Source: Clostridia bacterium (GTDB taxonomy: Bacteria; Bacillota; Clostridia; TANB77; CAG-508). From it: DNA of 64,000 nucleotides. The stretch lies in contig JAFWYK010000010.1 in assembly GCA_017517685.1 (NCBI GenBank), forward strand, positions 130,499-194,498. Direction: 5' to 3'. The position numbers and the translations under genes were made by a program. The notes below the pieces were generated by a model, which worked only from the letters and a program-made list of their open reading frames with translations, was not told where the DNA came from and searched no databases. Positions 1-64,000 of the stretch are shown here, one piece after another; positions within the stretch are counted from its first letter, which is position 1, and the number at the start of each line of letters is the position of its first letter.

Positions 1-2
1 TT

Positions 3-1577
3 TGTTTTGATGACTTAGAAAGAGCAAATGTAGATGTTATTGATATTTTAGGTTATATTAATAACTTCGTTGAACATGATCATATCAAAACAATTATTAT
101 ATGTAATGAAAAAGAACTTGCTACAAAATTAAAAAGCTCTAATCTTGAAATGAAAACATTTATTGCAACATACCTTTTGGACAAAGAAGGAGATCTTTTA
201 AAATCAGATAAACCAATGGTAGAAAAAATTGGTGAAAAGATTGAACATGTTTTTGATAAAGCAAATGATTATGAAAGAATTAAAGAAAAATTAATTGGTG
301 AGACATTTGAATATGCACCACAATTTAGTTATATTATCAATGGTCTTTTGATGAGATATGAATCAAATCCAGATTTAATAAGATTTTTAAGAGAACATAC
401 AAACTTGATAACTAATACATTTATTAAATCAGGAACAAGAAATTTAAGAATTTTAAAACATGCATTAAATGACTTCAAAAAAATATTTGAAACAGTTAAT
501 AAGTTTTATCCAAATACAAATATTAGAGTATTACAAACGATGCTTATATTTACTATTGCTGTATCATTTGAGATTAAAGCAGGTAAGATAACAAAGGATA
601 AATTTATTAATATTAATTCAAATGAAGAATATAAAGCAATTTTAGTTTCTTCGAGAGTATTAAGTGATAATAGACAATTTTATATTAGAGAATTTGATAA
701 TAACTATTACTTTAATTTTAAAGCTGATTATAGATTCTTTAAATTTATTGAAATGTATGTAAGAACAAGAATATTTGATATGAAAGTATTTAAAACAGAT
801 ATGGAAATGATCATACAAACAATAGATACAGAGAAACTACCAGGATATAAAAGATTATTGACAGAAGAATACTGGAAAATATCAGATGATCAATTCCCAG
901 ATGTAATTGAAGAAGTATTAGAAAATGTAAAAAATGGTGATTTAAAATTAATAGAATTAGTTAAATTATTTGCATACTTTAGTTATTTTTCAAGAAGAAA
1001 ATTAATTGATTATGGAATGGTTGAGATTAAATCTATATTCATGGATGGGATGGAACTTGTTGCTAAGAAATCTGAATATTGTGATAATAAAGATGAAGAG
1101 TTATCAAGAATTGGTATAGATGTTGGGGAAGATATGAATGAAATTTTAAAATACTTCCATGCATTAAATAAAGAATTAAAAGCTCAAATGAATAAAAATA
1201 GAGCTGAAGAGTTATTTAAATGTATACCAATGAAGATGGAACAATTCTATGAAAAATTCTTAACAGAATATATGAATAAACCAATATTAAATTATTATGA
1301 TGTTAATTCAATGATGCAAAGAATTACTTGTGCAAGCAATGAAGATATAGTAAAAATAAAAGAAATGCTTTTAGATAGAGCAAAGAAAAATAGACATGCA
1401 CTAGAACCAGAGTTAAACTTTATTATTACATTAAAATCTGCTTTAGAGATATATTGTAAAGGTAGAGAAACAAGTATAAAGATTGTAATGCTTAAAGAGT
1501 TTGCAAGAGATTTAGGTACTGTTGTTGAAATATTAAAGAATTTACCTAAGAAAACAATTTATAAAAGAAAAATTTAA
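3..1577 (+). CDS. P-loop NTPase-like protein, 5' end outside the window (KAP/STAND-style Walker B segment plus long helical C-terminal region)
   Basis: The ORF track starts at 150, but the same frame is open back to nt 3 (CFDDLERANVDVIDILGYINNFVEHDHIKTIIICNEKEL...), so the gene enters from upstream. hhFDDLER is a Walker-B-type signature as in KAP-family NTPases. I recognise no motif in the remaining 470 aa. Confidence 0.4.
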   Translation, partial: CFDDLERANVDVIDILGYINNFVEHDHIKTIIICNEKELATKLKSSNLEMKTFIATYLLDKEGDLLKSDKPMVEKIGEKIEHVFDKANDYERIKEKLIGETFEYAPQFSYIINGLLMRYESNPDLIRFLREHTNLITNTFIKSGTRNLRILKHALNDFKKIFETVNKFYPNTNIRVLQTMLIFTIAVSFEIKAGKITKDKFININSNEEYKAILVSSRVLSDNRQFYIREFDNNYYFNFKADYRFFKFIEMYVRTRIFDMKVFKTDMEMIIQTIDTEKLPGYKRLLTEEYWKISDDQFPDVIEEVLENVKNGDLKLIELVKLFAYFSYFSRRKLIDYGMVEIKSIFMDGMELVAKKSEYCDNKDEELSRIGIDVGEDMNEILKYFHALNKELKAQMNKNRAEELFKCIPMKMEQFYEKFLTEYMNKPILNYYDVNSMMQRITCASNEDIVKIKEMLLDRAKKNRHALEPELNFIITLKSALEIYCKGRETSIKIVMLKEFARDLGTVVEILKNLPKKTIYKRKI

Positions 1578-1585
1578 TAAAGATT

Positions 1586-1612
1586 AAGGCACTAAAAATA
1601 GTGCCTTTTTTT
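1586..1612 (+). terminator. Rho-independent terminator of the NTPase-like gene
   Basis: Stem AAGGCAC/GTGCCTT with an 8-nt loop, followed by a T-run. Confidence 0.8.
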
Positions 1613-1766
1613 AATCTTAAGGAAACTTTAAGTTTAATTTAAAGTTAAATTAATATTTGAGCTATATAATAAGTCCATAAACAAAAGAAAAGGGGGAGTG
1701 ATAAGAAAACAATGATTATCTTTTTAAGAAAAGTACATAACTAAATCCTCAAGATAATAATGAAAA

Positions 1767-1798
1767 AGATGCTATAAATCCCCGTTATAGCATCTTTT
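1767..1798 (+). promoter_or_regulatory. Terminator-like hairpin in the pyrBI leader (candidate attenuator)
   Basis: 11-bp stem AGATGCTATAA/TTATAGCATCT followed by TTTT, about 100 nt upstream of the pyrB start. Tiny ORFs lie ahead of it (1712..1744) or overlap its 5' arm (1760..1777). Confidence 0.5.
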
Positions 1799-1896
1799 CA
1801 AATTTAGAAAATCTTTTTTATAAAAATAAGATTTAGTCCTTTACAATACATATATTGTTTGATAAAATGATAAAAATTCAAAAAGGAGTATTAAAA

Positions 1897-2811
1897 ATGA
1901 AGCATTTAATCGATATTAAAGATTTGTCAGTAAAAGAAATTGATGATTTGATAGAAGTAGCTAAAGATATTATCAATCACAGAGATAATTATTCTCATAA
2001 ATGTGATGGTAAGAAATTAGCTACTTTATTTTTTGAGCCAAGTACAAGAACAAGATTAAGTTTTGAGGCTGCAATGATGGAATTAGGTGGAAATGTGTTA
2101 GGATTTTCTGAAGCATCATCTAGTTCTGTATCAAAAGGTGAAACTGTAGCAGATACAATTCAAGTTGTTGGATGTTATGCTGATATAATTGCTATGAGAC
2201 ATCCTAAAGAAGGTGCACCATATGTTGCAAGTGTTAAATCAACTGTTCCTATTATTAATGCTGGTGATGGAGGACATAATCATCCAACACAAACATTAAC
2301 AGACCTTCTTACAATTAAATGTGAAAAGGGAAGATTAGATAATTTAACAATTGGTTTATGTGGAGACTTAAAATTTGGTAGAACAGTACATTCATTAATA
2401 ACAGCTATGGCTAGATATAATAATATTAAGATAGTATTAATTTCACCAGATGAATTAAAACTTCCAGAATATGTAAAAAAAGAAGTTTTAGAGAAAAACA
2501 ATATTGAATATGTAGAAACAAAAGATATAGAAGAATATATGTCAGAACTTGATATTTTATATATGACAAGAGTTCAAAAAGAAAGATTTTTTAACGAAGC
2601 AGATTATATTAGATTAAAAGACTATTACATATTAAATAAAGATAAATTAAAAGTTGCTAAGAATGATTTATGTATTATGCATCCACTTCCAAGAGTAAAT
2701 GAAATATCAACAGATGTTGATGATGATCCAAGAGCATGTTATTTTAAACAAGCAAATTATGGAAAATATATAAGAATGGCATTAATATTAAAATTGTTGG
2801 AGGTAAAATAA
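1897..2811 (+). CDS. pyrB: Aspartate carbamoyltransferase catalytic subunit
   Basis: Motifs STRTR, HPTQ and HPLPR. Start moved from the TTG at 1855 to ATG 1897 behind AAAGGAG. Stop abuts the pyrI start. Confidence 0.95.
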
Positions 2812-3237
2812 ATGAATATAGATAGTATAAAAAATGGTTATGTAATTGATCATATCAAAGCTGGTAAAGCTATGAGAATATACGATATATTAGGATTAGC
2901 TGAACTTGATTGTCAAGTTGCATTAATTACAAACGCTAAAAGTAAAAAACAAGGCAAAAAAGATATTATTAAAATTGACAAAGATATTCCACTTAATTTA
3001 GATGCTTTAGGATTTATAGATCACAATATCACAGTTAACGTTGTTAAAGATGATATTATAGTAGAAAAAAGAAAATTAAATTTACCACAAAGAGTTGTTA
3101 ATGTTGCTAAATGTACAAATCCAAGATGCATAACATCAATTGAAAAAGATTTAGATCAAGTATTCAACTTAACAGATAAAGAAAATGAAGTATATAGATG
3201 TTTATATTGCGAATCTAGCTTAAAAAATAAAGAATAG
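2812..3237 (+). CDS. pyrI: Aspartate carbamoyltransferase regulatory subunit
   Basis: 141 aa directly coupled to pyrB. C-terminal Zn-cysteine pairs CTNPRC and CLYC are typical of PyrI. Confidence 0.9.
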   Translation: MNIDSIKNGYVIDHIKAGKAMRIYDILGLAELDCQVALITNAKSKKQGKKDIIKIDKDIPLNLDALGFIDHNITVNVVKDDIIVEKRKLNLPQRVVNVAKCTNPRCITSIEKDLDQVFNLTDKENEVYRCLYCESSLKNKE

Positions 3238-3356
3238 TTAAAAGATATTGACCTTATAAAAAATAAGGTCAATTTTTTTATTTTGGTTAAAATAAATGCA
3301 TAAATTTTTCCTTATAAGTCATAATAAAATTATAAATACAATATAAGGAGGATTAT

Positions 3357-3911
3357 ATGAAAGCAACAGGCGTTGTAAGAAGAATAGATGATTTAGGAAG
3401 AGTAGTTATACCTAAAGAAATAAGAAAAGTTCATAGAATAAAAGAAGGCGATCCTTTAGAAATTTATACTGATAAAGAAGGAGAAATTATATTAAAGAAA
3501 TATTCTCCAATTGGAGAACTTACTGAATTTGCATCAACATATGCTGATACAATCTCTAAAACAACAGGACATATTGCATGTATTACTGATAAAGATACTG
3601 TAATAGCTGTTTCTGGTGGATTTAAGAAAGATTTACTAGAAAAGAATTTAAGTAAGGAACTTGAAGAGGTAATCGAAAATAAAGAAGTATTTAAAAGTAA
3701 AGAAAATAATGAAATTGCAATTCCAATAACACAAAACGAAGGAAGAGAAAGAATATATAATTCTCAAGTTATATATCCAATAATTACTGATGGAGATGTT
3801 GTTGGTACAGTAATACTTTTATCTAAAGAACCATACAAAAAGATGCTAGAATCAGACGATAAAGTTGCACAATCTGCAGCTAGCTTTTTAGGAAATCATT
3901 TAGAAATTTAA
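3357..3911 (+). CDS. spoVT: Stage V sporulation protein T (AbrB-type swapped-hairpin N-domain plus GAF-like C-domain)
   Basis: N-terminus MKATGVVRRIDDLGRVVIPKEIRK..GDPLEIY is near-identical in pattern to Bacillus SpoVT. 184 aa, SD AAGGAGG. Confidence 0.9.
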   Translation: MKATGVVRRIDDLGRVVIPKEIRKVHRIKEGDPLEIYTDKEGEIILKKYSPIGELTEFASTYADTISKTTGHIACITDKDTVIAVSGGFKKDLLEKNLSKELEEVIENKEVFKSKENNEIAIPITQNEGRERIYNSQVIYPIITDGDVVGTVILLSKEPYKKMLESDDKVAQSAASFLGNHLEI

Positions 3912-4073
3912 CTTACAAAAGGGACTTAAAATCTTAAGTTCCTTTTTGACTTTTTGTTATCAATTTGTGTTATTAATGTAACAGAAAATTTATAGTAAAT
4001 TATGGAAAATAATGGTATTATTTTTATACAAAGAAAGAATGGCAAGATTATGTCATTTAAAGGGGGAAAACTT

Positions 4074-4580
4074 ATGGAATCTAAAGATATTAAAGTATTA
4101 GAAGAATTAGCTGGAAAAGGTGACGTTGGAGCACTTTGCAAATTAGGAGAAATGTACTTAACAGGTAATGGTGTTGGAGTAAACTTTGAAAAAGCAAAAG
4201 GATTATTTGAAGAAGCTTCAGCAAAAGGATCAAATGGAGCTAATTATAATTTAGGAAAAATGTACTACAATGGAACAGGTGTAGGAACAAACCATGTAAA
4301 AGCAAAAGAATATTTTGAAAAATCAGCTAGTGCAGATAATGTATTTTCTAAATATTATTTAGGAAAATTATATTATTGGGGAGATGGTGTAGAAAAAGAT
4401 TACACTAAAGCTAATGAATATAAAGTATCTATTTTAAATAGACCAATTTATTCAAATCAAGAAGCTGGACTTGAAGAATTCTATAGCTTAACAGATTTTG
4501 AAAAAGTAACAAAAGATTATGTTGGTGCTTTACAAAATAAAGTTTTAACAGAATACAAAAACCTTTATGGTGAAGAATAA
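4074..4580 (+). CDS. Sel1-repeat (TPR-like) protein
   Basis: Repeated G.G(V)..(N/D)..KA.E(Y/L)FEKAA motifs (Sel1/SLR). Start placed at ATG 4074 behind AAAGGGGGA rather than 4002. Confidence 0.75.
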   Translation: MESKDIKVLEELAGKGDVGALCKLGEMYLTGNGVGVNFEKAKGLFEEASAKGSNGANYNLGKMYYNGTGVGTNHVKAKEYFEKSASADNVFSKYYLGKLYYWGDGVEKDYTKANEYKVSILNRPIYSNQEAGLEEFYSLTDFEKVTKDYVGALQNKVLTEYKNLYGEE

Positions 4581-4638
4581 TATTTTTAGATGATTTAATA
4601 TATAGATTATCTAAAAGTAGATAATCAAAAATGTTTTC

Positions 4639-4667
4639 AAAGAGCTAATTTAATTAGCTCTTTTTTG
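4639..4667 (+). terminator. Terminator of the Sel1 gene
   Basis: AAAGAGCTAAT/ATTAGCTCTTT hairpin followed by a T-run. Confidence 0.8.
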
Positions 4668-4695
4668 CGTGTGATACCATAAAATAAAGGAAATA

Positions 4696-4724
4696 TTGCA
4701 AAACTTTACATAATATGGTATAAT
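4696..4724 (+). promoter_or_regulatory. Sigma-A-type promoter of GC-rich cassette A
   Basis: TTGCAA, 17 nt, TATAAT, with TGG immediately upstream (extended -10). About 90-nt leader to ATG 4815. Confidence 0.65.
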
Positions 4725-4814
4725 AGTAACGTATGACAAAATTACACTGGCTGTGGAAATTGTCTGCAATAGTACATTGAAAAAACTTTTAATAACAGAA
4801 AGGATGATTGCCCA

Positions 4815-6650
4815 ATGATGAAAACGAAAACCCCTGGCAAGACAACAGCGACTCCTGAGAATGTTCTGATGATGAAGAACTATAAGCCTGGCTTCTTCAA
4901 GCCTGCTAGAACCATCATCGAATATGAGGGAATTACCCGTACGGATCGCGATGCGATAGTGAAGCTCTATGAAGCTTTGGTACCGAAAGATACGCAGCGC
5001 ACTATCAATCTTCGGATGATGGTTGAAGAAGCGTTCCCGAAATTTGAAGAGACTATTGGTGAGGCGAACTTCACTAAGGTTAAGAAGTATTTCGGTATCG
5101 GTGTCAAAAAGCCCAATAAGGGAGCACTTCGCGAAGGCGAGATCAATGCCATGATTGGCAAACTCAGAACCATTGAGAATGCTCAGTACTACATTACCGG
5201 CTTTGCAGAACTCATCGAGAAGATTGCAAATAAGCTTGGTGGTGCGCCTGAAGCAATGACCAGCCTTGAAAAGGCAAAGGTCGTACGTATGTTTATGGTG
5301 ATTTTCGCTGGTTATTTCTATTTCATTGAAGATTGTAATTACAGAAGAAATGGAGATACCATCGAGACCATCATCAACTATGCCAAGGTGCCGGATCTTA
5401 ACAGATTCCCGTTCCATCCTGAAGAACTCTTTGTGCTGTATGATTACAAGCTCAAGACCTACAGTGATAACGGAATCATTTACGACATCGTACAGATGGA
5501 AGTTATGGATCTGGACAAGAGAACCAGAAATGAACTGCTTACATTCGCAGAACTCAAGCTTGATCCTGAGAAGGAATTTGTTTCTGTGAATGAAACGGTA
5601 GCCTGCCAGACTTTTGGCAGCGTAAGAACCCTGAAGAGAAAAGTGCATCAGGAGCCTGGTGTATTCCCGATGGAGATCTTTACATGCAGAGACATGTTCG
5701 TCAAGATCGATTTTGACGATCTGTACGCTGTGTATAAAGCACTTAGATCTTTCCCACTCGAGAATTTCCCGACTGTGGACAGAGATGTTCCGGTATATGA
5801 GGGATCCAGATTGGTGCATAATAAGCACACATGCTATGAGATTATCAAAGGCATGGAAATCGCAGGACCGGCCGAAGCTAATCGTTTCGTAAGACTCATG
5901 GAGTATGCTATTACTGCCAATTACAATATTCCTGTTCGTCATGACAAGGATGGCAAGGAGCTTCCTATTGAGGAAGTTAAGTTCTATAATGCAAGGAATT
6001 ACCTGGCAGCCATTAAGTTTGCGAACGCAATGGGATATCTGGATGCATACACCGAGGTTGAAAGGGATTACGAAGTTGCAGAAATTCTTATTGAAAGAGA
6101 TGTGGATGATGGCTTGAAGCGCTATATTCACGGCGAGATCAATGAGATGCAGTTGAAGGAAATCCTGGAGATCGATGATCAGTTTGAAGAAGATGCCTTT
6201 GGTATCACTCATGAAGCTCCTCGAGCACCTATCGAAGAAATTGTACTTGCTTTTGCTATTGATAATGGCTATCTCGAGGAAAAGGCTGAGACCACGATGC
6301 AGCTGATTACTGAGGTGGTTTTGCCTGGTAATGAAGAGTTCTTTGAGCAGTATGAAAGCGGCGAAATCGACGCTCAGACCCTGGAAGGTAAGATTGGATT
6401 TGAAGATGAGTTTGCAGAGATGTATTTTGACGCCGAGAAGATTGACGTTACAGCTATCGAAAGTAAACTCCAGGATATGAAGCGTTCTATGGCCGACAAG
6501 AAAAAGATGCAGAAATCTGCATTGGCAATCTCTCTTTACTGTTATGTAGTTGAAGAGCAGATTCCGTGCGGAACGAAGAAGAAGGCTCCTAAGAGAAATA
6601 AGGGCCTGAAGCCTTCTAACTTGAAGGCACTTATCGCAAAATCTGCATAA
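4815..6650 (+). CDS. Hypothetical 611-aa protein, compositionally foreign (cassette A)
   Basis: Long ORF at about 43-47% GC in sampled lines, in a roughly 30% GC background. Codon usage is CTG/AAG/GAG/ATC-rich, with zero TTA/CTA/TCA codons. It has its own promoter, SD (GAAAGGA) and GC-rich terminator. I recognise no motif. Confidence 0.85.
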   Translation: MMKTKTPGKTTATPENVLMMKNYKPGFFKPARTIIEYEGITRTDRDAIVKLYEALVPKDTQRTINLRMMVEEAFPKFEETIGEANFTKVKKYFGIGVKKPNKGALREGEINAMIGKLRTIENAQYYITGFAELIEKIANKLGGAPEAMTSLEKAKVVRMFMVIFAGYFYFIEDCNYRRNGDTIETIINYAKVPDLNRFPFHPEELFVLYDYKLKTYSDNGIIYDIVQMEVMDLDKRTRNELLTFAELKLDPEKEFVSVNETVACQTFGSVRTLKRKVHQEPGVFPMEIFTCRDMFVKIDFDDLYAVYKALRSFPLENFPTVDRDVPVYEGSRLVHNKHTCYEIIKGMEIAGPAEANRFVRLMEYAITANYNIPVRHDKDGKELPIEEVKFYNARNYLAAIKFANAMGYLDAYTEVERDYEVAEILIERDVDDGLKRYIHGEINEMQLKEILEIDDQFEEDAFGITHEAPRAPIEEIVLAFAIDNGYLEEKAETTMQLITEVVLPGNEEFFEQYESGEIDAQTLEGKIGFEDEFAEMYFDAEKIDVTAIESKLQDMKRSMADKKKMQKSALAISLYCYVVEEQIPCGTKKKAPKRNKGLKPSNLKALIAKSA

Positions 6651-6670
6651 GACAAATCAAAACCACAGCA

Positions 6671-6709
6671 ACCGCCGTCTGGACAATTCCAGATGGCGGT
6701 TTTCTTTTT
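6671..6709 (+). terminator. Terminator of cassette A
   Basis: ACCGCCGTCTGG/CCAGATGGCGGT stem followed by TTTTCTTTTT. Confidence 0.85.
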
Positions 6710-6806
6710 GTTTTACATAATTTGTTTTGCTTAAATACTTGAAAAATATGCTATTTTATAATATAATTACAAATGTTATTTTAGAAGAAATTAAAGGAGA
6801 AGAATT

Positions 6807-8558
6807 ATGAAAGCTATAGAAATTAGAAACAAATACTTAAACTTTTTCAAAAATCATGGACATAGTGTGATTCCATCAGCGCCAGTAATTCCAGAAAACG
6901 ATCCATCTGTTTTATTTACAACAGCTGGAATGCAACCATTAGTACCATATCTTTTAGGACAAAAACACCCAGCTGGAACACGTTTAACAGATTTTCAAAA
7001 ATGTGTTAGAACTAATGATATAGATGAAGTTGGAGATAATAGACACTTAACATATTTTGAAATGTTAGGAAACTGGTCTTTAGGTGATTATTTTAAAGAA
7101 GAATCAATTGCAATGAGTTATGAATTCTTAACAAAAGAATTAGAAATTCCACAAGAAAAATTATCAGTAACATGTTTTGCTGGTGATGAAGATTGTAGTA
7201 GAGACGAAGTTGCGTATGCTGCATGGAGAAAAGCTGGTATACCAGATGAAAGAATTTATTTCTTTGGTAAAGATGATAACTGGTGGATAGCAGGAGAAGA
7301 AGGACCTTGTGGACCTGATACAGAAATGTTCTATGACACAGGAAAAGAAAAATGTTCTGAAGAATGTAATCCTTCTTGTGGTTGTGGAAAATATGTTGAG
7401 ATTTGGAATAACGTTTTTATGGAATTCTATAAAGATAAAAATGGATATTCTAAATTATCACAACAAAACGTTGATACAGGTTTAGGACTTGAAAGAATGG
7501 CTATGCTTTTACAAGGCAAAGAAACTCCTTTTGAAATAGAATTATTTGCTCCAGTAATGGAAAAATTAGTTGAGTTACAATCAAAAGATTTAATTCAAAG
7601 TAGAAGAATTGTTGCTGAACATTTACGTTCAAGCATGATGATTATCAATGATGGTGGAAGACCAAGTAATGTTGATAGAGGATATATTTTAAGAAGATTA
7701 TTAAGAAGAATGACAAGACATTTAAATAAATTAGAAATTAATTTAGATGAACTTGCTACAATTATTGATATTTCAATTGATAGTTTAAAAGAACTATATC
7801 CAGAATTAGATGCTAATAGAAATACAATTAAAGAAGTTATTATTGAAGAAAAAAATAAATTCATGAAAACACTTCAAAATGGTGAAAGAGAATTTGAAAA
7901 AGTTGCAAATAGAACAAAAAATGCAGGTAAAACAGTACTTGATACTCAAGCTGTATTTAATCTATATGAAACATATGGATTCCCACCAGAAATGACAGAA
8001 GAGTTAGCTCAAGAACAAGGATTAAAAGTTGATATGTCTGATTATCAAAGATTATTTGAAGAACATCAAGCAAAATCAAGACTTGGAAGTGAGCAAAAAT
8101 TTAAAGGTGGTCTTGCATCAAGTGGTGAAATGGAAACTAAATATCATACAGCAACACATCTTTTAAATGCAGCACTAAAAGTTGTATTAGGTGATCATGT
8201 TCACCAAAAAGGAAGTAATATTACTGCTGAGAGAATGAGATTTGATTTTTCTCATGGTGCAAAAATGACTGATGAAGAAAAACAAAAAGCAGAAGATTTA
8301 GTAAATGAATATATTGCTAAAGATATTCCAGTTGAAAAAATGGAAATGAAAAAAGAAGAAGCTATTAGTTTGGGAGCTGAAGCTATGTTCTTAGATAAAT
8401 ATGGTGACATAGTTACAGTTTATAAAATAGGTGATTTCTCAATAGAATTATGTGGTGGACCTCATGTTGAAAGAACAGGTGAATTAGGACACTTTAAAAT
8501 AAAAAAAGAGGAAGCATCATCATCAGGGGTAAGAAGAATTAAAGCAATACTTGAATAA
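6807..8558 (+). CDS. alaS: Alanine--tRNA ligase, short form lacking the C-Ala domain
   Basis: Class II AlaRS N-terminal core (FTTAGMQP, GNWSLGDYFK, WNNVFMEF). Editing-domain Zn motifs HTATHLL and CGGPHV. Only 583 aa, ending right after the editing domain. Confidence 0.85.
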   Translation: MKAIEIRNKYLNFFKNHGHSVIPSAPVIPENDPSVLFTTAGMQPLVPYLLGQKHPAGTRLTDFQKCVRTNDIDEVGDNRHLTYFEMLGNWSLGDYFKEESIAMSYEFLTKELEIPQEKLSVTCFAGDEDCSRDEVAYAAWRKAGIPDERIYFFGKDDNWWIAGEEGPCGPDTEMFYDTGKEKCSEECNPSCGCGKYVEIWNNVFMEFYKDKNGYSKLSQQNVDTGLGLERMAMLLQGKETPFEIELFAPVMEKLVELQSKDLIQSRRIVAEHLRSSMMIINDGGRPSNVDRGYILRRLLRRMTRHLNKLEINLDELATIIDISIDSLKELYPELDANRNTIKEVIIEEKNKFMKTLQNGEREFEKVANRTKNAGKTVLDTQAVFNLYETYGFPPEMTEELAQEQGLKVDMSDYQRLFEEHQAKSRLGSEQKFKGGLASSGEMETKYHTATHLLNAALKVVLGDHVHQKGSNITAERMRFDFSHGAKMTDEEKQKAEDLVNEYIAKDIPVEKMEMKKEEAISLGAEAMFLDKYGDIVTVYKIGDFSIELCGGPHVERTGELGHFKIKKEEASSSGVRRIKAILE

Positions 8559-8689
8559 AAATATAGGATAAGAAGTAATTTTTTGTTACTTCTTATTTTT
8601 TTTATTAATATTATGTAAAATTACTTGTAAATTATATGAATTATATGTAAAATATAAGTAGTATAATTGAAAAACACCGGTTTTTATGG

Positions 8690-8695
8690 TATAAT
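8690..8695 (+). promoter_or_regulatory. -10 box of the sortase gene promoter (TTGAAA 8667..8672, 17 nt, TATAAT)
   Basis: TTGAAA-17-TATAAT with TGG upstream of the -10. Confidence 0.55.
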
Positions 8696-8741
8696 ATAAT
8701 TAAGAAAATGTGTGAAAAATAAGGGATAGGAGAGAAAAATT

Positions 8742-9530
8742 ATGTCTAACAAATATGGTAATTTTTTAACAATGTTTTTAGTAGTTTTAATTGTTGCTAT
8801 TCTAGGTATTTTAGGATATTTTGTGTATGATATGATGCATTCTAAATCAGTAAATGCAAATGCGCAAACAGCTTTAGAACAATTTGAACAAGCAACTTCA
8901 GCAGTAAAGAAAGATAATGCAAGTTTATCGACATCTAAAGATGGAAAAGAAGAAACAAATACTGCTGCAACAAATACAACAAATACAGTTACAAATACAG
9001 CAACAAATGAAACAGGAAATACAGTTTCAAATACTGCAGCTTTAGATAAGTTAAATCAATTTGATAATTATTTAAATGCTACACAACCAGAAACAACAAC
9101 ACCAGATAATGGTGAAACAGAAAAAGTATATATGGAAGATTATGAAGTTTTAGGTAGAATTGAAATACCAAAAACAAAAGTTGATTATCCAATACTTGAA
9201 AATGTTACAAAAAGAAGTTTAGAGATTGCTGTAGGTAAAGCTTATGGACCTGGATTAAACTTACCAGGAAATACAACAATATTTGGACATAATTATAGAA
9301 ATGGACTATTCTTTTCAAATAATAAAAAATTATCAAATGGAGATAAAATTTATATAACAGATGCTCAAGGAAATAAAGTTACATATGTAATTTATAATAT
9401 TTATCAAACAACACCATCTGATGCATCATATATGCAAAGAGAAACAAATGGTAGAAGAGAGATATCATTACAAACATGTACAGATGATAGTTCAGCAAGA
9501 ATTATTATATGGGCAGCAGAGCAAGAATAA
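8742..9530 (+). CDS. Sortase-family transpeptidase, membrane anchored
   Basis: N-terminal TM segment, low-complexity T/N linker, catalytic His (TIFGHNY), Cys in SLQTC (TLxTC-type) and a downstream Arg. Confidence 0.85.
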   Translation: MSNKYGNFLTMFLVVLIVAILGILGYFVYDMMHSKSVNANAQTALEQFEQATSAVKKDNASLSTSKDGKEETNTAATNTTNTVTNTATNETGNTVSNTAALDKLNQFDNYLNATQPETTTPDNGETEKVYMEDYEVLGRIEIPKTKVDYPILENVTKRSLEIAVGKAYGPGLNLPGNTTIFGHNYRNGLFFSNNKKLSNGDKIYITDAQGNKVTYVIYNIYQTTPSDASYMQRETNGRREISLQTCTDDSSARIIIWAAEQE

Positions 9531-9602
9531 AAAAGTAGGACCTTCTAAAGAAGGTCCTTTTGTTATGCAAAAAAAGTGCTATTTTAAAATAGCACTTTTT
9601 AT

Positions 9603-10124
9603 TTAATCTCCAAATATTTTAATAATAATATTTTTAATAGTATTTAATACTTTTTTACATACGTCTAAAAATGATCCTTGAAGAACAGGTAAATTATCAT
9701 TATGAGTGTTACTATCATCACTAGATACATCTATTTTTGTGAATATATTATCTTGTTCTAGTTGTGAATTTAATTGGCTTTGAGTTCTTTTATCCATGAT
9801 AGCGTAATCCATAATCAATTCTTCTTTAGATTTTTTTCTAGATGACCAATAATTTGAATGAAGAAGTGAAAGAAGAGCTAATGTTTTATCATTTAATTTT
9901 TCTTCACCTATAGATTTTGTCATTGTAAATTCGTAATCTAAAGAACAATTATCATAAAAGAACATGATAAGTTTTTTAGGAATTTTGTCTACATATAATT
10001 TATCCATATGTCTTAAAACTTCTAATACTTCACTATATACTTGACGTTGTTCTAATGATATAACCATGTTTTTCTCCTTATTAATTATTTCCTCGGCAAT
10101 TCTGTCCTTTTTTCTTTTGAACAT
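9603..10124 (-). CDS. Hypothetical protein
   Basis: ORF 9603..10139. Start preferred at the second ATG (10124), which is behind GAGG. Shares a bidirectional terminator region (9530-9600) with the sortase gene. Confidence 0.6.
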   Translation of the reverse strand: MFKRKKDRIAEEIINKEKNMVISLEQRQVYSEVLEVLRHMDKLYVDKIPKKLIMFFYDNCSLDYEFTMTKSIGEEKLNDKTLALLSLLHSNYWSSRKKSKEELIMDYAIMDKRTQSQLNSQLEQDNIFTKIDVSSDDSNTHNDNLPVLQGSFLDVCKKVLNTIKNIIIKIFGD

Positions 10125-10153
10125 TTTTATCAACCTCATTTGTGCATAAAAAA

Positions 10154-10549
10154 TTATAAATCTAAATCTTGACCATCTATTTCTTCAGTTTCTTTTGTTG
10201 GTGTTTCTCCAACATTCATATCTTCAAGTTTAAGTGTAGTCGAAGATGTTTTTTCATCTTTTCCTTTAAGACGATTTTTTAATTCTTCAATTCTTTCGTT
10301 AATTACTTGAGAACCATCAACCATTAAAGTTGTTTGTTCATTAACGTTAGCTTCATATGTTGTTGGATCAACAGCATGAGCAGCTTGTTCAACTTGATCA
10401 GCAGATGTGTTTTCAGAAACTGCTTTTGTTCTATTTTTTTGATTCATTACAACATTAAGAAAATCACTTCCTGATTTTGCATTTAATGCTTTTTTTAAAT
10501 CTTCATCTGATAATTTATCTAAATTTTTTTCTCCATCAACAACTGGCAT
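10154..10549 (-). CDS. Hypothetical acidic protein
   Basis: 131-aa ORF with SD AAGGAG, directly upstream of 9603..10124 in the same orientation. Confidence 0.6.
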   Translation of the reverse strand: MPVVDGEKNLDKLSDEDLKKALNAKSGSDFLNVVMNQKNRTKAVSENTSADQVEQAAHAVDPTTYEANVNEQTTLMVDGSQVINERIEELKNRLKGKDEKTSSTTLKLEDMNVGETPTKETEEIDGQDLDL

Positions 10550-10636
10550 AGGTATAATTCTCCTTATAAATACTTATATATAGAAATTATAGCATTAATA
10601 AAAAATTGCTTCAATAATTGTAATCAAAATGAGAAA

Positions 10637-10669
10637 TAAAAAAAGAGATTAATCTTTCGATTAATCTCT
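10637..10669 (-). terminator. Terminator of the tRNA-His/tRNA-Gln operon
   Basis: AGAGATTAATC/GATTAATCTCT stem followed by a T-run on the minus strand. Confidence 0.8.
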
Positions 10670-10671
10670 TT

Positions 10672-10747
10672 TGGCTGGGCTGGATAGATTCGAACTATCG
10701 AAATGCCAGAGTCAAAGTCTGGTGCCTTACCGCTTGGCTACAGCCCA
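10672..10747 (-). tRNA. tRNA-Gln (anticodon UUG)
   Basis: The reverse complement folds as a cloverleaf. Acceptor TGGGCTG/CAGCCCA, anticodon stem CCAGA/TCTGG with loop CTTTGAC, GTTCGAATC T-loop, encoded CCA. Confidence 0.9.
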
Positions 10748-10753
10748 ATGTAA

Positions 10754-10831
10754 TGGGGTGGAAGATGGGACTCGAACCCACGGTCTTCAGTGCCACAAAC
10801 TGACGCGTTAACCAACTACGCTACATCCACC
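10754..10831 (-). tRNA. tRNA-His (anticodon GUG) with encoded G-1
   Basis: The reverse complement GGTGGATGTAGCGTAGTTGGTTAACGCGTCAGTTTGTGGCACTGA... has anticodon stem TCAGT/ACTGA with loop TTGTGGC, an extra 5' G pairing with C73, and encoded CCA. There is one T-T mismatch in the acceptor stem. Confidence 0.85.
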
Positions 10832-10861
10832 ATGTTGTGTCGATTCTCACAACGCTCTTAT

Positions 10862-10890
10862 ATTTTAAAACAAAAATAATCTTTTGTCAA
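10862..10890 (-). promoter_or_regulatory. Promoter of the tRNA-His/Gln operon
   Basis: Minus strand TTGACA, 17 nt, TAAAAT. Confidence 0.6.
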
Positions 10891-10924
10891 TCTATTTTAT
10901 TAAAAAAGTTAAATAATTTATTAA

Positions 10925-10952
10925 AATAATAAAAAAGGGAGGAGCACTCCCG
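10925..10952 (-). terminator. Terminator of cassette B
   Basis: GGGAG/CTCCC GC-rich hairpin followed on the minus strand by TTTTTTATTATTTT. Confidence 0.7.
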
Positions 10953-11001
10953 ATTTTGAGTTAGCCCCAAAAGAGAGTGCCCCAGAGTTCAAGAATGACG
11001 G

Positions 11002-11547
11002 TTAATTCTGGTTAATCAAGCCAATGTAGAATCTCATGAACTTAACGATGCTGACACCACCGACACAAGCTTTGACAGTTTCATAGTATTTCCAGGTCTG
11101 GAACTCATTGTAGAGGTCAGCAGGATTTACCAGAATTTTGTGCTCATGGTCAAGGATGCCGATAAGGGTATCGATGTTCAGAAAACCTACAGACTCTTTC
11201 GCAGCAAGGCTCTGTGCAAGCCGCACAACGTTCGGAGTGTCGATGGAATCGAACTCGAAGCCGTAGCAGAATGCGTTTGCCTTATCTTTGCGGGTAGGTG
11301 CGTCCTTCAACTCATCTAAATAAGCGTTGTACTCCTTGATCTGTTTTGCCATTGCTGCTGAAAGCTTTTCAGATTTGGTGGCGGTCAGGTTAGGAGCGTA
11401 AACGGTAGATTCGTTGTATGCCTTGATGATAGCGCGCTGAAGACTGTCGTCGAGAGTGGAAAATTCGATGGTCTTAGGCAGCTTTTCACCAGGGATTTTA
11501 AGGACAAGCTTGTCATCCAGAATTGCATAAGTTGTTTGTTTTTTCAT
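11002..11547 (-). CDS. Hypothetical 181-aa protein, compositionally foreign (cassette B)
   Basis: About 45-57% GC in sampled lines. SD AAAGGAG 8 nt before the ATG. Own promoter and terminator. I recognise no motif. Confidence 0.8.
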   Translation of the reverse strand: MKKQTTYAILDDKLVLKIPGEKLPKTIEFSTLDDSLQRAIIKAYNESTVYAPNLTATKSEKLSAAMAKQIKEYNAYLDELKDAPTRKDKANAFCYGFEFDSIDTPNVVRLAQSLAAKESVGFLNIDTLIGILDHEHKILVNPADLYNEFQTWKYYETVKACVGGVSIVKFMRFYIGLINQN

Positions 11548-11678
11548 AAAGTGATCTCCTTTGCATTGGTATTCTTGAATATATAATCATTACCGGACAC
11601 ATTCATTAGAATGCATTGTCCTAGTAAAAAGATTATCAATATTTTCAATGTGCATTATTTACATAAAATCTACTAAAT

Positions 11679-11707
11679 ATTATAACATGTTTTTGTAATA
11701 AAGTCAA
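11679..11707 (-). promoter_or_regulatory. Sigma-A-type promoter of cassette B
   Basis: Minus strand TTGACT, 17 nt, TATAAT. The roughly 130-nt leader contains a GGACA..CATTC/GAATG..TGTCC hairpin (11601-11632). Confidence 0.6.
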
Positions 11708-11898
11708 AAACATACAAAACAAGCCAATATTTTACAGGAAATAGAAAAAATAAATGGGGAACATAAATAAAAGTTAGCAAAAAAGTTTATGAATTTTTAA
11801 TAAAAATCATGTACAAAATGATTGAGTATTGTTATACTTAATATATTGTGAAAAATGTTGAAAAATGTTTTTTAATAAAAGTGATATTGGTGACAAAT

Positions 11899-13005
11899 AT
11901 GAATATACTATTAGAGAAAGTAAAGAGTAGTATTATTAATAATTGGCAACGAAAACTTATAATTTTTTCAATATGTTTTGCTGTTATTTTTATGATATTA
12001 CTAATAAATTTTATTATAGAATATAAAAGAAATAATATAGATACTATGTATGCAATACATGGTGTTGTTATGACTGATGGTGCTGAATATTATAAAAAAC
12101 CAAAAGAATCAAGATGGTTTTTTAATAGAATATCAAAATTAAAAATAGGTACAGATTCTTATATTGTAGGTTCTGAAACAACAGAAGATGGAAAACAATG
12201 GTATAAGATAAAATCTGGTAAAAAAGTAGGATATATATTAAAAGAAAATATTGATTATTATGAAATAGATTTAGAGTCAGAATATGCTTTAATGGCAGAT
12301 GTTTCGAAATTTAATGTTATTCAAAAAGATTTTGAAACTAAAGAAGAATTTCAAGTATTTTTATTAAAACATAATTTTAATTATGCTTATATAAGAGCTG
12401 GAGGTAGAGGTTATGGAAAAGATGGTAACTTCTATATAGATCCAAATTTTAAAATGTTTGTTGAAGCTTGTGAATATTTGGGAATACCTTATGGTTTTTA
12501 TTATATAGATGAAGCGTTAAATTCTGAAGAAGTAGATGAAGAAGTTGAATTTATGTATGATTTTATCTGCAAAAATTCGACAAGTAAAAATATACTTCCA
12601 TTAGTAATTGATATTGAAAAATATGATGACAATATTAATTCTAGAACGAAAGATATTTGGGAAGATAGAAAATATTTAGCAACTGAATTGGTAGACAAGT
12701 TTTTAGCCAAAGGTATTTCTTCGATAATATATACAAATGCTAATATGGCAAATGAATATTTATCAGAAGTTAATACATGTTTTTGGCTTGCGTATTATGA
12801 TCGTGAAAACAGAATACCAAAACAATGGTATACAAGTTTAGAGGATCAAGAAGCAACTAAAAATGAAGAATTAATGAATAAAATGATAGCTTGGCAATTT
12901 ACAGAGTCAGGTGCAGGTAAAGAAATTGATTATAAAGTTGATGTTAATTTAGTAAAAAATGATTTCTTTATCGAATATGTAAAAAAATATACGAAAGATA
13001 AGTAA
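11899..13005 (+). CDS. GH25-family muramidase with N-terminal TM anchor and SH3b-like domain
   Basis: The ADVSKFN..., AYIRAGGRGYG...D..F and GIPYGFYY pattern is typical of GH25 lysozymes. An SH3-like segment (KIGTDSYIVG..WYKIKSGKKVGYI) precedes it. Start placed at ATG 11899. Confidence 0.7.
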   Translation: MNILLEKVKSSIINNWQRKLIIFSICFAVIFMILLINFIIEYKRNNIDTMYAIHGVVMTDGAEYYKKPKESRWFFNRISKLKIGTDSYIVGSETTEDGKQWYKIKSGKKVGYILKENIDYYEIDLESEYALMADVSKFNVIQKDFETKEEFQVFLLKHNFNYAYIRAGGRGYGKDGNFYIDPNFKMFVEACEYLGIPYGFYYIDEALNSEEVDEEVEFMYDFICKNSTSKNILPLVIDIEKYDDNINSRTKDIWEDRKYLATELVDKFLAKGISSIIYTNANMANEYLSEVNTCFWLAYYDRENRIPKQWYTSLEDQEATKNEELMNKMIAWQFTESGAGKEIDYKVDVNLVKNDFFIEYVKKYTKDK

Positions 13006-13024
13006 TGTAAAATACGGAGGAAAA

Positions 13025-14236
13025 ATGAAATTAAATAGAATATTTATCAAAGTGCTAGCAATTATATTATGCTTAGCGCAAGGACTTTTATTGGGCAATT
13101 TTATGCCTAAAGTAAAGGCTAGTCAAGGAGATTTGGTAAATAATACGAAAGATAAAAAGATTGATGTTTATTCTGAAGCAGCAATTTTAATTGAACAAGA
13201 AACAGGTAAAATATTATATAAAAAGAATATAGATAATAAGATGTATCCTGCTAGTACAACTAAAATATTAACAGCTATAATAGCAATAGAGAATTGTGAT
13301 ATGTTTGAAAAAGTTGTGGCTAGTAAAGAAGCAATAAGAAGTGTGAAAACTGGATATAGTAATGCAGCGATACAAGTAGGAGAAAGTTTTACTGTAGAAG
13401 AACTTTTAAAAGTATTGATGGTTCATTCAGCAAATGAAGCTGGTAATATATTAGCTGAACATATATCAGGTTCAGTAGAAGAGTTTGCAAAATTAATGAA
13501 TGTGAAAGCAAAACAAATTGGATGTAAAAATTCTAATTTTGTTAATCCGCATGGAGTGCATGATGAAAACCATTATACAACAGCATATGATTTAGCTTTA
13601 ATTGGAAGATATGCAATGCAAAATGAAAAGTTTAGAGAAATTGTATCATGTATGGAATGTAGTCTTCCAAATACAGAACTATGGACAGAAGAACATTCTG
13701 ATAGATATGGAGAAAGAAATTTTTATAACACAAATGACTTAATGCTTCAAAATAGCAAATATTATTATCCATATGTAAATGGAATTAAATCTGGATATAC
13801 AACTCCTGCTAAAAACTGTTTGGTTACAGGAAGTAATAGATATGGCTTTGAATTAATTGCAGTTGTACTTCATGCCGAAACAACAAGTAGCGGTGAGAGT
13901 GCAAGAAATATAGATACGATAAATCTTTTAGAATATGGTTATAATAATTTTAATAAAGAGGATATTTTAGAAGAATATGAATATGAAAAAGAAATGGAAA
14001 AAGGTTTTATTACAGGAATAGTAGAAAATTCAAATGATGATATCGATAAAACTGGAACATCTGGAAATAAAGAAAGTGTTTTTGTAGCTTTAAAGAAAGT
14101 AATAAAACTTGGAACTGTTTTTAGCTTAATTTCATTAGTAGGAATATATATTTATAGAAAGAGAAAAGAACATAGGGAATATGTATACAATGAATATTCA
14201 ATTGATTTATATCATTTCGAATTGGATACAAATTAA
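13025..14236 (+). CDS. Serine-type D-Ala-D-Ala carboxypeptidase (PBP5/S11 family)
   Basis: Signal peptide, SxxK (ASTTK), SxN (HSANE), KxG (IKSG) and a C-terminal membrane anchor. Confidence 0.85.
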   Translation: MKLNRIFIKVLAIILCLAQGLLLGNFMPKVKASQGDLVNNTKDKKIDVYSEAAILIEQETGKILYKKNIDNKMYPASTTKILTAIIAIENCDMFEKVVASKEAIRSVKTGYSNAAIQVGESFTVEELLKVLMVHSANEAGNILAEHISGSVEEFAKLMNVKAKQIGCKNSNFVNPHGVHDENHYTTAYDLALIGRYAMQNEKFREIVSCMECSLPNTELWTEEHSDRYGERNFYNTNDLMLQNSKYYYPYVNGIKSGYTTPAKNCLVTGSNRYGFELIAVVLHAETTSSGESARNIDTINLLEYGYNNFNKEDILEEYEYEKEMEKGFITGIVENSNDDIDKTGTSGNKESVFVALKKVIKLGTVFSLISLVGIYIYRKRKEHREYVYNEYSIDLYHFELDTN

Positions 14237-14277
14237 ACAAAAAACCAACTAACGCCTGTTAGTTGGTTTTGTTTTTA

Positions 14278-16305
14278 TTATCTTCTTGCTTGTTCTGGAA
14301 CAGTAAATAAACTAGTTAATTTATTAGAATTATCAAACATGTTATTGAATTGAATGTAATGATAATTTTCAATTAATTTTGTATATTCATTTGTTTCAGA
14401 AAAATCATGATATACACCTGTTTTATCTATATAACCATTTCCTGTTATGATTGGTATTTCTGATCTTAATTCGTCTAAGAATTGAAGATAAGGTGTTTTT
14501 TGAATGTTAGCTACATCTAATAGTAGTGATGCTAAATAGTTTGCACTAATATCAGTTATATCTTTATATTTGTCTTCATCTATATCGTAGTTTGCCCAGA
14601 TAATAAATGGAGTCATATATTTTCTTTCAGTAGCTTCTTTTGAATTTATATCATCAAAGCTTTGAGAAAGTAATTCTTGATAAAATTCATCTTCAACATA
14701 TGGTTGATGATCTCCAAACATTACTATAATTGTTGGTTCTTCTTGTTTTGAAAAATAATCAATTAAGTATTCAAAAGACTCATCTGCAATTTTAATTAAA
14801 GAAAGATATTGATTTAATTTTGGATATTGTCCATCTTCAGCAATTACAGTGTTTTCAAAAGATTGATCTGTGTAACTTCCGTGGTTTTGCATTGTAAGAG
14901 TAAAGTTGAACATTTTCTTTCCTGGTTCTTTATTTTCATAAATATCTATAATGTTTTTATATGTACTTAAATCATCTGGATATTCTCTAATAAAGTTTAA
15001 ATCTTTTAGGGTACCCATATATAAGAATCTTTCAAATCCTAATCTTGGATATGCTAAGTTTCTATTGTATCCTTGTGGGTAATAACAATGTATTGCAGAT
15101 GTTGTATATCCTTGATCTTTTAAAATTGATGCTAATGAATAAGAGTTTCTAAGTACATATTGTTGATATGGAACAGTTCTTTTTGGAACATATGCCATAG
15201 AGTTTGATGTTAAAAATTCCCATTCACTGTTGGGTGTTGTTGCACCAAATATTGAAACGTGTAAGTTTCCTTTTATAGTATTTTCTTTTAAACTGTGGTA
15301 GAAAGGAAGATACTCTTCATTTGTTTTGAAATCTCCAACTACTTTTAGTTCTGCAAATGATTCGTTCATTATTGCAATAACATTTGGCATTTCTGTATTT
15401 TCTTTATGTTCTATTAATGGTACTTGTATTTTATTTGCAAGAGATGTAATAGATACAATGTCATAACCATCTGGTTCTGTGATTATTAAGTTTCTAGATT
15501 GTTTAAACAAACTTGCTATTAAACCATTGTTGTGATATTCCTCTTTGGGATCCCAGTTTTCATCTAACCCAAATATTGAAATCATATTTGTTAAATAGAA
15601 GTTGAAGATGAATGTTACTGTAAGTATCATTACTGCAACTCTATATGATTTTTTTAGTTTACCATTTCTAAAACTATCTATTTTTACTTTTCTTAAGTAT
15701 AAAAGTCCGATTACAAATAAAATAACACCAATTACAAATTTCTTAGTAAGTTTAAATTGAAATGTTGGTAATACAGTTAAGGCTACATTTAGTGAAAATA
15801 TATCCCATGGAACAAATGGTGTTCCTCTGAATTCAGATATGAAATGATTTACAAGTCCGATTAAAAATGTAAGTACCATTGTTATATATAAACTTATTTT
15901 GACTTTACCAATTATACAATAGAAGAATCCAATTAAAAGATATATGAATATATAATTTAAAATCATTCTTCCAGGTTCAAAGAATATTTTTCCATTACAA
16001 AACATTTGGCAGTAATAGAATATAATTATTGGAATAACTATTAATGTAATGAATTTTTTGTAATGTCTTTTAGTTATCTTTTTACTTTTTTCATATGCTT
16101 TATCAAGTTTTAAAAATTTGCAAAGTTGTGGCAGATGTAAAAAGTTTGATAATTTTATTAATTTATCTTTTATAAAGTTTGTGATAGGAGAAAGTTTCTT
16201 TCCTATAAACTTAAATATTTTTTTCGACACTTTTTTAATTTTTGATTTGGTACTTTTAAAGATAGTTTTAATTTTATCTTTAAAAGCTATGAACTTTTCT
16301 TTCAT
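14278..16305 (-). CDS. LtaS-like sulfatase-family transferase (polytopic N-domain plus extracellular alkaline-phosphatase-fold domain)
   Basis: Multiple N-terminal TM helices. MNESF, NSEWEFLT, MQNHGSY and FGDHQP are characteristic of the LTA-synthase/phosphoglycerol-transferase family. Confidence 0.8.
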   Translation of the reverse strand: MKEKFIAFKDKIKTIFKSTKSKIKKVSKKIFKFIGKKLSPITNFIKDKLIKLSNFLHLPQLCKFLKLDKAYEKSKKITKRHYKKFITLIVIPIIIFYYCQMFCNGKIFFEPGRMILNYIFIYLLIGFFYCIIGKVKISLYITMVLTFLIGLVNHFISEFRGTPFVPWDIFSLNVALTVLPTFQFKLTKKFVIGVILFVIGLLYLRKVKIDSFRNGKLKKSYRVAVMILTVTFIFNFYLTNMISIFGLDENWDPKEEYHNNGLIASLFKQSRNLIITEPDGYDIVSITSLANKIQVPLIEHKENTEMPNVIAIMNESFAELKVVGDFKTNEEYLPFYHSLKENTIKGNLHVSIFGATTPNSEWEFLTSNSMAYVPKRTVPYQQYVLRNSYSLASILKDQGYTTSAIHCYYPQGYNRNLAYPRLGFERFLYMGTLKDLNFIREYPDDLSTYKNIIDIYENKEPGKKMFNFTLTMQNHGSYTDQSFENTVIAEDGQYPKLNQYLSLIKIADESFEYLIDYFSKQEEPTIIVMFGDHQPYVEDEFYQELLSQSFDDINSKEATERKYMTPFIIWANYDIDEDKYKDITDISANYLASLLLDVANIQKTPYLQFLDELRSEIPIITGNGYIDKTGVYHDFSETNEYTKLIENYHYIQFNNMFDNSNKLTSLFTVPEQARR

Positions 16306-16564
16306 TTTTTGAGTTCATTCCTTTCTTATATATCTATATATGAATATTTGTTAGCATTAAAATTCACATTTAAATATAACATAAAAAGGAAAAAAAGTGA
16401 AGTAAATTGACGAAAATAGATAAATAAGCAAATAATTTGTTGCAAAAAGACAAAAGAACAGAAAAGGCGATGAAATCAATCATAAACAATTGGTTAACCA
16501 AACAAACATACTGTACACATAAAAAATGGTAATAATATTGGAAGTTATGGTATCCAAAAAATGG

Positions 16565-16673
16565 TGTGAATAATATATGTCGAAAAAAGATGAATAAATA
16601 GGTTATTCACAAACTTATCCACATTATCCACAATATAAAAAGTGGATAAATTTTGATTAAAAAATGTGGAAAA
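16565..16673. promoter_or_regulatory. DnaA-box cluster
   Basis: TTATCCACA at 16615..16623 and 16624..16632 (abutting). TTATTCACA at 16603..16611, and reversed at 16565..16573. TTATCCACT reversed at 16641..16649. TTTTCCACA reversed at 16665..16673. Confidence 0.7.
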
Positions 16674-16772
16674 ACTTAACATAACGTAAATAAAGATAAA
16701 ATTCAAAAATGTATTGAAGTATTTAAAAAAGTGTGATATTAATGTATTTATAAGGAATTCGGAGGTTTGAAT

Positions 16773-17390
16773 ATGAAATATTATATTGATTTTGATAATA
16801 CATTATATGAAACAGCGAAGTTAACTACATGTATGCTTGATGCTATTTGTAAAACTGTTGTGGAAAAATTAGGTAAAGAATATAGTGAAATAGATGAATA
16901 TGTAAAAGCAAATTTTAATTCTACTACAGATAATATTTTTACATTTGCTAGAGAAACAGGAAGTTATTACGGAATAGATCCGGATTTAGTAGAAAACAAT
17001 GTTAAAGCTGTAGTAGATAATGGAAATAATATTGTATTTGAGGATGCAGAAAGATTTTTAGCTAGATTAAAAGAAAATGGACATGAAGTTCATATATTAA
17101 CATATATACCAAAAACAAATCAAGAATATCAAATGAAAAAATTATTAGGTTCTGGATTAATGAAATATTTTGATACAATTACAATTACATCAAAATATAA
17201 GTTTTTACTTGATATGGATTATACACAAGGTATATATATAGATGATGATCCAAGAGATTTAAATGGATTATATGAAAAAAATCCAATTAAAGTAATTAGA
17301 ATAAGAAAACCAAATAATAAACGTTCTAAAATTGATATTGATAACAAAAATATTGAAGAATACGTATCGTTTGATGATATTGAAGTGTAA
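16773..17390 (+). CDS. HAD-superfamily hydrolase
   Basis: N-terminal DxDxT motif (YYIDFDNTLY). Start placed at ATG 16773 behind GGAGG. Confidence 0.7.
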   Translation: MKYYIDFDNTLYETAKLTTCMLDAICKTVVEKLGKEYSEIDEYVKANFNSTTDNIFTFARETGSYYGIDPDLVENNVKAVVDNGNNIVFEDAERFLARLKENGHEVHILTYIPKTNQEYQMKKLLGSGLMKYFDTITITSKYKFLLDMDYTQGIYIDDDPRDLNGLYEKNPIKVIRIRKPNNKRSKIDIDNKNIEEYVSFDDIEV

Positions 17391-17587
17391 AAAATTAAAA
17401 AATTACGTTATATATAGAAAATTTGTGAAAAATGCTATATATAGCGTATTATTTTTGTGCATAAAAAGAGAAAAACGATAAAAATATAAAATTTAACGAA
17501 AAACGTTAAAAAAGTGTTGACAAACATAAAATAGCGTGTTAACATAAGAATGTAAATTTAATTTTTTAAAAATGTAAGGAGATTAAA

Positions 17588-18112
17588 ATGAAAAAAGAAA
17601 TGAAAGAAAAAACAAAAGATACAAATAATATACAAAAGTTAATTAAATTTTTATCATTTGGTCAAGCTTTTTTAATAGCAGTACCATTAGTAAGATTAAT
17701 GCTTGTTATAATTGTAACAGTAGGATCAATGATTGCAGGTGAAAATGTAACTATAACTGAAGTTGCATATGAATTCTTTAATTTAGAAAAACCTGTGTTT
17801 ACAACATTAAAAGCTCAAGTAGTATATTATGCTTTTGTTATTTTTTCTGTTTTAGGATATATTATAAATATTTCATTATTAAATAAAATTGAAAAAATAT
17901 TAAGAAATACTGAAGAAGCGAAAACACCATTTACAGAAAACAATATTGTTTTACTTGATAAAATAAAAGGTTTAGTTTTTGTAAGTTTTATTACAATGTT
18001 TTTAGGAAATAAATTTGGAATGAGTTTAATTCCACTTGTTGTTGTAATAGGATTAATTGGAGTATTTAAACATGGATATAAATTACAACAAGAAGTAGAT
18101 GAGACATTATAA
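17588..18112 (+). CDS. Membrane protein (DUF2975-like partner of a YozG-type regulator)
   Basis: Four predicted TM segments. Overlaps and precedes a small XRE HTH gene, a recurrent Firmicute gene pair. Confidence 0.55.
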   Translation: MKKEMKEKTKDTNNIQKLIKFLSFGQAFLIAVPLVRLMLVIIVTVGSMIAGENVTITEVAYEFFNLEKPVFTTLKAQVVYYAFVIFSVLGYIINISLLNKIEKILRNTEEAKTPFTENNIVLLDKIKGLVFVSFITMFLGNKFGMSLIPLVVVIGLIGVFKHGYKLQQEVDETL

Positions 18113-18128
18113 TAAGGAGATGATAAAA

Positions 18129-18338
18129 ATGCCAATTATATTAAGATTAGATAGAATGATGGCTGATAGAAAAATATCATTAAATGAACTTTCAGAAAAA
18201 GTTGGAGTAGCAAATGTTAACTTATCAAAGATGAAAAACGGAAAAATAAGTGCTATAAGATTTTCAACATTAGAAGCTATTTGTGAAGTTCTAGATTGTC
18301 AGCCAGGAGATATATTAGAATATAAAAAAGAAAATTAA
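18129..18338 (+). CDS. XRE-family HTH transcriptional regulator (YozG-like)
   Basis: MPIILRLDRMMADRKISLNELSEKVGVANVNLSKMKNGK is a canonical short Cro/C1 HTH. Start placed at ATG 18129. Confidence 0.8.
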   Translation: MPIILRLDRMMADRKISLNELSEKVGVANVNLSKMKNGKISAIRFSTLEAICEVLDCQPGDILEYKKEN

Positions 18339-18375
18339 TGGTTGACTAAATCTTAAAAGTATTGTAAAATAGATT

Positions 18376-18590
18376 ACATAATATGAATCACGATGAAAAA
18401 GAGGAAATATTCAAATAGTGATTTACAGTGAGTTTGTGATAGTGAGAAACAAATAAGAGCTTAGATATTTTGGAACTTTGGAGTGATATTAATTAAGGTG
18501 GGTATTTTATACCAATTAGGGTGGAACCGCGCAAGTTGTTAGCTTACGTCCCTAGCTTTATGCTAAGGAAGTAAGCTATTTTTGTTTTTA
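18376..18590 (+). promoter_or_regulatory. T-box leader (glycine) with terminator
   Basis: Promoter TTGACT-17-TAAAAT at 18342..18370. Conserved T-box AATTAGGGTGGAACCGCG at 18514..18531. Terminator AGCTTAC.../...GTAAGCT plus a T-run at 18541..18590. Lies upstream of glyQS. Confidence 0.85.
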
Positions 18591-18667
18591 TAAAACTTAC
18601 TCCTTAGAAAAACTGTGAAAAAGGTTACCATGATTTTCACAGAATTAAATATAAAGGAGGTTTTATT

Positions 18668-20050
18668 ATGGTAGAATCAATGGAAAAAATTGTTAGTTTA
18701 TGCAAATCAAGAGGATATGTATATCCAGGATCTGAAATTTATGGAGGTCTTGCAAATACATGGGATTATGGACCACTTGGAGTTGAATTAAAAAACAATG
18801 TAAAAAAAGCATGGATGAAAAAATTTGTGCAAGAATCAAAATATAATGTTGGACTTGATGCAGCAATTCTTATGAATCCACAAACATGGGTTGCATCTGG
18901 ACACGTTGGAGGATTCTCAGATCCATTAATCGATTGTAAAGAATGTAAAACAAGACATAGAGCTGATAAACTTATTGAAGAATGGGCTCATGATAATGGA
19001 AAAGATATGATTGCTGATGGAATGAGTGATAGCGAAATGATTAAATTCATGGATGATAATAATATTAATTGTCCATCATGCGGAAAACATAATTTTACAG
19101 ATATTAGAAAATTTAACTTAATGTTTAAAACATTTCAAGGTGTTACAGAAGATGCTAAAGCTGAAATTTATTTAAGACCAGAAACAGCTCAAGGTATATT
19201 TGTAAACTTTAAAAATGTATTAAGAACTACAAGAAGAAAAATGCCAATGGGTATTGCTCAAATTGGTAAATCATTTAGAAATGAAATTACACCAGGAAAC
19301 TTTACTTTTAGAACAAGAGAATTTGAACAAATGGAACTTGAATTCTTCTGCAAACCAGGAACAGATATGGAATGGTTTGAATATTGGAAGAGTTATTGTA
19401 AAAAATGGCTTCTTGATTTAGGTATGAAAGAAGAAAATATGAGAATGAGAGATCATTCAAAAGAAGAATTATCTCACTATAGTAAAGGAACAACTGATAT
19501 AGAAGTTAAATTCCCATTTGGATGGGGAGAATTATGGGGAATTGCCAATAGAACTGATTTTGATTTAACGCAACATCAAAATCATTCTAAAGAAGATATG
19601 TCTTACTTAGATCCAGAAACAAACGAAAGATATGTACCATATTGTATCGAACCATCACTTGGTGCTGATAGAGTTACACTTGCTTTCTTATGTAATAGTT
19701 ATTATGAGGAGGAAGTAGGAGAAGGAGATGTAAGAACTGTATTAAAATTACATCCAGCACTTGCTCCATATAAATTAGCTGTACTTCCACTTTCTAAAAA
19801 ATTATCAGATAAAGCAGGAGAAGTATATGCAGAACTTTCTAAATACTTTATGTGCGACTATGATGAAGCAGGAAGTATAGGAAAGAGATATAGAAGAGAA
19901 GATGAAATTGGTACACCATATTGTGTAACAGTTGATTTTGAAACATTAGAAGATGGATGTGTAACAATAAGAGATAGAGATACAATGGAACAAATTAGAA
20001 TTAAAATTGAAGATGTTAAAGCATATATTGAAGAAAAAATAATGTTCTAA
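18668..20050 (+). CDS. glyQS: Glycine--tRNA ligase (alpha2 type)
   Basis: 460 aa. N-terminus [26 protein letters not shown] and the overall class II GlyRS pattern. Preceded by the T-box leader. Confidence 0.95.
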
Positions 20051-20263
20051 AATATTGACCGGCAGAAATGTCGGTCTTTTTAATGTAAAAAATTTAAAAA
20101 GTTAATATTCAGTTCAAATTGTAATGATATAAAAAGAGTATATTGTAAGAGAAAATTTACAATATAAATCCCCAAGTTTAAAATAAGGTTCAAAACTCTC
20201 TCTATTGGACCTTATTTTTTATTTATAATTATAAAATTTTTTTTGAAATATTTAAAAAAAGTG

Positions 20264-20292
20264 TTGACATCTTAATTTTTAGATAGTATAAT
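20264..20292 (+). promoter_or_regulatory. Promoter of tRNA-Leu
   Basis: Perfect TTGACA, 17 nt, TATAAT. Confidence 0.7.
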
Positions 20293-20330
20293 AAGTCTTG
20301 TCAGTTGGAAAACTGATTTGCCAGTAATAT

Positions 20331-20419
20331 GCAGATGTGGCGGAACTGGCAGACGCACAGGACTTAAAATCCTGCGGGCTTCAAATCCCGTGCCGGTTCG
20401 ATTCCGGCCATCTGCACCA
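20331..20419 (+). tRNA. tRNA-Leu (anticodon UAA), long variable arm, encoded CCA
   Basis: Acceptor GCAGATG/CATCTGC, anticodon stem CAGGA/TCCTG with loop CTTAAAA, variable arm, T-arm GCCGG TTCGATT CCGGC. Terminator at 20421..20454. Confidence 0.92.
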
Positions 20420-20717
20420 AAAGACGACTTTGAAAAAAGTCGTCTTTTCTTTTTATATCAGCACTTTCAGCCTTTCTCAACTGCTTTCAACTCTTTTTAG
20501 TTGCGGCTCTAAGAGTAAAGCTTTCAAAGCATTGAAATTATTGTTATTTTTTGTTAAATTTACATAAAATTTTATATATACTTATAAATATTTATGGGAT
20601 GAGCAAGGGATGAGTTTTTTAAAATATAAAAAAATGTGAATTTTGAATATATATGATATAATTAAGATAATACATTATAATTCTATATAATATATGTCAT
20701 ATACAGGAGGATTTTTA

Positions 20718-21185
20718 ATGAAAGAAATACCAATATTAGAAATACCAATATATTCTATGAGCCCCCAAAAATTTAGTGATAAATGGAATAATTTTTTTAA
20801 AAATAATTTTCCTCAAAATCATTTACTTAATGATATAAAAAGAACTTATTATCCTTTAAATATTTGGCAATATAATCAAATTATTGGATATATCACTATT
20901 AGTTGTTCAAAAAATGATATTTGGTTTGAAGAATATTTATCTTTTAATAAAGAAAAATTTTGGTTTAGAAGTAAAAATAAGGTATTTGTTCAAAAAATGA
21001 ATTTAAATGGATTTCATTTTAGAATAGAACCAGATGATACAAACGAAACAATAAGAAATCAAATTTTAGAATGGTTAGATTATTTACTTGATGATAAAAT
21101 ATTTAAAAATAGATATATTGATAGAAGTTTATTTGACATTCAATTACATAATCTTGATATTATAAAAATTATAAATGAATTATAA
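20718..21185 (+). CDS. Hypothetical protein (islet 1 cargo)
   Basis: ORF 20694..21185. Start placed at ATG 20718 behind AGGAGG. I recognise no motif. Confidence 0.6.
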   Translation: MKEIPILEIPIYSMSPQKFSDKWNNFFKNNFPQNHLLNDIKRTYYPLNIWQYNQIIGYITISCSKNDIWFEEYLSFNKEKFWFRSKNKVFVQKMNLNGFHFRIEPDDTNETIRNQILEWLDYLLDDKIFKNRYIDRSLFDIQLHNLDIIKIINEL

Positions 21186-21328
21186 TTTTTATAATATCAT
21201 AAGATGTTGTACGAGGAATAAATTAGCAATATAAAAGCAGAGATTTATAAAAATCTCTGCTTTTAATTAGTTTCCCCTAATTATCTATTTTTAAGTTTTA
21301 ATAAATGATAGAAAATGTTTAAAAGGAT

Positions 21329-22583
21329 TTAACGAACATCTTCTTTATCATCTAATAAATTATTTCTTTCATAATACGCATTAACTTTGTTGATTTCGTC
21401 TAATTTGAAATCATTAAAAATAGATGTATAAGTATTTAAAGTAATCTTAACATCAGAATGTCCCATTAATTTTTGTAATACAACAGCAGGCATACCAGCT
21501 TCGATCGAACGAGTTGCATAAGAATGTCTTAAAATATGTGTTGAGATTCCGGGGTCTCATAATATTTAAATTCTTACACATTCTTTTAAGCTGTGAATTC
21601 ATAGAATGTGGATGAACCAATTTATCTCCATAAGTAAATAAAAGGTTATCTTTATTGTTTTTTGAATATTCTAACTGTTCTATTATATGCTCTTTTAAAA
21701 ATTGGGGAATTGGTAACAATCTTTTTCCAGTTGCTGTTTTTGTAGATTTTCCCATAATGACAGCTCCAGTTTCATTAGTCGTTAGAGTTCTTGAAATTTG
21801 TATTGTGTCATTATCAAGATTTATATCGGTCGATTTTAAAGCTAAAGCTTCGCCAACTCTTAAACCAAGATATAGTTGAAGAAGAAATACATTCTTATAT
21901 TTTTCTTCGCTTATTTTTGATTTTAGAAGATATTGAGATAATATTTTGTGCTCTGTTAACGATAGTGCCGATAATTCTTTTTTATCTAATCTACTTTTAG
22001 GTTTTATTACATCTTCCATTGGATTGTCTTGAATAAATTTGCTTTTAACTGCAAATTTAAAAGATTGAGCAACTTGTTCCCAAACTTTCTTAATTGAAGA
22101 ATCACTATATTTATGTGAAAGTTCATTAAAGAATTTTTGAAGTTGCATATAAGAAATATCTTGAATATTTAATTTTCCTATAGAACTATTTTCAATAATT
22201 CTAATAGTATCTAATGTTCTTCTATAATAGCCAGGAGATATATCATTAGCTTCATATCTTTGTTGAAGATGTTTTCTTATAAGTTCGATTAAAGGTAATC
22301 CATGTTTAGTAATAAATTTAAAGTCATTAGATTGAAACATTAATTGTTTATATTTTTTTAAAGCTTCTTCCTTTGTTTTTCCAGATACACATTTTCTAAT
22401 TCTAGTTCCGTCAATACAATCATAAACATAAAATTTGTATTGCCAAGATTTATATCGTTTATCATAATAATATTGCCCTTCACCATTAGAGTGTGTGGCT
22501 TTTTTCTTTAGTTCGTCTAAATTTAGTTCCTTTTTAATTGCTTCGATTAATTCAGGATCTACACTAATTTTTGAATTGGTCAT
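21329..22583 (-). pseudogene. Tyrosine recombinase/integrase, frameshifted
   Basis: The 376-aa ORF has a SAM-like N-domain and a core-binding region, then loses sense after ...KNLNIMRP. The adjacent frame continues GISTHILRHSYATRSIEAGMPAVVLQKLMGHSDVKITLNTYTS (the HxxR and catalytic Y boxes) to a stop at 21329. Removing one G from the G4 run at 21551..21554 restores a single ORF. Confidence 0.85.
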
Positions 22584-22606
22584 AAATTCTCTCCATTCAT
22601 ATAAAT

Positions 22607-22735
22607 TAGCTCGAACGCCAAATGACTTCGACAGTCAAATATTTTAAAAAGGAGTATTTGATTTATGTGTGTGCCAAAAGAAAAAACACACAACAATATT
22701 ATATCAAAAATAGAAGAGAAAATCAATATTATGTA
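22607..22735 (+). repeat. Copy 1 of a roughly 128-bp repeat (region upstream of the integrase)
   Basis: Aligns by eye at about 85% with 26677..26804. Contains an SD plus a 23-codon mini-ORF (22665..22736) and two hairpins. Confidence 0.8.
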
Positions 22736-22998
22736 AACAAATCATCTATATAGAGAAGTATTTTTTATACTTTAATATGAGAAGTTATCTAATAGATAAC
22801 TTTTTATATTAAAGTATGCAAAGGGGTTATAAGGGGAAAATCCCCTTATCATACAGAGAACTTTTTTTAAGTTCTCTAGTATGTTATAGCACTTATAATT
22901 AAATGCTATTAGATATTCAAGCAATATACCAAGAATTGATAATTCATCATTTTTATGATATTATGAATAAAACTTATAATCGAGGTGATTTTTTGAAA

Positions 22999-23790
22999 AT
23001 GCCAAAAAGTGATAATTTCATTTTACATTTTGGAGTGTTATTAGATAGTTCTAAAATAAGAATGAATTTAACAAGAGATAATTACTCAATAATAGATAAA
23101 AATAATTATACAAAAAGGCGTGATGAATTATTAATTTTACTTAATTGGGATAAATGGAAAAAGCAAAAAGAAGAATTAGAATTTGATGAGTTTAAAACTA
23201 TAGTTTGTCCTCCTGGACTTAAGTTTGAAAAAGAAGATGGAAAATTAGTATTATCTAAAGAGTATTGTAATAGATATCATGAATTGTGTTTAAAAAATTA
23301 TGATTTAAATATGAAATTTTTAAGTAATTTAAATGAAAATGATTTTAATAACACTATTAATAAAATAATAAAAAAATTTAAAATGACAGAAATTAATGAT
23401 TTAAATAATTATGCTTCTAAGTTTGGTATATATATGTGTGTATTGGATAATTATAAACAGATATATATAGGACAAACCAAAACAAGTTTTAAAGAAAGAA
23501 TTTTACAGCATTGGAAAAATAAACCAAAATTTGATAAAATATTATTTGGTAATTCAAGAAAATCAGTTATATCATATGATTCTTATGGAGCTTTAGATAC
23601 AACAAGAATTTTTACTATATGTGAAACTAATCAAGATAAAATTGACACTCTTGAGAAAAGGATTGTAGATGCCATTTCAAAAGATTATCTTTGTAATAGA
23701 ATTGGTGGCGGAATTCATTTGAATAACATTAATGATCATTATGCTGCTATAAATAGTATGAATTTAAGAAAACTAGAAGATAATTTTTAG
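22999..23790 (+). CDS. GIY-YIG nuclease-domain protein with an unknown N-terminal domain
   Basis: C-terminal FGIYMCVLDNYKQIYIGQTKTSFKERILQHW matches the GIY...YIG...R...H pattern. Start placed at ATG 22999 behind GAGGTGA. Confidence 0.7.
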   Translation: MPKSDNFILHFGVLLDSSKIRMNLTRDNYSIIDKNNYTKRRDELLILLNWDKWKKQKEELEFDEFKTIVCPPGLKFEKEDGKLVLSKEYCNRYHELCLKNYDLNMKFLSNLNENDFNNTINKIIKKFKMTEINDLNNYASKFGIYMCVLDNYKQIYIGQTKTSFKERILQHWKNKPKFDKILFGNSRKSVISYDSYGALDTTRIFTICETNQDKIDTLEKRIVDAISKDYLCNRIGGGIHLNNINDHYAAINSMNLRKLEDNF

Positions 23791-23823
23791 ATAAATTTAA
23801 AAGATAATATAAATGGAGAAATT

Positions 23824-24813
23824 ATGGGAATATTAGATATATTTGATAAGTTTAGAGATGCAATAATTTTAAAAGAAGATTGTGAGTTAGAAAGAAAAGT
23901 AAAATATTTAGAAGAATTAAAAAATAAAAATCCTAATAATAAGAATATCACTCAACAATTATATATGGCACAAAAAGGATTAGAAGGCGAAAATGAAATA
24001 ATATATCAATTAAAAAAATCTAATATTGGTATGTTTATTCTTCATGATGTTAATTTAGTATATGAAGATTTAAAAGCCCAAATTGATTTTATTGTAATAA
24101 CTCCTTGGTGTTGTTATTTTATAGAATGTAAAAATCTAATTGGAAATATTTCAGTTAATGAAAAAGGAGATTTTATTAGAGAATATTCTTTTAAAGGTCA
24201 TAAAGTAAAAAAAGGAATGGAATCTCCTTATAGACAAGTTCAAGCACAAAGAGATGTTTATAAAAAAATTTGGTTAAAATTACAAGGAAAATTAAAAGGC
24301 TTTCTTTTTGAAAGAAACTTTGAAAGTTTTCATAGAGTATTAGTTGTTGCAGCTAATGGTGAAAATATATTAAATACCAAATATGCTCCTAAAGAAATGA
24401 AAAACAATATAATAAAAGCTGATGCTTTAATAAGAAAATTAGAATATGATAGAGATCATAGCGATAGAGATTTATGGGATAATAAAAAATCTATGGAACA
24501 ATGGGCGAATCATTTTATAAAATTAAATGTAGAAAAAGAAGAAAAATTTGAAATTAAATTTGAAGATTGTGAAGATAAAGTTGAAGCTTCAAATACAGAT
24601 GTATTAAAAGAAAAATTAATTGAATTTAGAAAACAAAGGTCAAAAGAAAAAAACATACCTGCTTATTATGTTTTTAATAATGACGAATTAGAGAAAATTT
24701 TGGAAATATTACCAAAAACATTTGAAGATTTAAAAAATTCTAAAATATTAACAGATGTTAAAATTAATTCTCATGGAAAAGATATTGTTAATATAATTAA
24801 TGAAATACAATAA
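23824..24813 (+). CDS. NERD-domain nuclease-like protein with a C-terminal HRDC-like domain
   Basis: GENEIIYQLK...HDV......QIDFIVITPWCCYFIECKN is the NERD (PD-(D/E)xK-like) pattern. C-terminal NIPAYYVFNNDELEKILEILPKTFEDLKN resembles HRDC. Starts 33 nt after the GIY-YIG gene with its own SD. Confidence 0.7.
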   Translation: MGILDIFDKFRDAIILKEDCELERKVKYLEELKNKNPNNKNITQQLYMAQKGLEGENEIIYQLKKSNIGMFILHDVNLVYEDLKAQIDFIVITPWCCYFIECKNLIGNISVNEKGDFIREYSFKGHKVKKGMESPYRQVQAQRDVYKKIWLKLQGKLKGFLFERNFESFHRVLVVAANGENILNTKYAPKEMKNNIIKADALIRKLEYDRDHSDRDLWDNKKSMEQWANHFIKLNVEKEEKFEIKFEDCEDKVEASNTDVLKEKLIEFRKQRSKEKNIPAYYVFNNDELEKILEILPKTFEDLKNSKILTDVKINSHGKDIVNIINEIQ

Positions 24814-24893
24814 TTACTAAAAAATCTATCAAAATGGGATGAGCAAAAAATAAAGTGTAGATGTATCAAGGGTTTGAGTATGCCACTTGTTAT

Positions 24894-24905
24894 CATCTGC
24901 ACCAA
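24894..24905 (+). repeat. att-type direct repeat of the tRNA-Leu 3' end (copy 1), followed by terminator 24904..24933
   Basis: CATCTGCACCAA is identical to 20409..20420. Upstream bases resemble a degenerate T-arm. Confidence 0.8.
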
Positions 24906-25801
24906 GCTTGAGTGAAAACTCAAGCTTTTTTTTATTATTTAACATTATTCAACATTATTTAAAAGTATTGCTACAGGCTAGTTCTGTAGCTTTTTTGATT
25001 TTTATCATTATTTGTCGTTATTTAAAATTATTGAACATTATTTGAATTTTACTACCCATTTTACTACCCACTTTTGAAAGAGAATATAATCTATGAAAGT
25101 GTTGAAATAAGTTGAATAGAGAAGTTTTATTATTTGTCGATATATAACATTATTCAATTTGATTTACCGACCATTTTACACACAAATTTATAAGTATTAT
25201 TTTTAAAACTTTATTTTTTGACAAGATGTTGAGAAAAAAGTGTATTTGTGATATATAGTATAAGAAGAAAATAAAAATAATATTATGATTGAATTGGAGA
25301 AAAAATCGATATAGATACAACTGAAATAAAATTAGCTACTTTAGATAAATATTCACAAGAATATAGTAAAGAGAAATTATTTAATGAATTAGAAAAAAAT
25401 AGTACGAAAAAAAATGAGCAGTATATATATTTAGTATATAGCATGTATATGGATTGTATGTGATGAAATATTATTAATTATGAATTTAAAGATAAAAAAT
25501 AAAACGATTATAAATGCTGCAGTTCTAAATAAATCAATCTTTTTACAGTATTGATTATAAATAATGGAAGACAAAAATAAAAAACTAGCAATTCTTACTT
25601 ATGTAAGTGTTCGTTAGTTTTTTTGTGGAGGCTCTAGCCATTCTTATTGATTGAAAATGTTGATATATAGTCATTTTATTTTCAAAATGGAGGAATTGGA
25701 GACAAATATAATTTTAAATAAAAAGAAATAATAAATAAATTTATAAAAGGATAAAAAATTAAAAACACTATTCGTCATTGAATAGTGTTTTTTTTATGTA
25801 T

Positions 25802-26380
25802 TTAAAGATCTTTTGATGGTTTTAAAACATCTTCCTCTGTTACAGTATTGAATTTAAAAATATATGTTTCCTCTAAAAATGGTTCTTCACAAGTAATTTT
25901 TTCTAAAGAATAGTTTTCTGAATTATAATATTTTTTGAAAATGTCTTGCATTTTATAAACATAGTTATTGTTTTCTTTCTTTAAAAAAGAAGTATTAGAA
26001 TTGTCTATACTAACTACGGATTTAATTTTTTCAATTAATGTATCATTAAATGAGTTAGATTCTAGGATTCCTTCATCTAATGTATAAATGTATGATATTT
26101 TTTCACCAGTTATAGTATTTTTCCAGTCTGTTGTTTGTAAAATATTGTTTTCATAGTTGTTAATTAAAATAATGTTATCTTTAAAATAAATTTCATTTAT
26201 AATTATTTTTTCATAATTATGTCTAGTTTCTAATTTTATATACATATTTTTGGCTGTAGTTATTTCAGCCGATTTTTTGTTTATATTATTAGTAATAATT
26301 TTTTGTGTTATAAGATTAGTTATTATAATTGAGATTGCAATTATAATAACTAAAATAATTATTTTTGATATTTTTTTCAT
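25802..26380 (-). CDS. N-terminally anchored hypothetical protein (paralog family with 29636..30340)
   Basis: Signal-anchor TM, SD AAAGGGG. The C-terminal FKFNTVTEEDVLKPS resembles IEFDCVTDEDMIVPD of the islet-3 protein. Confidence 0.65.
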   Translation of the reverse strand: MKKISKIIILVIIIAISIIITNLITQKIITNNINKKSAEITTAKNMYIKLETRHNYEKIIINEIYFKDNIILINNYENNILQTTDWKNTITGEKISYIYTLDEGILESNSFNDTLIEKIKSVVSIDNSNTSFLKKENNNYVYKMQDIFKKYYNSENYSLEKITCEEPFLEETYIFKFNTVTEEDVLKPSKDL

Positions 26381-26676
26381 AGTATAAACCCCTTTCGATG
26401 TATATGTGCAATGTATTTCGTTTTTTTATAGTAAACAATATTAAGTGAAATACTATAATAGACTTCATAAAAATAATATTTACTAATATTATATACTATA
26501 TAATTAGTGTTTGTCTAGAAAAAAGATAGAAATTAATCAAATTTTGAATAAAAACGATATAGTGAGTAAATCTAGTTGTATACTGGGATTGCTCACTATT
26601 TTTGTCGATTTTTCAATGAAATTCAAGGTAATTCAATGAAATTTTAAAATAAGCTTTTTTTCGTGCTATTATGAAG

Positions 26677-26804
26677 TTAGTTCGAACAACAAATGATTTC
26701 CGGAAATCAAATATTTTTAAAAGGAGTATTTGATTATGTGTGTGCCAAAAGAAAAACACACATAACTATTATATCAAAAAACAGCAAAAGTGATATTATG
26801 TTAA
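26677..26804 (+). repeat. Copy 2 of the roughly 128-bp repeat
   Basis: Same order of elements as 22607..22735. A 1-nt shorter A-run truncates the mini-ORF to 9 codons (26736..26765). Confidence 0.8.
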
Positions 26805-26922
26805 CTTTTAAGACTATTTAACATTATTCATTTGTATATATACTTGTCTGAAAAACAGTAAAAATGGGATGAGTTAAAAATAGAGTTTGCTTGTCCCAAG
26901 GCTTACAGAGTTCGTGTATTAA

Positions 26923-26935
26923 CCATCTGCACCAA
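26923..26935 (+). repeat. att-type direct repeat (copy 2), followed by terminator 26935..26965
   Basis: CCATCTGCACCAA, preceded by GTTCGTGTATTAA resembling the tRNA T-arm GTTCGATTCCGG. Confidence 0.8.
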
Positions 26936-27314
26936 ATCCTGAGTTTTTTGACTCAGGATTTTTTTATATTCAAAATTATATAAAGTTATACAACTGTTGA
27001 AAATAGTGGTTTTGCGAGTAGTTGTCAAAAATGCTTGCAAATTTTTTTTATTCAAAAATACTTAAAATTACCTAAAAATAACCCCATTTGTTCCCAATTT
27101 GTTCCCAGCATTTGTCCCCAAAAATAAAACCGCAAATTCTTGTATAGACAGGGATTGCTAAAACACGTTGTATAAAAATTTGTGCCCCAAATATTTAATA
27201 TCATACTTAGGATTTGCATAAGCTTAGAAGACTTATACATCAATGGTTTGATTGATTTTGTGATAAATAACAAAATATTTTAAAAAAAATTTGTTATCAA
27301 AATAAAAAAATATA

Positions 27315-27360
27315 TTGACACCGACATTTGTATGTGTAATAATATAGACAGACAATTGTC
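27315..27360 (+). promoter_or_regulatory. blaI-like promoter and operator
   Basis: TTGACA at 27315..27320. The perfect palindrome GACAATTGTC (27351..27360) sits inside ATAGACAGACAATTGTCTAT and resembles BlaI/MecI/CopY ACA-N2-TGT boxes. Confidence 0.55.
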
Positions 27361-27377
27361 TATTAGGAGGTGTTGAA

Positions 27378-27758
27378 ATGGAAGAAATATTTAAAAGTCT
27401 ACCAGATTCAGAATTAAAAGTAATGATGGTTATTTGGGAAAACGGAAGTAAAATGTCTACAGGAGAAATTTTAGCAGAATTAAAAGCTGATGTTGATTGG
27501 AAATTATCAACTCTACAAGTAATTCTTACAAGATTAACTGAAAAAGGTTTTTTAAAAAATGAAAAGGAAAACAGATTAAATTATTATACTTCAATAGTTG
27601 ATTGCTCAAAATATACAAAACATGAAACAAAAAATTTTATTAAAAAGATGTATAATAATTCAGCAAAAAAACTTATTGCATCTTTAGTTGAAGGAGATGA
27701 TTCTTTAACTGATAATGATATTGAGGAGATAAAAAGAATATTAGACAGGAGTAAATAA
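27378..27758 (+). CDS. BlaI/MecI/CopY-family transcriptional repressor
   Basis: Winged-helix N-terminus LSDSELKVMMVIWE....ST.EI...L......W..STLQVILTRLTEKGFL. Confidence 0.85.
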   Translation: MEEIFKSLPDSELKVMMVIWENGSKMSTGEILAELKADVDWKLSTLQVILTRLTEKGFLKNEKENRLNYYTSIVDCSKYTKHETKNFIKKMYNNSAKKLIASLVEGDDSLTDNDIEEIKRILDRSK

Positions 27759-27761
27759 TAT

Positions 27762-29453
27762 ATGATTGAAAATATTTTTTATAATGTTGTGTTCTTTGGA
27801 TCAATTATAAGTTTGTTTATAATCCCATTATTATTATTTTTGTCCAAGAACAAACACAAATACAAATTAAAAAATGTTTATAAAATTTATATGATAATTG
27901 TACTATTATTGATGTTGCTTATTACAGGTATTGATTTTTATAGTATAAAAAGAATTATTAATAAAAACGCAACTTTTAGTAATAATGATGTGCATGTAGA
28001 AAATATGCAACCTGAAATTATACTTGAAAAACCTGAAATAATAATTGAGGTAAATGAAAGTATTAATATAAAAAATAATTTCTTGTCTGACATTTATCAT
28101 GTTTTACCTAAATTATGGATTACAATAACTATATTACTTTTGGCGTATAATTTATTTATGTATATGAATTTCTTAAGTCGCGAAAAGAAGTATTTTTGTA
28201 AGGTCTATAATAAAGAAATAGATCTTATAATCTCAAATATATGTAATATATTAGGTCTGAATAAGGTTGATTATAAATTTTCTGATAAAGTAACAACACC
28301 AATGGTAGTTGGGTTATTCAAAAAAATTATAATACTTCCAAGCAATATTACAAGTATAGATAATTATGATATGGTTTTAAAACATGAAATTGTTCATATA
28401 AAAAATAAAGATATAGAATGTAAATTCTTGTTATTATTTTTAAGAATTATTTATTGTTTTAATCCTATAATATATAAATTTGTTGAACAAATAGATGAAG
28501 TATTAGAATTAAGATGTGATGAGATTGTTCTAGAAAATCAATCACAAGAATATAAAATAAAATATGCTCAAGTACTATTAAATCAAATTGAATCTAATAG
28601 AAAACAAAGATATGTTTTTTCTATGAATTTTGCAAATAAGAGAGGTAATATAATGAGAAGATTTTCTAACATTGTAGATAAGACAAAAAAGAAAAATGTT
28701 ATTGGAATATCTTGTGTAACTGCTGGAATTATTATTGTTTCTTCAGCAATTATTTTCTCAATACCAAGTGTGAATTTTGCAGTATTTAAAGAAAATGGTT
28801 TAGAAGAAGTTGAGAATAATACAGTTTTAGAAACTACAAAAGAAGAAACAGTAGAAAATATTGTAAAAGATAATACTAGTGATAATACAGAAACAGCCAA
28901 AAATGTTGTTGTAGAAGAACAAACTAATACAACAATAAGTGAACCTGTATTAGAGAATGAAACAAAAGATGAATCTAATAATGTTGATGATGTAAAGAAT
29001 AATGATAAAGCAGAAAAAATAGTAGAACCAACTGTGCAAGAAGAACCTAAATTAATAACAACAAAGAAAGTTTCAACGGTAAGTAAAGAGTTTTTTTCAC
29101 CTGTTAGTGGTGGAATACCAATTACAACTAAATTTAGTGGAGTAGGAAACCATGCAGGAGTAGATTATAAATTAGAACAAGGAAAAACAATTCAAGCAGC
29201 AGCTTCCGGTAAAGTTATATATTCAGGATATAAAGGTTCTTATGGTAATTGTATAATTATTGAACATGAAAATGGATTTAGGACTGTATATGCACATTGT
29301 AGTGAATTATTAGTAACAGTTGATGAGCAAGTAACTACTGGACAAAAAATAGCAGAATCAGGTGCAACTGGAAATGCAACTGGACCATGTTTACATTTTG
29401 AAATTAGAGATGCGGAAGGAAGGTATGTAGATCCAGAAATGTATTTAAATTAA
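27762..29453 (+). CDS. BlaR1-type M56 peptidase/sensor fused to a C-terminal M23 (LytM-type) peptidase domain
   Basis: HEIVHIKNKD (M56 HExxH) in the polytopic N-half. C-terminal HAGVDY...GSYGNCIIIEHENGFRTVYAHC...GPCLHFEIR is the M23 signature. No PBP-type sensor domain. Confidence 0.8.
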   Translation: MIENIFYNVVFFGSIISLFIIPLLLFLSKNKHKYKLKNVYKIYMIIVLLLMLLITGIDFYSIKRIINKNATFSNNDVHVENMQPEIILEKPEIIIEVNESINIKNNFLSDIYHVLPKLWITITILLLAYNLFMYMNFLSREKKYFCKVYNKEIDLIISNICNILGLNKVDYKFSDKVTTPMVVGLFKKIIILPSNITSIDNYDMVLKHEIVHIKNKDIECKFLLLFLRIIYCFNPIIYKFVEQIDEVLELRCDEIVLENQSQEYKIKYAQVLLNQIESNRKQRYVFSMNFANKRGNIMRRFSNIVDKTKKKNVIGISCVTAGIIIVSSAIIFSIPSVNFAVFKENGLEEVENNTVLETTKEETVENIVKDNTSDNTETAKNVVVEEQTNTTISEPVLENETKDESNNVDDVKNNDKAEKIVEPTVQEEPKLITTKKVSTVSKEFFSPVSGGIPITTKFSGVGNHAGVDYKLEQGKTIQAAASGKVIYSGYKGSYGNCIIIEHENGFRTVYAHCSELLVTVDEQVTTGQKIAESGATGNATGPCLHFEIRDAEGRYVDPEMYLN

Positions 29454-29635
29454 ATAATTGAAATATAATAAAAAATAAGCTATAATACAAATAACTTAAG
29501 TGATAATCGTATGAAGACACGATTGAAGATTAGAGATATGTTGACCACATATCTCTTTTTTGTTGATTTGATATTGAATAAAATATTATTATATGATTTA
29601 ATTTTATTAAATAAATATATAAAAGAGGTGTTTAT

Positions 29636-30340
29636 ATGAAAGATAATAATGTAAATAATAAGAAGAATAAAATATTATTTGTGGTATTAATAATAATAGC
29701 AATTATATTAATTCATTTTGTAAGAAATGCAATTATTATAAAATCTTTAGCTAATAAAGTGGAAGAATTGAAAAGTAGTGAATTAAATAATTATCATATT
29801 AAGTGGGTATCGTATTCTTTTGATACTACAACTGTATTTGATATTTATTATAAAGATGGAATGTATAGAAAAGATACATATAAATTAGATTATACTCATC
29901 CAACGCTACCGTATACAAAAGTATCTGAATATAAATTAAAAGATGGTTCAAAAGTTGGTATTTTTGAATTAGATCAAAAAGTAAAAACATATGATAAAAA
30001 TGATGAGCAAACTCAAGATGATTCTTTAATTTCTATAGCAAATTTTTCACATATTGAGATGTATTTGGTTACACCAAGTTCATTTATTAATAATTGTTTA
30101 TTAAATATAATAACAAAAGATAAAAATAATGGAGAAGATGTTTATAAAGTAACCTCAATATTTGATGATAAAACAGAATATTTTAGTTGTGATACAGGTT
30201 TAACTGTAAGATCAGATTCTTGGTATAGTACTAATACTAATTTTTATAATACACGTACAGATATTTTAATAGAGTTTGATTGTGTAACAGATGAAGATAT
30301 GATAGTACCAGATTTGGAAGGATATACTAATATTGATTAA
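29636..30340 (+). CDS. N-terminally anchored hypothetical protein (paralog of 25802..26380)
   Basis: TM anchor, SD AGAGGTG, shared C-terminal motif. Confidence 0.65.
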   Translation: MKDNNVNNKKNKILFVVLIIIAIILIHFVRNAIIIKSLANKVEELKSSELNNYHIKWVSYSFDTTTVFDIYYKDGMYRKDTYKLDYTHPTLPYTKVSEYKLKDGSKVGIFELDQKVKTYDKNDEQTQDDSLISIANFSHIEMYLVTPSSFINNCLLNIITKDKNNGEDVYKVTSIFDDKTEYFSCDTGLTVRSDSWYSTNTNFYNTRTDILIEFDCVTDEDMIVPDLEGYTNID

Positions 30341-30403
30341 TTTTTAATTGATATACTTATCGATTATGATAAGATAATAAGCAATCTTAGAAGGGAATAA
30401 TAA

Positions 30404-31072
30404 ATGATGAAAAAAGTATTTATTGTTATTATAGTTTTTGTTTTGATATTATTAAGTTTAGGATTGATATTTAAACAAAATATTGCTGAATTTTACACTG
30501 AAAAAATTTTAATGAAAGAATATGAAGAAAAATATTCAAAAGTAAAAAGCATTGATTATGAAATTGAATATAATAAAATTGAAAATAAGGTTTTAGAAAA
30601 TGAAATAGAATTAGGAAATTTAAAGGCTTCAATAATAAACTTTAATATCTCAGAAGAAAATAAAATGGAGATAGACTTAAAATTTTTTGGTAAAGAGCAA
30701 TTAAATGCAGTAGGGTATATTTTAAGAGTATATAATGATAAATACCATTTAGGAGATAGATATGATGGTAGTGTTTCAATAACAGGTGCTGATAATGCAA
30801 TGTATAGTGAAGTTTTTTATTCAAAAGTGTTTGAAGAATATTCTTTTGAAAAAAACTTATTAAATGTTACTAGTTTTTCATCACAAAAAGAATTGTTAGA
30901 TAGTGGTGAAGTAATATATAAGCTAATTTATGAATTGCCAGAAGAATTTCTTGTGCAAGATAAATTAAATATAAATTTATTTGATATAAATTATCAGTAT
31001 ATAGGAAATAAAGAATTTTATAAAGTTGCAGAACCATTATGTGAATTAAATTATACAATTAATATTAAATAA
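30404..31072 (+). CDS. N-terminally anchored hypothetical protein
   Basis: Signal-anchor followed by a 200-aa soluble region. Terminator at about 31170..31212. Confidence 0.6.
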   Translation: MMKKVFIVIIVFVLILLSLGLIFKQNIAEFYTEKILMKEYEEKYSKVKSIDYEIEYNKIENKVLENEIELGNLKASIINFNISEENKMEIDLKFFGKEQLNAVGYILRVYNDKYHLGDRYDGSVSITGADNAMYSEVFYSKVFEEYSFEKNLLNVTSFSSQKELLDSGEVIYKLIYELPEEFLVQDKLNINLFDINYQYIGNKEFYKVAEPLCELNYTINIK

Positions 31073-31255
31073 TAAAAAATAGAGAATATGATTCGTTAAT
31101 TATAGTTGTTTACAAGTATGAATGCAGAAAATAATTATAAAGTTTATGAATAGGATAATTAAGAGGAAATAAAGTACCCCATCTTGTATTTATATTACAA
31201 GATGGGGATTTTTATTCATCATATAATAAATATTCTATAAGATTTGAACGATAAC

Positions 31256-31669
31256 CTAGACGACGATCTTGGTATGAATATAAAATGTAATAATTTTAAT
31301 ACTTGTATCAGGAAGTGTTTTGGGTACTTCTGTTATTGCATAATATAAACATAAGTATTCTGTAGATTCATTGTATACTATTTTTTTAATAAAAAACCAA
31401 GGTTTTTTATTATGAGATATTAGGTATTGGTTTGTCAGAAATGTAAAAATAAAAAAAAGAATAATAATTATTTCTAATATTATTATAAATAATCGATTTT
31501 TTTTATTGCATCTATTCATATAAATGATAGAACCTATAAAACAAAGTAAAATGAAAATATTTAAATATAAATGGCTTTTTGCAACAGCTAATATCCATAA
31601 AGAAAAGGTAACAAATAAAAATGACAATATAAAAATTATTGATAAAATATGTATTAAAAATTTTTTCAT
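31256..31669 (-). CDS. Small polytopic membrane protein
   Basis: Three or four hydrophobic helices, SD GGGTGA. Confidence 0.55.
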   Translation of the reverse strand: MKKFLIHILSIIFILSFLFVTFSLWILAVAKSHLYLNIFILLCFIGSIIYMNRCNKKNRLFIIILEIIIILFFIFTFLTNQYLISHNKKPWFFIKKIVYNESTEYLCLYYAITEVPKTLPDTSIKIITFYIHTKIVV

Positions 31670-31920
31670 ATTAATAATTCACCCGTTTAAATATATTGAA
31701 ATAATTATATCATATATTGGATGTTAGTAAATAATATTAAAAAAGATTAATAAAAGATCTTATTATTGAATTTTATTAAATAATAAGAATGATGAAAAGA
31801 TTTATAAATTATAACATAATTTAAAAGTATTTGGGATTATTGGTTATGAATTCCTAAATTCACACCCTTAAAATGATTGTAAGCCTTAGAAAATAAATGA
31901 ATAGAGTGTTTTTTTCTGAG

Positions 31921-31932
31921 CATCTGCACCAA
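31921..31932 (+). repeat. att-type direct repeat (copy 3, distal end of the islet array), followed by terminator 31932..31961
   Basis: CATCTGCACCAA. Its terminator AATCTTGAG/CTCAAGATT is related to those after copies 1 and 2. Confidence 0.8.
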
Positions 31933-32074
31933 ATCTTGAGAGAAATCTCAAGATTTTTTTTATTTAATCAAAAATCTATTTAATTAAATGTATTAATGTG
32001 ATAATATATATTAAATGCTTTTTTGGCATTTGCATTTAAATTTTATTAGTAAGAACACTAGGAGGTAGTAAATT

Positions 32075-32758
32075 ATGAAATTACTTATTGATGATGCAGA
32101 TATCGAAAAAATTAGAAAAATTTATGAATTTTATGCAATAGATGGTGTAACAACAAATCCATCAATTTTAGCAAAATCAGGAAGAAAGCCATATGAAGTT
32201 TTAAGAGAAATTCGTGATCTTTTAGGTGAAGATGCAGAACTTCATGTACAAGTAGTATCTTCAAAAGCTGATGATATGGTAAAAGAAGGAAAGAAAATAG
32301 TAGAGAAATTAGGTAAAAACACATATGTAAAAATTCCTACAGTGCCAGAAGGATTAAAGGCAATGAGAATATTACATAATGAAGGATATAAAATAACAGC
32401 TACTGCAATTTATACACCACTTCAAGCATATTTAGCAGCAAAAGCTGGAGCTAATTATGCAGCACCATATGTAAATAGAATTGATAATTTAGGAACAAAT
32501 GGTATTGAAGTAACAAGAAAAATTCATGATATTTTTGAAAATAATGGATTTAAAACAGAAATTTTAGCAGCAAGTTTTAAAAACTCACTTCAAGTATTAG
32601 AACTTTGTGAATATGGAGTTGGAGCTGCTACAGTTGCACCAGATATTATTGAAGGATTTATTAATAATACTACAAATGTTCAAGCAGCTGTACAAGATTT
32701 TACAGATGATTTTGAAAAATTATGTGGTGAAGGAAAAACAATGTTAAATTGTGATTAA
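32075..32758 (+). CDS. Transaldolase-family protein (fructose-6-phosphate aldolase/Tal type 3B)
   Basis: MKLLIDDADIEKI...GVTTNPSILAK and the Schiff-base lysine context YVKIPT. 227 aa. Confidence 0.85.
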   Translation: MKLLIDDADIEKIRKIYEFYAIDGVTTNPSILAKSGRKPYEVLREIRDLLGEDAELHVQVVSSKADDMVKEGKKIVEKLGKNTYVKIPTVPEGLKAMRILHNEGYKITATAIYTPLQAYLAAKAGANYAAPYVNRIDNLGTNGIEVTRKIHDIFENNGFKTEILAASFKNSLQVLELCEYGVGAATVAPDIIEGFINNTTNVQAAVQDFTDDFEKLCGEGKTMLNCD

Positions 32759-32813
32759 TATGATTATTATAATAAAAAAATACCGCAGTATAAATGCTGC
32801 GGTATTTTTGCCT

Positions 32814-33641
32814 TTATATATTTATTTCATCATCAATATTTTTTGTGTCATTAGATGGTGAATTGTTTTCTATAGTAGTTGGTTGTGCTTTTGGTTTTTC
32901 TATAGTAGAGTTTTCACTATATTGAGATAAATCCCAAGCAGGAGCTTCTGACTGTTTTATATTTTCTACATTTGGACTTATATTTATTTCTTCAACCTCA
33001 AGAGGTGATTTAACAGGTGTTGATTTATCTTTATGGTTGCCTTTTAATTTGTCTTCAATGGCATTGATTGGTTTGGTAATTGCTTTTGAAGCAATTCTAA
33101 TTTTTTCCAATCCACTTGCAGTTGTTTCAACAAGATCCAATTTGTGGAAAGCAGCAGTACCAATAGCAGCACCACCAATATCAGCTGCATATTGCCACCA
33201 TTGAAAAATTCCTGAATTGTTAAATTGAACTGCTTCTGTTCCAAGAGTTCCATAAGCATATGCAATACCAACAGCTGCAGTTGAAAGTAATTTTATAGCA
33301 TTTTTAACTTTTGGATTTATTTCAAAAGGTTCTTTTTTGTTTTCTGGATGTTTTTTATTATACATATTAATTCCAAAATTTGTAATGTCTTCAATTCCAT
33401 TTAAAACTACAGATGATGCAAAGGCACCACCAGCTGGAATGGCCATAGCTCCAAAAAGGTGAGCACCAGTTCTTGCTATTTGATTCCAATCAATAAGATA
33501 TGTATAAAAACCAGTAGCAAAAGTTGCAGCTACAGTTCCAAGCCAAGCGTTTGTTCTGTTTTTTTCTTGTTTTTCTTGTGGAAGAAATTTGGCTATAGTG
33601 TCATCAATTTTCTTTTCAAAAGCTTCGGTTTTTGGATCCAT
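32814..33641 (-). CDS. Hypothetical Gly/Ala-rich membrane protein
   Basis: Several GxxxG/A-rich hydrophobic segments and a polar C-terminal tail. SD AGAGG. Confidence 0.6.
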   Translation of the reverse strand: MDPKTEAFEKKIDDTIAKFLPQEKQEKNRTNAWLGTVAATFATGFYTYLIDWNQIARTGAHLFGAMAIPAGGAFASSVVLNGIEDITNFGINMYNKKHPENKKEPFEINPKVKNAIKLLSTAAVGIAYAYGTLGTEAVQFNNSGIFQWWQYAADIGGAAIGTAAFHKLDLVETTASGLEKIRIASKAITKPINAIEDKLKGNHKDKSTPVKSPLEVEEINISPNVENIKQSEAPAWDLSQYSENSTIEKPKAQPTTIENNSPSNDTKNIDDEINI

Positions 33642-33855
33642 AAGATACCTCTTTCTTAATATTGTTTATTTGACATTATTATAGCAATATGAAAAATAAA
33701 ATTCAACATGTATAAATTGTGAATTTTCACAATTTTCACAAATTATACATAATTTAATAACGGTTATGTAATACAATTCGTTTCACACAGTTTTGAAATG
33801 AACTTGATTTTGGATTTCTATAGATGTTTTGAAATGACTAAAGAGGTGAGACAGT

Positions 33856-34389
33856 ATGAGATATAAAGAATTAGACATCGATAGAATGAAAAAGAATGTA
33901 AGACCTCCGCATATTAGTACCGGTAAGGAAGAAGAAGCGTGGAGGCATTATGACATTGCAAATTGCTATTCGTATGCACTTGGTGTGTTTGAAGATATTG
34001 ATTATTTAAGACCAGGTGAAATTGCGAACATGGAATATAAACCAGAATATTCCGACGAAGAGATTTTAGAAAGAGTAATGCGCGATTTGGAAGTGTTGGG
34101 ACTTGAGACCACACAATCTTCTTTGGAAGAGGTAATTGAAGATGAGTACTCTTGGAAAATTGCTATTATGAATGTAGAAACAGGAGAAGCTCATATTTTT
34201 TATGATTATCATTTCTTAAAGCAAGGAAAAAATCAAAAGTGGTATCATAAACAACCTTATGACCAATTTCCGTCCAGATTCGATTCGCGAAATAAAGAGA
34301 TAGAAAATCCTGAAACAGCAACGTATTCGTTTCACTATCATTTAGTTGGATACTTAGTTGTTCGTCAAGTTCAAACTGCGAGAGCCTAA
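33856..34389 (+). CDS. Hypothetical protein, possible Cys/His papain-fold hydrolase; mildly GC-elevated (cassette F)
   Basis: About 38% GC, with CG dinucleotides that are rare in the host. NCYSYALG (candidate nucleophile Cys) and DYHFLKQGKNQKWYHKQ (candidate His) are spaced as in small cysteine peptidase/amidase folds. Terminator at 34381..34405. Confidence 0.6.
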   Translation: MRYKELDIDRMKKNVRPPHISTGKEEEAWRHYDIANCYSYALGVFEDIDYLRPGEIANMEYKPEYSDEEILERVMRDLEVLGLETTQSSLEEVIEDEYSWKIAIMNVETGEAHIFYDYHFLKQGKNQKWYHKQPYDQFPSRFDSRNKEIENPETATYSFHYHLVGYLVVRQVQTARA

Positions 34390-34610
34390 TTGGGCTCTTT
34401 TTTTATTAGATTTGAAGCGTTTTTTGTTTTGGTATAAAATGTTATATATTTGTTATAGCAAATGATTTTTTTATTTGATAAAATAGCTTAAAGAAATATA
34501 TCTATTAGGAGAATTGTTTGTGATAACAGAAGTTGGTATGAAAAGATTTTTAATAAGGTAAAATTATTGTTTTCTAGATTACTTAATAAAGAATAATTAT
34601 GGAGGTATAT

Positions 34611-35210
34611 ATGAAAAATTTAGACATATTAAGAAAAATTTCACAAGGAATGTATGTTTTGACAACACAAAATGGTGGTTGTATTGTAGATGCAGTTAGT
34701 CAAGTAAGTGCAGGTGATAATCCACTTATAGCTGTTTCTGTAATGAACAAAAATTATACTAATGAACTAATGAAAGTAAATGATAAATTTGCTCTTTCAA
34801 TATTAGATGAGAAAGTAAATGGTGAAATAATTAAAACATTTGGTTTTAATTCAGCAAGAGATATAAATAAATTTGAAAAAGTAAAAACAGAAGAAGTAGA
34901 AGGCGTTAATATAATTTCTGATTCGATTGGATATATGGTTTGTGAAATTATTGATAGAATTCAAAATGATACACATACTTTATTTATCGGAAAATTAATA
35001 GAAGCTGATATGTTTAAAGAATCAAAAGAAATGACATATGCTTATTACCAAGAACATAAAGAAGATATATTAAAAGTTACTACAGAAAATGGAAAAACAG
35101 CATGGGTTTGTATGGCGTGCGGATATGTTTATTATGGAGATGAACTTCCAGAAGATTTTGTATGTCCAGTGTGTGGATTAGGAAAAGAAATGTTTAAGAA
35201 AAAAGAATAA
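34611..35210 (+). CDS. Flavin reductase-like domain fused to a rubredoxin domain (high-molecular-weight rubredoxin type)
   Basis: The N-terminal part is a flavin-reductase-like fold. C-terminal [25 protein letters not shown] carries the rubredoxin CxxC...CxxC. Confidence 0.75.
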
Positions 35211-35247
35211 AAAATAACGGTCATATTTATATATGACCGCTTTTTTA

Positions 35248-35751
35248 TTATAAGTCTAATTCAATTATTTTGTTGTGTTCAATGCATTTTTTTAAATCAA
35301 GAATTCTTTGATTATCAGAGCCACGAAATCTGATTTCAGGATTCTTTTTTTCTTCAATAAATCTACCATCGACAAGAACATCAATTTTGTTTAAGGTATC
35401 ATTTGTTGTAGGATCATTTCTGTTTTTTAATTCTTCTAAAGTATATCCTGTATAACACCAAATGTTAAAGTTTGGTTTTTCTTTTTTTACACTGTCTATA
35501 AATTTGTTAACACATGCTATGTTTTCTTTACATAGTGGTTCACCACCACTAATTGTAATTCCTGATAAAATTGAATTATCCTTTATTCTATTGATAATAT
35601 TTGCTTCATTAAAGTCTTCACCATAGTTATAGTCTTGAGCAATTTTGTTATGACATCCAGGGCAATTATGAGGACAACCACTAACGAATAAAACTGCTCT
35701 CCAACCTAAACCATTTGAAATACTTTCATCATAAAAGCCTGCTACTTTCAT
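35248..35751 (-). CDS. nrdG: Anaerobic ribonucleoside-triphosphate reductase activating protein (radical SAM)
   Basis: CPHNCPGCHN cluster motif, 167 aa, immediately downstream of nrdD. Confidence 0.9.
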   Translation of the reverse strand: MKVAGFYDESISNGLGWRAVLFVSGCPHNCPGCHNKIAQDYNYGEDFNEANIINRIKDNSILSGITISGGEPLCKENIACVNKFIDSVKKEKPNFNIWCYTGYTLEELKNRNDPTTNDTLNKIDVLVDGRFIEEKKNPEIRFRGSDNQRILDLKKCIEHNKIIELDL

Positions 35752-35761
35752 AAATTATCTC

Positions 35762-38053
35762 CTAAACTAAATTTTGATCAAAACCTGTATGTGTAACTCT
35801 ATCACGAAGTTCAGCAAGTTTTGCTTTATTCCAACGAGATGTTGTACCTACTAAATAACCTGTAATTCTTTGGATTGTGTCGATATTTTCACTTCCGCAT
35901 TTTGGACAAGTAATTAAGTTAGCATCTGCGTTTTCGAATCCACAAGATAAGCATCTTGCTCTTGTATGATTTACACTTCCGTATCCCATATTGTATTTAT
36001 CCATTAAATCTACTACAGCTTTAATTGAGTCAGGATTGTGTGTTGCATCACCATCAAGTTCTATATAAAAAATATGACCTGCTCTACACATTTCATGATA
36101 TGGAGCTTCAATTTTTGCTTTATGTTCTGCTGTACATTTATACCATACAGGAACATGGTTACTATTTGTATAATAATCTCTATCTGTAACACCTGGAATT
36201 ACACCATAAGTTTTTCTATCAAGTTTTGTAAATCTTCCAGATAATCCTTCAGCTGGAGTAGCAATAACAGAATAGTTTAAATTGTATTTTTCAGAAAATT
36301 CTTTTGTTAAATCCCACATTTCGTTGATGATTTCAAGACCAAGTTTTTGTGCTTCTTCGTCTTCACCATGATGTTTTCCAACTAATGCGATTAAACATTC
36401 TGCAAGACCTATAAATCCAACACTTAATGTACCGTGTTTTAATACTTCTGCTACAGAATCATTTGGTTTTAATTTTTCGCTATCAAGCCACATTCCTTCC
36501 ATTAATAATGGGAATTGTTTTGCAATAGCTGTAGATTGGAATTGATATCTTTCATATAATTGTTGTGCAGCAATAGATGTATATTTTTCAAGTTCATTCA
36601 TGAAAATTCTTTTTACTGCTTTTCTATATAAATCTGTCATGTGTTCTGAACTACCGATACCTAAATCGAATTTTTTACCAATTTTTTCTTGCGCTTTTAA
36701 AGCAGATTCAATTGCGATTTTTGGTAAGTTAATAGTAGTAAATGAAAGGTTACCTCTACCAATAGATGTTTTTTCACCATGTCTGTTTTCGAACACTCTA
36801 GTTCTGCAGCCCATTGTAGCACATTCATAATACCAACGTCTTGGATCTGATTCATCCCATTTGTCGTTGTGATTATATGGTGCATCTAAGTTAATGTAGT
36901 TAGGGAAAAATCTTTTTGCAGCAACTTTACAAGAGAATTCATATAAGTCATAGTTTCTATCTTCTGGTAAGTAGTTAAGACCTCTTTTTTTCTTCCAAAT
37001 TTGAATAGGGAATATAGCAGTCTCATTATTACCAACACCTTCTAATGTAGATTGTAATAACTCTCTGATTACGCATCTTCCTTCAGGAGATGTATCAGTT
37101 CCATAGTTAATAGAGCTAAATACAACTTGATTTCCACCTCTAGAGTGGATAGTATTCATGTTATGAATGAATGCTTCCATAGATTGATGTACTCTATCTA
37201 CAGTTCTATTGATAGCAACTTGAATAATTCTATCTTTTCCTTTAATACCTTTTAAATCTTTTTTAATATAGTCTTTAACAGGAGTGTCTAATAATTTTGT
37301 AATATCTTCATTTAGAATTTCACCTTGTTTTTTTATTTCTTCTTCAAATGTTTTTCTAACATATGGAGCTAAGAAGTAATCGAAAGCAGGGATTGCTTGA
37401 CCACCATGCATTTCGTTTTGAATTGTTTCCATAGAAATACAACCTAAAATACTTGCAGTTTCAATTCTTTTAGCTGGTCTAGATGAACCATGTCCAGCTT
37501 TGAAACCATTAGCTAATATTTTATCTAAAGGATGTTGAATACAAGTTAGTGACTTTGTTGGATAGTAATCTTTATCATGAATATGTATATATCCAAGGTT
37601 AACAGCTTCTCTAACTTCTTTTGAAAGTAAAAAGTCATCAACAAATGGTTTTGTTGTTTCAGAAGCAAATTTCATCATCATTCCAGCTGGAGTATCTGCG
37701 TTCATATTTGCATTTTCTCTTGTAATGTCATTAGCTTTGGCACTGATGATATCTATAAACATTTCTCTAGTTTTTGATTTTCTAGCTACATCTCTGTTGT
37801 ATCTATATGTGATATAACTTTGAGCAACTTCTTTTCTACTAGAGCCCATTAATTTCTTTTCAACAGCATCTTGAATTTCATAAACACTTACTTGTGTTTG
37901 ATTTTCAAATTGCTTTTCAACACTCTCAGCAATTTTTGTTGCTAAATCTAAATCTATTCCTTCAATTGTGTGTGACATTGCTTTTGATATCGCATCAACA
38001 ATTCTTTCTCTTTTGAATTCAACTAATCTTCCATCTCTTTTTATAACTTGCAT
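35762..38053 (-). CDS. nrdD: Anaerobic ribonucleoside-triphosphate reductase
   Basis: ATP-cone N-terminus (VIKRDGRLVEFKRERI), C-terminal Zn cysteines and glycyl-radical motif RITGYLV. Start placed at ATG 38053 behind AAGGAGG. Confidence 0.95.
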   Translation of the reverse strand: MQVIKRDGRLVEFKRERIVDAISKAMSHTIEGIDLDLATKIAESVEKQFENQTQVSVYEIQDAVEKKLMGSSRKEVAQSYITYRYNRDVARKSKTREMFIDIISAKANDITRENANMNADTPAGMMMKFASETTKPFVDDFLLSKEVREAVNLGYIHIHDKDYYPTKSLTCIQHPLDKILANGFKAGHGSSRPAKRIETASILGCISMETIQNEMHGGQAIPAFDYFLAPYVRKTFEEEIKKQGEILNEDITKLLDTPVKDYIKKDLKGIKGKDRIIQVAINRTVDRVHQSMEAFIHNMNTIHSRGGNQVVFSSINYGTDTSPEGRCVIRELLQSTLEGVGNNETAIFPIQIWKKKRGLNYLPEDRNYDLYEFSCKVAAKRFFPNYINLDAPYNHNDKWDESDPRRWYYECATMGCRTRVFENRHGEKTSIGRGNLSFTTINLPKIAIESALKAQEKIGKKFDLGIGSSEHMTDLYRKAVKRIFMNELEKYTSIAAQQLYERYQFQSTAIAKQFPLLMEGMWLDSEKLKPNDSVAEVLKHGTLSVGFIGLAECLIALVGKHHGEDEEAQKLGLEIINEMWDLTKEFSEKYNLNYSVIATPAEGLSGRFTKLDRKTYGVIPGVTDRDYYTNSNHVPVWYKCTAEHKAKIEAPYHEMCRAGHIFYIELDGDATHNPDSIKAVVDLMDKYNMGYGSVNHTRARCLSCGFENADANLITCPKCGSENIDTIQRITGYLVGTTSRWNKAKLAELRDRVTHTGFDQNLV

Positions 38054-38111
38054 TTTTGGAACCTCCTTATTGTTTCTTGAGTACATTTTAAAACATAAAA
38101 AACAAAAATAC

Positions 38112-38127
38112 TGTTGCTATAGCAACA
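38112..38127. promoter_or_regulatory. Palindrome TGTTGC-TATA-GCAACA (candidate operator, nrdD side)
   Basis: Perfect 16-bp inverted repeat about 60 nt upstream of the nrdD start. Confidence 0.5.
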
Positions 38128-38255
38128 AAGAGTTTAAAATGTTTTTGTGAATGGGGGAATTGGTTTAGCTAACCGTGTTTGGCGTTTTGTTAAGATTGTG
38201 TTACAAATGAATGATGTGTATAAATTGGGCTTTTAAAGCATAAAGAAAAAATAAA

Positions 38256-38273
38256 TTGTTGCCATGGCAACAA
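38256..38273. promoter_or_regulatory. Palindrome TTGTTGC-CATG-GCAACAA (candidate operator, crp/fnr side)
   Basis: Perfect 18-bp inverted repeat about 30 nt upstream of the regulator gene start. Same half-site as 38112..38127. Confidence 0.5.
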
Positions 38274-38304
38274 AAGTGTGATATATTGATTTTGGTGATG
38301 TATT

Positions 38305-38931
38305 ATGAAAAGAAATTTTGATGTAGATAACTTTATTAAAAGACTACAGTCACATTGTAGGTTGTGTGAAACAAAAGAGTTTCAAGAAGGGGAAGTAATA
38401 ACAACATTCTTACTAAGAAGAAATCAGTTTTGTATATTGCTTGAGGGTGAAGCTCAATTAATAACTTATGATATAGAAGGAAATAAAAAAATTCTGTATT
38501 ATTATAAAAAGAATGAAATATTTGGAGAGGCTTTGTTTAAAGTGCATATGAATAAAGAATTATTTGTTCTTGCTAAAAAGAAATGTAAAGTGCTTTTTTA
38601 TCCATATGATACTGCAGAGAATTGTACGGATTCATCATGCTTTTTTCACTTAGAGATATTAAGAAACTTGCCTGATTTAATTCTACACAATATTGCTGAG
38701 CAAAATTTTAGAATGATTCTTTTAACTTATAAAGGTGTAAGGGATAAATTATTAACGTATTTTAATTATTTATCATTAGAAAGTTCGAGTAAAACAATTG
38801 AAATTCCGTTTTCATTAACAGATCTTGCGGATTACTTAATGATAGAAAGAACAGCAATGATGAGAGAACTTAAGAGATTACAAGATGAAAATATAATTAG
38901 GAAGAATAAAAATAAAATAATATTATTATAA
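38305..38931 (+). CDS. Crp/Fnr-family transcriptional regulator
   Basis: An N-terminal cNMP-binding-like barrel and a C-terminal HTH (LTDLADYLMIERTAMMRELKRLQDENII). Confidence 0.75.
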   Translation: MKRNFDVDNFIKRLQSHCRLCETKEFQEGEVITTFLLRRNQFCILLEGEAQLITYDIEGNKKILYYYKKNEIFGEALFKVHMNKELFVLAKKKCKVLFYPYDTAENCTDSSCFFHLEILRNLPDLILHNIAEQNFRMILLTYKGVRDKLLTYFNYLSLESSSKTIEIPFSLTDLADYLMIERTAMMRELKRLQDENIIRKNKNKIILL

Positions 38932-38937
38932 AAAGAA

Positions 38938-38971
38938 AAGACTACAAACCTTGTGGGAATGTAGTCTTTTT
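38938..38971. terminator. Bidirectional terminator between crp/fnr and cassette C
   Basis: AAGACTACA/TGTAGTCTT stem flanked by an A-run and a T-run. Confidence 0.75.
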
Positions 38972-38985
38972 GCAGTTTTTCCACT

Positions 38986-39600
38986 TCAGAAAGCGGAATG
39001 GCTTTTGATTTTCTTGCGGTTTTGCTTTTCGAGAGTGCGTCTTGCTTCGAGCTCTGCAAAGAACTTTTCGGTTTTTGTGCGATCGCTCGCTGTGGTGATA
39101 GAACGTTTCCGAACATCTTCGAACACCTTGTCAGAGATGATGAGTTCAACACAAGCAAGATACAACACGTAGTCAAGGGGAGTCGTCTTATGGAAAGAAA
39201 ATACACGAGCGATTTCTGCTTTTGTTTGTTCAGGATGATTAGCAAAATATCTTGCGATATGAGCAATATCCTGTTTGGTAAATGCAGATAAGTGTTTTCT
39301 CTTTTCTATAAGCAAGTCATACTTGAGTTGACTCTTGTGACCGTTGTTGCCATGTGCTTTTTGGTTGACCTTGATTTTATCAAGGATCTTCTCTGCAGTT
39401 TCAATGCTCACCAAATGATGGGTGATTGCCATTGCGAGTAAGGTGTAGTAGGTACTTTCGGTAACGTTATATTTCTCAGTGAGAGAAGAGCGAGCATAAG
39501 TCGCGGACGACTTTGCATAGTCTACAGCAATAGCCCGTGCGAGTTTGTAAACTCCGGCTACAGTATTGCACCGACGAATGTCAAGAATTGTTCTTGCCAT
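38986..39600 (-). CDS. Hypothetical 204-aa protein, compositionally foreign, possibly DNA-binding (cassette C)
   Basis: About 45% GC. Start placed at ATG 39600 behind GGAGGTG. Two HTH-like stretches (EKYNVTESTYYTLL and TKAEIARVFSFHKTTPLDYV). Basic C-terminal tail. Confidence 0.75.
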   Translation of the reverse strand: MARTILDIRRCNTVAGVYKLARAIAVDYAKSSATYARSSLTEKYNVTESTYYTLLAMAITHHLVSIETAEKILDKIKVNQKAHGNNGHKSQLKYDLLIEKRKHLSAFTKQDIAHIARYFANHPEQTKAEIARVFSFHKTTPLDYVLYLACVELIISDKVFEDVRKRSITTASDRTKTEKFFAELEARRTLEKQNRKKIKSHSAF

Positions 39601-39649
39601 AGTAACACCTCCAATTGTAATAGTGTGTGAATTAATAAACTGCATATTA

Positions 39650-39678
39650 ATTATATCACAAAAAAGCGATTAAATCAA
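39650..39678 (-). promoter_or_regulatory. Sigma-A-type promoter of cassette C
   Basis: Minus strand TTGATT, 17 nt, TATAAT, preceded by TGA (extended -10). Confidence 0.6.
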
Positions 39679-39800
39679 TGTTTTAAGCGGTTTGATGAAA
39701 AGAATGAAATAGTTTAATTAAATTTATGAAAATTATTGATAAAAATTTTAATTTGTTATAAATTAATAATATAAGGAAAATTAATTTTAGGAGGTTACTT

Positions 39801-40175
39801 ATGAATCAAAAATTTTTAAAATGTGAACATTGTGGTAATATGGTTGCAGTAGTTAAAGAAACTGGTGTGCCAGTAATGTGCTGCGGAGAAGCTATGAAAG
39901 AAGTTATTCCAGGAACAGTAGATGCATCAAGAGAAAAACATGTACCAACTTATGTTGTTGATGGAAATAAAGTTATTGTTAAAGTAGGAGAAATAGAACA
40001 TCCAATGCAAGATGAACATTATATTGAATGGGTGTCTCTACAAACAAAAGCAGGAAATCAAAGAAAAGCTTTAAAACCAAATGATAAACCAGAAGTATGT
40101 TTTGTTATTTGCGATGGAGATGAAATAGAAGCTGTATATGCATATTGTAATTTACATGGACTATGGAAAGCTTAG
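39801..40175 (+). CDS. dfx: Desulfoferrodoxin (2Fe superoxide reductase)
   Basis: N-terminal CEHCGN...CCGE desulforedoxin-type site. Center II ligands in KHVP, EHPM..HYIEW and CNLHGLW. 124 aa. Confidence 0.9.
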   Translation: MNQKFLKCEHCGNMVAVVKETGVPVMCCGEAMKEVIPGTVDASREKHVPTYVVDGNKVIVKVGEIEHPMQDEHYIEWVSLQTKAGNQRKALKPNDKPEVCFVICDGDEIEAVYAYCNLHGLWKA

Positions 40176-40193
40176 AATATAAATACATATAAG

Positions 40194-40227
40194 AAAAGCA
40201 CCCTGCCGGTATGGTAGGGTGCTTTTT
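40194..40227. terminator. Bidirectional GC-rich terminator between dfx and cassette D
   Basis: GCACCCT/AGGGTGC stem flanked by AAAA and TTTTT. Confidence 0.75.
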
Positions 40228-40269
40228 GTCAGATAAATGCCAAGTAGATGCGTCTGGTTTATGAGTTAC

Positions 40270-40632
40270 TTAAATTTGTTTTTTGGGTTCAATGCAGTAT
40301 CTTGCAAAAGGTTCTTGTTCCTCAAGTTTGTCATATTCTGCATTGTAATTAAATTCAACAACCTTGAAATCTTCTTCGAAAGACCGAAGAAGTTCAACAG
40401 CGTTTTCAAAAGAAAAATTGTTGGTTACGACGATACTCAAAATATTATCAGACTGGATGAACTGGCAGGTATCGGAAGTAATATAAAATTTAGATAAGAT
40501 GTCTTCAATATCTATAAATGTTTTTTTCCATTCTCTTTTCCGTTTCGCCATAGTTTCATCATGATCTTTTTGCAGTTTATAGATTACATCATTGCCTAAC
40601 AGGGCAATTACAATTTCTTTCACAGGTGTCAT
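40270..40632 (-). CDS. Hypothetical 120-aa protein (cassette D, mildly atypical composition)
   Basis: SD AGGAGGG. 30-37% GC in sampled lines, with local CG-rich patches. Own promoter. I recognise no motif. Confidence 0.65.
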   Translation of the reverse strand: MTPVKEIVIALLGNDVIYKLQKDHDETMAKRKREWKKTFIDIEDILSKFYITSDTCQFIQSDNILSIVVTNNFSFENAVELLRSFEEDFKVVEFNYNAEYDKLEEQEPFARYCIEPKKQI

Positions 40633-40706
40633 TCTAACCCTCCTATTATAGAAAACGTCTTACACTCTGACTAATGTAAATATTTCAATAAACTTGACAT
40701 AATATT

Positions 40707-40735
40707 AGTATAGCATAGAAAGGGCTATAAGTCAA
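40707..40735 (-). promoter_or_regulatory. Sigma-A-type promoter of cassette D
   Basis: Minus strand TTGACT, 17 nt, TATACT. Confidence 0.55.
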
Positions 40736-40797
40736 AAATGATAAGGGATAGGAGAAAATAAAAGAACACTTAAGTTTTTACTTAAGTGTTCTTTACT

Positions 40798-41955
40798 TTA
40801 ACTAAAAGGTCTATCAATTTCGATTACATAGTAATACATTTCTTTTTCTGGAACTATAGTTTGAGTTAAGTGATTGATAATTAATTCTTCTGTATAATCT
40901 TTTTCAAAAGGTACTATACAATCGAAAAGAATATTTGTATGGGTTATTCCTTCTACAATTCTAAAATCATGTATTTTAAGTTCTTGATCTAATTTTTTTA
41001 TTGATTCGATGACTAATTTATGTAATTTGTCTACTTTTGGATTATTAAGTTCAATAGGGTCCATATGTATTGTAAGTTGAATTCCAAGTTCATCTTTAAA
41101 ATCTTTTTCAATATTGTCCATCATATCATGTGCCTTCATAATATCAAGTTTTGAATCGATTTCAACATGTACTGTGACGAAGTCATTATGAACTCCATAA
41201 TTATGTATTACTAAATCATGAATTCCTTGAACATTTTCATAAGATAATAATTTTTTTGATATTTCTTCTACTTGTTCTTCTGTTGGAACGATACCGATAA
41301 TTGGTTCTAATACCTCTTTAATCATTCCTGTTGCACTATAAATAATTAAACCTGAAACAGCTAGTCCTAAAATACCATCTAAATTAATTTTAAATATTCC
41401 CATGATAATCATAGAAATTAAAATTGCAGTTGTTGAAATAATATCATTTCTTGTATCAATAGCATTTGTTTTTAATGTATTTGAATCAATCGCTTTTGCA
41501 AAATCTAAATAAACAAACATTTGGATAATTTTTCCGATGATTGCGATTACTAAAATAATGTAAGTAATACTGTTAATAGTTAATTCCTCTGGATTAAATA
41601 TTTTTGTAAGTGATTCTTTTGCAAATGTAAGTCCCATTATAAGCATTAAAATAGCAATTACAAAACCTGCTACATATTCATAACGAGCATAACCATATGG
41701 ATGATTTTTATCAGGTTTTTTACTTGAAAGTTTAAAACCAATTATAGTTAAGATTGATGATGCGGTATCTGCAATGTTATTAATTGCATCTGCCATAATA
41801 CTAACACTATTTGAAATAATACCTATAATGATTTTGATTATTCCAAGTACTAAGTTTGTAACTATTCCAAATGCACCAGCAACTTTTCCATAATTATTTC
41901 TTACTTCAGGATCTTGTGTATTTGTATAGTTTTTGATAAATAATTTTTTTAACAT
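40798..41955 (-). CDS. Cation diffusion facilitator (CDF) family metal efflux transporter
   Basis: Six TM helices with the DA..N..D pattern in TM2/TM5 and a C-terminal cytoplasmic domain. Hairpin terminator at 40766..40797. Confidence 0.85.
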   Translation of the reverse strand: MLKKLFIKNYTNTQDPEVRNNYGKVAGAFGIVTNLVLGIIKIIIGIISNSVSIMADAINNIADTASSILTIIGFKLSSKKPDKNHPYGYARYEYVAGFVIAILMLIMGLTFAKESLTKIFNPEELTINSITYIILVIAIIGKIIQMFVYLDFAKAIDSNTLKTNAIDTRNDIISTTAILISMIIMGIFKINLDGILGLAVSGLIIYSATGMIKEVLEPIIGIVPTEEQVEEISKKLLSYENVQGIHDLVIHNYGVHNDFVTVHVEIDSKLDIMKAHDMMDNIEKDFKDELGIQLTIHMDPIELNNPKVDKLHKLVIESIKKLDQELKIHDFRIVEGITHTNILFDCIVPFEKDYTEELIINHLTQTIVPEKEMYYYVIEIDRPFS

Positions 41956-42022
41956 ACATAACTCCCTTAAACATATTATTTTAATAAAGTTTACTATAAA
42001 AAATGGTAAAAATCAAGAAATG

Positions 42023-42670
42023 TTATGTAGTTGATAATATAGTTAAAAGAATAGAAATTATTTCTTTGGGAGAATTATCTTTTGAAAATGGAAGTGAAGA
42101 TGCTTTTGATGTAGATATACTATCGATAATTTCTATAACGGATCTTTTGATTGAGTTAGTGATGCTGTTAGTACTTATGTTATATTTTTCGGATATAAAT
42201 GAATATATGCGATTTATAGATTTATTGTTGATAATTTTTTCACTATGTGTTAACGCATAGTAAAGTGAATCTCTTAGCAGATAAGTTCCTTCTGAAAATG
42301 GATTAAATTTGTAAGATATTAAAAGACCATTTATTGCGAGTTTTATAGACATAGAAGTAATTGGGTCTAGTATTAATTGGTTTGAATTGTCTTGTGGGAG
42401 ACTTGTATAAAAAATCGAATTTTTTATATTAATATATTCAGAGCTAATTAATATAATTCTAGTTGATTTATTAAGTTTTAGAAACTTTAGTTCTAAATTA
42501 TCTGTAATCAATAAATCAATTTTATACTTCTTTAAATATTTCTTAAGAGTTTTAATATTTGAAATAATTGATAATGTTTTTATGTGTATAAAATTATTTA
42601 GTTCTGGCTTTATATATTTGATAAGTTGATTAGTATTTTCTGTATTATTGTTAAAAATTACTACATTCAT
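42023..42670 (-). CDS. Orphan regulator-like protein with a degenerate receiver-like N-domain and a Spo0A-C-like DNA-binding C-domain
   Basis: The N-terminus has a CheY-like beta-alpha periodicity but no clear acidic pocket. The C-terminal part (TNSITNSIKRSVIE...SPKEIISILL) resembles the Spo0A effector-domain pattern. Confidence 0.45.
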   Translation of the reverse strand: MNVVIFNNNTENTNQLIKYIKPELNNFIHIKTLSIISNIKTLKKYLKKYKIDLLITDNLELKFLKLNKSTRIILISSEYINIKNSIFYTSLPQDNSNQLILDPITSMSIKLAINGLLISYKFNPFSEGTYLLRDSLYYALTHSEKIINNKSINRIYSFISEKYNISTNSITNSIKRSVIEIIDSISTSKASSLPFSKDNSPKEIISILLTILSTT

Positions 42671-42859
42671 TTTAAAAATACCTCCAATTTATTATTAATT
42701 TTTAAATTTAAAAAAGTGACATAAATATTCTGGTGACTTGGTTATAACTATTTTTTTGGAAATTTAATTTTGTGTATGAAGAAAAAAATTATATATTTTT
42801 TTGTGTTTTTGTATTATTTTATTTCTTGTTGAAAAATTTAAAATTAGGGGGTACAAAAA

Positions 42860-43787
42860 TTGAAAAGTTTATTGGTAAAGAATAATAAAGAAGAGGAGGA
42901 AAAATCCGGAATAGTACTAGAAAAAATGTATTATATGTTTATAATGTTACTTACATTAACATTTGGATTTGATGTGTATACACAACTTGGAGAATATCAT
43001 GTTTATAGTGATAAGAATAAATTTGATTTCTGCCTCAAAAATTGCGTTTTATTAATGATGATTATATCATCAATAGTGTATTCATCTTTAATAAGACGCA
43101 TTATAATAACAGATAAAGCTAAAATAAGTAATCAAGAATGTGTTAATAAAACATTGATGGAAGTGAATGAAGAATTAAAATGTTTTAAACATGATTTTTA
43201 TAATATTATTCAAGCTATAAATGGTTATTTGTATTTAAATGATTTGATTCGGATTAAAAAAGTATTATAATCGTTTGATAACTGATATAAATGAAGTGGA
43301 ATTGTTAGAAAGTGTAGGAATAAGGTTAAAAAATAATCCCGCGATTTTAGGAATAGTATTAGATAAATTAAAGAGATGTAAAGATAATGGAGTGGAATTT
43401 TATATAGAAATAGATCATGTTGTTGAAGAGTTGGGATGTAAAAACTTTAATGCAGCTAGAGTGTTAGGAATACTAATAGATAATGCAATTGAGGCTTCTT
43501 TAGAATGTGAGAAGAAAATGGTGTTTTTGAAATTTACTAAATCAATAGTAAATAGTAATGGAAATGAAAAACAAGAAGAGAGTATTGAAATAAAAAATAC
43601 TTATATAGATATAGGATTAGATATGGATAAAATGTATGATAAATATTATACGACAAAAAATAATGGAAAAAATCAAGGTCTTGGACTTTGGAAAGTGGGA
43701 AAAATTGTTAGAAAAAACGATGATCTTGAAATATATACAACAGTAAATGAAGAGATATTTACTCAAAATTTAAAAATATGTGTATAA
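42860..43787 (+). pseudogene. AgrC/HPK10-like GHKL histidine kinase split by a frameshift in an A6 run
   Basis: ORF 42860..43270 carries TM segments and the H-box FKHDFYNIIQAINGY. ORF 43275..43787 carries the N-box LIDNAIEAS and the G-box GLGLW. Deleting one A from 43256..43261 joins them as ...LIRIKKYYNRLITDINEV... Confidence 0.7.
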
Positions 43788-43823
43788 ATTGTGGAAAAAC
43801 TTTAAAAAAGTTATTAAAAAGGC

Positions 43824-43852
43824 TTGCATAAGTAGAAAAAAACTGTTATAAT
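43824..43852 (+). promoter_or_regulatory. rpsB-tsf promoter
   Basis: TTGCAT, 17 nt, TATAAT. A roughly 120-nt structured leader follows. Confidence 0.6.
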
Positions 43853-43974
43853 GTCATAGTTATTAGATAACACACATAAATGGAGTTTTAAATTGTGCTA
43901 ATTACTAAGGAGTAATAGTTGTTTGAGACGTTGAAGTTTATGGAGGAAAAAACAAATTTAAGGAGGAAATTAAA

Positions 43975-44745
43975 ATGGCAGTAGTTGCAATGAAACAATT
44001 ACTTGAAGCAGGTGTTCATTTCGGACATCAAACAAGAAGATGGGATCCTAAAATGGCTGAATATATTTTCCAAGCTAGAAATGGTATCCACATTATCGAT
44101 TTACAAAAAACATCAAAAAAATTAGATGAAGCTTACAAATTCATCAAAGAACAAGCTGAAGAAGGAAAAACAGTTCTTTTTGTAGGAACTAAAAAACAAG
44201 CACAAGAGTGCGTAAAAGAAGCAGCTCAAAAATGTAACATGTACTATGTTGACCAAAGATGGTTAGGTGGTATGCTTACAAACTTCAAAACAATCGAAGG
44301 AAGAATCCAAAGATTAAAAGACTTAGAAGTAATGTCAACAGATGGAACATTCGAAGTTTTACCTAAAAAAGAAGTTGCTGGATTAAAAAATGAAATGGAA
44401 AAATTAGAGAAAAACCTTGGTGGAATCAAAGATATGAAAGAAATGCCAGGAGTTATGTTCGTAGTTGATCCTAAAAAAGAAAGAATTGCTATTTTAGAAG
44501 CAAGAAAATTAGGTATTCCAGTTGTAGGATTAGTTGATACAAACTGTAACCCAGAAGATGTTGACTATGCTATTCCAGGAAACGATGATGCTATAAGAGC
44601 TGTTAAATTAATAGCTGATGTTATGGCTAACGCTGTTATCGAAGGAAGACAAGGAGAAGATGCTGAAGTATCTTCAGAAATGGAAGAAATCGCTAACGCT
44701 GAAGAAGCAACAGATATGGAAACAGTTGCTCAAGACGAAGAATAA
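43975..44745 (+). CDS. rpsB: 30S ribosomal protein S2
   Basis: [27 protein letters not shown] is the canonical S2 N-terminus. Confidence 0.97.
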
Positions 44746-44823
44746 TAAATAGTTAATTATAAAAAGGGCGCATTACTAGATAAAGTATAAACGCCCTAAT
44801 TTTAAATATTGGGAGGTAACAAA

Positions 44824-45699
44824 ATGATAACTGCTGAATTAGTTAAAGAACTAAGAGAAAAAACAGGTGCAGGAATGATGGACTGCAAAAAAGTTTTAAC
44901 AGAAACAGATGGAGATATGGAAAAAGCAGCTGAATTATTAAGAGAAAGAGGAATAGCTAAAGCAGCTAAAAAATCTGGAAGAATAGCAGCTGAAGGACTT
45001 GTTGCTACATTCGTATCAGCTGATAAAAAAGTTGGATCAGTAGTAGAAGTTAACGCAGAAACAGACTTTGTTGCTAAAAATGAAGAATTTGTTAACTTTG
45101 TTAACGACGTAGCTGAAATCGTAGCTACAGAAGCTCCAGCAGACGTTGAAGCATTACTTGCTACAACATATAAAAATGCTGGTAAAACAGTTCAAGAAGT
45201 ATTAACAGAAAAAATCGCAACAATCGGAGAAAATATGTCAATCAGAAGATTTGATAGATTTGAATCTCAAGGATTAGTTGAAAGTTATATTCACGGAGCA
45301 GGAAAAATCGCTGTATTAGTAGATTTCGCTAAAGGTGAAACAGAATTAGCTAAAGACGTTTGTATGCAAATCGCTGCAGCTAAACCAGAATACTTTAACA
45401 GAGAAGCTGTTCCACAAGAAAGAGTTGCTAAAGAGATGGAAATCTTAAAAGCACAAGCTATGAATGAAGGAAAACCAGCTGAAATAGCTGAAAAAATGGT
45501 TCAAGGAAGAATCGGAAAATTCTATTCAGAAATTTGCTTATTAGACCAAGAATTTGTTAAAGATTCAAGCGTTAAAGTTGGAGATTTAATCAAAAACAAA
45601 GGTGCTGAAATGGTAAGATTTGCAAGATTTGAAAAAGGTGAAGGAATCGAGAAAAAAGAAGAAAACTTTGCTGAAGAAGTAATGAAACAATTACAATAA
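44824..45699 (+). CDS. tsf: Translation elongation factor Ts
   Basis: ITAELVKELREKTGAGMMDCKKVL is the UBA-like N-terminus of EF-Ts. Start placed at ATG 44824 behind GGGAGG. Confidence 0.97.
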   Translation: MITAELVKELREKTGAGMMDCKKVLTETDGDMEKAAELLRERGIAKAAKKSGRIAAEGLVATFVSADKKVGSVVEVNAETDFVAKNEEFVNFVNDVAEIVATEAPADVEALLATTYKNAGKTVQEVLTEKIATIGENMSIRRFDRFESQGLVESYIHGAGKIAVLVDFAKGETELAKDVCMQIAAAKPEYFNREAVPQERVAKEMEILKAQAMNEGKPAEIAEKMVQGRIGKFYSEICLLDQEFVKDSSVKVGDLIKNKGAEMVRFARFEKGEGIEKKEENFAEEVMKQLQ

Positions 45700-45773
45700 T
45701 AAATTTAAGACACATCGAAAGATGTGTCTTTTTTTATGTTGATTTATAAGTACTTATATTATATAATTTTATT

Positions 45774-46358
45774 ATGAAACAAATAAGCAGATTAAAAATG
45801 AAAAAATATTTAAAGACAGTTACATTATTATTTTTTTTAATAATTGTTATGTTTTCAATAAAAGTAAAGGCTCTTGAATTTGAGCCGATTGATGAATTTT
45901 CAATTAATAGCACACCAATTGTAGAATTAATTGTTAATCTAAAACTAAATAAAAAAGACTATTCTAATTATAAAATAAGTTTTTTTGATAAGTTCGATAA
46001 TAGCATTAAATTACTAGAAAAAGTTGATGAAGATACTTTTAGATTAAGTGATAGTTATTGCGTTGGTTGCCAACCTAATATAGAAGGATATTTTTTAATT
46101 GATGATGGAAAAAAAGTTTTGGCATCAAAAGATTATTCATTTGTTACTAAAGGTTTAAAACACGAAGTTAATATTTCTAGCGTTTCATTATTGATTTTTA
46201 CGGTTTTATCTACGCCTAAGGTACTAGTGCAAAATTTCTTACATTCTAATGGAATGCTTGGAATGTTAATGGTTGAAATATTGAAAATATTATCTATAGT
46301 AGTATTACTTGTAATAATAACATTAATTGTTGTTGGGAAAAAAAGGAAAAATAAGTAA
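45774..46358 (+). CDS. Hypothetical secreted/membrane protein
   Basis: Signal-like N-terminus (the start may be ATG 45798) and a C-terminal TM anchor followed by KKRKNK. Confidence 0.55.
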   Translation: MKQISRLKMKKYLKTVTLLFFLIIVMFSIKVKALEFEPIDEFSINSTPIVELIVNLKLNKKDYSNYKISFFDKFDNSIKLLEKVDEDTFRLSDSYCVGCQPNIEGYFLIDDGKKVLASKDYSFVTKGLKHEVNISSVSLLIFTVLSTPKVLVQNFLHSNGMLGMLMVEILKILSIVVLLVIITLIVVGKKRKNK

Positions 46359-46452
46359 TGTGTCTTTTTTGTAACTTTAATAAAATTTTCTTGATTTTTA
46401 AAAATAAATATAGTAAAATTTTTAAGAATGTAAATAACGAAAGGAATACAAA

Positions 46453-46569
46453 ATGGCAAGATTAGTAAAAACTAACAAAATAAGAACAGATGCGACATTC
46501 AAGGCTATGTATTTAGTTTTATTTATATTCTCAATTTTAAATTTAATATTATTTTTTATAAAACACTAA
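46453..46569 (+). CDS. Candidate 38-aa small membrane protein or leader peptide upstream of carAB
   Basis: Not in the ORF track because it is under 60 aa. Promoter TTGATT-17-TAAAAT at 46391..46419, SD AAAGGAA. Sequence MARLVKTNKIRTDATFKAMYLVLFIFSILNLILFFIKH. The stop codon lies inside terminator 46562..46593. Confidence 0.4.
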   Translation: MARLVKTNKIRTDATFKAMYLVLFIFSILNLILFFIKH

Positions 46570-46593
46570 TTTTTTTAATTAGTGTTTTTTTTT
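46562..46593 (+). terminator. Terminator/attenuator between the sORF and carA
   Basis: AACACTAA/TTAGTGTT stem followed by nine T, 41 nt before the carA ATG. Confidence 0.7.
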
Positions 46594-46634
46594 GAAGCTA
46601 AACATAAAATGTTAAATAAAGAAAGGATGAAAAA

Positions 46635-47678
46635 ATGGTAGGCTATTTAGTACTAGAAAATGGTGAAATTTTTGAAGGAGAAAGAATAGGGGTTACTAAA
46701 GATACTGTTTGTGAAGTTGTATTTAATACTTCAATGGTTGGGTATATAGAAACCTTTACAGATCCATCTTACTTAGGACAAGGAATTGTTATGACATATC
46801 CATTAATTGGTAATTATGGAGTTATGCCAGAAGATTATGAATCAGATAAAATATATGCTAAAGCGATATTTGTTCATGAAGTTGCAGATTTTGAAAGTAA
46901 TTTTAGATCAAAATCAAATTTAGAGAAATTTTTAAGGGACTATAAAATTCCAGGACTTTCTGGAATAAATACAAGAAAACTTACACGTATGTTAAGAGAC
47001 GCTGGGACAATGAAAGGTTATTTAACATCAAATATTGATAATATTGATGATATTATGCAAAAGATTAAAGAATATAAAATTGAAAATCCAGTTGAATATG
47101 TAACTTGTAGACAAGCTAAAACATATGGAAAGGGAAAGTCAAAAAAGGTAGCTGTTTTAGATTGTGGAGTTAAACATAACTTAATTAATTCATTATTAAA
47201 AAGAGATGTTGAAGTTACTGTTTTTCCAGCGACGGCTGAACCAGAACAAATATTAAATTTAAGACCAAATGGAATATTAATATCAAATGGTCCTGGAAAC
47301 CCAATGGATTATAAAAAACAAATTAAAACAATACAAAAATTATATGATTCAAAAATTCCAATGTTTGGAGTTGCACTTGGTCATCAATTAATAGCGATAG
47401 CAAAAGGGGCTAAAACAGAAAAATTAAAATATGGACATAGAGGACCAAATCATCCAGTTAAAGATTTAAAGAAAGATAGAGTACATATCACATCGCAAAA
47501 TCATGGATATTATGTATCGGAAGATAGTTTAGATAAAAGTGTGGTTGAGATATCACATGTTAGTTTAAATGATAATACAGTAGAAGGATTAAGATATAAA
47601 GATAATAAAGTATTTACAATTCAATTTTATCCAGAAGATGCAGATTATATATATGATGAATTTTTAAAAATGATGTAA
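46635..47678 (+). CDS. carA: Carbamoyl-phosphate synthase small (glutaminase) subunit
   Basis: Class I GATase with the Cys-loop position occupied by GVALGHQL (Ala where the nucleophile Cys is expected), plus the N-terminal CPSase small-chain domain. Followed by carB. Confidence 0.93.
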   Translation: MVGYLVLENGEIFEGERIGVTKDTVCEVVFNTSMVGYIETFTDPSYLGQGIVMTYPLIGNYGVMPEDYESDKIYAKAIFVHEVADFESNFRSKSNLEKFLRDYKIPGLSGINTRKLTRMLRDAGTMKGYLTSNIDNIDDIMQKIKEYKIENPVEYVTCRQAKTYGKGKSKKVAVLDCGVKHNLINSLLKRDVEVTVFPATAEPEQILNLRPNGILISNGPGNPMDYKKQIKTIQKLYDSKIPMFGVALGHQLIAIAKGAKTEKLKYGHRGPNHPVKDLKKDRVHITSQNHGYYVSEDSLDKSVVEISHVSLNDNTVEGLRYKDNKVFTIQFYPEDADYIYDEFLKMM

Positions 47679-47688
47679 GGAGAAAAAG

Positions 47689-50600
47689 ATGCCAAAATAT
47701 AAGAGTATAAAAAAAGTATTAGTTATAGGATCAGGTCCAATAATAATTGGACAAGCAGCAGAGTTTGATTATGCAGGTACACAAGCTTGTAGAGAATTAA
47801 AAAAAGAGGGATTAGAAGTTGTTTTGATTAATTCAAATCCAGCAACAATAATGACTGATAAAAATATGGCAGATAAAATATATATTGAGCCATTAACTGT
47901 TGAAACTGTAAAGAAAATAATAGAAATTGAAAAACCAGATAGTATACTTCCAAATCTTGGTGGACAAACTGGACTTAATTTAGCTATGGAATTAGAAGAA
48001 GCCGGATTTTTAAAACAAATGAATGTAAAACTTCTAGGAACAGGTGTAGATGGAATAAGAAATGCTGAAGATAGACAATGTTTTAAAGATATGATGGAAG
48101 CAATAAATGAACCATGTATTGCAAGTAAAGTTGTTCATACTGTAGAAGATGCTGTAGAATTTACGAAAGAAATAGGATTACCAGTAATAATTAGACCAGC
48201 TTACACTTTAGGTGGTACAGGTGGTGGTATTGCTTATACAATGGAAGAATTGGAAGAAATTGCTGGTTCTGGAATAAGAATGTCTAGAGTAAATGAAATA
48301 TTAGTTGAAAAATGTATCACAGGTTGGAAAGAGATTGAATTTGAGGTAATGAGAGATAGAAAAGGAAATGCTATTGCTATCTGTAGTATGGAAAATATAG
48401 ATCCAGTTGGCGTACATACAGGTGATAGTATAGTTGTTGCACCAGCACAAACTCTTTCAAATGTAGAATATACAATGCTTAAAAATTCAGCAATGAAAAT
48501 AATAGAAGCATTAAAAATAGAAGGTGGATGTAACGTACAATTTGCACTTCACCCAACAAGTTTTGAATATGCAGTAATAGAAGTAAATCCAAGAGTTAGC
48601 CGTTCTTCAGCATTGGCTTCTAAAGCTACAGGTTATCCAATTGCAAAAGTATCTAGTAAAATTGCATTAGGATATACATTAGATGAAATAAAAAATGAAG
48701 TTACTGGAAAAACATTTGCATGTTTTGAACCAACTATAGACTATGTTGTTGTTAAAGTTCCAAAATGGCCATTTAAAAAATTTTTAACTGCAAATCGTAC
48801 TTTAGGAACACAAATGAAAGCAACAGGAGAAGTAATGGCGATAGCTCCAAATTTAGAAGCGGGACTTATGAAAGCTATCAGATCATTAGAAGAAAATGTT
48901 GAATATCTAAGATTAGATTCATTAGCAAGATTAGAAAAAAATGATATAGAAGAAAAATTAAGACAAGTTGATAATGAAAGATTATTTGTGATAGCAGAAG
49001 CTATAAGAAAAGAAATTTCAGTTGAAAGAATATCAGAACTTACAACAATTGATAGATTCTTTATAGGAGCTATTTATAAATTGATTAAAATGGAAAAAGA
49101 ATTAGAATTTAATCAAATGAATTCTAAGATGCTTGAGAAAGCTAAAAAACTAGGCTTTACTGATAAAATTATAGCTAAAATTTCAGGTAAAACAGAAGAT
49201 GAAATTAGGAAATTACGTGAGAAATTTGGAATTAAAGCAAACTTTAAATTAGTAGATACATGTGCAGCTGAGTTTGAAGCGCAAACTCCATATTATTATT
49301 CAAGTTATGATGATGAGTGCGAATCTAAACCGTCAAATAAAAAGAAAGTTATGGTTTTAGGTTCAGGACCTATTAGAATTGGACAAGGTATAGAGTTTGA
49401 TTATTGTAGTGTACATGGAGTGTGGGCACTAAAAAAACAAGGTTATGAAACAATTATAGTTAATAATAATCCAGAAACAGTAAGCACAGACTTTGATATT
49501 GCTGATAAATTATATTTTGAACCATTAACACGTGAAGATGTTGAAAATATAGTAAATACAGAAAAACCAGATGGGGCAATAGTACAATTTGGCGGTCAAA
49601 CAGCTATTAAATTAACAAAAGCTTTAACTGAAATGGGTGTTAAGATTTTAGGAACACAAGAAGTTGATATGGACAGAGCTGAAGATAGAAAAGAATTTGA
49701 TGAAGCATTAAGTAATTGCGGAATTTTAAGACCAAAGGGTAGTACAATATTTACTGTAGAAGAAGCAAAGATGGTTGCAAATAAACTAGGATATCCAGTT
49801 TTGGTTAGACCATCATATGTTCTTGGTGGACAAGGTATGGCTATAGCTTATGATGATAGAGAAATTGAGACATATGTAAATGAAATTAATACAATTGAAC
49901 AAGAACATCCAATATTAGTAGACAAATATATTTTAGGTAGAGAAGTTGAAGTAGATGCAATTTGTGATGGAGATGATATATTAATTCCAGGTATAATGGA
50001 ACATTTAGAAAGAGCAGGAGTTCACTCTGGAGATAGTATTTCAGTATATCCTACACAAAATGTAACTTTAGATCAAGAAGAGAAGATTATTGAGTATACA
50101 GAAAAAATTGCAAAAGAATTAAATATTATTGGTATATTAAATATTCAATTTATTATAAGCGAAGGAGAAGTATATATAATAGAAGTAAATCCACGTTCAA
50201 GTAGAACAGTTCCTTATATAAGTAAAGTTACAAACTTGCCAATGATAGATGTTGCAACAAATGTTATTTTAGGAAAAAAACTAAAAGATTTAGGATATGG
50301 TACTGGATTATATAAAAAGAGCGATTATATATGTGTTAAAATGCCAGTATTCTCATTTGAAAAAATAAAAAATGCGGATACATCTTTAGGTCCTGAAATG
50401 AAATCTACAGGTGAAGTTTTAGGAGTATCTAAGAAGTTTGAAAATGCTGTATTAAAAGCGTTTATTGGAAGTGGTGCGAATGTATCTAAAAAAGGTGCTA
50501 TATTAATTACAGTAAGAGATAAAGATAAAGCAGAAGTAGTTCCGATAGCAGAAAGATTTAAAGCAAAAGGGTTTGATATTTATGCAACTTCTGGAACTGC

Positions 50601-50886
50601 TAAATACTTAAAAGAAAATGGAGTAGAGTCAATAGTAATTGAAAAACTATGGGAAGGAAGAAATAGTATAATTGATCTAATTGAATTTGGAAAAATTAAC
50701 TTTGTTGTTAATACTCCAACTAAAGGAAAACAATCAAATAGAGATGGTTTTAAAATTAGAAGAATGGCTGTTGAATGTAAAATTCCATGTTTTACATCAT
50801 TAGATACAGCTTGGGCTTTATATAAAGCAATTGAAACTGGAATAGAGGAGAAGAACTTAAAACCAGTTGATATAACAAAAATATAA
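47689..50886 (+). CDS. carB: Carbamoyl-phosphate synthase large subunit
   Basis: 1065 aa, duplicated ATP-grasp halves (VLVIGSGPIIIGQAAEFDYAG and VMVLGSGPIRIGQGIEFDYC) and a MGS-like C-terminal domain. Confidence 0.97.
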   Translation: MPKYKSIKKVLVIGSGPIIIGQAAEFDYAGTQACRELKKEGLEVVLINSNPATIMTDKNMADKIYIEPLTVETVKKIIEIEKPDSILPNLGGQTGLNLAMELEEAGFLKQMNVKLLGTGVDGIRNAEDRQCFKDMMEAINEPCIASKVVHTVEDAVEFTKEIGLPVIIRPAYTLGGTGGGIAYTMEELEEIAGSGIRMSRVNEILVEKCITGWKEIEFEVMRDRKGNAIAICSMENIDPVGVHTGDSIVVAPAQTLSNVEYTMLKNSAMKIIEALKIEGGCNVQFALHPTSFEYAVIEVNPRVSRSSALASKATGYPIAKVSSKIALGYTLDEIKNEVTGKTFACFEPTIDYVVVKVPKWPFKKFLTANRTLGTQMKATGEVMAIAPNLEAGLMKAIRSLEENVEYLRLDSLARLEKNDIEEKLRQVDNERLFVIAEAIRKEISVERISELTTIDRFFIGAIYKLIKMEKELEFNQMNSKMLEKAKKLGFTDKIIAKISGKTEDEIRKLREKFGIKANFKLVDTCAAEFEAQTPYYYSSYDDECESKPSNKKKVMVLGSGPIRIGQGIEFDYCSVHGVWALKKQGYETIIVNNNPETVSTDFDIADKLYFEPLTREDVENIVNTEKPDGAIVQFGGQTAIKLTKALTEMGVKILGTQEVDMDRAEDRKEFDEALSNCGILRPKGSTIFTVEEAKMVANKLGYPVLVRPSYVLGGQGMAIAYDDREIETYVNEINTIEQEHPILVDKYILGREVEVDAICDGDDILIPGIMEHLERAGVHSGDSISVYPTQNVTLDQEEKIIEYTEKIAKELNIIGILNIQFIISEGEVYIIEVNPRSSRTVPYISKVTNLPMIDVATNVILGKKLKDLGYGTGLYKKSDYICVKMPVFSFEKIKNADTSLGPEMKSTGEVLGVSKKFENAVLKAFIGSGANVSKKGAILITVRDKDKAEVVPIAERFKAKGFDIYATSGTAKYLKENGVESIVIEKLWEGRNSIIDLIEFGKINFVVNTPTKGKQSNRDGFKIRRMAVECKIPCFTSLDTAWALYKAIETGIEEKNLKPVDITKI

Positions 50887-50961
50887 AATTTACAAAACTT
50901 ATAAAATGCGCGATTCATGTGGATTGCGCGTTTTTTATTTATTAATAATATCTTAAGGCTA

Positions 50962-51011
50962 TTGACATATATTATATAAATAAATATAATTGTACTAGTA
51001 CAAATAGTACA
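50962..51011 (+). promoter_or_regulatory. ABC-operon promoter with a palindromic operator
   Basis: TTGACA-17-TATAAT (50962..50990), immediately followed by the perfect palindrome TGTACTAGTACA (50991..51002) and an extra AGTACA half-site (51006..51011). This fits GntR/YtrA-type GT-N-AC operators. Confidence 0.55.
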
Positions 51012-51033
51012 AACAAAAATAAGGAGGTTTGTT

Positions 51034-51930
51034 ATGATTAAAATTACAGACTTGAATAAAACCTTTGGTAATAAAAAGGTTTTAGAAAATCTTAATTGTA
51101 ATATTCAAACTGGTTCGATATATGGCTTAATAGGAGCAAATGGAGCTGGTAAATCAACACTTTTAAGAATCATAAATGATGTATACAGAAAAGACTCTGG
51201 AAGTGTATTAATTGATGGAGAAGAAGTACAAGATAATGAAAAATTAAAACAAAGATTAGCTTTTTTACCGGATGATTTATATTTGATTCAAGGTTATACA
51301 TTAAAAGATATGGCTAAATTTTATGAAGCTATGTATGAAAAATTTGATATGAAATATGTAGAAGAACTAGCTGGGATATTAAAACTTGATTTAAATACAA
51401 AACTTGATAGTTTTTCGAAAGGTATGAAAAGACAATGTGCGTTAATATGTATTTTAGCAACTAATGCGGATTATATGTTTTTTGATGAAACATTTGATGG
51501 ATTAGATCCTGTTGTAAGAAATCTTATGAAAAAAATACTAGCTAAACATATGGCAAATAAAAATACAACAATTATTATGACAAGTCATAACTTAAGAGAA
51601 CTTGAAGATATATGTGATAATTTAGGAGTGCTTTATAAAGGTGGAGTTTTATTCGAAAGTGATATAGATACATTAAAGACAAATATGTTTAAAGTTCAAA
51701 TATCATTTAAAGAAGAATTTAATGAAGAAATTTTTAAAGATTTAAATCCAATTTCATATAAAAAAGTTGGTTCAGTTGCAACTGTAATTTTTAAAGATGA
51801 AAAAGAAAAAGTAGAAGAAGCATTAAAGAAAATGAATCCAGTAATACTTGATTTTTTATCATTAACTCTAGAAGAAATATTTATTTATGAAATGGAGGTA
51901 ATTGGCTATGAATTTAATCAAGTTTTTTAA
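51034..51930 (+). CDS. ABC transporter ATP-binding protein
   Basis: Walker A GANGAGKST, signature FSKGMKRQ, Walker B MFFDE. Confidence 0.9.
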   Translation: MIKITDLNKTFGNKKVLENLNCNIQTGSIYGLIGANGAGKSTLLRIINDVYRKDSGSVLIDGEEVQDNEKLKQRLAFLPDDLYLIQGYTLKDMAKFYEAMYEKFDMKYVEELAGILKLDLNTKLDSFSKGMKRQCALICILATNADYMFFDETFDGLDPVVRNLMKKILAKHMANKNTTIIMTSHNLRELEDICDNLGVLYKGGVLFESDIDTLKTNMFKVQISFKEEFNEEIFKDLNPISYKKVGSVATVIFKDEKEKVEEALKKMNPVILDFLSLTLEEIFIYEMEVIGYEFNQVF

Positions 51931-53998
51931 GAAAAATTATGCACTTCAAAATATGAAAAAATCTAAAGGAATATTAGCAATAATGTTAATAGTTATTCCT
52001 GTAATAACAACGTTTTGTTTATACGCACATGATTCATCAAGATATGTAAATCCTTATGAAATATTTGTAGCTGGTGGTGCAAACTTTTTTGGAATGATTA
52101 TAATTCCATTTATATTATCTAATGTTTTATTTGGATATGTATATAAGAGAAACAGTATTGATTTTATAAATTCAATGCCAATAAATAGGAAAAATTTATA
52201 TTTTACCAATATTGTCGTTGGTATATTATATATATTAATTTTACAAGTAATAACATTTTTATTTGCATCTATTTATATTGTTTCAGTTGGTGATTCTCTG
52301 TTTAGTATAAAATTGATGTTTGATATAGCACTTGCTATGTCACTTGCATATGCGTTTTTATATATTTGTTCGACTTTAGCATTAACTGTATCTGGAAATA
52401 GATTCATACAACTTGTTGTATTAATAATTGTGTTATTTACAATACCATTTGTAAGAATGACTAATTTAGGTAGTTTTATACAAAATTCAAAATCAATATT
52501 TTTAGTTAATGATAATGGTATTGCAACAGAACATTTTATTGATGAAGAGCATGTGTTTGCAATGCCTCTTACAACATTTATCTCATTTGTTGGTGAGGAT
52601 CGTGTTTTAGAACCTAAATCAGCATTACTTACACTTGGTTTAGCAGTTTTATATACAATAATTGGATATAAATTATTCGAAAAAAGAAAAATGGAAAATA
52701 CAGGGAATTCTTTTGAAAGTGAAAAATTACATTTATTAGTAAAGGGAATTACACTTTATCCAGTATGGGTAGTTTTATATCAAATATATGATGAATTAGA
52801 GATTCCACAATTATTATTAATTATGTTTGTTGTGTTTGTATATTATTTTGTATACGATTTAATAACAATTAAAAAGATTAAATTTAAAACAACATGTGTA
52901 GCATTTGTAGTTACATCAGTAGTGTTATTATTAACAACTATGGGGCTTACAAAAGTAGGTGAATTAACAAATGAACAAAAAGAATACTATTATGCTAATG
53001 AAATTAATAGTATGGAAATAAGACTTTCTGAATTGTTTTATGGAAATATGAGTTATGGCGAAATTAAAGATGAAAATTTAAATAAATTAATTTTATCTCA
53101 AATAACCAAAAATGATTATACAAGACATGGATATGGAGGGTCTGTTGCTGTTGATGTATCAAAAGTAGATAGCTATGTTAAAAATTACTCTATATCAGTA
53201 AAATGTAATTTTAACAATAATGAAGATATAAAAATTTCAGGAACAATTGATAAGGATACGTATATTCAATTATTAAATTATGTTTTAAATGATGAAGAAT
53301 ATATTAATGGATTAGTTGAAGAATGGAAAATTTCTAAAGATGCAATGCTTGAAATTGTAGATGGAACTTCTGATAAAGTGTTTGTTGGAAAAGAAGCTGA
53401 AAGAATAAAAGAAGTTATTAATAAAAATTTACATGAACATTTAAAAGAAAAAATATCACAAGAATTGAATTCAATAGAAAATGGTTCAAATTATAAAATG
53501 GATTATTACGATTATAATTATTATGCAGTAGACAATATTGAAATATATGAATATGAAGATTTTGAAGTAAAAAATTATAATGTTAGCTTTGATGTACGTT
53601 CAGAAGTTGCTCAAGTTATTTATGATGAATTAAATAAAGCTGCTCTTGAAATTAGTGAAGAATATTTAAAAGATATTGATGGTGAAGATGAGTTTGATTA
53701 TAGATATGAAACAAATGGAAGAATAGCAAGATTTAATAATGATTCATATGTAGAATATGCAAATATTTATGATGCTGATATTAGATTAATAAAAGAATAT
53801 ATCGAAAAAGTAAAAGATATAGAATTTGATGTAACAAAAGAATTTTATCAAATTGATTTGTATAGTATGGATTGTATATTGTTTGTTAACTCTATTGAAG
53901 AATTTGAAAGAACAATCCCAGGTGTAACAAAAGACTATAATGATGATACATATAGATATTCAGATATAAATACGGATGTAAATTCATTAAATTATTAA
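51908..53998 (+). CDS. ABC-2-type permease-like membrane protein with a large C-terminal extracytoplasmic region
   Basis: Multiple TM helices in the first 350 aa, then a 330-aa soluble region. Start overlaps the ATPase gene end (ATG 51908 behind GGAGG). Confidence 0.7.
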   Translation: MNLIKFFKKNYALQNMKKSKGILAIMLIVIPVITTFCLYAHDSSRYVNPYEIFVAGGANFFGMIIIPFILSNVLFGYVYKRNSIDFINSMPINRKNLYFTNIVVGILYILILQVITFLFASIYIVSVGDSLFSIKLMFDIALAMSLAYAFLYICSTLALTVSGNRFIQLVVLIIVLFTIPFVRMTNLGSFIQNSKSIFLVNDNGIATEHFIDEEHVFAMPLTTFISFVGEDRVLEPKSALLTLGLAVLYTIIGYKLFEKRKMENTGNSFESEKLHLLVKGITLYPVWVVLYQIYDELEIPQLLLIMFVVFVYYFVYDLITIKKIKFKTTCVAFVVTSVVLLLTTMGLTKVGELTNEQKEYYYANEINSMEIRLSELFYGNMSYGEIKDENLNKLILSQITKNDYTRHGYGGSVAVDVSKVDSYVKNYSISVKCNFNNNEDIKISGTIDKDTYIQLLNYVLNDEEYINGLVEEWKISKDAMLEIVDGTSDKVFVGKEAERIKEVINKNLHEHLKEKISQELNSIENGSNYKMDYYDYNYYAVDNIEIYEYEDFEVKNYNVSFDVRSEVAQVIYDELNKAALEISEEYLKDIDGEDEFDYRYETNGRIARFNNDSYVEYANIYDADIRLIKEYIEKVKDIEFDVTKEFYQIDLYSMDCILFVNSIEEFERTIPGVTKDYNDDTYRYSDINTDVNSLNY

Positions 53999-54016
53999 AG
54001 AAAGGAGTTTGATGTA

Positions 54017-54370
54017 ATGATTAATTTAGATTACCAAAGTAGAAAACCAATTTATATGCAAATAGTAAATGGTATTGAAAGATATGTAGCTTTGGAAATA
54101 TTAAAACCAGAACAACAAATTCCATCTATTAGAGACTTAGCTACAGAGCTTGGAGTTAATCCTAATACTGTAAAAAAAGCTTATTCAATTTTAGAACAAA
54201 GAGGAGTTATAGTAACATTATCAACAAAAGGAACTTTTATTACTATAAAAACTGATAAAGTTTTTGAAAAAACAGTTGAAGAAAAAATTGAAGAGATAAA
54301 AAAACAAATTAATGAACTTGAAAAGTTCGGAATTGATAGAAAAGAAATAATAAAAAGAATATCAAAATAG
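54017..54370 (+). CDS. GntR-family (YtrA-subfamily) transcriptional regulator
   Basis: PIYMQIVNGIERYVALEILKPEQQIPSIRDLATELGVNPNTVKKAYSILEQRGVI is a winged HTH, with a short helical C-terminus. Confidence 0.85.
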   Translation: MINLDYQSRKPIYMQIVNGIERYVALEILKPEQQIPSIRDLATELGVNPNTVKKAYSILEQRGVIVTLSTKGTFITIKTDKVFEKTVEEKIEEIKKQINELEKFGIDRKEIIKRISK

Positions 54371-54496
54371 GTAATTGCCATGCTATTTAGCATGGCAATT
54401 TTTTTCATTATATGTAAAAATTGCATTAAAAAATGAGATATGTTATAATTATAAGTGAGATGATATTTATTTCTAAAGAACATTAGGAGGTTACAT

Positions 54497-55708
54497 ATGG
54501 AAACTTTCAAAATAAACTACAAAGGAGAAAAGATTGATGCTGTTAAAACAGATCATGGAGGATATACTGCTACTTTGCCTGTAAGATTTGGGGATAAAGG
54601 AACTGTATATACAGAGACTGTTTCAAGAGTAGAAAATGGATGGAGATTTACATCAACAGAGTCAGAACATGCTGATTATTATTTTGATGTTTATTTATAT
54701 GATGATGGTACAACTGGATGGACAAATGATATGCAAAATCGTATAGTAAAATCAGATTCAAAATTTAATCCAAGTTTTTATGATAAATCAGATCCAGTTG
54801 CAAAAGTTTGTGCAGATATGTATGAAGTTATACAAGGTTTTTATGAACATGAAAAAAGAGGTATAGATGCAGAAAAAGTTATTGGATTAAGACAAGCTTA
54901 TCTACATACAATGCTTAAAATGCTAGGTTATACAAGTACAGACAGAGTAGGTAAAGAATTAGATCCAAACAAAAGCTTTAAAGCGTTAGGAAAAGTAGCT
55001 AGTATGCTTGAAAGATATAAAAACTTAGCGACAATGTTTAAACAAACAAAACCTGGAGTTTATGAAGTTAATGTACCAGAAGGAATGACACAAGATGAAT
55101 TGAAAGATGTTATTATTGCCGTTGGTACTGATGTTAGAAAATTAAATGAGAGAATGGATGCAGAAGAAGATTTGAATCAAACTAAAAGAGCTGTTCTTCC
55201 AAATTTTGGGTTAACAATGACAGACGAAGTTAAACCCGATGAATATGCAGTTTATTCAGAGAATGTTGCTAAAGTAGCGGAATTATTATTAGAACTTAAC
55301 TATGATATTGTAGCCGAAAATGATAGAAAAACAATAAAAGATGAAAGTGGACTAGATGGATTAGAATTAGGAGATAAAATATCTAGAGTAATAGATACAA
55401 AAGAATTTTCAGAAGCTTGTCACACAGAAGATAATTATGTAAAAGCTGAAAATGAAAGATTAGCAGAAGAAATAGATAGATTAATTGATGATTCTGAAAG
55501 AGTTATTAATTCTTCTGTTGGAGCAGCATTAGATTTTTTAAAAAGACAAGCGATGATATCAAGAGACGAAAGAAAAGAATTTATCGAAAAATATCAAGAA
55601 ATTGAAAAATTGTATTACTCAAAATTAGGAATGAAAAAACCAGAAGATCCTGTACAAGACGAAGAAAAAGTTGAAGAGGAAGAAGGTATTGAGCCATATG
55701 ATGAATAA
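54497..55708 (+). CDS. Hypothetical acidic protein
   Basis: 403-aa ORF with SD AGGAGG. I recognise no motif. Confidence 0.65.
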   Translation: METFKINYKGEKIDAVKTDHGGYTATLPVRFGDKGTVYTETVSRVENGWRFTSTESEHADYYFDVYLYDDGTTGWTNDMQNRIVKSDSKFNPSFYDKSDPVAKVCADMYEVIQGFYEHEKRGIDAEKVIGLRQAYLHTMLKMLGYTSTDRVGKELDPNKSFKALGKVASMLERYKNLATMFKQTKPGVYEVNVPEGMTQDELKDVIIAVGTDVRKLNERMDAEEDLNQTKRAVLPNFGLTMTDEVKPDEYAVYSENVAKVAELLLELNYDIVAENDRKTIKDESGLDGLELGDKISRVIDTKEFSEACHTEDNYVKAENERLAEEIDRLIDDSERVINSSVGAALDFLKRQAMISRDERKEFIEKYQEIEKLYYSKLGMKKPEDPVQDEEKVEEEEGIEPYDE

Positions 55709-55895
55709 TGATGAATTTGAAAAATTAAGATTAGAATATGAAAAAGGAAAAATTGCAGTAAAAGAACTATCTTACGAAGAAATAAATAAATTGTCAGAAT
55801 ATTATAAAGATGAAATTGAAACTAATAAAAGAGAAATAGAAGAAACGAAACGTAAGATTGAAGAAATGAGAAAGAAAATAGAAAGTATTATATAA
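55698..55895 (+). CDS. Small coiled-coil protein
   Basis: 65 aa, E/K-rich heptad pattern. The ATG overlaps the stop region of the upstream gene (ATGATGAATAATGA). Confidence 0.5.
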   Translation: MMNNDEFEKLRLEYEKGKIAVKELSYEEINKLSEYYKDEIETNKREIEETKRKIEEMRKKIESII

Positions 55896-56042
55896 CTTTA
55901 AATAGCTGTCTGGTTATGCTAGATAGCTATTTGTTTTTTGGTCAAAAAATCGAGCTAATTTTGATAAAAAACGCATCTAGTTTTTGATACCAAATTGGCT
56001 TGTATCAACAAACTGACCGATTATTCACTTTATATAAATTAC

Positions 56043-56082
56043 TTGCAAATTTGATTTAAAAAATATATAATACATATGTATT
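56043..56082 (+). promoter_or_regulatory. TetR-operon promoter with an overlapping palindrome
   Basis: TTGCAA-17-TATAAT (56043..56071). The perfect 14-bp palindrome AATACATATGTATT (56069..56082) overlaps the -10. Confidence 0.55.
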
Positions 56083-56106
56083 TTAAATAGGAATAAAGGT
56101 AAGCTT

Positions 56107-56685
56107 ATGAATAAAACAAAAAGAAAGATATTTGAAACATCATTAAAGCTTTTTTCAGAAAAAGGTTATGATGCAACAAGTATTGAAGAAATAACTGCGA
56201 CAGTAGGCGTTGCTAAAGGGACTTTATATTATCATTTTAATAGCAAAGAAGAAATTTTTAATTTCTTAGTTGAAGAGGGAATGAAACTATTAATTAATAG
56301 TATTGAAATTAAAATATCAAAATGTGATAACACATTAGATAAATTAAAAGCTGTTTCACTAATTCAATTAAAAGCTGTTGCAAAATATGAAAATTTATTA
56401 ACTATTGTATTAAGTCAAACATGGGGGAATGAAGCACGTAATGTTTTCTGTAAAGAAAAGGTTATCGAGTATGTGGATAAAGTACAGGAAATAGTACAAG
56501 AAGGTGTGGATAACGGAGATATAGTAAATTGTAATGCTGAAATGTTAGCGTCTGAACTGTTCTCATTAACATGTGCAGCACTTATTTATAAAAGAAAAGC
56601 AAATTTAGAACAAATTAGCGTTCAAGATATGTATAAAGAATATGAAAAAACTTTTTTTAATAAATTAGTATCAAGAGGAGAATAA
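56107..56685 (+). CDS. TetR/AcrR-family transcriptional regulator
   Basis: KRKIFETSLKLFSEKGYDATSIEEITATVGVAKGTLYYHF is the TetR HTH signature. Confidence 0.9.
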   Translation: MNKTKRKIFETSLKLFSEKGYDATSIEEITATVGVAKGTLYYHFNSKEEIFNFLVEEGMKLLINSIEIKISKCDNTLDKLKAVSLIQLKAVAKYENLLTIVLSQTWGNEARNVFCKEKVIEYVDKVQEIVQEGVDNGDIVNCNAEMLASELFSLTCAALIYKRKANLEQISVQDMYKEYEKTFFNKLVSRGE

Positions 56686-56687
56686 AA

Positions 56688-58430
56688 ATGAAAGAAAGAA
56701 TTTATAAAGGATGTAAAAGAGAAGTACCTGCAAAAAAATTCAATAATTTAAAAGAAATCCTTGCAAATTGTAAAGAAGAATTTGGAGATAAAGCTGTATA
56801 TAAATTCAGAAATCCAGAAACAAAAGAACATTATACAATGAGTTATTCTGAACTATATGATGATGTTAATGCTTTGGGAACAGCTTTAATTAGTATAGGT
56901 CTTAAAGATAAAAGAATAGGTGTTATTGGAGAAAATAGATACGAATGGCAAGAAGCATATTTAGCAACAACTTGTGGAACTGGTATCGTAGTTCCTTTAG
57001 ATAAAGCTTTAACAGAAAATGAATTATTAAGTTTAATTGAAAGATCTGAAATAGAAGCTGTATTCTATTCATCAAAATATGATGAAATGATGCAAAGAGC
57101 TAGAACTGAAAATATAGGAAATGTTAAGTTCTTTATTTCAATGGATTTAGAAGAGAAAACAGATGATGTTTATTCTCAAAAAGAATTAACTAAACTTGGT
57201 AAAGACTTAATAAAAAATGGTGCTAGAAGTTTCTTTGATGCTGAAATAAACAATGATGCTATGGCAATTATGTTATTTACTTCAGGAACAACATCTCAAT
57301 CAAAAGCAGTAATGCTTTCAAATACAAATATATGTACAAATATATATGATATTTCATCAGTATTTGACCTTAATAAAGATGATACATTACTTTCATTCTT
57401 ACCACTTCATCATGTGTTTGAATGTACAGTTGGATTTTTATATGCAATAAGTAGAGGGGCAACTATAGTATTTTGTGAAGGAATTAGACATATTGCAGAT
57501 AATTTAAAAGAATTTGAAGTAACAGTTATGATTGCAGTTCCAGTATTATTTGAAAATATGTACAAAAAAGTAATGCAAGGAATTGATAAAAAAGGTAAAA
57601 CAAAAACTGTAAAATTTGGTATTAAACTTTGCAAATTCTTAAAACTTTTTGGTATAGATTATAGAAGAAAAATATTTAAAGATATTCATGCAAATTTTGG
57701 TGGAAAATTAAGATTATTAGTTGGTGGTGGAGCTGCATTAGATCCAGAAACAGAAAAAGGATTTACAGATTTAGGTGTAGATACATATCAAGGATATGGA
57801 TTATCAGAAACAGCACCAGTTGTTGCTGCTGAAAACCCATTTAATCATAGACTTGGATCAATTGGAAAAACATTCCCAAGTATAGAAACAAAGATTGTTG
57901 AACCAAATGAATTAGGAATAGGTGAACTTGCAGTTAAAGGTCCAACAGTTATGCTTGGTTATTATGGAAATGAAGAAGCAACAAAAGAGTGTATGATAGA
58001 TGGATGGTTCCACACAGGAGATTTAGCTTATATTGATAAAGATGGATTTATATTTATAACAGGAAGAAAGAAAAGTGTTATCGTATTAAAAAATGGTAAA
58101 AATGTATTCCCAGAAGAAACAGAAACATTAATTAATAAAATTCCAGGTGTAAAAGAATCATTTGTGTTTGGAAAACCAGATGAAGAAGATCAAAATGATT
58201 TGAAAATGTGTGTAGAAGTTGTTTATGATAAAGATGTTATGAAATCTGAATATAATGTAGAAACAGAAGAAGATATTCATGCAAAATTATGGGAAAAAAT
58301 TAAAGAAATGAACAAAACAATGCCAAAATATAAATACGTAAAAGAATTGATTATAACAGAAGAACCATTGATTAAAACAACAACATTAAAGATAAAAAGA
58401 CATGAAGAAATTAAAAAAGTATTAAAATAA
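56688..58430 (+). CDS. AMP-dependent synthetase/ligase (long-chain acyl-CoA synthetase-like)
   Basis: AMP-binding motif LFTSGTTSQSKAVMLS, GYGLSET, and the TGDL...D.DG...I.GR.K pattern. Confidence 0.85.
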   Translation: MKERIYKGCKREVPAKKFNNLKEILANCKEEFGDKAVYKFRNPETKEHYTMSYSELYDDVNALGTALISIGLKDKRIGVIGENRYEWQEAYLATTCGTGIVVPLDKALTENELLSLIERSEIEAVFYSSKYDEMMQRARTENIGNVKFFISMDLEEKTDDVYSQKELTKLGKDLIKNGARSFFDAEINNDAMAIMLFTSGTTSQSKAVMLSNTNICTNIYDISSVFDLNKDDTLLSFLPLHHVFECTVGFLYAISRGATIVFCEGIRHIADNLKEFEVTVMIAVPVLFENMYKKVMQGIDKKGKTKTVKFGIKLCKFLKLFGIDYRRKIFKDIHANFGGKLRLLVGGGAALDPETEKGFTDLGVDTYQGYGLSETAPVVAAENPFNHRLGSIGKTFPSIETKIVEPNELGIGELAVKGPTVMLGYYGNEEATKECMIDGWFHTGDLAYIDKDGFIFITGRKKSVIVLKNGKNVFPEETETLINKIPGVKESFVFGKPDEEDQNDLKMCVEVVYDKDVMKSEYNVETEEDIHAKLWEKIKEMNKTMPKYKYVKELIITEEPLIKTTTLKIKRHEEIKKVLK

Positions 58431-58640
58431 TTTTTTAAGAGTAGGCTATAAGCTTACTCTTTTTTTATATATTTAACATAAAAATAATTATAAAAATTAT
58501 AAAATGGAAAAAACATGAACTGTTACGGAAATACGAAAAATGTAACACAAATGTAATCAAAAATCTCTTGTTTTTTTAAATAAAAGTCGATATAATATCA
58601 GTAGTATTTAATTAGATTGATACGAAGGAGGTAGTTTACA

Positions 58641-59645
58641 ATGTCATTTTTCGGTAAATCAGGCATAGTAAACGTGAAAATGGTAATCACGGAAGAAAAA
58701 ATTTTATCAAATATAGATAAAGTTCAAAAATTAATTAATCCAAATAGTAAAAAACAAATAGTACAATTAGAGGATGATTCTTATTTTAAAGATTTAGTAG
58801 AATCAATTAAAACATATTTAATTGAATATCCAAAGAAAAAGAATTTTCCATCTAGTGTTTATAAAGCTGCTTATGATTTAGTTGAGTATGCTACAAATCA
58901 ATTTGAGGAAAATACAAAAAAAGTTGAAGATTTAATTAGACAAAGAGAAAAAAATATTAAACTTGCAACTGTATTAAGAGATGCTACAACAGCAGTAAAA
59001 GCAAAAGCTAAAAACTGGAAAGAAATAGTTAAAAAGTTAGAAGCTAAATATCCAGCTGATGTTGCTGAAGCTTTAACAATTATTGGTAAAGCAAAAGATA
59101 AAGCATCAGAAGAATACAATGGAGCAGTTAAATTAATAGATGCTAAAATTAATAATTTAGAGTCAAACTTACATATTGAAATAGATATGGAAAGAATTGA
59201 AGATAAATCAAAAGCATTAAGCTATATTGGAATAGAAATTGCAGAAGCTTTAAAATATATACCAGCACCAGTTGATGAAGTTCTTGGTGGAACAGAAGTT
59301 GGTGGAGGAGTTGAAGAAGCTACAGTTACACCAGCTGCAGTTGTTGAAACAAAAGTTGAACCAGTTGCTGTTGCAGCTCCTGAAACAGGATCTGAAGAAG
59401 TTGGAACTACAGAAGGAACAACAGTTGGCGGTGGAGTTGAAGAAACAGCTGGAACACCAGTTGTTGAAGCTACTACAACAGAATCTGAAATGGATACATA
59501 CTTTGAAGAAACAAGATTTGAAGCAAAACCTTCATTATGGCAAAGAATTAAAAATAGTAAATTCGTTAGAACAATTAGATATATTATGCAAATTAGAGTT
59601 GTTCTTGATTACCCAGCTTTACCAGAAGGAAGAGAAGATTTCTAG
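58641..59645 (+). CDS. Hypothetical protein with a V/E/T/G-rich repetitive linker
   Basis: SD GGAGG. Helical N-half. Repeated GGGVEE(A/T) motifs at about 59290..59460. Confidence 0.65.
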   Translation: MSFFGKSGIVNVKMVITEEKILSNIDKVQKLINPNSKKQIVQLEDDSYFKDLVESIKTYLIEYPKKKNFPSSVYKAAYDLVEYATNQFEENTKKVEDLIRQREKNIKLATVLRDATTAVKAKAKNWKEIVKKLEAKYPADVAEALTIIGKAKDKASEEYNGAVKLIDAKINNLESNLHIEIDMERIEDKSKALSYIGIEIAEALKYIPAPVDEVLGGTEVGGGVEEATVTPAAVVETKVEPVAVAAPETGSEEVGTTEGTTVGGGVEETAGTPVVEATTTESEMDTYFEETRFEAKPSLWQRIKNSKFVRTIRYIMQIRVVLDYPALPEGREDF

Positions 59646-59722
59646 TAAAAAATATATAAAGCAAGAGTTTAAAGCTCTTGCTTTTTTTGTGTTAAAAAAT
59701 TTTTTTATTAAGTAATATATTA

Positions 59723-59784
59723 TTGACAGTGTTTTAAAATAGCAATATAATACAAACATATGAACAGATATTCACATGTTCATA
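59723..59784 (+). promoter_or_regulatory. arsR/cadA promoter and operator
   Basis: Perfect TTGACA-17-TATAAT (59723..59751), followed by the inverted repeat TATGAACA-N10-TGTTCATA (59759..59784). This is typical of the ArsR/SmtB (CadC-type) operator arrangement. Confidence 0.6.
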
Positions 59785-59796
59785 CAAGGAGGTCAT

Positions 59797-60153
59797 ATGG
59801 AAACATTTATAAAATGTGATGAAGAAGTTTCAAATATTGAACTTGTAAATAAAGTTAAGAATAATCTATTATCAGATGAAGAGATATTTGATTTGGCAGA
59901 GTTGTTTAAGGTATTTGGTGATTCAACAAGAATGAAGATAATAAATGCTTTAATGAAACAAGATTTATGTGTATGTGATATTGCATTAATAACTAATTCT
60001 ACACCATCAGCAATTTCTCATCAATTAAGGGTTTTAAAACAAGCTAAACTTGTTAAATATAGAAAAGAAGGAAAATCTGTAATATATTCATTAGATGATG
60101 AACATGTTAAAGAAATATTTGAGAAAGGTCGTGAACACATTGAAGAAATATGA
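59797..60153 (+). CDS. ArsR/SmtB-family metalloregulator (CadC-like)
   Basis: ELFKVFGDSTRMKIINAL....LCVCD......S.SAISHQLRVLK. Start placed at ATG 59797 behind AAGGAGG. Confidence 0.88.
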   Translation: METFIKCDEEVSNIELVNKVKNNLLSDEEIFDLAELFKVFGDSTRMKIINALMKQDLCVCDIALITNSTPSAISHQLRVLKQAKLVKYRKEGKSVIYSLDDEHVKEIFEKGREHIEEI

Positions 60154-62332
60154 GTTTATTTTAGAAGGATTAGATTGTGCAAACTGTGCTAATAAAATTC
60201 AATATAAGTTTACTGAAAACATTAATTATTATAATGTAGTGGTAAATTTTAATACACTTAAATTATCATTTGAAACAGAAGATGATTTTGAAGTAGATTT
60301 AGATGAAGTATCAAGAGTTGTAAAATCATTAGAACCAGATGTAATTGTTCATTATATAGATGAACATTACAAAGAAGTTGTTACACATGATGACGAGAAT
60401 GAACATGTACATGATGAACATTGTGAACACGAACATGAAATGCATCATGAGCATGAAGATGATAAAGAAGAACATAATCATGATGTAGAAAACAAGACCT
60501 CAAAAACTAAAAAGAAAAATAATAATTTATTAAGAATATTGTGTGGATTAATAGTAATGTTAACAATTGCACTTGTTGATATGCCAGAAGAATATTCGTT
60601 AGTTCTTTCAATAGTTGCTTATATAATTTTATTATTTAGAACAACAAAAAATGCAATTAAGCTTTTAAAATCAAAAGTAATAGAAGAAAATTTCTTAATA
60701 ACAGTATCTTGTATAGGAGCTTTTATAATAGGAGAAAGATTTGAAGGATTAATGGTTATCTTTCTTTATGAAATAGGAAAATATTTAGAAGATAAAGCTG
60801 TTAATAATACAAGAAAATCAATAGCAGAATTAATGGATATAAGACCAGAATATGCAAATTTATTACATAAAAATCATGAACATAAAGTTGATCCTAGCCA
60901 AGTAAATATAGGAGATATAATAGTAGTTAAGCAAGGAGAAAAAATACCTTTAGATGGTATTGTAGTAGAAGGGGAAGCCAGTTTAAATACAGCAAGTTTA
61001 ACTGGAGAATCTAAACCTGTTGATGTGAAGATAGAAGATAGAGTATTATCTGGAAGTATAAACGTAAATGGTCTTATAAATGTAAGAGTTACAGAAAAAT
61101 ATGAAGATAGTACAGTAGCAAAAATATTACATTTAGTTGAAAATGCAACAGATAAAAAAGCTAAAACGGAAACGTTTGTAAATAGAGCATCTAGAATTTA
61201 TACACCAGTTGTATTAATATTAGCATTACTTGTGGCAATTGGTCTTCCAGTAGCTCTTGATATTACATATACAGAGAGTATATATAGAGCACTTATATTT
61301 TTAGTTGTTTCTTGCCCTTGCGCGATAGTTATTTCAGTTCCGCTTAGCTATTTTTCTGGAATTGGTAAAGCGTCTAAAAAAGGTATATTAATTAAAGGAA
61401 GTAATTATATAGATGCTGTAAGAGATATTAAATATATTGCGTTTGATAAAACAGGAACATTAACCAAAGGAAAGTTTGAAGTTGAAAAAGTAAAAGTATA
61501 TGATAAAGACTTTTCAGAAGATGAAGTGCTAGAATATGCAGCCTATGGTGAAAGTTTTTCTAATCATCCATTAGCAATAGCTATTTTGGATGAATATAGT
61601 AAAACTATAAACAAAGATAGAATATCAGGTTATAAAGAAGTTGCAGGTAATGGTATTACATATAAATATGATAATAAAAAGGTTAAAATAGGAAATGCAG
61701 AATTTACAGGTGCTAAAGAAGAAAAAACAAATGGTACTTGTATATATATTAAATTAGACGATATTGTAATTGGCTCTATTATATTAAGTGATACAATTAA
61801 AGAAGAATCGAAATCTGCAATCACAGCCTTAAATAAACTTGGAATAAAAACAATGATGTTTACTGGCGATAATGTAGAAGTAGCAAAAACAGTAGCAAGT
61901 ATTATTGGTATAAAAGAAGTAAAAGCAGAAATGCTTCCAAATGATAAATATAATGAAATTGAAAAATTAATAAAGAATAAAACAAAAGGAAATGTTGCAT
62001 TTGTAGGTGACGGAATTAATGATGCACCAGTTTTAGCTTTAGCTGATGTTGGTATAGCAATGGGAGGAATAGGAGCAAGTTCTGCAATTGAGGCATCAGA
62101 TGTCGTTATTATGACAGATAACTTAAATAAAGTTGCAGAGACAATAAAACTTTCAAAATTTGTAACAAGAGTAATAAAACAAAATTTAATGTTTGCATTT
62201 TTAGTAAAATTAATTGTTTTAGAACTTAGTGTTTTTGGATTAGCACAAATGTGGATGGCTATATTTGCAGATGTTGGTGTTACATTATTAACAATATTAA
62301 ATACAATGAGAATTTTATGGAAAAGAAAATAG
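60095..62332 (+). CDS. Heavy-metal (Cd/Zn/Co-type) P1B-ATPase
   Basis: HMA-like CANC motif, His/Asp/Glu-rich tract, CPC in TM6, DKTGT, GDGINDAP. The exact start is uncertain, as the ORF overlaps the arsR end by 59 nt. Confidence 0.9.
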   Translation: MMNMLKKYLRKVVNTLKKYEFILEGLDCANCANKIQYKFTENINYYNVVVNFNTLKLSFETEDDFEVDLDEVSRVVKSLEPDVIVHYIDEHYKEVVTHDDENEHVHDEHCEHEHEMHHEHEDDKEEHNHDVENKTSKTKKKNNNLLRILCGLIVMLTIALVDMPEEYSLVLSIVAYIILLFRTTKNAIKLLKSKVIEENFLITVSCIGAFIIGERFEGLMVIFLYEIGKYLEDKAVNNTRKSIAELMDIRPEYANLLHKNHEHKVDPSQVNIGDIIVVKQGEKIPLDGIVVEGEASLNTASLTGESKPVDVKIEDRVLSGSINVNGLINVRVTEKYEDSTVAKILHLVENATDKKAKTETFVNRASRIYTPVVLILALLVAIGLPVALDITYTESIYRALIFLVVSCPCAIVISVPLSYFSGIGKASKKGILIKGSNYIDAVRDIKYIAFDKTGTLTKGKFEVEKVKVYDKDFSEDEVLEYAAYGESFSNHPLAIAILDEYSKTINKDRISGYKEVAGNGITYKYDNKKVKIGNAEFTGAKEEKTNGTCIYIKLDDIVIGSIILSDTIKEESKSAITALNKLGIKTMMFTGDNVEVAKTVASIIGIKEVKAEMLPNDKYNEIEKLIKNKTKGNVAFVGDGINDAPVLALADVGIAMGGIGASSAIEASDVVIMTDNLNKVAETIKLSKFVTRVIKQNLMFAFLVKLIVLELSVFGLAQMWMAIFADVGVTLLTILNTMRILWKRK

Positions 62333-62342
62333 TATAAAAAAC

Positions 62343-62373
62343 AAAAGCTCGTAGCGCATGCTACGAGCTTTTT
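62343..62373. terminator. GC-rich bidirectional terminator between the P-type ATPase and cassette E
   Basis: AGCTCGTAGC/GCTACGAGCT stem with loop GCAT, flanked by AAAA and TTTTT. Confidence 0.8.
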
Positions 62374-62383
62374 GCTTGCCCCT

Positions 62384-62920
62384 TTAGAGGATAAAGAAAA
62401 ATTCTTTGGGGCAGGGTAATGACTTTCGTTCGGCGTACTTTTCGAGAATAACGTTGAGTTCTTCGCAAGTTACGTCATCTGAAATCCAGGCAAGAACAGG
62501 ATTGTTCTTCTTGACTTTGCTTTTTGCGGGATTGTCGCTGTTGATGTGTTTGTCGGCAATCACGAGGGCATAGCGTCCATAGTTGATGATGGTTGCAATG
62601 TTGCGGATGATATCATCCTTTACCAGCTGATCATATTTTTCATAAAAAGCAGCTTGTGTAGGCATACATTTATCATCACCGATATAGGACAAGGCCCATG
62701 CGATTTTTGCACCCCGTGTGGTAGGTAGTTCAGCGCGGCTTAAAAGAGGCGGCTTTTTCTGGCCTTGAGGCACGATGTAAAAAGCTTGGCCTAACTTGGC
62801 AGGCTGAGACAGTACCATTTCGCCACAGAGTTTAGTTTGTAGGAACCGTCCGTCGAATTTGCATTCGATGAACTCATTGATTGAGAAGTCTTGCGGCGTT
62901 TTCGTGATGAAAATCAGCAA
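62384..62920 (-). CDS. Hypothetical 178-aa protein, compositionally foreign (cassette E)
   Basis: 43-50% GC in sampled lines. TTG start 8 nt after GGGAAAGG, with an in-frame TAG six codons upstream. I recognise no motif. Confidence 0.7.
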   Translation of the reverse strand: MLIFITKTPQDFSINEFIECKFDGRFLQTKLCGEMVLSQPAKLGQAFYIVPQGQKKPPLLSRAELPTTRGAKIAWALSYIGDDKCMPTQAAFYEKYDQLVKDDIIRNIATIINYGRYALVIADKHINSDNPAKSKVKKNNPVLAWISDDVTCEELNVILEKYAERKSLPCPKEFFFIL

Positions 62921-63055
62921 TGTCTTTACCTTTCCCTACGGTATAGAAGTCTATACTTTCGTTCCCAGAAATAAATTATTTGTTTGTAAAGTCTGGGCTG
63001 CTTTGGTCTATGTCGAGTTTGACTGTTACCGTTAACAAAAAAAGTTAACGGGATA

Positions 63056-63084
63056 ATTATAACATAATTTACATAAAATGTCAA
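63056..63084 (-). promoter_or_regulatory. Sigma-A-type promoter of cassette E
   Basis: Minus strand perfect TTGACA, 17 nt, TATAAT. The roughly 130-nt GC-rich leader contains the hairpin CCGTTAAC-T7-GTTAACGG (63029..63051). Confidence 0.65.
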
Positions 63085-63090
63085 AAAACA

Positions 63091-63119
63091 TTGATTTTTA
63101 AGACAAAATACAGTATAAT
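63091..63119 (+). promoter_or_regulatory. trpS promoter
   Basis: TTGATT, 17 nt, TATAAT. It sits back to back with the cassette E promoter, with 6 bp between the two -35 boxes. Confidence 0.6.
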
Positions 63120-63155
63120 ATAGAATGTACTTTTAAGATAAAGAGGTAAAAAGAA

Positions 63156-64000
63156 ATGGGAAATAAAAAAAGAATTTTAACAGGTGATAGACCTACAGGA
63201 AGATTACATATTGGACATTATTTTGGTTCTTTGAAAAAAAGAGTTGAAATGCAAAATTCAGGTGAATATGAACCTTATATACTAATTGCGGATGTTCAAG
63301 CATTAACAGATAATTTTAATAATCCAGAAAAAGTTAGAAAAAATGTTAGAGAAGTTGCAATGGATTATTTATCAGTTGGTATTGATCCTGAAAAATCAAC
63401 AATATATATTCAATCAATGATACCAGAAACAGCTGAACTTACAGTATTTTATTCAAACCTAGTTACAATAGCTAGACTTCAAAGAAACCCAACTGTAAAA
63501 ACAGAAATAGCTCAAAAAAGAGATTTATTTGGAGAAAGTGTAACATATGGTTTCTTAGGATATCCAGTAAGTCAAGCTGCTGATATTACAGCTTTTGAAG
63601 GTGAACTTGTACCAGTAGGTGAAGATCAAGCACCTTTAATAGAACAATGTAAAGAAATAGTTAGAAAATTTAATAGCATATATGGAGAAAATATCTTAAA
63701 AGAACCTGAGATTGTTTTATCAGAAGGTAAAAGAATAAAAGGTTTAGATGGAAACGAAAAGATGGGTAAATCACTTGGTAATGCAATTTACTTATCTGAT
63801 TCAGAAGAAGAAATAACTAAAAAAGTAATGTCTGCTGTGACAGATCCAAATAGAATAAAAAAAGATGATTTAGGTAATCCAGATGTATGTATGGTTGCTT
63901 ATTATCATAATTTATTCTCAAGTAAAGATTCTTGCGAAAAAGCTTGCAATGAATGTAAAGCTGGAGCAAGAGGATGTGTTGCTTGTAAAAGAGAACTTGC
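63156..64000 (+). CDS. trpS: Tryptophan--tRNA ligase, 3' end outside the window
   Basis: Not in the ORF track because there is no stop in the window. My translation gives MGNKKRILTGDRPTGRLHIGHYFG (HIGH motif), GEDQ and KMGKSLGNAI (KMSKS motif). SD AAGAGG. Confidence 0.85.
   Translation, partial: MGNKKRILTGDRPTGRLHIGHYFGSLKKRVEMQNSGEYEPYILIADVQALTDNFNNPEKVRKNVREVAMDYLSVGIDPEKSTIYIQSMIPETAELTVFYSNLVTIARLQRNPTVKTEIAQKRDLFGESVTYGFLGYPVSQAADITAFEGELVPVGEDQAPLIEQCKEIVRKFNSIYGENILKEPEIVLSEGKRIKGLDGNEKMGKSLGNAIYLSDSEEEITKKVMSAVTDPNRIKKDDLGNPDVCMVAYYHNLFSSKDSCEKACNECKAGARGCVACKREL

Follow-up and report, generated by a model that had tools for sequence, protein, structure and literature searches.

Within-genome heterogeneity in GC content is almost always read in bacteria as the mark of horizontal transfer, and the closest described counterparts of the genes considered here are genomic islets and horizontally acquired ORFans, the latter usually AT-richer than their hosts. 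Integron gene cassettes are likewise single-gene units, mostly of unknown function. Codon-defined regulons, such as the bldA/TTA genes of Streptomyces and the stress regulons tied to tRNA modification, depend on a known tRNA and no more than a few codons, and bacterial GC-biased gene conversion has effects of a few percent along recombination tracts. Finally, experiments from the Ochman laboratory point to selection favoring G+C in bacterial genes (PMC4478552).

We analyzed a 64,000-nt stretch of DNA (the window, in whose positions all coordinates are given) from Candidatus Scatovivens, a very AT-rich gut bacterium. Six units in it, cassettes A to F, resemble genomic islets and acquired ORFans in their atypical GC content and codon usage, orphan proteins, intergenic placement and some presence/absence variation, and in the location of B beside a tRNA operon. 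Unlike such elements they exceed the host in GC content, A has been inherited vertically with its site unchanged, the composition appears to be at equilibrium, and no donor, mobility gene or repeats were found. With integron cassettes they share the single-gene format, but they are dispersed, form no array, have no attC, carry their own promoters, and have no integrase among their annotated neighbors. As in codon-defined regulons, dispersed genes are marked by codons rare elsewhere in the genome; here, however, the whole transcript including its untranslated parts is shifted, and any link to a tRNA would be hypothetical. The excess of AT-to-GC fixation at synonymous sites is shared with GC-biased gene conversion, whereas the four- to five-fold effect on GC3 and the transcript-sharp edges are not. 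The work on selection for G+C (PMC4478552, PMC3446304) describes the same kind of G/C fixation bias against AT-biased mutation, acting on nucleotides rather than on protein, but in the window only about 10% of genes show the bias, which reaches GC3 values of 0.3-0.5 against 0.1, is bounded by transcripts and makes the genome bimodal. A literature search returned no description of this phenomenon for Scatovivens or TANB77.

The window has a GC content of 27.6%, and its 48 host ORFs have GC3 values of 0.05-0.20, whereas the six cassettes, about one gene in ten, lie at 0.28-0.53 (Table 1). The distribution is thus bimodal, and no further GC3 outlier is present among window ORFs of at least 100 aa. 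A first-pass annotation of the same DNA had flagged these six as GC-richer than their neighbors, with D and F only mildly so, and as monocistronic orphan units forming a compositional class of their own and free of recognizable mobility machinery; these descriptions hold, and at the 100-aa threshold the set is complete. Related loci are bimodal as well, with 48 of 373 ORFs in 25 of them exceeding the local median GC3 by 0.15 or more. The enrichment spans the leader, all three codon positions and the terminator, in agreement with the earlier claim that raised GC extends into the flanking transcribed parts: cassette 5′ leaders have 27-39% GC, compared with 19 ± 6% in the DNA preceding host genes, and in the 60 nt past the stop the value is 32-52% for A-E and 23% for F, the host figure there being 23 ± 5.5%. 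The GC-rich tracts extend no more than about 60-100 nt beyond the ORFs. That the pressure is on nucleotides is seen from the enriched leaders and 3′ ends and from the raised GC1 and alanine content.

Table 1. Cassette transcription units and associated features in the window (positions and strand relative to the strand analyzed).
Feature	Position	Strand	Details
Cassette A unit	4696..6711	+	CDS 4815-6650, 611 aa; leader ~84 nt with 5′ hairpin; GC3 0.485
Cassette A promoter	4696-4724	+	TTGCAA-17-TATAAT with TG
Cassette A terminator	6670-6701	+	followed by T tract
Antisense ORF	4650..6212	-	520 aa, in codon phase with A; by-product
Cassette B unit	10937..11707	-	CDS 11002-11547, 181 aa; leader ~125 nt; GC3 0.533
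Cassette B promoter	11707-11679	-	TTGACT-17-TATAAT
Cassette B terminator	~10937-10951	-	
Cassette F unit	33856..34405	+	CDS 33856-34389, 177 aa; short terminator; GC3 0.281, mildly raised
Cassette C unit	38931..39678	-	CDS 38986-39600, 204 aa (most likely start); GC3 0.409
Cassette C promoter	39678-39650	-	TTGATT-17-TATAAT
Cassette C terminator	~38931-38970	-	
Cassette D unit	40190..40735	-	CDS 40270-40632, 120 aa; GC3 0.298, mildly raised
Cassette D promoter	40735-40707	-	TTGACT-17-TATACT
Cassette D terminator	40194-40226	-	hairpin
Cassette E unit	62343..63084	-	CDS 62384-62818 (144 aa, ATG) or to 62920 (178 aa, TTG); GC3 0.48-0.50 (0.497)
Cassette E promoter	63084-63056	-	TTGACA-17-TATAAT
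Cassette E 5′ hairpin (probable)	CCGTTAAC..GTTAACGG	-	
Cassette E terminator	62343-62372	-	

The five promoters with 17-nt spacers that had been assigned to A-E read exactly as claimed, and all carry an extended -10 TG; for F, no promoter was identified. Four of the six cassettes lie on the minority strand. The A-E promoters are not exceptional, since equally good ones are found at AlaS, the sortase gene and the tRNA operon; promoter-like sites are not enriched in the window (125 versus 129 in shuffles), and the motif TTWACATAAT was rejected as a window-wide operator (6 matches versus 3.1 expected). In single-sequence folds the hairpin near the 5′ end of the A leader is conserved with compensatory changes across the A family, and B and E probably have a leader hairpin in the same position. 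Special secondary structure of the message as a whole was rejected because the z-scores obtained by folding cassettes and their synonymous shuffles resemble those of host genes. Translation of C most likely begins as tabulated, this form being both the NCBI annotation and that of most homologues, and a 219-aa reading from 39645 is unlikely. For E, earlier delimited as 62384-62920, the 62384 end is retained and the start is probably the internal ATG.

The cassettes encode proteins. Non-coding RNA genes were considered and rejected because Rfam finds only the three tRNAs of the window, namely Gln(UUG), His(GUG) and Leu(UAA), because dN/dS of A is about 0.12, because the five SNPs found within the species in the 144-aa frame of E are all at codon position 3, and because AlphaFold2 models are confident. 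That none of the six proteins contains a nameable motif is confirmed at every curated threshold of Pfam, NCBIfam, PHROGs and PADLOC, and a sequence search of the PDB gave no match. The models of A (pLDDT 84) and of the all-helical C (pLDDT 90) predict confident folds that appear structurally unmatched, Foldseek returning nothing for A in PDB and BFVD or for C in PDB. The six are not mutual paralogues, as no pairwise similarity is present. Domains were also not found in distant relatives of A or in the other GC-rich orphans. Homologue searches show that families A, B and C are small and confined to the AT-rich Scatovivens lineage: A has 96 representatives among 1.84 billion proteins, and B has 22 homologue clusters, all unnamed.

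The history of cassette A is the clearest of the six. In at least 13 related species its orthologues, with equally raised GC, occupy one site, SpoVT-Sel1-A-AlaS, and the A identity matrix recovers the same three clades as AlaS, the two trees being congruent. A is therefore a resident inherited vertically and not a recent import, and the view of it as a non-ancient acquisition does not stand. The wider family behaves in the same way. At about 35 A-family loci with readable flanks, a set that takes in 15 metagenome loci as well as paralogues of 563, 705 and 893 aa and leaves out one locus with an unreadable flank (L053) and one that looks chimeric (L054), the surrounding DNA is always AT-rich and the gene itself GC-enriched (GC3 0.18-0.54).

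Substitution patterns bear on whether this composition is decaying or maintained. Synonymous changes were polarized by parsimony in five species triplets, the first being the window with L008 and outgroup L010. In that triplet the host flanks show 0.137 GC-to-AT changes per GC site and 0.037 AT-to-GC changes per AT site, whereas A and B together show 0.162 and 0.157, an AT-to-GC excess over the flanks with a Fisher p of 1e-21 and an implied equilibrium GC3 of 0.49 versus 0.46 at present. The four remaining triplets repeat the AT-to-GC excess for A (p from 5e-8 to 5e-14). Across all five, AT-to-GC changes are 3-5 times as frequent as in flanking genes, GC-to-AT changes are equal or higher and not reduced, and the implied equilibrium GC3 is 0.42-0.58, read with the caution that parsimony at saturated sites is imperfect and assigns host genes equilibria of 0.20-0.52 against real values of 0.05-0.09. 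Since present GC3 does not exceed the implied equilibrium, the composition is maintained and not decaying; amelioration, that is net substitution toward host composition, was not seen in the five triplets. Synonymous sites have diverged about twice as much overall as in the flanks, and A-to-T and T-to-A transversions are halved. A hypermutation or diversity-generating mechanism was rejected because SNP density is ordinary, these transversions are fewer, and at the protein level A and B have diverged (76% and 79%) to the same extent as non-core genes (sortase, GH25, S11 peptidase).

Taken together, these data make it probable that A-F are resident genes whose GC-rich composition is held at equilibrium. 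The best reading is that a fixation bias acts on whole transcripts, probably through selection on mRNA; the composition falls within about 60 nt of transcript ends, which we count toward this reading together with the compensatory changes in the 5′ hairpin of the A family. From sequence comparison, mRNA-level selection can be named as the specific agent only tentatively, and the full statement, a resident class at GC-rich equilibrium with selection on mRNA as likeliest cause, has in our judgment a little better than an even chance of being right. On this reading the cassettes are protein-coding units of a small-genome gut clostridial lineage of about 27% GC and form a second compositional gene class, in which changes that increase G or C are fixed several-fold more often than in neighboring genes. 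Each unit combines a strong sigma-A extended -10 promoter (except for F, as above), a strong Shine-Dalgarno sequence and a strong terminator with a GC-rich body, and such a body would suit a message that is exceptionally stable or whose expression is high or persistent amid AU-rich bulk mRNA. In Bacillus cereus, mRNA half-life rises with the G+C content of the coding sequence (r = 0.27, P = 1e-12; PMC3446304), and strong 5′ secondary structure helps to predict mRNA stability in B. subtilis, a view cited in the same paper. Selection on mRNA is nonetheless opposed by the low GC3 of the highly expressed host genes S2 and EF-Ts and by the ordinary folding of cassette messages noted above. The observed rates also fit pure selection poorly because GC-to-AT fixation should drop under selection and is equal or higher. 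Constrained GC sites in host genes together with parsimony error could account for the unreduced rate, which is also compatible with mutational or conversion input.

Such input without selection is the content of the strongest alternative, in itself distinctly unlikely: a locus-limited bias arising from GC-biased gene conversion at hotspots or from transcription-linked bias in mutation or repair. It would account for a several-fold rise in AT-to-GC changes with no fall in the reverse class, where simple selection predicts otherwise, as well as for the doubled synonymous divergence, the involvement of untranslated parts and the minority-strand position of four of the six units. The sharp edges at transcript ends are difficult to reconcile with it, since conversion tracts should ignore such limits and AlaS, only 157 nt from A, has a GC3 of 0.11. 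Also against it are the reduced A-to-T and T-to-A transversions, the ordinary within-species SNP density and the lack of any uniform base bias in A, where preferences are codon-specific (CCA 1 versus CCT 15; GTC 3 versus GTG 11; GGG and CTA 0). Highly expressed host genes are unaffected: S2 (GC3 0.18) and EF-Ts (0.15) use host codons, and a codon shift common to ribosomal-protein and elongation-factor genes is absent in these two.

Codon preferences are at the center of a further and improbable alternative, in which G/C-ending codons (CAG, AAG, GAG, ATC, CTG and others) tie the translation of a regulon to the state of tRNAs or their modification, a state that might change under stress, in sporulation or when a phage triggers the loss of tRNAs for A-ending codons. 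The shift in the cassettes is indeed mainly away from A-ending codons, A3 falling from 0.48 to 0.18-0.26 and T3 from 0.40 to about 0.30. Cassette A uses CAG for 13 of 13 Gln codons (host, CAA 99%) and AAG for 42 of 55 Lys codons (host, 11%), and it nearly or entirely avoids TTA (0 of 42 Leu; host, 68%), ATA (1 of 48 Ile; host, 42%) and CCA (1 of 26 Pro; host, 75%), a pattern we take to be similar to that of mid-GC Clostridia. G-ending codons for Gln, Lys and Glu are adopted throughout the A family, the only tRNA-Gln of the window is UUG, and the arrangement would be analogous to bldA/TTA in Streptomyces and to codon-biased stress regulons. No single codon stands out, however, and leaders, terminators and first codon positions are enriched too, which pure codon selection cannot explain. 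The 520-aa antisense ORF in A is a consequence of this usage and was rejected as a gene: TTA, CTA and TCA, whose reverse complements are stop codons, are absent from A.

Lower again in probability is the proposal of the first-pass annotation, recent or recurrent import, by which whole units would have entered by flank-homology insertion or replacement from a mid-GC donor pool (gut Clostridia, mobile elements) and would not yet have ameliorated. Strongly atypical composition and codon usage are what it predicts, and turnover among the other cassettes is consistent with it. Four relatives (L027, L019, L004, L020) have clean empty sites where B would lie. C is not syntenic in relatives, where its contexts differ and once include a neighboring GC-rich colicin-DNase/WHH toxin gene, and relatives carry additional GC-rich orphans at other sites. 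Together the empty sites of B and the non-synteny of C mean that some gain, loss or relocation of such units is real; B and C may have been lost, gained or relocated among congeners, and horizontal movement within the lineage may have taken part. For D, E and F comparisons are within species: F is conserved in four strains, and D, E and F, like C, have SNP densities similar to their flanks. Import from outside is opposed by the synteny and tree congruence of A across at least 13 species and by the AT-to-GC excess with no net GC decay in five triplets. The families are tiny and lineage-restricted, with no member in a GC-richer genome; the only GC-richer context in which A, B or C was encountered is a contig that is short and probably chimeric. 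A phage origin was rejected, as phage records gave no match for A, B, C or E and IMG/VR viral contigs none for A, B or C. A distant A paralogue (L037) does adjoin an integrase, but that integrase is host-like (GC3 0.10). The earlier statement that mobility genes and repeats are missing at the junctions is upheld, with no integrase or transposase among annotated neighbors and only weak AT-rich chance repeats, direct or inverted, at the flanks. Neither target duplications nor terminal repeats were found; at B a target-site duplication was rejected because both AT-rich copies already exist in the B-less empty sites. With no donor, a syntenic A and substitutions that indicate equilibrium, recent arrival by a novel route is not sustained.

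An assembly or binning artefact, with foreign reads stitched into an AT-rich metagenome-assembled genome, is effectively refuted: the source is uncultured and known from metagenomes, and E-bearing contigs are short in eight of eight assemblies, but the same junctions recur at 97-100% identity in ENA, Logan and NCBI assemblies made independently from different samples; three carry those of A and B, four those of C, D and F, and four those of E. Orthologous junctions are present in many species.

On the reading of A-F as residents with maintained composition, it is possible that they are also a dispersed functional set. An extended form of this reading, unlikely as it stands, is that a dedicated tenth or so of the genes of Scatovivens-type Clostridia is written in a separate GC-rich dialect enforced by selection on transcripts. 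Such genes would all be lineage-specific orphans with novel folds in self-contained transcription units, and their messages would survive, or be translated, once the AU-rich bulk of mRNA is degraded or the tRNAs for A-ending codons are disabled, as might occur in dormancy, sporulation, toxin activation or phage attack. If true, this dialect would represent a previously undescribed composition-encoded regulatory layer and direct natural evidence of gene-specific selection for G+C.

The presence of a class with GC3 of 0.3-0.5 in a genome at 0.1 has consequences beyond these loci. Detection of horizontal transfer from composition would misclassify such genes. Uncultured gut Clostridia have several abundant protein families to which the analysis also draws attention, and for at least two of these the predicted folds are confident and unmatched. 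If confirmed, the cassettes would provide a natural, gene-resolved system for studying the force that opposes AT-biased mutation, be it mRNA selection, codon control or biased conversion, with flanking genes as built-in controls, and A-F would thereby offer a rare test case for why bacteria retain G and C.

The six cassettes form part of a second class of orphan genes that runs through the whole lineage and is inherited vertically in at least some cases. Their compositional anomaly, first described in the first-pass annotation, is fully borne out and lies far beyond chance. The window has 27.6% GC overall, four blocks exceed 40% GC in a 500-nt profile (5.0-6.5, 11.0-11.5, 39.0-39.5 and 62.5-63.0 kb), and GC3 (GC content of third codon positions) lies at 0.05-0.20 for 48 ORFs with the six flagged ORFs as the only outliers. 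Codon choice in the cassettes is drastically unlike that of the host, meaning the remaining genes of the window. In cassette A, Gln is encoded by CAG at 13/13 positions (host, CAA 99%) and Lys by AAG at 42/55 (host, 11%), while TTA accounts for 0/42 Leu, ATA for 1/48 Ile and CCA for 1/26 Pro codons (host, 68%, 42% and 75%). The shift is chiefly a loss of A-ending codons, with third-position A falling from 0.48 to 0.18-0.26 and T from 0.40 to about 0.30. An antisense ORF of 520 aa is in exact codon phase with A; we reject it as a gene and regard it as a by-product of codon usage, since A has no TTA, CTA or TCA codons. Cassettes B, C, D and E, four of the six, have minus-strand orientation and about three quarters of host genes lie on the plus strand, along which cumulative GC skew rises; the cassettes may be enriched on the lagging strand.

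Coordinates of the cassettes and of related features in the window and in contigs from related genomes or metagenomes (L-numbers)
Feature	Sequence	Position	Strand	GC3
Cassette A	window	4815-6650	+	0.485
Cassette B	window	11002-11547	-	0.533
Cassette C	window	38986-39600	-	0.409
Cassette D	window	40270-40632	-	0.298
Cassette E	window	62384-62818 or to 62920	-	0.497
Cassette F	window	33856-34389	+	0.281
A promoter and leader	window	4696-4814
Antisense ORF, 520 aa	window	4650-6212	-
Region of short E contigs	window	62001-63400
B site, occupied	window	10831-11847
B site, empty	L027	15949-16176
B site, empty	L019	14508-14789
B site, empty	L004	13949-14255
B site, empty	L020	16562-16761
Orphans around C homologue	L032	3064-10113, 13291-14331
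Region of distant A paralogue, 563 aa	L036	2988-6311		0.30
Probable chimera with A-like fragment	L054 (OLOX01033595.1)	1-1579
Three added genes	L030	15006-17438
Site of the added genes	window	~34400-34600

The cassettes are real genes, as judged from a dN/dS of about 0.12 in A, from within-species SNPs in E (n=5, all at third codon positions) and from confident AlphaFold models of A (pLDDT 84, pTM 0.69) and C (pLDDT 90, pTM 0.84). Their translations are ordinary, non-repetitive proteins, and mutual comparison ruled out that they are one another's relatives. None of the six matched Pfam, PHROGs, NCBIfam or PADLOC, and Rfam returned three tRNAs in the window and nothing else. Structure searches gave no significant match for the A model in the PDB and BFVD or for the C model in the PDB, and profile searches of PDB sequences found nothing. 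Basic C-terminal tails of A and C suggest that the two proteins may bind nucleic acids. The families, none of them named, are small, with 96 representatives among 1.84 billion proteins for A, 22 clusters for B and 35 clusters for C. Relatives of A, B, C and E were absent from GenBank phage records, and those of A, B and C from IMG/VR. Cassette F carries an NCYSYALG motif and, further on, conserved histidines that resemble papain-like or NlpC/P60-type cysteine peptidases; no profile matched it.

A profile scan of genomes with the A family yielded 18 species representatives of animal and human gut origin, named as Candidatus Scatovivens or as unclassified Clostridia MAGs. The order SpoVT, Sel1, A, AlaS, sortase is the same in at least 13 of the 18 species, and at every locus the A homologue has a GC3 of 0.18-0.53 and its flanks about 0.10. 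Homologues in more distant genera with other synteny (L021-L025) are likewise GC-enriched, as are distant paralogues of 563, 705 and 893 aa (the latter two with GC3 of 0.47 and 0.54). Among additional metagenome loci 13/15 are GC-enriched in AT-rich surroundings, with two set apart: L053, which has no flank beyond the gene, and L054, a 1.6-kb contig. The latter, in which a 68% GC larB/larC-like stretch is joined to an A-like fragment, is probably chimeric; it is the sole A-family match with a GC-rich flank, and no family member was found in a GC-richer genome. Over 25 loci GC3 is bimodal, with 311/373 ORFs within +/- 0.05 of the local median and 48/373 at +0.15-0.45, the latter a biased fraction because the loci were picked for carrying GC-rich genes; the window itself has 6/55. 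The 563-aa paralogue lies directly 3' of spoIVA and near gerA, and an isolated, GC-enriched gene for a Spo0A C-terminal domain occurs in L034; both might point to a connection with sporulation.

The identity matrix of A shows vertical inheritance, because A and AlaS resolve the same three clades: the window, L008 and L010 (A 66-76%, AlaS 95-98%), L011, L013, L019 and L027 (44-66%, 94-97%), and L018, L020 and L023 (46-63%, 92-95%). We reject the idea that A evolves extraordinarily fast, as other non-core genes diverge equally from L008 (identity 76% for A, 79% for B, 78% for sortase, 73% for GH25 and 79% for S11 peptidase). Recent import without a mechanism, the earlier reading of the cassettes, is not supported for A, which is syntenic, forms the same clades as AlaS and shows no compositional decay; for the other cassettes no donor evidence speaks for it. 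Cassette B, which adjoins the tRNA-His/Gln operon, is a presence/absence polymorphism among congeners: it is missing from four species whose sister species have it, and the empty sites are clean, with spacers of 200-307 nt and 15-20% GC. AT-rich repeat copies flanking B were considered as a target duplication and rejected, both copies being present in empty sites. Homologues of C (60% and 47% identity) have neighbourhoods quite unlike that in the window; in a related species (L032, L033) one lies amid GC-rich orphans interleaved with AT-rich ones, a cluster that adjoins a GC-rich colicin-DNase/WHH toxin gene. In the same loci a GC-rich gene whose product weakly matches SAICAR synthetase occupies the 3' flank of the CDF transporter gene, the place of D in the window. 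Relatives have further GC-rich orphans at other intergenic sites. In one strain (L030) the interval from the flavin reductase gene to F contains three added genes, two for proteins of 153 aa and 406 aa and one for a protein with a CpXC domain, and L028 departs from the window at about 27.3-31.9 kb.

The direction of synonymous change, the main test of the import reading, was examined at third positions wherever the codon is conserved among three species, with changes polarised by parsimony. In the first triplet (window and L008, outgroup L010), A and B together fixed GC-to-AT changes at 0.162 per GC site and AT-to-GC changes at 0.157 per AT site, as against 0.137 and 0.037 in the host flanks; the AT-to-GC rate of the cassettes is 4.2 times that of the flanks (Fisher p = 1e-21), and GC-to-AT fixation does not differ significantly. 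In four other triplets AT-to-GC fixation in A is 3-5 times that of the flanks (p 5e-8 to 5e-14). These rates imply an equilibrium GC3 of 0.49 for A and B (now 0.46) and of 0.42-0.58 for A in the other triplets, at or above the present 0.27-0.37, with the caveat that parsimony cannot be relied on where sites are saturated or extreme in composition and gives host genes impossible equilibria of 0.20-0.52. Relative to the host, cassette rates are 4.2x for A>G, 3.3x for T>C, >10x for A>C and T>G, 0.7x for C>T, 1.4x for G>A and 0.5x for A<->T; within the species, C, D, F and E have about the same density of SNPs as their neighbours. From these rates, spectrum and SNP densities we conclude that the cassette genes are not ameliorating, that neither spectrum nor SNP density gives any sign of hypermutation, and that the substitution pattern is that of fixation bias toward G/C.

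The enrichment extends to the transcript ends. GC-rich tracts end within 60-100 nt of the cassette ORFs, and AlaS (GC3 0.11) begins 157 nt past A. Leaders have 27-39% GC versus 19 +/- 6% upstream of host genes, and the 60 nt past the stop codon 32-52% in A-E and 23% in F (host, 23 +/- 5.5%). Because leaders and 3' ends, first codon positions (GC about 0.49-0.51 versus about 0.41 in the host) and alanine content (8-10.5% versus 5.3%) are all enriched, the data point to a pressure on nucleotide content over the whole transcript and not on codon choice alone. The units are built alike, with strong promoters, Shine-Dalgarno sites and terminators. The first description of the five promoters with 17-nt spacers is correct, and all have an extended -10 TG as well; those of AlaS, sortase and the tRNA operon are as good, promoter-like sites in the window are as frequent as in shuffles, and cassette promoters are not distinctive. 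Folding z-scores did not set cassette mRNAs apart. A leader hairpin close to the 5' end is present in A and was seen by eye in B and E as well. Among A-family members the promoter, TTGAAAAAnTTnACATAATnTGnTATAAT, and leader are kept deeper than the protein (L008, L010, L007, L011-L027, L036, L037, L039); next to the promoter is the 5' hairpin, conserved with compensatory changes (AUGAC/GUCAU, AUGGCA/UGCCA, AUGAAA/UUUCAU), and many leaders carry GTACATTGAAA ahead of the Shine-Dalgarno site. This leader has no Rfam match and may represent a new element with a cis-regulatory or stabilising role. The reported absence of flanking repeats holds, as a search found no meaningful ones, and an assembly artefact is excluded because independent assemblies reproduce all cassette junctions. 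In all eight E-bearing assemblies examined (including L055-L058) E lies on contigs of <2 kb; these contigs nevertheless reach across both junctions, with identities of 97-99.5%, and near E assembly graphs seem to be interrupted.

The composition may be maintained by selection at the mRNA level, by a codon-dialect regulon or by a non-selective bias of local reach. The cause we favour, by inference, is that the message itself would be under selection, for stability or persistence, given the transcript-wide bias, the common build of the units, the 5' hairpin and published findings. In the low-GC Firmicute Bacillus cereus mRNAs with a higher CDS G+C% tend to have longer half-lives (r = 0.27; PMC3446304), the same paper refers to the idea that strong secondary structure at the 5' end is of use in predicting how stable B. 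subtilis mRNAs are, and experimental work by the Ochman laboratory speaks for selection acting on genic G+C in itself (PMC4478552). A GC-to-AT rate that is not lowered, contrary to simple selection, allows for some gene conversion or mutational input; biased conversion or other recombination-tract effects are hard to reconcile with compositional edges that are sharp and match transcript ends, and plain base-level mutational bias with codon-specific preferences (A uses CCT and CCG, not CCA or CCC, and lacks CTA and GGG, the latter absent from all six cassettes). The highly expressed S2 and EF-Ts genes, which are not affected, speak against ordinary translational selection or transcription-coupled mutation. 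The cassettes are a kind of compositionally atypical gene, a known sort of feature, and an equilibrium keeps their transcripts GC-rich in the face of strong AT bias in the background. Such a lineage-wide second gene class is less ordinary than a set of islands.

Follow-up and report, generated by a model that had tools for sequence, protein, structure and literature searches.

Genomic islands of atypical composition that were acquired by horizontal gene transfer are said to drift towards the composition of their host, a view attributed to Lawrence and Ochman. Several described systems combine unusual codons with a distinct genetic unit. Phage morons are independent transcription units inserted between genes (PMC3594210). 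In the bldA/TTA system of Streptomyces, a rare codon is read by one developmentally regulated tRNA (PMC2000904). Virulence genes of Salmonella rely on rare tRNAs and wobble decoding, and starvation improves their translation; it has been proposed that their codon signature spares them from competing with bulk translation and keeps them translated when nutrients are short (bioRxiv 10.64898/2026.02.22.707322). The locus analyzed here resembles each of these systems in some respects and differs from each in others.

The locus lies in a stretch of 64,000 nucleotides from a Clostridia bacterium (GCA_017517685.1, JAFWYK010000010.1:130499-194498), which is called the window below. A gene encoding a protein of 611 amino acids is preceded by a predicted promoter and a leader and is followed by a terminator (Table 1). 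An extended -10 promoter, a leader of roughly 90 nt and a strong GC-rich terminator had been named in the first-pass annotation, and all three were recovered. The predicted free energy of the terminator is -25.3 kcal/mol, and in about 18 of 21 loci the gene ends in a comparably strong terminator (-18 to -26 kcal/mol). The segment 4696-6711 has the features expected of a self-contained single-gene transcription unit.

Table 1. Features of the locus, in window coordinates
Feature	Position	Strand	Basis or remark
Spurious 520-aa antisense ORF	4650..6212	-	Inside the 668-codon open antisense frame 4650-6657
Predicted sigma-A-type promoter	4696..4724	+	Near-consensus; consensus scan and family-wide pattern
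-35 element TTGCAA	4696-4701	+	Followed by a 17-nt spacer
ACATAA in the promoter spacer	4708-4713	+	Invariant across the family
TG-extended -10 element TGgTATAAT	4716-4724	+	
5' leader, about 84 nt	4731..4814	+	From the predicted transcription start
Conserved leader block ATGACA	4733-4738	+	Comparison of leaders
Conserved leader block TGTGG	4752-4756	+	Comparison of leaders
Conserved leader block TTGTC	4760-4764	+	Comparison of leaders
Conserved leader block GTACATTGAAAA	4772-4783	+	Comparison of leaders
Putative ribosome-binding site AAGGA	4800-4804	+	Called strong
CDS, 611 codons and TAA	4815..6650	+	Undescribed protein family
Basic N-terminal tail, codons 1-29	4815..4901	+	Predicted disordered, pLDDT <50
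Conserved alpha/beta core, codons 30-410	4902..6044	+	Alignment, secondary structure of the model, map of invariant residues
Acidic all-helical region, codons 411-560	6045..6494	+	Repeated GEI(N/D)xxxL helical hairpins
LYCY...CG cysteine pair, then basic tail and terminal amphipathic helix, codons 574-611	6534..6647	+	
Predicted intrinsic terminator	6670..6711	+	14-bp stem with 8 G-C pairs at 6670-6701, 4-nt loop, T run

The GC content of the gene is 0.436 and its GC3 is 0.485, as compared to GC3 of 0.07-0.14 in the neighboring genes (about 0.11 in host genes). The GC1/GC2/GC3 values are.51/.31/.485 in the gene and.42/.30/.11 in the host; the excess is concentrated at third positions, so that nearly all of the GC richness comes from synonymous choices. 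The rise in GC begins at the CDS and not at the transcription start, the leader having GC of just 0.29. At fourfold sites the frequency of A is 0.20 in the gene versus 0.55 in the host; on the sense strand A is depleted and T is unchanged, and the longest A/T run measures 7 nt, versus 15 nt in alaS.

The codon choice is the reverse of that favored by highly expressed genes of the host. TTA, TCA, AAA, CAA, CCA and ACA reach 77, 62, 100, 100, 73 and 92%, respectively, in rpsB and tsf, and 0, 0, 24, 0, 4 and 17% in the 611-aa gene. Translational optimization for high expression was ruled out, since rpsB and tsf favor the very codons that the gene avoids. Ten codons that each fall below 1 per 1000 when 50 host ORFs are counted account together for 9% of the gene; CAG and CAA occur 9 and 366 times in these host ORFs, versus 13 and 0 times in the gene. 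TTA, CTA and TCA are absent as well, although 13.6 such codons would be expected from the gene's own base composition per codon position (Poisson probability of none, about 1e-6); hence their absence exceeds what composition alone gives. TTA accounts for 173 of 246 Leu codons across nine neighboring genes. These counts agree with the first-pass annotation, which had pointed to completely non-host codon usage, to the lack of TTA, CTA and TCA over 611 codons, and to TTA as the main Leu codon of the neighbors. Codons of the YNA type (TTA, TCA, CTA, CCA, CAA, CGA) number 2 of 611 in total, and those of the RNA type 113. No 3-mer or 4-mer is depleted in the gene beyond the prediction from codon usage, and avoidance of RNase or restriction motifs was rejected for this reason.

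Several other unnamed cassettes in the window have the same codon usage: the correlation of RSCU values between the 611-aa gene and the other GC-rich cassettes is 0.55-0.60, as compared to 0.20 with host genes. The 181-aa cassette is likewise orthologous and GC-rich in relatives; structure prediction followed by a Foldseek search of the PDB yielded no known fold for its product. Three small GC-rich cassettes had no phage match.

The codon-aligned antisense frame contains no stop within the gene and is open for 668 codons, bounded by antisense stops at 4650 and 6657. The frame had been reported as stop-free over the whole gene, and the antisense ORF had been ascribed to the missing TTA, CTA and TCA codons; both statements proved correct, the long ORF existing because YNA codons are virtually absent. 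The same open frame could be taken for a real second protein of a dual-coding gene, the more so as the allele of locus L006, 45% identical, has no antisense stops either and TTA, CTA and TCA are below expectation in many alleles. However, 17 other loci carry 2-32 antisense stops each; CCA, CAA and CGA are avoided equally, though their complements are not stops; and substitutions cluster at the third positions of the sense frame, equivalent to first positions of the antisense frame (14, 14 and 68 polarized changes at codon positions 1, 2 and 3, respectively, between L001 and L025). Upstream of the antisense ORF, neither a promoter nor a ribosome-binding site is evident. YNA codons are avoided whether or not they would create an antisense stop, the ORF on that strand is a spurious by-product of codon choice, and dual coding is extremely improbable.

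The 611-aa protein had been considered an orphan, a description that has to be dropped: we found 100 full-length homologs of about 600 aa, none of them named publicly, and the family profile covers 96 cluster representatives among 1.84 billion proteins. There is also a second subfamily, again without names. Neither the protein alone nor the family profile matched anything in Pfam, PHROGs, NCBIfam, PADLOC or the PDB sequences, ten distant relatives had no Pfam match, and literature searches returned nothing on the family or on the gene content of Scatovivens. The AlphaFold model (pLDDT 86.5, pTM 0.72) had no Foldseek match at E <= 0.001 in the PDB or BFVD. Scattered rows for large serine recombinases, MqsA and Cas9 were discarded (TM <0.15), and identity as a large serine recombinase, with its resolvase, recombinase or zinc-ribbon domains, was rejected, as the best Foldseek rows had E of 0.43-4.2 and TM <0.15 and there was no Pfam match. 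The remote-homology search, including Foldseek on the predicted structure, led to no known family, and the earlier remark that the protein shows no catalytic motif is in line with the lack of any family or motif match. The protein belongs to an undescribed family for which no relatives are detectable by sequence or by structure. Its members in the databases searched all come from spore-forming gut Clostridia of very low GC content (25-31%), namely 'Candidatus Scatovivens' and its relatives. No homolog was found in collections of viral contigs, phages and plasmids, and no family member in a GC-matched genome, phage or plasmid.

Most invariant residues fall into the core (the LRTxENAQYY motif, K155, R158, D173, P202-E203, E246, R271, K274, E354 and R357), and distant relatives align to this part only. 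The basic tails at both ends and the acidic helical region before the C-terminal one, described earlier from the sequence, are borne out by residue counts: +6/-1 in the N-terminal 30 residues, 35 acidic and four basic residues at 451-540, and 17 basic and seven acidic residues at 541-611. The acidic region also contains the direct repeat D3. Some family members have weak VbhA- or SHOCT-like Pfam matches in this region; they were discounted, as they reflect only the repeated GEIxxxxL helical hairpin. In the C-terminal tail, K588, P592, K593, N595, K596, L598, K599 and L603 are conserved in at least 90% of members. No signal peptide or membrane segment was predicted, and the protein is probably cytoplasmic. 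The cluster of invariant charged residues together with the conserved basic C-terminal tail suggests, as a pure conjecture, binding of a phosphorylated or nucleic-acid ligand.

The 30-nt promoter is better conserved than the protein, being retained across proteins that are only about 24% identical. Of 41 loci, 34 contain exactly one match to the pattern TTGMAAARNTTNACATAA, in each case directly before the family gene; the second-subfamily locus L039 is one of them. In the loci scanned, the full motif was not found anywhere but at the family gene, and its use as a regulon marker was therefore rejected; a near-match at 16667-16684 was discounted, as the -10 part is missing and the gene that follows encodes an ordinary HAD hydrolase. 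In the leader, a 5'-proximal hairpin is possible, whose two arms would be ATGACA and TGTCAT in relatives, and ATGGCA and TGCCAT in L039. This pairing is enriched over shuffled sequences and is not universal: many loci, among them the window, have an imperfect version or none. RNAalifold applied to a MAFFT alignment of the leaders yielded no consensus structure, and the leader had no Rfam match. Small palindromes occur in the promoter spacer and in the leader blocks.

Next we consider the position and inheritance of the gene. In the window its neighbors are housekeeping genes, with pyrBI, spoVT, a Sel1-repeat gene, alaS and a sortase gene at its flanks. The order spoVT-Sel1-X-alaS, where X is the 611-aa gene, is kept across 'Candidatus Scatovivens' and relatives, and in every related genome retrieved the gene stands between the Sel1-repeat gene and the short alaS, which agrees with its initial placement immediately upstream of the latter. 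Neighbor-joining trees of the 611-aa protein and of AlaRS contain the same four clades, without resolution of the deep nodes. Between the window and L001, dN/dS is 0.11, dN being 0.163 for the 611-aa gene and 0.136 for the adjacent sortase gene, which indicates a fast-evolving gene that is yet under purifying selection. Nucleotide identities of the gene are, for example, 98.8, 92.8 and 83.5%, versus 99.5, 97.9 and 96-98% for the flanks, and its divergence is 2-4 times that of the flanks at every depth. The gene is apparently single copy. A BLAST comparison of 4696-6709 with the window itself revealed no second copy longer than 25 nt, and mutagenesis of the DGR type was rejected, as the window holds no template copy of the gene. 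At the borders there is no integrase, terminal repeat or target duplication, only short repeats at chance level. Deep lineages differ in where the unit is found: it precedes alaS, follows spoIVA or lies within dcw, the gene cluster for cell division and the cell wall. Additional GC-rich cassettes are located near the locus in L003, L016 and L022, and the 181-aa cassette is missing from L003 and L007.

In all 19 loci compared, GC content is higher in the gene than in the flanking DNA, and the excess also holds in the other genomic contexts and in the second subfamily. All homologs with readable flanks are situated in DNA of 25-31% GC. GC3 of the orthologs ranges from 0.18 to 0.53, L015 having almost relaxed to host composition, so the force holding the composition is not uniform. 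When neutral decay was calibrated on the turnover of strong (G+C) and weak (A+T) synonymous states in alaS, an ancestral GC3 above one was needed in six comparisons, with a two-state model and alaS sites that are themselves under codon selection, and with intergenic GC (0.24) higher than host GC3. Polarized third-position changes are balanced between G/C-to-A/T and A/T-to-G/C, but polarization by parsimony is biased, as an excess of W>S changes in the flanks demonstrates; as evidence of equilibrium these counts were treated as weak because the flanking genes show the same artifact. The argument for the GC excess rests, for this reason, on the alaS calibration and on deep persistence. By this calibration, neutral decay from a single import would not explain the persistent excess, and GC-rich codon usage appears to be a conserved trait of the whole family and not a decaying trace of import.

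According to the first-pass annotation, the gene is a foreign cassette. On this view it would have been imported recently, or repeatedly, from a donor with about 45% GC, and too little time would have passed for its composition to approach that of the host. The strikingly non-host composition and codons, the self-contained unit with its own promoter and terminator, the differing contexts in distant lineages, and the GC-rich cassettes that come and go nearby would all be consistent with this. Yet the gene is syntenic in every related genome retrieved, its tree is congruent with that of AlaRS, it is under purifying selection, and its GC richness is family-wide; furthermore, integrase, terminal repeats and target duplications are lacking, phage, plasmid and viral collections hold no homolog, every homolog with readable flanks lies in 25-31% GC DNA, the promoter is conserved throughout the family, and by the alaS calibration the depth of divergence would not be compatible with neutral decay. 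Within the genus these comparisons point to a gene inherited vertically at one locus and not foreign, and import is largely refuted there and very improbable overall. A related possibility is a selfish or once-mobile cassette whose composition reflects its own history across hosts. The promoter-to-terminator module, kept as a block at differing loci in deep lineages, has the same anatomy as phage morons (PMC3594210), but it seems to be single copy, stably syntenic and under purifying selection over genus-level divergence, and it is accompanied by neither mobility machinery nor a phage context. Moreover, the known hosts are all low-GC, so a history across hosts cannot supply the GC richness, and as an account of the composition this explanation is very unlikely, though the unit may have been relocated in the distant past.

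The composition might instead be due to selection on the mRNA, a GC-rich CDS with a 5' hairpin and a very strong 3' hairpin giving a stable or abundant transcript in the face of RNases that prefer AU-rich RNA. The strong conserved terminators, the 5' hairpin of several leaders with the compensatory ATGACA/TGTCAT and ATGGCA/TGCCAT pairs, and the scarcity of fourfold-site A and of long A/T runs could be explained in this way. The leader, however, is AT-rich up to the CDS, no motif is avoided across frames, and many loci, the window included, lack the hairpin or have it in imperfect form. The pattern is also codon-specific: YNA codons are avoided but RNA codons are kept, which fits decoding better than bulk RNA composition, and selection on the mRNA is unlikely. 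A local bias of mutation or repair, such as GC-biased gene conversion at a recombination hotspot or targeted hypermutation of the kind exemplified by retroelement-type adenine mutagenesis, would agree with the elevated divergence of the gene relative to its flanks and with the depletion of sense-strand A at unchanged T. It would not readily account for a GC step that coincides with the CDS and not with the transcript or a diffuse region, for an excess located at third positions, or for an excess that follows the gene to unrelated chromosomal positions. The window contains no template-repeat copy, and the leader is A-rich; a transcript-wide mutational process is disfavored, since the leader is not GC-rich. 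We regard a mutational or repair bias as distinctly unlikely.

The reading that we prefer is that selection on synonymous codons, and not import, maintains the composition. The genes concerned would use a second codon dialect, whose decoding depends on tRNAs or wobble pairings that are of little importance to the bulk of host genes, and their translation would be insulated from the main pool of tRNAs for A/T-ending codons, or gated apart from it, for example in starvation or sporulation. The promoter spacer and the leader blocks would probably bind a dedicated regulator, conceivably the 611-aa protein itself, which is pure conjecture. Against this reading it can be argued that about 600 synonymous sites would have to be kept far away from their mutational equilibrium, which takes strong and pervasive selection of a kind unusual for such a gene. 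To the statement as a whole, a self-contained inherited unit of a new family together with the codon-dialect mechanism, we assign a probability of about 45%. We are highly confident in its descriptive part taken alone (the unit, the family, vertical inheritance, synonymous GC richness, and the antisense ORF as a side effect), while the mechanism taken alone is our best guess and is doubtful. In a broader form, the GC-rich cassettes might constitute a dialect regulon, with the 611-aa gene as its largest member and the 181-aa, 219-aa and 178-aa genes among the others. These genes would be decoded by few tRNAs or wobble pairings, with insulated or separately gated translation, as a genome-wide mirror image of the Streptomyces bldA/TTA system, and matching transcriptional control would come from the very highly conserved elements of their promoters and leaders, among them the ACATTGAAAA block that they share. 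We consider this broader form fairly unlikely.

These observations bear on composition-based calls of horizontal transfer: any such method would label the 611-aa gene as transferred, whereas synteny, phylogeny and family-wide persistence show that it is native. They also add a protein family of about 600 residues, with a second subfamily, in poorly studied gut Clostridia with small genomes; its confidently predicted structure matches nothing that has been solved and nothing in the viral structure set. A gene with GC3 of about 0.5 in a genome of 0.1, written in codons that ribosomal-protein genes shun, is an extreme natural test case for the old question of whether bacteria maintain separate codon dialects so that growth and stress or developmental programs draw on different tRNAs. 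The unusually conserved promoter offers a concrete starting point in the search for its regulator and for further members of the regulon.

In comparison with the systems introduced above, the locus shares with compositionally atypical transferred islands an odd GC content and codon usage confined to a discrete segment, but the 611-aa gene shows no patchy distribution, tree conflict, mobility genes or identifiable donor, nor, by the alaS calibration, decay consistent with neutral drift. Like phage morons, it consists of one ORF between its own sigma-70-type promoter and an intrinsic terminator, differs in composition from its neighbors, and has apparently been placed between unrelated genes in different lineages. 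Unlike morons, it is flanked by pyrBI, spoVT, alaS and a sortase gene and not by a prophage, has no phage or viral homolog, has been inherited vertically over the whole depth of a genus, and has a promoter whose sequence is conserved family-wide. The resemblance to the bldA/TTA system is that codons almost absent from housekeeping genes are gathered in a few special genes of a spore former. Here, however, these are GC-ending codons in an AT-rich genome, the bias extends over all 611 codons and is not restricted to one or a few gating codons, and a dedicated tRNA would be assumed by analogy. The tRNAs present in the window and the loci are only tRNA-Gln(UUG), tRNA-His(GUG), tRNA-Leu(UAA) and tRNA-Trp(CCA). 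With the Salmonella virulence genes the locus has in common a distinct gene set whose codon signature is unlike that of ribosomal genes. In Salmonella, however, the genes have known functions, were gained by horizontal transfer and are rich in AT, and experiments have demonstrated what their codons do, whereas the bias described here is opposite and far more extreme (GC3 of 0.49 versus 0.11) and belongs to vertically inherited genes.

The window has a GC content of about 27% (0.24 in intergenic DNA) and the gene content of a spore-forming Clostridium (pyrBI, spoVT, a Sel1-repeat gene, alaS, a sortase gene, nrdD, carB, rpsB and tsf). The 611-codon gene has a GC content of 0.436 and a GC3 of 0.485, compared to a GC3 of 0.07-0.14 for neighbouring genes. 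It is a self-contained unit; the extended -10 promoter and the strong GC-rich terminator noticed in the first-pass annotation are both in place (Table), and strong terminators follow the family gene in nearly all loci.

Positions of features in the window and, where a locus is named, in retrieved loci carrying homologs
Feature	Position	Strand	Remarks
Target CDS	4815..6650	+	611 codons
Target promoter	4696-4724	+	5' of CDS; TTGCAA, 17 nt, TGgTATAAT
Target terminator	6670-6711	+	3' of CDS; 14-bp G+C-rich hairpin, then T run
181-aa cassette	11002-11547	-	leader 11548-11700; GC3 0.53; own promoter TTGACT...TGtTATAAT
Further GC-rich ORFs	33856-34389	+	GC3 of these four ORFs 0.28-0.50
	38986-39645	-	
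	40270-40632	-	
	62384-62920	-	
KAP-family NTPase gene	1-1577	+	cut by window start
alaS	6807-8558	+	583 aa
Promoter near-match	16667-16684	+	1 mismatch to upstream half
HAD-hydrolase gene	16767-17390		
Extra GC-rich ORF, L003	9149-9715		between Sel1 gene and target
Extra GC-rich ORF, L016	5105-5662		between Sel1 gene and target
Two extra GC-rich ORFs, L022	7876-8304, 8486-9118		between target and alaS
Extra GC-rich ORF, L001	3628-4278		elsewhere in target neighbourhood
Mob_Pre relaxase, sigma-70 family and HTH genes, L008	7907-13391		just downstream of syntenic block

The non-host codon usage described earlier was borne out. The bias is almost wholly synonymous (GC1/GC2/GC3.51/.31/.485 vs host.42/.30/.11) and starts at the CDS start, the leader having a GC content of only 0.29; 9% of the gene consists of ten codons that are each rarer than one per 1000 across 50 host ORFs. 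The highly expressed host genes rpsB and tsf favour TTA (77%), TCA (62%), AAA (100%), CAA (100%), CCA (73%) and ACA (92%), whereas the corresponding shares in the target are 0, 0, 24, 0, 4 and 17%. Since the codons preferred by rpsB and tsf are shunned, ordinary translational optimisation is ruled out, and the usage is an orthogonal codon dialect. The CAG:CAA ratio is 9:366 in the 50 host ORFs of the window (CAG 2.4%) and 13:0 in the target. The near-absence of CAG from host ORFs, in which AAG makes up about 10% of Lys codons and GAG about 10% of Glu codons, suggests that this organism decodes CAG in particular poorly.

TTA, CTA and TCA indeed do not occur, and no stop interrupts the codon-aligned antisense frame across the gene; this frame is open for 668 codons (4650 to 6657). 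Position-specific base composition predicts 13.6 TTA, CTA or TCA codons, so their absence is not a composition effect. The avoidance covers all pyrimidine-first, A-ending codons (TTA, TCA, CTA, CCA, CAA and CGA; together 2/611), while purine-first, A-ending codons are freely used (113/611), and hence it is not aimed at antisense stops. Homologs carry 2-32 antisense stops, with zero elsewhere only in the GC-richest allele (L006), and most substitutions between close alleles hit sense third positions. Together, these sequence patterns show that the antisense ORF is, as had been claimed, spurious, a by-product of codon choice.

In a census resting on metagenome assemblies, a search of 5.8 billion proteins found 100 full-length homologs (one at 99% identity, groups at 76% and 66%, and a diffuse set at 34-47%), and a profile search of 1.84 billion cluster representatives yielded only 96 proteins, some of them relatives of 480-570 aa that align to the N-terminal two thirds only and represent a second subfamily. 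The protein is therefore not the orphan it was taken for, but belongs to a new family. No member has a name in any source examined, and neither the protein nor the family profile nor distant members matched Pfam, PHROGs, NCBIfam, PADLOC or PDB sequences. The AlphaFold2 model is confident (50 sequences; pLDDT 86.5, pTM 0.72) and has disorder confined to residues 1-29; in the structure-based search for remote homologs proposed earlier, Foldseek found nothing in PDB and BFVD at E <= 0.001, with all TM scores below 0.15. The previously noted basic tails and acidic region are all present: a basic, disordered N-terminal tail is followed by a conserved alpha/beta core with nine invariant charged residues, an acidic helical region made of 'GEIxxxxL' hairpins, and a conserved Cys...Cys-Gly element with a basic tail. 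Given the cluster of invariant charged residues, the basic tails and a promoter that is more strongly conserved than the protein, a reasonable guess is that the protein may bind nucleic acid and possibly regulate its own expression.

This 30-nt promoter, cTTGAAAAAGTTaACATAAtgTGaTATAAT, with an invariant ACATAA in the spacer, precedes the family gene in essentially every locus, including those of deep relatives and of the second subfamily, whose proteins are about 24% identical. Of 41 loci, 34 contain a single exact match to an 18-nt pattern derived from it, in each case at the promoter position, and the full motif occurs nowhere else in the window. The only near-match to its upstream half in the window is probably due to chance, as it precedes an ordinary HAD-hydrolase gene and lacks the corresponding -10 part. 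Blocks common to the leaders are ATGAC, TGTGG/GTAGT and GTACATTGAAAA; a 5' hairpin, enriched over shuffles and not universal, occurs in some leaders, with a compensatory variant (ATGACA/TGTCAT vs ATGGCA/TGCCAT), and neither a consensus structure nor an Rfam family was found.

The first-pass annotation regarded the gene as foreign and proposed a comparison with related strains. All related genomes that were retrieved (MAGs of 'Candidatus Scatovivens' or uncultured Clostridia, and independent ENA and Logan assemblies) carry the gene between the Sel1-repeat gene and the 583-aa alaS, downstream of pyrBI-spoVT. Neighbor-joining trees of the target and AlaRS, both simple distance trees, contain the same four clades; no flanking repeats or mobility genes surround the gene in the window, and no homolog was found in the viral contigs, phage genomes or plasmids searched. 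The gene is thus native and vertically inherited. Despite its low identity among related genomes (37-76%, vs 88-98% for AlaRS) it is not hypervariable, since in a comparison of the window with L001 its dN (0.163) is near that of the neighbouring sortase gene (0.136) and its dN/dS is 0.11.

Some neighbouring genes deserve mention. The alaS product comprises the catalytic and tRNA-recognition part plus the tRNA_SAD segment, and ends at residue 583, without the C-terminal (C-Ala) domain that full-length AlaRS (about 870 aa) carries beyond this point; in all relatives the protein is equally short, at 88-98% identity, which indicates a lineage trait and not a truncation. The 156-nt spacer 5' of alaS leaves no room for a T-box leader. 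Relatives keep the KAP-family NTPase gene upstream of pyrBI; it matches PDC-S49, a candidate defence family in PADLOC (E 1e-41), and phrog_4740. The relaxase-containing segment of L008 has no counterpart in the sister loci L007 and L009 and looks like an inserted mobile element.

Across the family, the non-host codon usage persists and is specific to the coding sequence. The gene is richer in GC than its flanks in 19 of the 19 loci first examined (0.28-0.45 vs 0.25-0.31). In unrelated contexts (L010, L020, L023 and L024) its GC3 is 0.39-0.50 vs 0.07-0.2 in the flanks, and in the second subfamily it is 0.33 inside the dcw (cell-division and cell-wall) gene cluster (L039) and 0.39 just after spoIVA (L040), with flanks at 0.07-0.15. 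The dialect is shared by the 181-aa cassette and the unnamed genes at 38986-39645 and 62384-62920, whose RSCU correlates with the target at 0.55-0.60 and with the host at about 0 to 0.25. The single-gene 181-aa cassette, which adjoins tRNA-His and tRNA-Gln, parallels the target: it has GC-rich orthologs in L001, L011 and L012, and L003 and L007 lack it; its 29 homologs are all unnamed, and its model (pLDDT 79.8) has no fold match in PDB. The exact 10-mer ACATTGAAAA occurs in the window only in its leader and that of the target, and is kept in orthologous leaders. The four further GC-rich ORFs have no Pfam match, and the two of them that share the dialect have no phage homologs. Lineage-specific small GC-rich ORFs are also inserted near the target in other loci (Table), and the intergenic spaces around it seem to collect such cassettes.

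We infer that this codon usage is maintained by selection. Import from elsewhere is largely refuted by the constant locus, the clades shared with AlaRS and the lack of homologs in phage, plasmid and viral sets; moreover, none of the loci examined places a family member in GC-matched DNA. One ancient import that then drifted neutrally toward host composition appears untenable, because in a crude two-state decay model, calibrated on synonymous strong/weak (G+C vs A+T) turnover at alaS sites themselves under selection, the window allele (0.49) would need an ancestral GC3 above 1.0 in six of the within-genus comparisons, one more being saturated. When third-position changes are polarised by parsimony, those from G/C to A/T and those from A/T to G/C are in balance; this carries little weight, as flanking genes show a polarisation artefact. 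The GC3 of orthologs ranges from 0.18 to 0.53, so the maintaining force varies in strength. Competing explanations are that selection acts on the mRNA itself, that a local mutational or gene-conversion process favours GC, and that the unit was once mobile, resembling morons (PMC3594210).

The likeliest explanation, to which we give a probability of roughly one in three, is that the dialect would be read by tRNAs or wobble pairings that bulk genes leave free, which may insulate translation of the target from bulk translation or gate it. One source of this proposal is the idea of selective charging. The other is work on stress-adapted codon usage in Salmonella (bioRxiv 10.64898/2026.02.22.707322). 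Compared with the bldA/TTA system (PMC2000904), the dialect of the target would be a pervasive mirror image.

Follow-up and report, generated by a model that had tools for sequence, protein, structure and literature searches.

A probable tandem accretion array of small integrative elements at tRNA-Leu(UAA) of a gut Clostridia bacterium, with a proposed +1 recoding site in its integrase gene

Tandem accretion arrays at the attB site of tRNA genes are already known from the accretion of IMEs and CIMEs and from the tycheposons. Site-specific accretion of IMEs and ICEs with CIMEs has been described for ICESt1/CIME in Streptococcus thermophilus and for tandem IMEs in streptococci (PMC5704250). The tycheposons of Prochlorococcus are small cargo-carrying tyrosine-recombinase elements located beside tRNA genes and flanked by partial tRNAs (bioRxiv 10.1101/2020.12.28.424599). 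Equally, tandem genomic islands delimited by direct repeats of the 3' end of one small-RNA gene are reported at ssrA of Dehalococcoides (PMC3146451). The locus analysed below, from an uncultured gut Clostridia bacterium, is situated in a 64-kb stretch of DNA, which as a whole is called the window. Its 11.5-kb interval between the tRNA-Leu(UAA) gene (20331..20419, + strand; ARAGORN; Rfam tRNA 59.3 bits) and tal/fsa of the transaldolase family (32075..32758, + strand; Pfam TAL_FSA 1.5e-55), the conserved right flank of the hotspot, very probably consists of three small integrative elements that have accreted in tandem at one core.

As in IME/ICE/CIME accretion, elements with a tyrosine integrase use the 3' end of a tRNA gene as their target and repeated integration at one att site leads to a tandem array, in which some members have, like CIMEs, kept their att sites with the integration genes lost; relatives that occupy the site itself encode Mob_Pre relaxases and are therefore IMEs. 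In contrast to those systems, the modules are of very small size (2-5 kb), neither a relaxase nor another transfer gene was detected in islet 1, integration restores the intact target at attL together with an element-borne terminator, and the integrase needs a frame change. With the tycheposons the locus shares the displacement of older elements deeper into the island by successive integrations, the presence of degenerate remnants and a cargo of defence or adaptation genes, but the host is of another phylum (Clostridia) and the integrase of another family, islet 1 shows neither a replication nor a helicase module, and the repeat consists of the 12-nt acceptor end only and not of a longer partial tRNA. 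With the Dehalococcoides ssrA islands, several tandem elements that vary between strains are in common, while target gene, cargo and integrases all differ.

The att core, CATCTGCACCAA, is composed of the last 11 nt of tRNA-Leu(UAA), that is the acceptor 3' strand, the discriminator base and CCA, and one flanking base. Four exact copies, all on the + strand, are present in the 64 kb: copy 0 (20409..20420) inside the tRNA 3' end as attL of islet 1, copy 1 (24894..24905) at the junction of islets 1 and 2, copy 2 (26924..26935) at the junction of islets 2 and 3, and copy 3 (31921-31932) which, with the terminator T-d, extends over 31921..31956. The recurrence of the tRNA 3' end reported in the initial annotation is hereby borne out, including the 13-nt match of copy 2, which starts already at 26923. 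Chance does not account for it: 0.17 matches with at most one mismatch are expected and none of 100 shuffles gave four. Remnants of tandemly duplicated tRNA-Leu genes (pseudo-tRNAs), or chance matches, might in principle explain a repeat of only 12 nt that is identical to a tRNA 3' end, but as an alternative to att sites this is hardly credible, being effectively refuted by the shuffles, by a tRNA-model search which detected no tRNA-like sequence upstream of any copy at E<=0.1, and by other strains in which modules are gained or lost exactly at the repeats. Equally undetectable is the decayed T-arm that had been proposed upstream of copies 1 and 2, where local alignment to the tRNA was no better than for shuffles and end-anchored identities reached only 4/25 and 6/25.

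Directly at each core copy a hairpin with a T-run is found (20419-20448, 24904-24927, 26934-26961 and 31931-31956), in a region where a terminator scan gave 13 terminator-like sites versus 1.4 expected, and the three distal hairpins are, as had been observed before, variants of each other (gcttgagtgaaaactcaagc, atcctgag..ctcaggat and atcttgagagaaatctcaagat). The assignment of each terminator as the end of the islet to its left had to be given up, as each terminator type goes with its right-hand element across all strain contexts, as the start of the P' arm of that element. T-a (aaaagacgactttgaaaaaagtcgtctttt; 20419..20448, + strand), the first feature of the left (P') arm of islet 1, which now terminates the tRNA, accompanies the islet-1 element type in every context, including those away from the tRNA. 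Only T-d, adjoining tal, is chromosomal, namely the ancestral tRNA terminator, which has been left behind just before tal; the T-d-to-tal junction is identical in the loci L099, L003 and L004. Furthermore, the motif TGGGATGAG at 24835 and 26865 lies in both cases exactly 59 nt upstream of the respective core copy, which confirms the equal spacing of a shared motif before copies 1 and 2 and corrects the start positions previously given for AAAATGGGATGAG by one nucleotide. The motif is also present twice in the left arm of islet 1 (20595 and 20606), where two direct TGGGATGAG/AGGGATGAG repeats (20595..20614, + strand), conserved in the related element of locus L108, are candidate arm-type sites to which the integrase might bind.

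Comparison with related strains of identical GlyRS protein gives direct insight into the modularity of the site. Islet 1 is precisely absent in L005, L009 and L011-L014, where the tRNA is joined directly to window position 24906 onward, and is hence a presence/absence polymorphism with the 12-nt core as its boundary. Islets 2 and 3 occur in either order and beside many different neighbours, always cut at the core: islet 2 has the tRNA on its left in L005 and other modules in L010, L099 and L104, with varying modules on its right (L009, L005), and in L104 the tRNA is followed directly by the T-c arm and BlaI of islet 3, with islet 2 placed after islet 3. Other modules bounded by the same core in L010, L099, L006 and L008 include intact 396-aa integrases and an IME with a Mob_Pre relaxase, and in the Logan contigs L003 and L004 the break lies precisely at the core that precedes tal. 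The tRNA-Leu to tal interval thus varies by modules gained, lost and reordered at cores, and serial site-specific integration into one att site, as initially suggested, is strongly supported; the accompanying claim of an array frozen by decay fails at the species level, as the site is a very dynamic hotspot. An excision circle or an empty tRNA-tal site was not found, with 0 matches in scans of JGI metagenomes, a collection that may lack this organism.

The present diversity of islet order might, in an array built by integration, be mainly the product of homologous recombination between strains, with exchange via shared core-plus-terminator and arm sequences of 40-100 bp and with the integrase-less islets not moved by a recombinase. 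We regard this as possible, although somewhat improbable. The core and T-d are common to many junctions over approximately 40 nt, recombination of cargo blocks within islets also occurs at junctions that lack a core (L005 20157/20178), UzuA and NERD genes are 99.1% identical between elements with integrases of 94.4% identity, and the permutations of islets 2 and 3, which lack an integrase, could arise in this way and not by mobilisation in trans. On the other hand, all outer boundaries lie exactly at the 12-nt core despite differing terminators (T-a, T-b, T-c, T-d and T-e), as site-specific recombination predicts. Homologous exchange and tandem accretion are not mutually exclusive.

Islet 1 (20421..24905; 4485 bp) has a conserved left arm, int module and right arm and two cargo slots. 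Its backbone corresponds to the L108 element at 89% (20309-20651), 97% (21221-22898) and 87.5% (24810-24905), whereas both cargo slots differ between the two. Slot 1 harbours orf163 (20694..21185, + strand), with no match in Pfam or PADLOC, and is occupied in relatives by genes for 252 and 337 aa, by a CBASS cyclase with a 4TM effector or by sigma70 with a 322-aa gene. The regulatory region upstream of int (22584..22898) contains a 30-nt inverted repeat at 22762-22822, and its segment 22603-22738 is common to the end of islet 2 and the promoter region of int396-type elements. Slot 2 encodes a UzuA-like GIY-YIG protein of the Uzume anti-phage defence (22903..23790, + strand; PADLOC UzuA E=1.3e-60; weak Pfam GIY-YIG) and a NERD-HRDC protein (23824..24813, + strand; Pfam NERD 2.8e-15, HRDC 1.4e-12), the gene of which accompanies UzuA in L118 and L122; the right (P) arm follows (24810..24893, + strand), with the motif copy at 24835. 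With CBASS (cyclase 6e-92, 4TM effector 4.5e-50), CoiA_N and sigma70-linked genes as cargo among its relatives, islet 1 is a complete member of a mobile defence islet family.

Islets 2 and 3 possess att arms but no integrase and are in this respect CIME-like; recombination activity at the site, including mobilisation of these two islets in trans, may be presumed. Islet 2 (24906..26935; 2030 bp) starts with terminator T-b (24904-24927) and phased AT-rich repeats (24924-25053), followed by two copies of TTTTACTACCCA (25047 and 25059), a gene for a 192-aa membrane protein (25802-26380, - strand), a remnant regulatory region (26613-26810) and the right arm with TGGGATGAG at 26865; approximately 514 bp with a 138-aa gene, present in other strains, are missing. 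Islet 3 (26936..31932; 4997 bp) comprises terminator T-c (26934-26961), three copies of ATTTGTYCCCA (27086-27120), a BlaI-type repressor (27378-27758, + strand; Pfam Penicillinase_R 5.8e-28), a BlaR1-like M56 protease with a C-terminal M23 peptidase domain (27762-29453, + strand; Pfam Peptidase_M56 2.3e-32, Peptidase_M23 3.5e-32) and genes for three small proteins with a hydrophobic N-terminal stretch and no Pfam or PADLOC matches (234 aa, 29636-30340, + strand; 222 aa, 30404-31072, + strand; 137 aa, 31256-31669, - strand). Its blocks 29573-31914 and 27296-29408 are found in the opposite order in L005 and L099, the islet being a mosaic of such cargo blocks.

The only integrase gene in the window, located in islet 1 as annotated initially, is a tyrosine integrase gene in two frames (21329..22583, - strand; tblastn with intact integrases), the 0 frame extending over 22583-21552 (to ..NIMRP) and the +1 frame over 21550-21329 (GISTHILRH...LMGH...LNTYTS... 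to the stop), with the frame change at 21548-21554. The transframe protein aligns gap-free to intact homologues and reaches 80.5 bits against Pfam Phage_integrase, compared with 31.4 bits for the 0-frame ORF, the product of which has 376 aa. At the proposed shift site CCC CGG A (21548..21554, - strand), CCC (Pro) would be read, the C of CGG skipped and GGA (Gly) decoded next. With 6 occurrences among 15,890 codons of the window CGG is joint-rarest (CCC, 9); it stands in frame in a few other ORFs of the window and is therefore rare, not unassigned. All eight DNA variants have kept the site, as CCC or CCA followed by CGG; with a divergence of at most 6% they form a shallow clade, which extends over at least two host species and varied cargo, Uzume and CBASS among it. 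Purifying selection acts on both halves, each in its own frame: the N-terminal part shows 59 synonymous to 28 nonsynonymous changes (14:73 and 4:83 in the wrong frames) and the C-terminal part 7:2 in the +1 frame versus 1:8 in the 0 frame. Hosts with GlyRS genes of only 85.9% identity share an integrase of 98.1% identity, a sign of horizontal spread after the frameshift arose.

A second integrase lineage, 42% identical to the first, has independently acquired a +1 shift at GC(A/T)-CGG (GCA/GCT-CGG-T/C), and two of its variants differ by 14-23% in DNA, with the catalytic segment in the +1 frame conserved. In both lineages the transframe protein forms a complete Phage_integrase domain (80.5 and 92.1 bits) and can be aligned gap-free to intact homologues. 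A random 1-nt insertion would place a C immediately 5' of a Gly codon with a probability of about 0.003-0.004 in each lineage. Because the frame change is conserved, under purifying selection and placed at a rare CGG codon, a recoding site is more likely than the lesion seen in it before, and a programmed +1 ribosomal frameshift at CCC-CGG-A appears rather probable from the pattern of the sequences. That integration was followed by decay, with the integrase a dead pseudogene and the 11.5-kb array frozen in place, would fit a window without an uninterrupted integrase ORF, islets 2 and 3 without integrases, the deletion in islet 2 and an arrangement that is identical in L007, L095, L096, L098 and L100-L102. 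The window-type haplotype (1|2|3) shows no variation among the 8 loci carrying it, and the array of this strain may be static. We nonetheless consider decay unlikely in view of the selection on both integrase halves (59:28 and 7:2), the occurrence of the shifted integrase with five or more sets of cargo, in many array contexts and in at least two host species, the independent shift at the same rare codon in the second lineage and the high variability of the site at the species level.

The closest precedent for the proposed shift is found in the mitochondria of glass sponges, where +1 frameshifting takes place at the rare codons CGG_(A)/UGG_(A) 5' of GGA (PMC5009743). There as here, a rare A-site CGG overlaps a Gly GGN in the +1 frame and the extra base, a C, stands immediately 5' of GGN. 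Programmed +1 frameshifting at slow-to-decode codons is also represented by Ty1 (CUU-AGG-C), Ty3 and prfB. Transposases of the IS1 and IS3 families, which are DDE transposases, are made by programmed -1 frameshifting at slippery A-rich heptamers; as in these, a frame change is needed to join the DNA-binding part of the recombinase to the catalytic part, and the 0 frame by itself yields a truncated DNA-binding protein with a possible role as a regulator, but the enzyme is a tyrosine recombinase and the proposed shift is +1 at a hungry codon. As a counterpoint, +1 re-pairing is possible with CCC only, and since CCA, GCA and GCT cannot re-pair, a mechanism without slippage must be assumed, the variable P-site codon implying a shift without re-pairing as in Ty3. 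A conserved Shine-Dalgarno-like stimulator was not seen on reading the sequences at the shift sites. In contrast to the known +1 cases, the shifted gene would encode a tyrosine integrase of a bacterial mobile element, for which no +1-frameshifted example was found in a literature search.

A split integrase, or a truncated N-terminal product functioning alone, for example as a DNA-binding regulator, would dispense with ribosomal frameshifting. There are tyrosine recombinases, Flp among them, that supply the tyrosine in trans, and in the second lineage the shift site is directly followed by an ATG (M of GMRAV), with downstream ORFs of 54-65 aa predicted by gene callers. In the first lineage, the first +1-frame ATG comes only after the HxLRH motif, so that a separate C-terminal peptide would be devoid of this motif, and the CGG-then-Gly geometry common to both lineages is not predicted by a split gene, which makes this explanation quite improbable.

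For the favoured combination of tandem accretion and recoding, a coherent course of events can be proposed. Site-specific recombination by tyrosine recombinases would have placed all three elements at the same 12-nt core, the attP of each comprising the core between a right (P) arm and a left (P') arm, the latter opening with its own rho-independent terminator, so that integration would rebuild the tRNA 3' end and supply the tRNA with a new terminator. The previous core and terminator would be displaced downstream by each integration, with T-d as the original chromosomal terminator, and gain, loss and reordering of modules take place within the species exactly at the cores. The ribosome might stall on the very rare CGG and resume on the overlapping GGA (Gly), the predicted product being a full-length, catalytically complete integrase. 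The stacking of mobile islets at a tRNA site, to which this array would belong, is a known route by which bacteria come by accessory genes.

The tRNA-Leu(UAA) gene (20331-20419, + strand) opens an interval flanked on the left by the GlyRS gene and on the right by the transaldolase-family gene tal. The host is an uncultured low-GC member of the Clostridia whose nearest GTDB representative, 'Candidatus Scatovivens sp.', displays 95% GlyRS identity; scanning the GTDB genomes with GlyRS did not recover the same species. The last 11 nt of the tRNA together with the next base constitute the core CATCTGCACCAA, which occurs exactly at 20409, 24894, 26924 and 31921, all four on the + strand and with no further copy in the 64 kb, compared to 0.17 matches expected with one mismatch allowed and no shuffle reaching four. 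Each of the three islets is thereby flanked by direct repeats that match the tRNA 3' end exactly. Directly 3' of each core follows a hairpin with a T-run (20419-20448, 24904-24927, 26934-26961 and 31931-31956; terminators T-a to T-d), the three distal hairpins being variants of one sequence, and 13 terminator-like sites are observed in the region with 1.4 expected. The core repeats and adjoining terminators described in the initial annotation have thus been confirmed as four exact, co-oriented copies. A decayed tRNA T-arm proposed to precede the copies was dropped upon local alignment against shuffles and end-anchored identity, as alignment scores were no better than those of shuffles and no tRNA-model match at E<=0.1 was obtained. 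Equally, Rfam at permissive thresholds identified the real tRNA alone, with no pseudo-tRNA or other RNA family.

Comparison with contigs encoding exactly the GlyRS, tal, BlaI and NERD proteins of the window demonstrates that the sets of modules downstream of the same tRNA differ widely between closely related strains, with every boundary being the 12-nt core. In six loci (L005, L009 and L011-L014), the tRNA is joined straight to islet 2, which is 99.6% identical to window 24894-26395, with islet 1 precisely absent, the junction to be expected upon islet-1 loss being tRNA, core, GCTTGAGTGAAAAC. In L104, the tRNA is followed by the left end of islet 3 with BlaI/BlaR, a core and islet 2, an order reversed versus the window, and in L010 islet 2 is separated from the tRNA by an unrelated module of two genes. 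In L005 and L014, islet 2 is followed by a 4-kb element whose 396-aa integrase is intact, and L006, L008 and L099 harbour an IME that encodes a Mob_Pre relaxase along with an intact integrase. Islets 2 and 3 consequently have varied neighbours across related genomes, and sister species possess att copies beside tRNA-Leu as well. Furthermore, two different samples each yielded a Logan contig (L003 and L004) whose position 1 coincides with the first core base ahead of tal, consistent with a branch of the assembly graph where the core has more than one left-hand neighbour in the sample concerned. As module boundaries fall on the core across strains, the repeats are real att sites and the tRNA-Leu to tal interval is an accretion array. 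Modules are gained, lost and permuted at the cores with single-base precision, which upholds the proposed serial integration at one att site, but the claim that decay has frozen the array finds no support at species level, as closely related strains differ in modules at the site. Within the strain lineage of the window, the 1|2|3 arrangement is unchanged in all eight loci that carry it; samples with this haplotype include ERZ28018841, ERZ28654271 and SRR12529280. Pattern scans of JGI metagenomes, a collection that may lack this organism (represented in ENA and Logan), gave no match to the islet-1 attP junction (left to right ..GCCACTTGTTAT, core CATCTGCACCAA, AAGACGACTTTG..) or to an empty tRNA-tal site; a scan of IMG/VR for the tRNA 3' end gave none either, and in a megablast of the whole interval against phage and plasmid collections the tRNA gene was the sole match.

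Around the hotspot, additional variation has been observed. In L016 (reverse complement ~4470) and L015, representing two sister species, tRNA-Leu is inverted relative to GlyRS, and in L016 a core copy precedes both the tRNA, at a distance of 199 nt, and the tRNA promoter, a layout that hints at an inversion or at recombination between att copies. Window-type strains encode a 174-aa DUF2975-like gene (17588-18112) upstream of an HTH gene and GlyRS; L005, L006, L008 and others have a 30-aa ORF instead, a second small polymorphism beside the hotspot. At a position corresponding to window ~34400, L099 (14669-17490) has between the 177-aa gene and the flavin reductase gene three extra genes, encoding a 205-aa CpXC, a 406-aa and a 153-aa protein, which are absent from the window.

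The terminators had been assigned to the islets that they appear to close; judged by their company across strains, each belongs to the islet on its right. T-a accompanies the islet-1-type element always, also where that element is not beside the tRNA, T-b is always found with islet 2, T-c with the BlaI module (in L104 directly after the tRNA) and a further terminator, T-e, with the relaxase-bearing IME. Each attP therefore supplies the tRNA 3' end plus a replacement terminator, and T-d beside tal is the only chromosomal terminator, the original one of the tRNA pushed 11.5 kb away. Past its terminator, the left end of islet 2 continues with ATTATTTAACATTATT-like repeats in 10-bp phasing (24924-25165), and other elements have similar sequence beyond T-d and T-e; these repeats could be binding sites for a bending or accessory protein. 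The motif TGGGATGAG precedes core copies 1 and 2 at a distance of 59 nt, with two more at 20595/20606. It is not over-represented window-wide (9 matches versus 7 expected with one mismatch allowed), and its significance rests on its position and its conservation in L108, an islet-1-type element in another host that has kept the motifs of both islet-1 arms. Conserved in both arms, the motifs are therefore candidate arm-type integrase sites.

Islet 1 (20421-24905) encodes orf163, a tyrosine integrase on the minus strand, a UzuA-like GIY-YIG protein and a NERD-HRDC protein. The GIY-YIG protein matches the UzuA profile (PADLOC PDLC03975, E=1.3e-60, residues 34-292) and is predicted to be UzuA of the Uzume anti-phage defence. 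Alignment with L108 gives 89% identity for the left arm, 97% for the int module and 87.5% for the right arm, with both intervening segments completely different, and the core at which an islet-1-type element ends does not change with its neighbours; islet 1 is complete and not a wreck. Cargo across the family comprises Uzume with NERD-HRDC, a type-I CBASS pair (cyclase, 6e-92; 4TM effector, 4.5e-50), a CoiA_N protein and sigma-factor-linked genes, with most cargo proteins of related elements having no match in PADLOC. None of the 10 islet ORFs of the window matches a Pfam relaxase, and islet 1 is for this reason not strictly an IME; relatives at the same att site carry Mob_Pre (L006, L008, L099 and L130). 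A region of ~140 nt upstream of int (22603-22738), in which gttagttcgaac and a hairpin TGTGTG..CACACA are found, has counterparts at the islet 2 end (26613-26738) and upstream of the small-ORF and int operon of elements with the 396-aa integrase (L005 14636-14754, L006 14735-14807), and is probably a promoter/operator common to the family.

Islet 2 (24906-26935), which has retained this remnant of the int-proximal regulatory region, encodes one 192-aa membrane protein. In the window it lacks ~514 bp containing a 138-aa gene present in L005, L009 and L099; at the deletion point (26370-26395) two BLAST segments overlap by 26 nt, which suggests a deletion between short direct repeats. Islet 3 (26936-31932) encodes a BlaI-type repressor, a BlaR1-like M56 protease and three small proteins with hydrophobic N-termini. 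It is a mosaic, as a BlaI/BlaR block (27296-29408) and a block of 234-, 222- and 137-aa genes (29573-31914) have the opposite order in L005 and L099, where they are joined without a core and paired with different right arms. The partner of the BlaI-type repressor (27762-29453) combines the M56 protease domain with a C-terminal M23 peptidase, and a penicillin-binding sensor domain was not found with Pfam, so that the protein is BlaR1-like and not a canonical BlaR1. In other strains, the BlaR1-like protein is 570 aa long and its gene directly adjoins tal. Paralogy among the 234-, 222- and 192-aa proteins was not detectable. Cores and arm-like ends are kept in islets 2 and 3, with integrase and relaxase both absent, a composition by which they can be classified, on structural grounds, as putative CIMEs.

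The integrase of islet 1 is interrupted by a +1 frame change at ...ATG AGA CCC CGG AAT... (minus strand, 21557-21546). The downstream +1 frame reads GISTHILRH...LMGH...LNTYTS and contributes the HxxR, His and Tyr catalytic motifs. Joining the 0 frame (22583-21552) to the +1 frame (21550-21329), with the predicted junction peptide ..NLNIMRPGISTHILR.., gives a transframe protein with a complete tyrosine recombinase catalytic domain (LGLR..HILRH..MGH..LNTYT) that matches Pfam Phage_integrase (PF00589) with 80.5 bits over model positions 18-167 of 172; the 0-frame ORF alone, which is devoid of HxxR, His and Tyr, reaches 31.4 bits. The frame change is conserved. It is kept in all eight DNA variants of this lineage (lineage 1), which are up to 74/1255 nt apart, and in the 90%-identity cluster of 65 sequences every full-length member among those listed is 376 aa long, so each carries the shift. 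In the N-terminal part, 59 synonymous and 28 nonsynonymous sites have been counted, with 14:73 and 4:83 in the wrong frames; in the C-terminal part, the ratio is 7:2 in the +1 frame versus 1:8 in the 0 frame, a pattern that shows purifying selection on both halves, each in its own frame. The gene is 98.1% identical between hosts with 85.9% identical GlyRS genes and has therefore moved between species after the shift arose. The nearest intact relatives are 45-51% identical, and within the family the best 120 of ~2,080 integrase clusters are essentially all full length.

A second lineage (clusters P0009, P0056, P0059 and P0062), found on IMEs that encode a Mob_Pre relaxase, changes frame by +1 independently of lineage 1, at GCA/GCT-CGG (L130:7001-8198, L135:226-1423), the site being GCA-CGG-T in L130 and GCT-CGG-C in L135. 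Its 0 frame ends ..TRCIEA-R(CGG).. and the +1 frame goes on with GMRAVAVQRLLGH..LNTYTT, in which the catalytic C-terminus GMRAV..LGH..LNTYTT is conserved. Reconstructed at full length, the protein shares 42% identity with the integrase of islet 1 and contains a complete Phage_integrase domain (92.1 bits); the transframe proteins of both lineages align to intact homologues without gaps. L130 and L135 diverge by 14% in the DNA of the N-terminal and 23% in that of the C-terminal part, with the catalytic segment nearly invariant, and the synonymous to nonsynonymous ratio is 17:15 in the +1 frame as compared to 3:29 and 2:29 in the other frames. CGG is invariant at the shift site across both lineages, and in both the additional base is a C that immediately precedes a conserved Gly codon, an outcome with a probability of ~0.003-0.004 per lineage for a random insertion. 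CGG is the joint-rarest codon of the window (6/15,890), with CCC as the third-rarest, is absent from the genes of L130 (0/2,505) and occurs in either integrase gene at the shift site only. In the most divergent lineage-1 variant the P-site codon is CCA with CGG unchanged. As a separate observation, of the six CGG codons counted in frame among the long ORFs of the window, three belong to a 219-aa ORF on the minus strand (38986-39645), which may be foreign or spurious.

A sequencing or assembly error could produce such a frame change, but has been rejected because the same indel recurs in dozens of independent assemblies and variants. Transcriptional slippage was equally rejected, since a long homopolymer is missing and one variant reads CCACGG. 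The initial annotation had considered the frameshift a sign of decay. Conservation of the shift, selection in two frames, the crossing of species, the rare codons and the second lineage argue against decay and favour a programmed +1 ribosomal frameshift at a hungry CGG codon, which on this comparative evidence can be regarded as moderately probable. A counterpoint is that CGG, rare as it is, is still used in frame elsewhere in the window. Re-pairing in the +1 frame is possible for CCC-C, but not for CCA-C, GCA-C and GCT-C, and upon reading the site sequences of both lineages no conserved Shine-Dalgarno-like stimulator was seen; a Ty3-like mechanism would, by analogy, need neither P-site re-pairing nor a stimulator. 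The closest precedent found comes from glass-sponge mitochondria, where +1 frameshifting at rare CGG_(A)/UGG_(A) codons that precede GGA has received a Ty3-like interpretation (PMC5009743). Literature searches yielded no report of programmed frameshifting in a tyrosine integrase. In the wider reading, towards which we lean only slightly, small tRNA-Leu-targeting defence islets and related IMEs of low-GC gut Clostridia express their tyrosine integrase only via a programmed +1 frameshift at CGG that arose independently at least twice; the same reading would have islet 1 in the window live and able to move islets 2 and 3 also.

In the mechanism proposed, the integrase would bind the arm motifs and recombine attP with any resident core. 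The CIME-like islets 2 and 3 might persist passively or move in trans; the islet 2 arm has the TGGGATGAG motif in common with islet 1, at the same spacing. Homologous recombination might reshuffle cargo inside the modules. The shift site would have been created by a C placed directly 5' of the conserved Gly codon, and frameshifting would make the full-length integrase, with the truncated 0-frame product presumably acting as a DNA-binding protein without catalytic residues. Mobility of the element might then be controlled by the ratio of truncated to full-length protein, itself determined by how much tRNA-Arg(CCG) is available.

The array matches the accretion model of IMEs, ICEs and CIMEs (PMC5704250) and resembles the tRNA-flanked tandem arrays of tycheposons (10.1101/2020.12.28.424599) and, as far as the accessible part of their description extends, the ssrA islands of Dehalococcoides (PMC3146451). 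As such it is of an already known kind and illustrates a known process cleanly, its boundaries being resolved to single bases; what is new is the integrase with its candidate recoding signal, and the conserved CGG frameshift that has arisen twice is the surprising part of the finding. In this uncultured gut Clostridia species, one tRNA gene serves as a cassette rack whose contents, defence genes and envelope-related ones, differ between closely related strains. Scoring such integrases as pseudogenes, by pipelines as well as by human readers, would lead to the misclassification of live elements as decayed. If recoding is real, this would be, to our knowledge, the first tyrosine integrase controlled by programmed frameshifting. 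It would then be a bacterial counterpart of the hungry-codon mechanism of Ty3 and glass sponges and would make codon rarity in low-GC genomes a factor in how horizontal gene transfer is controlled.
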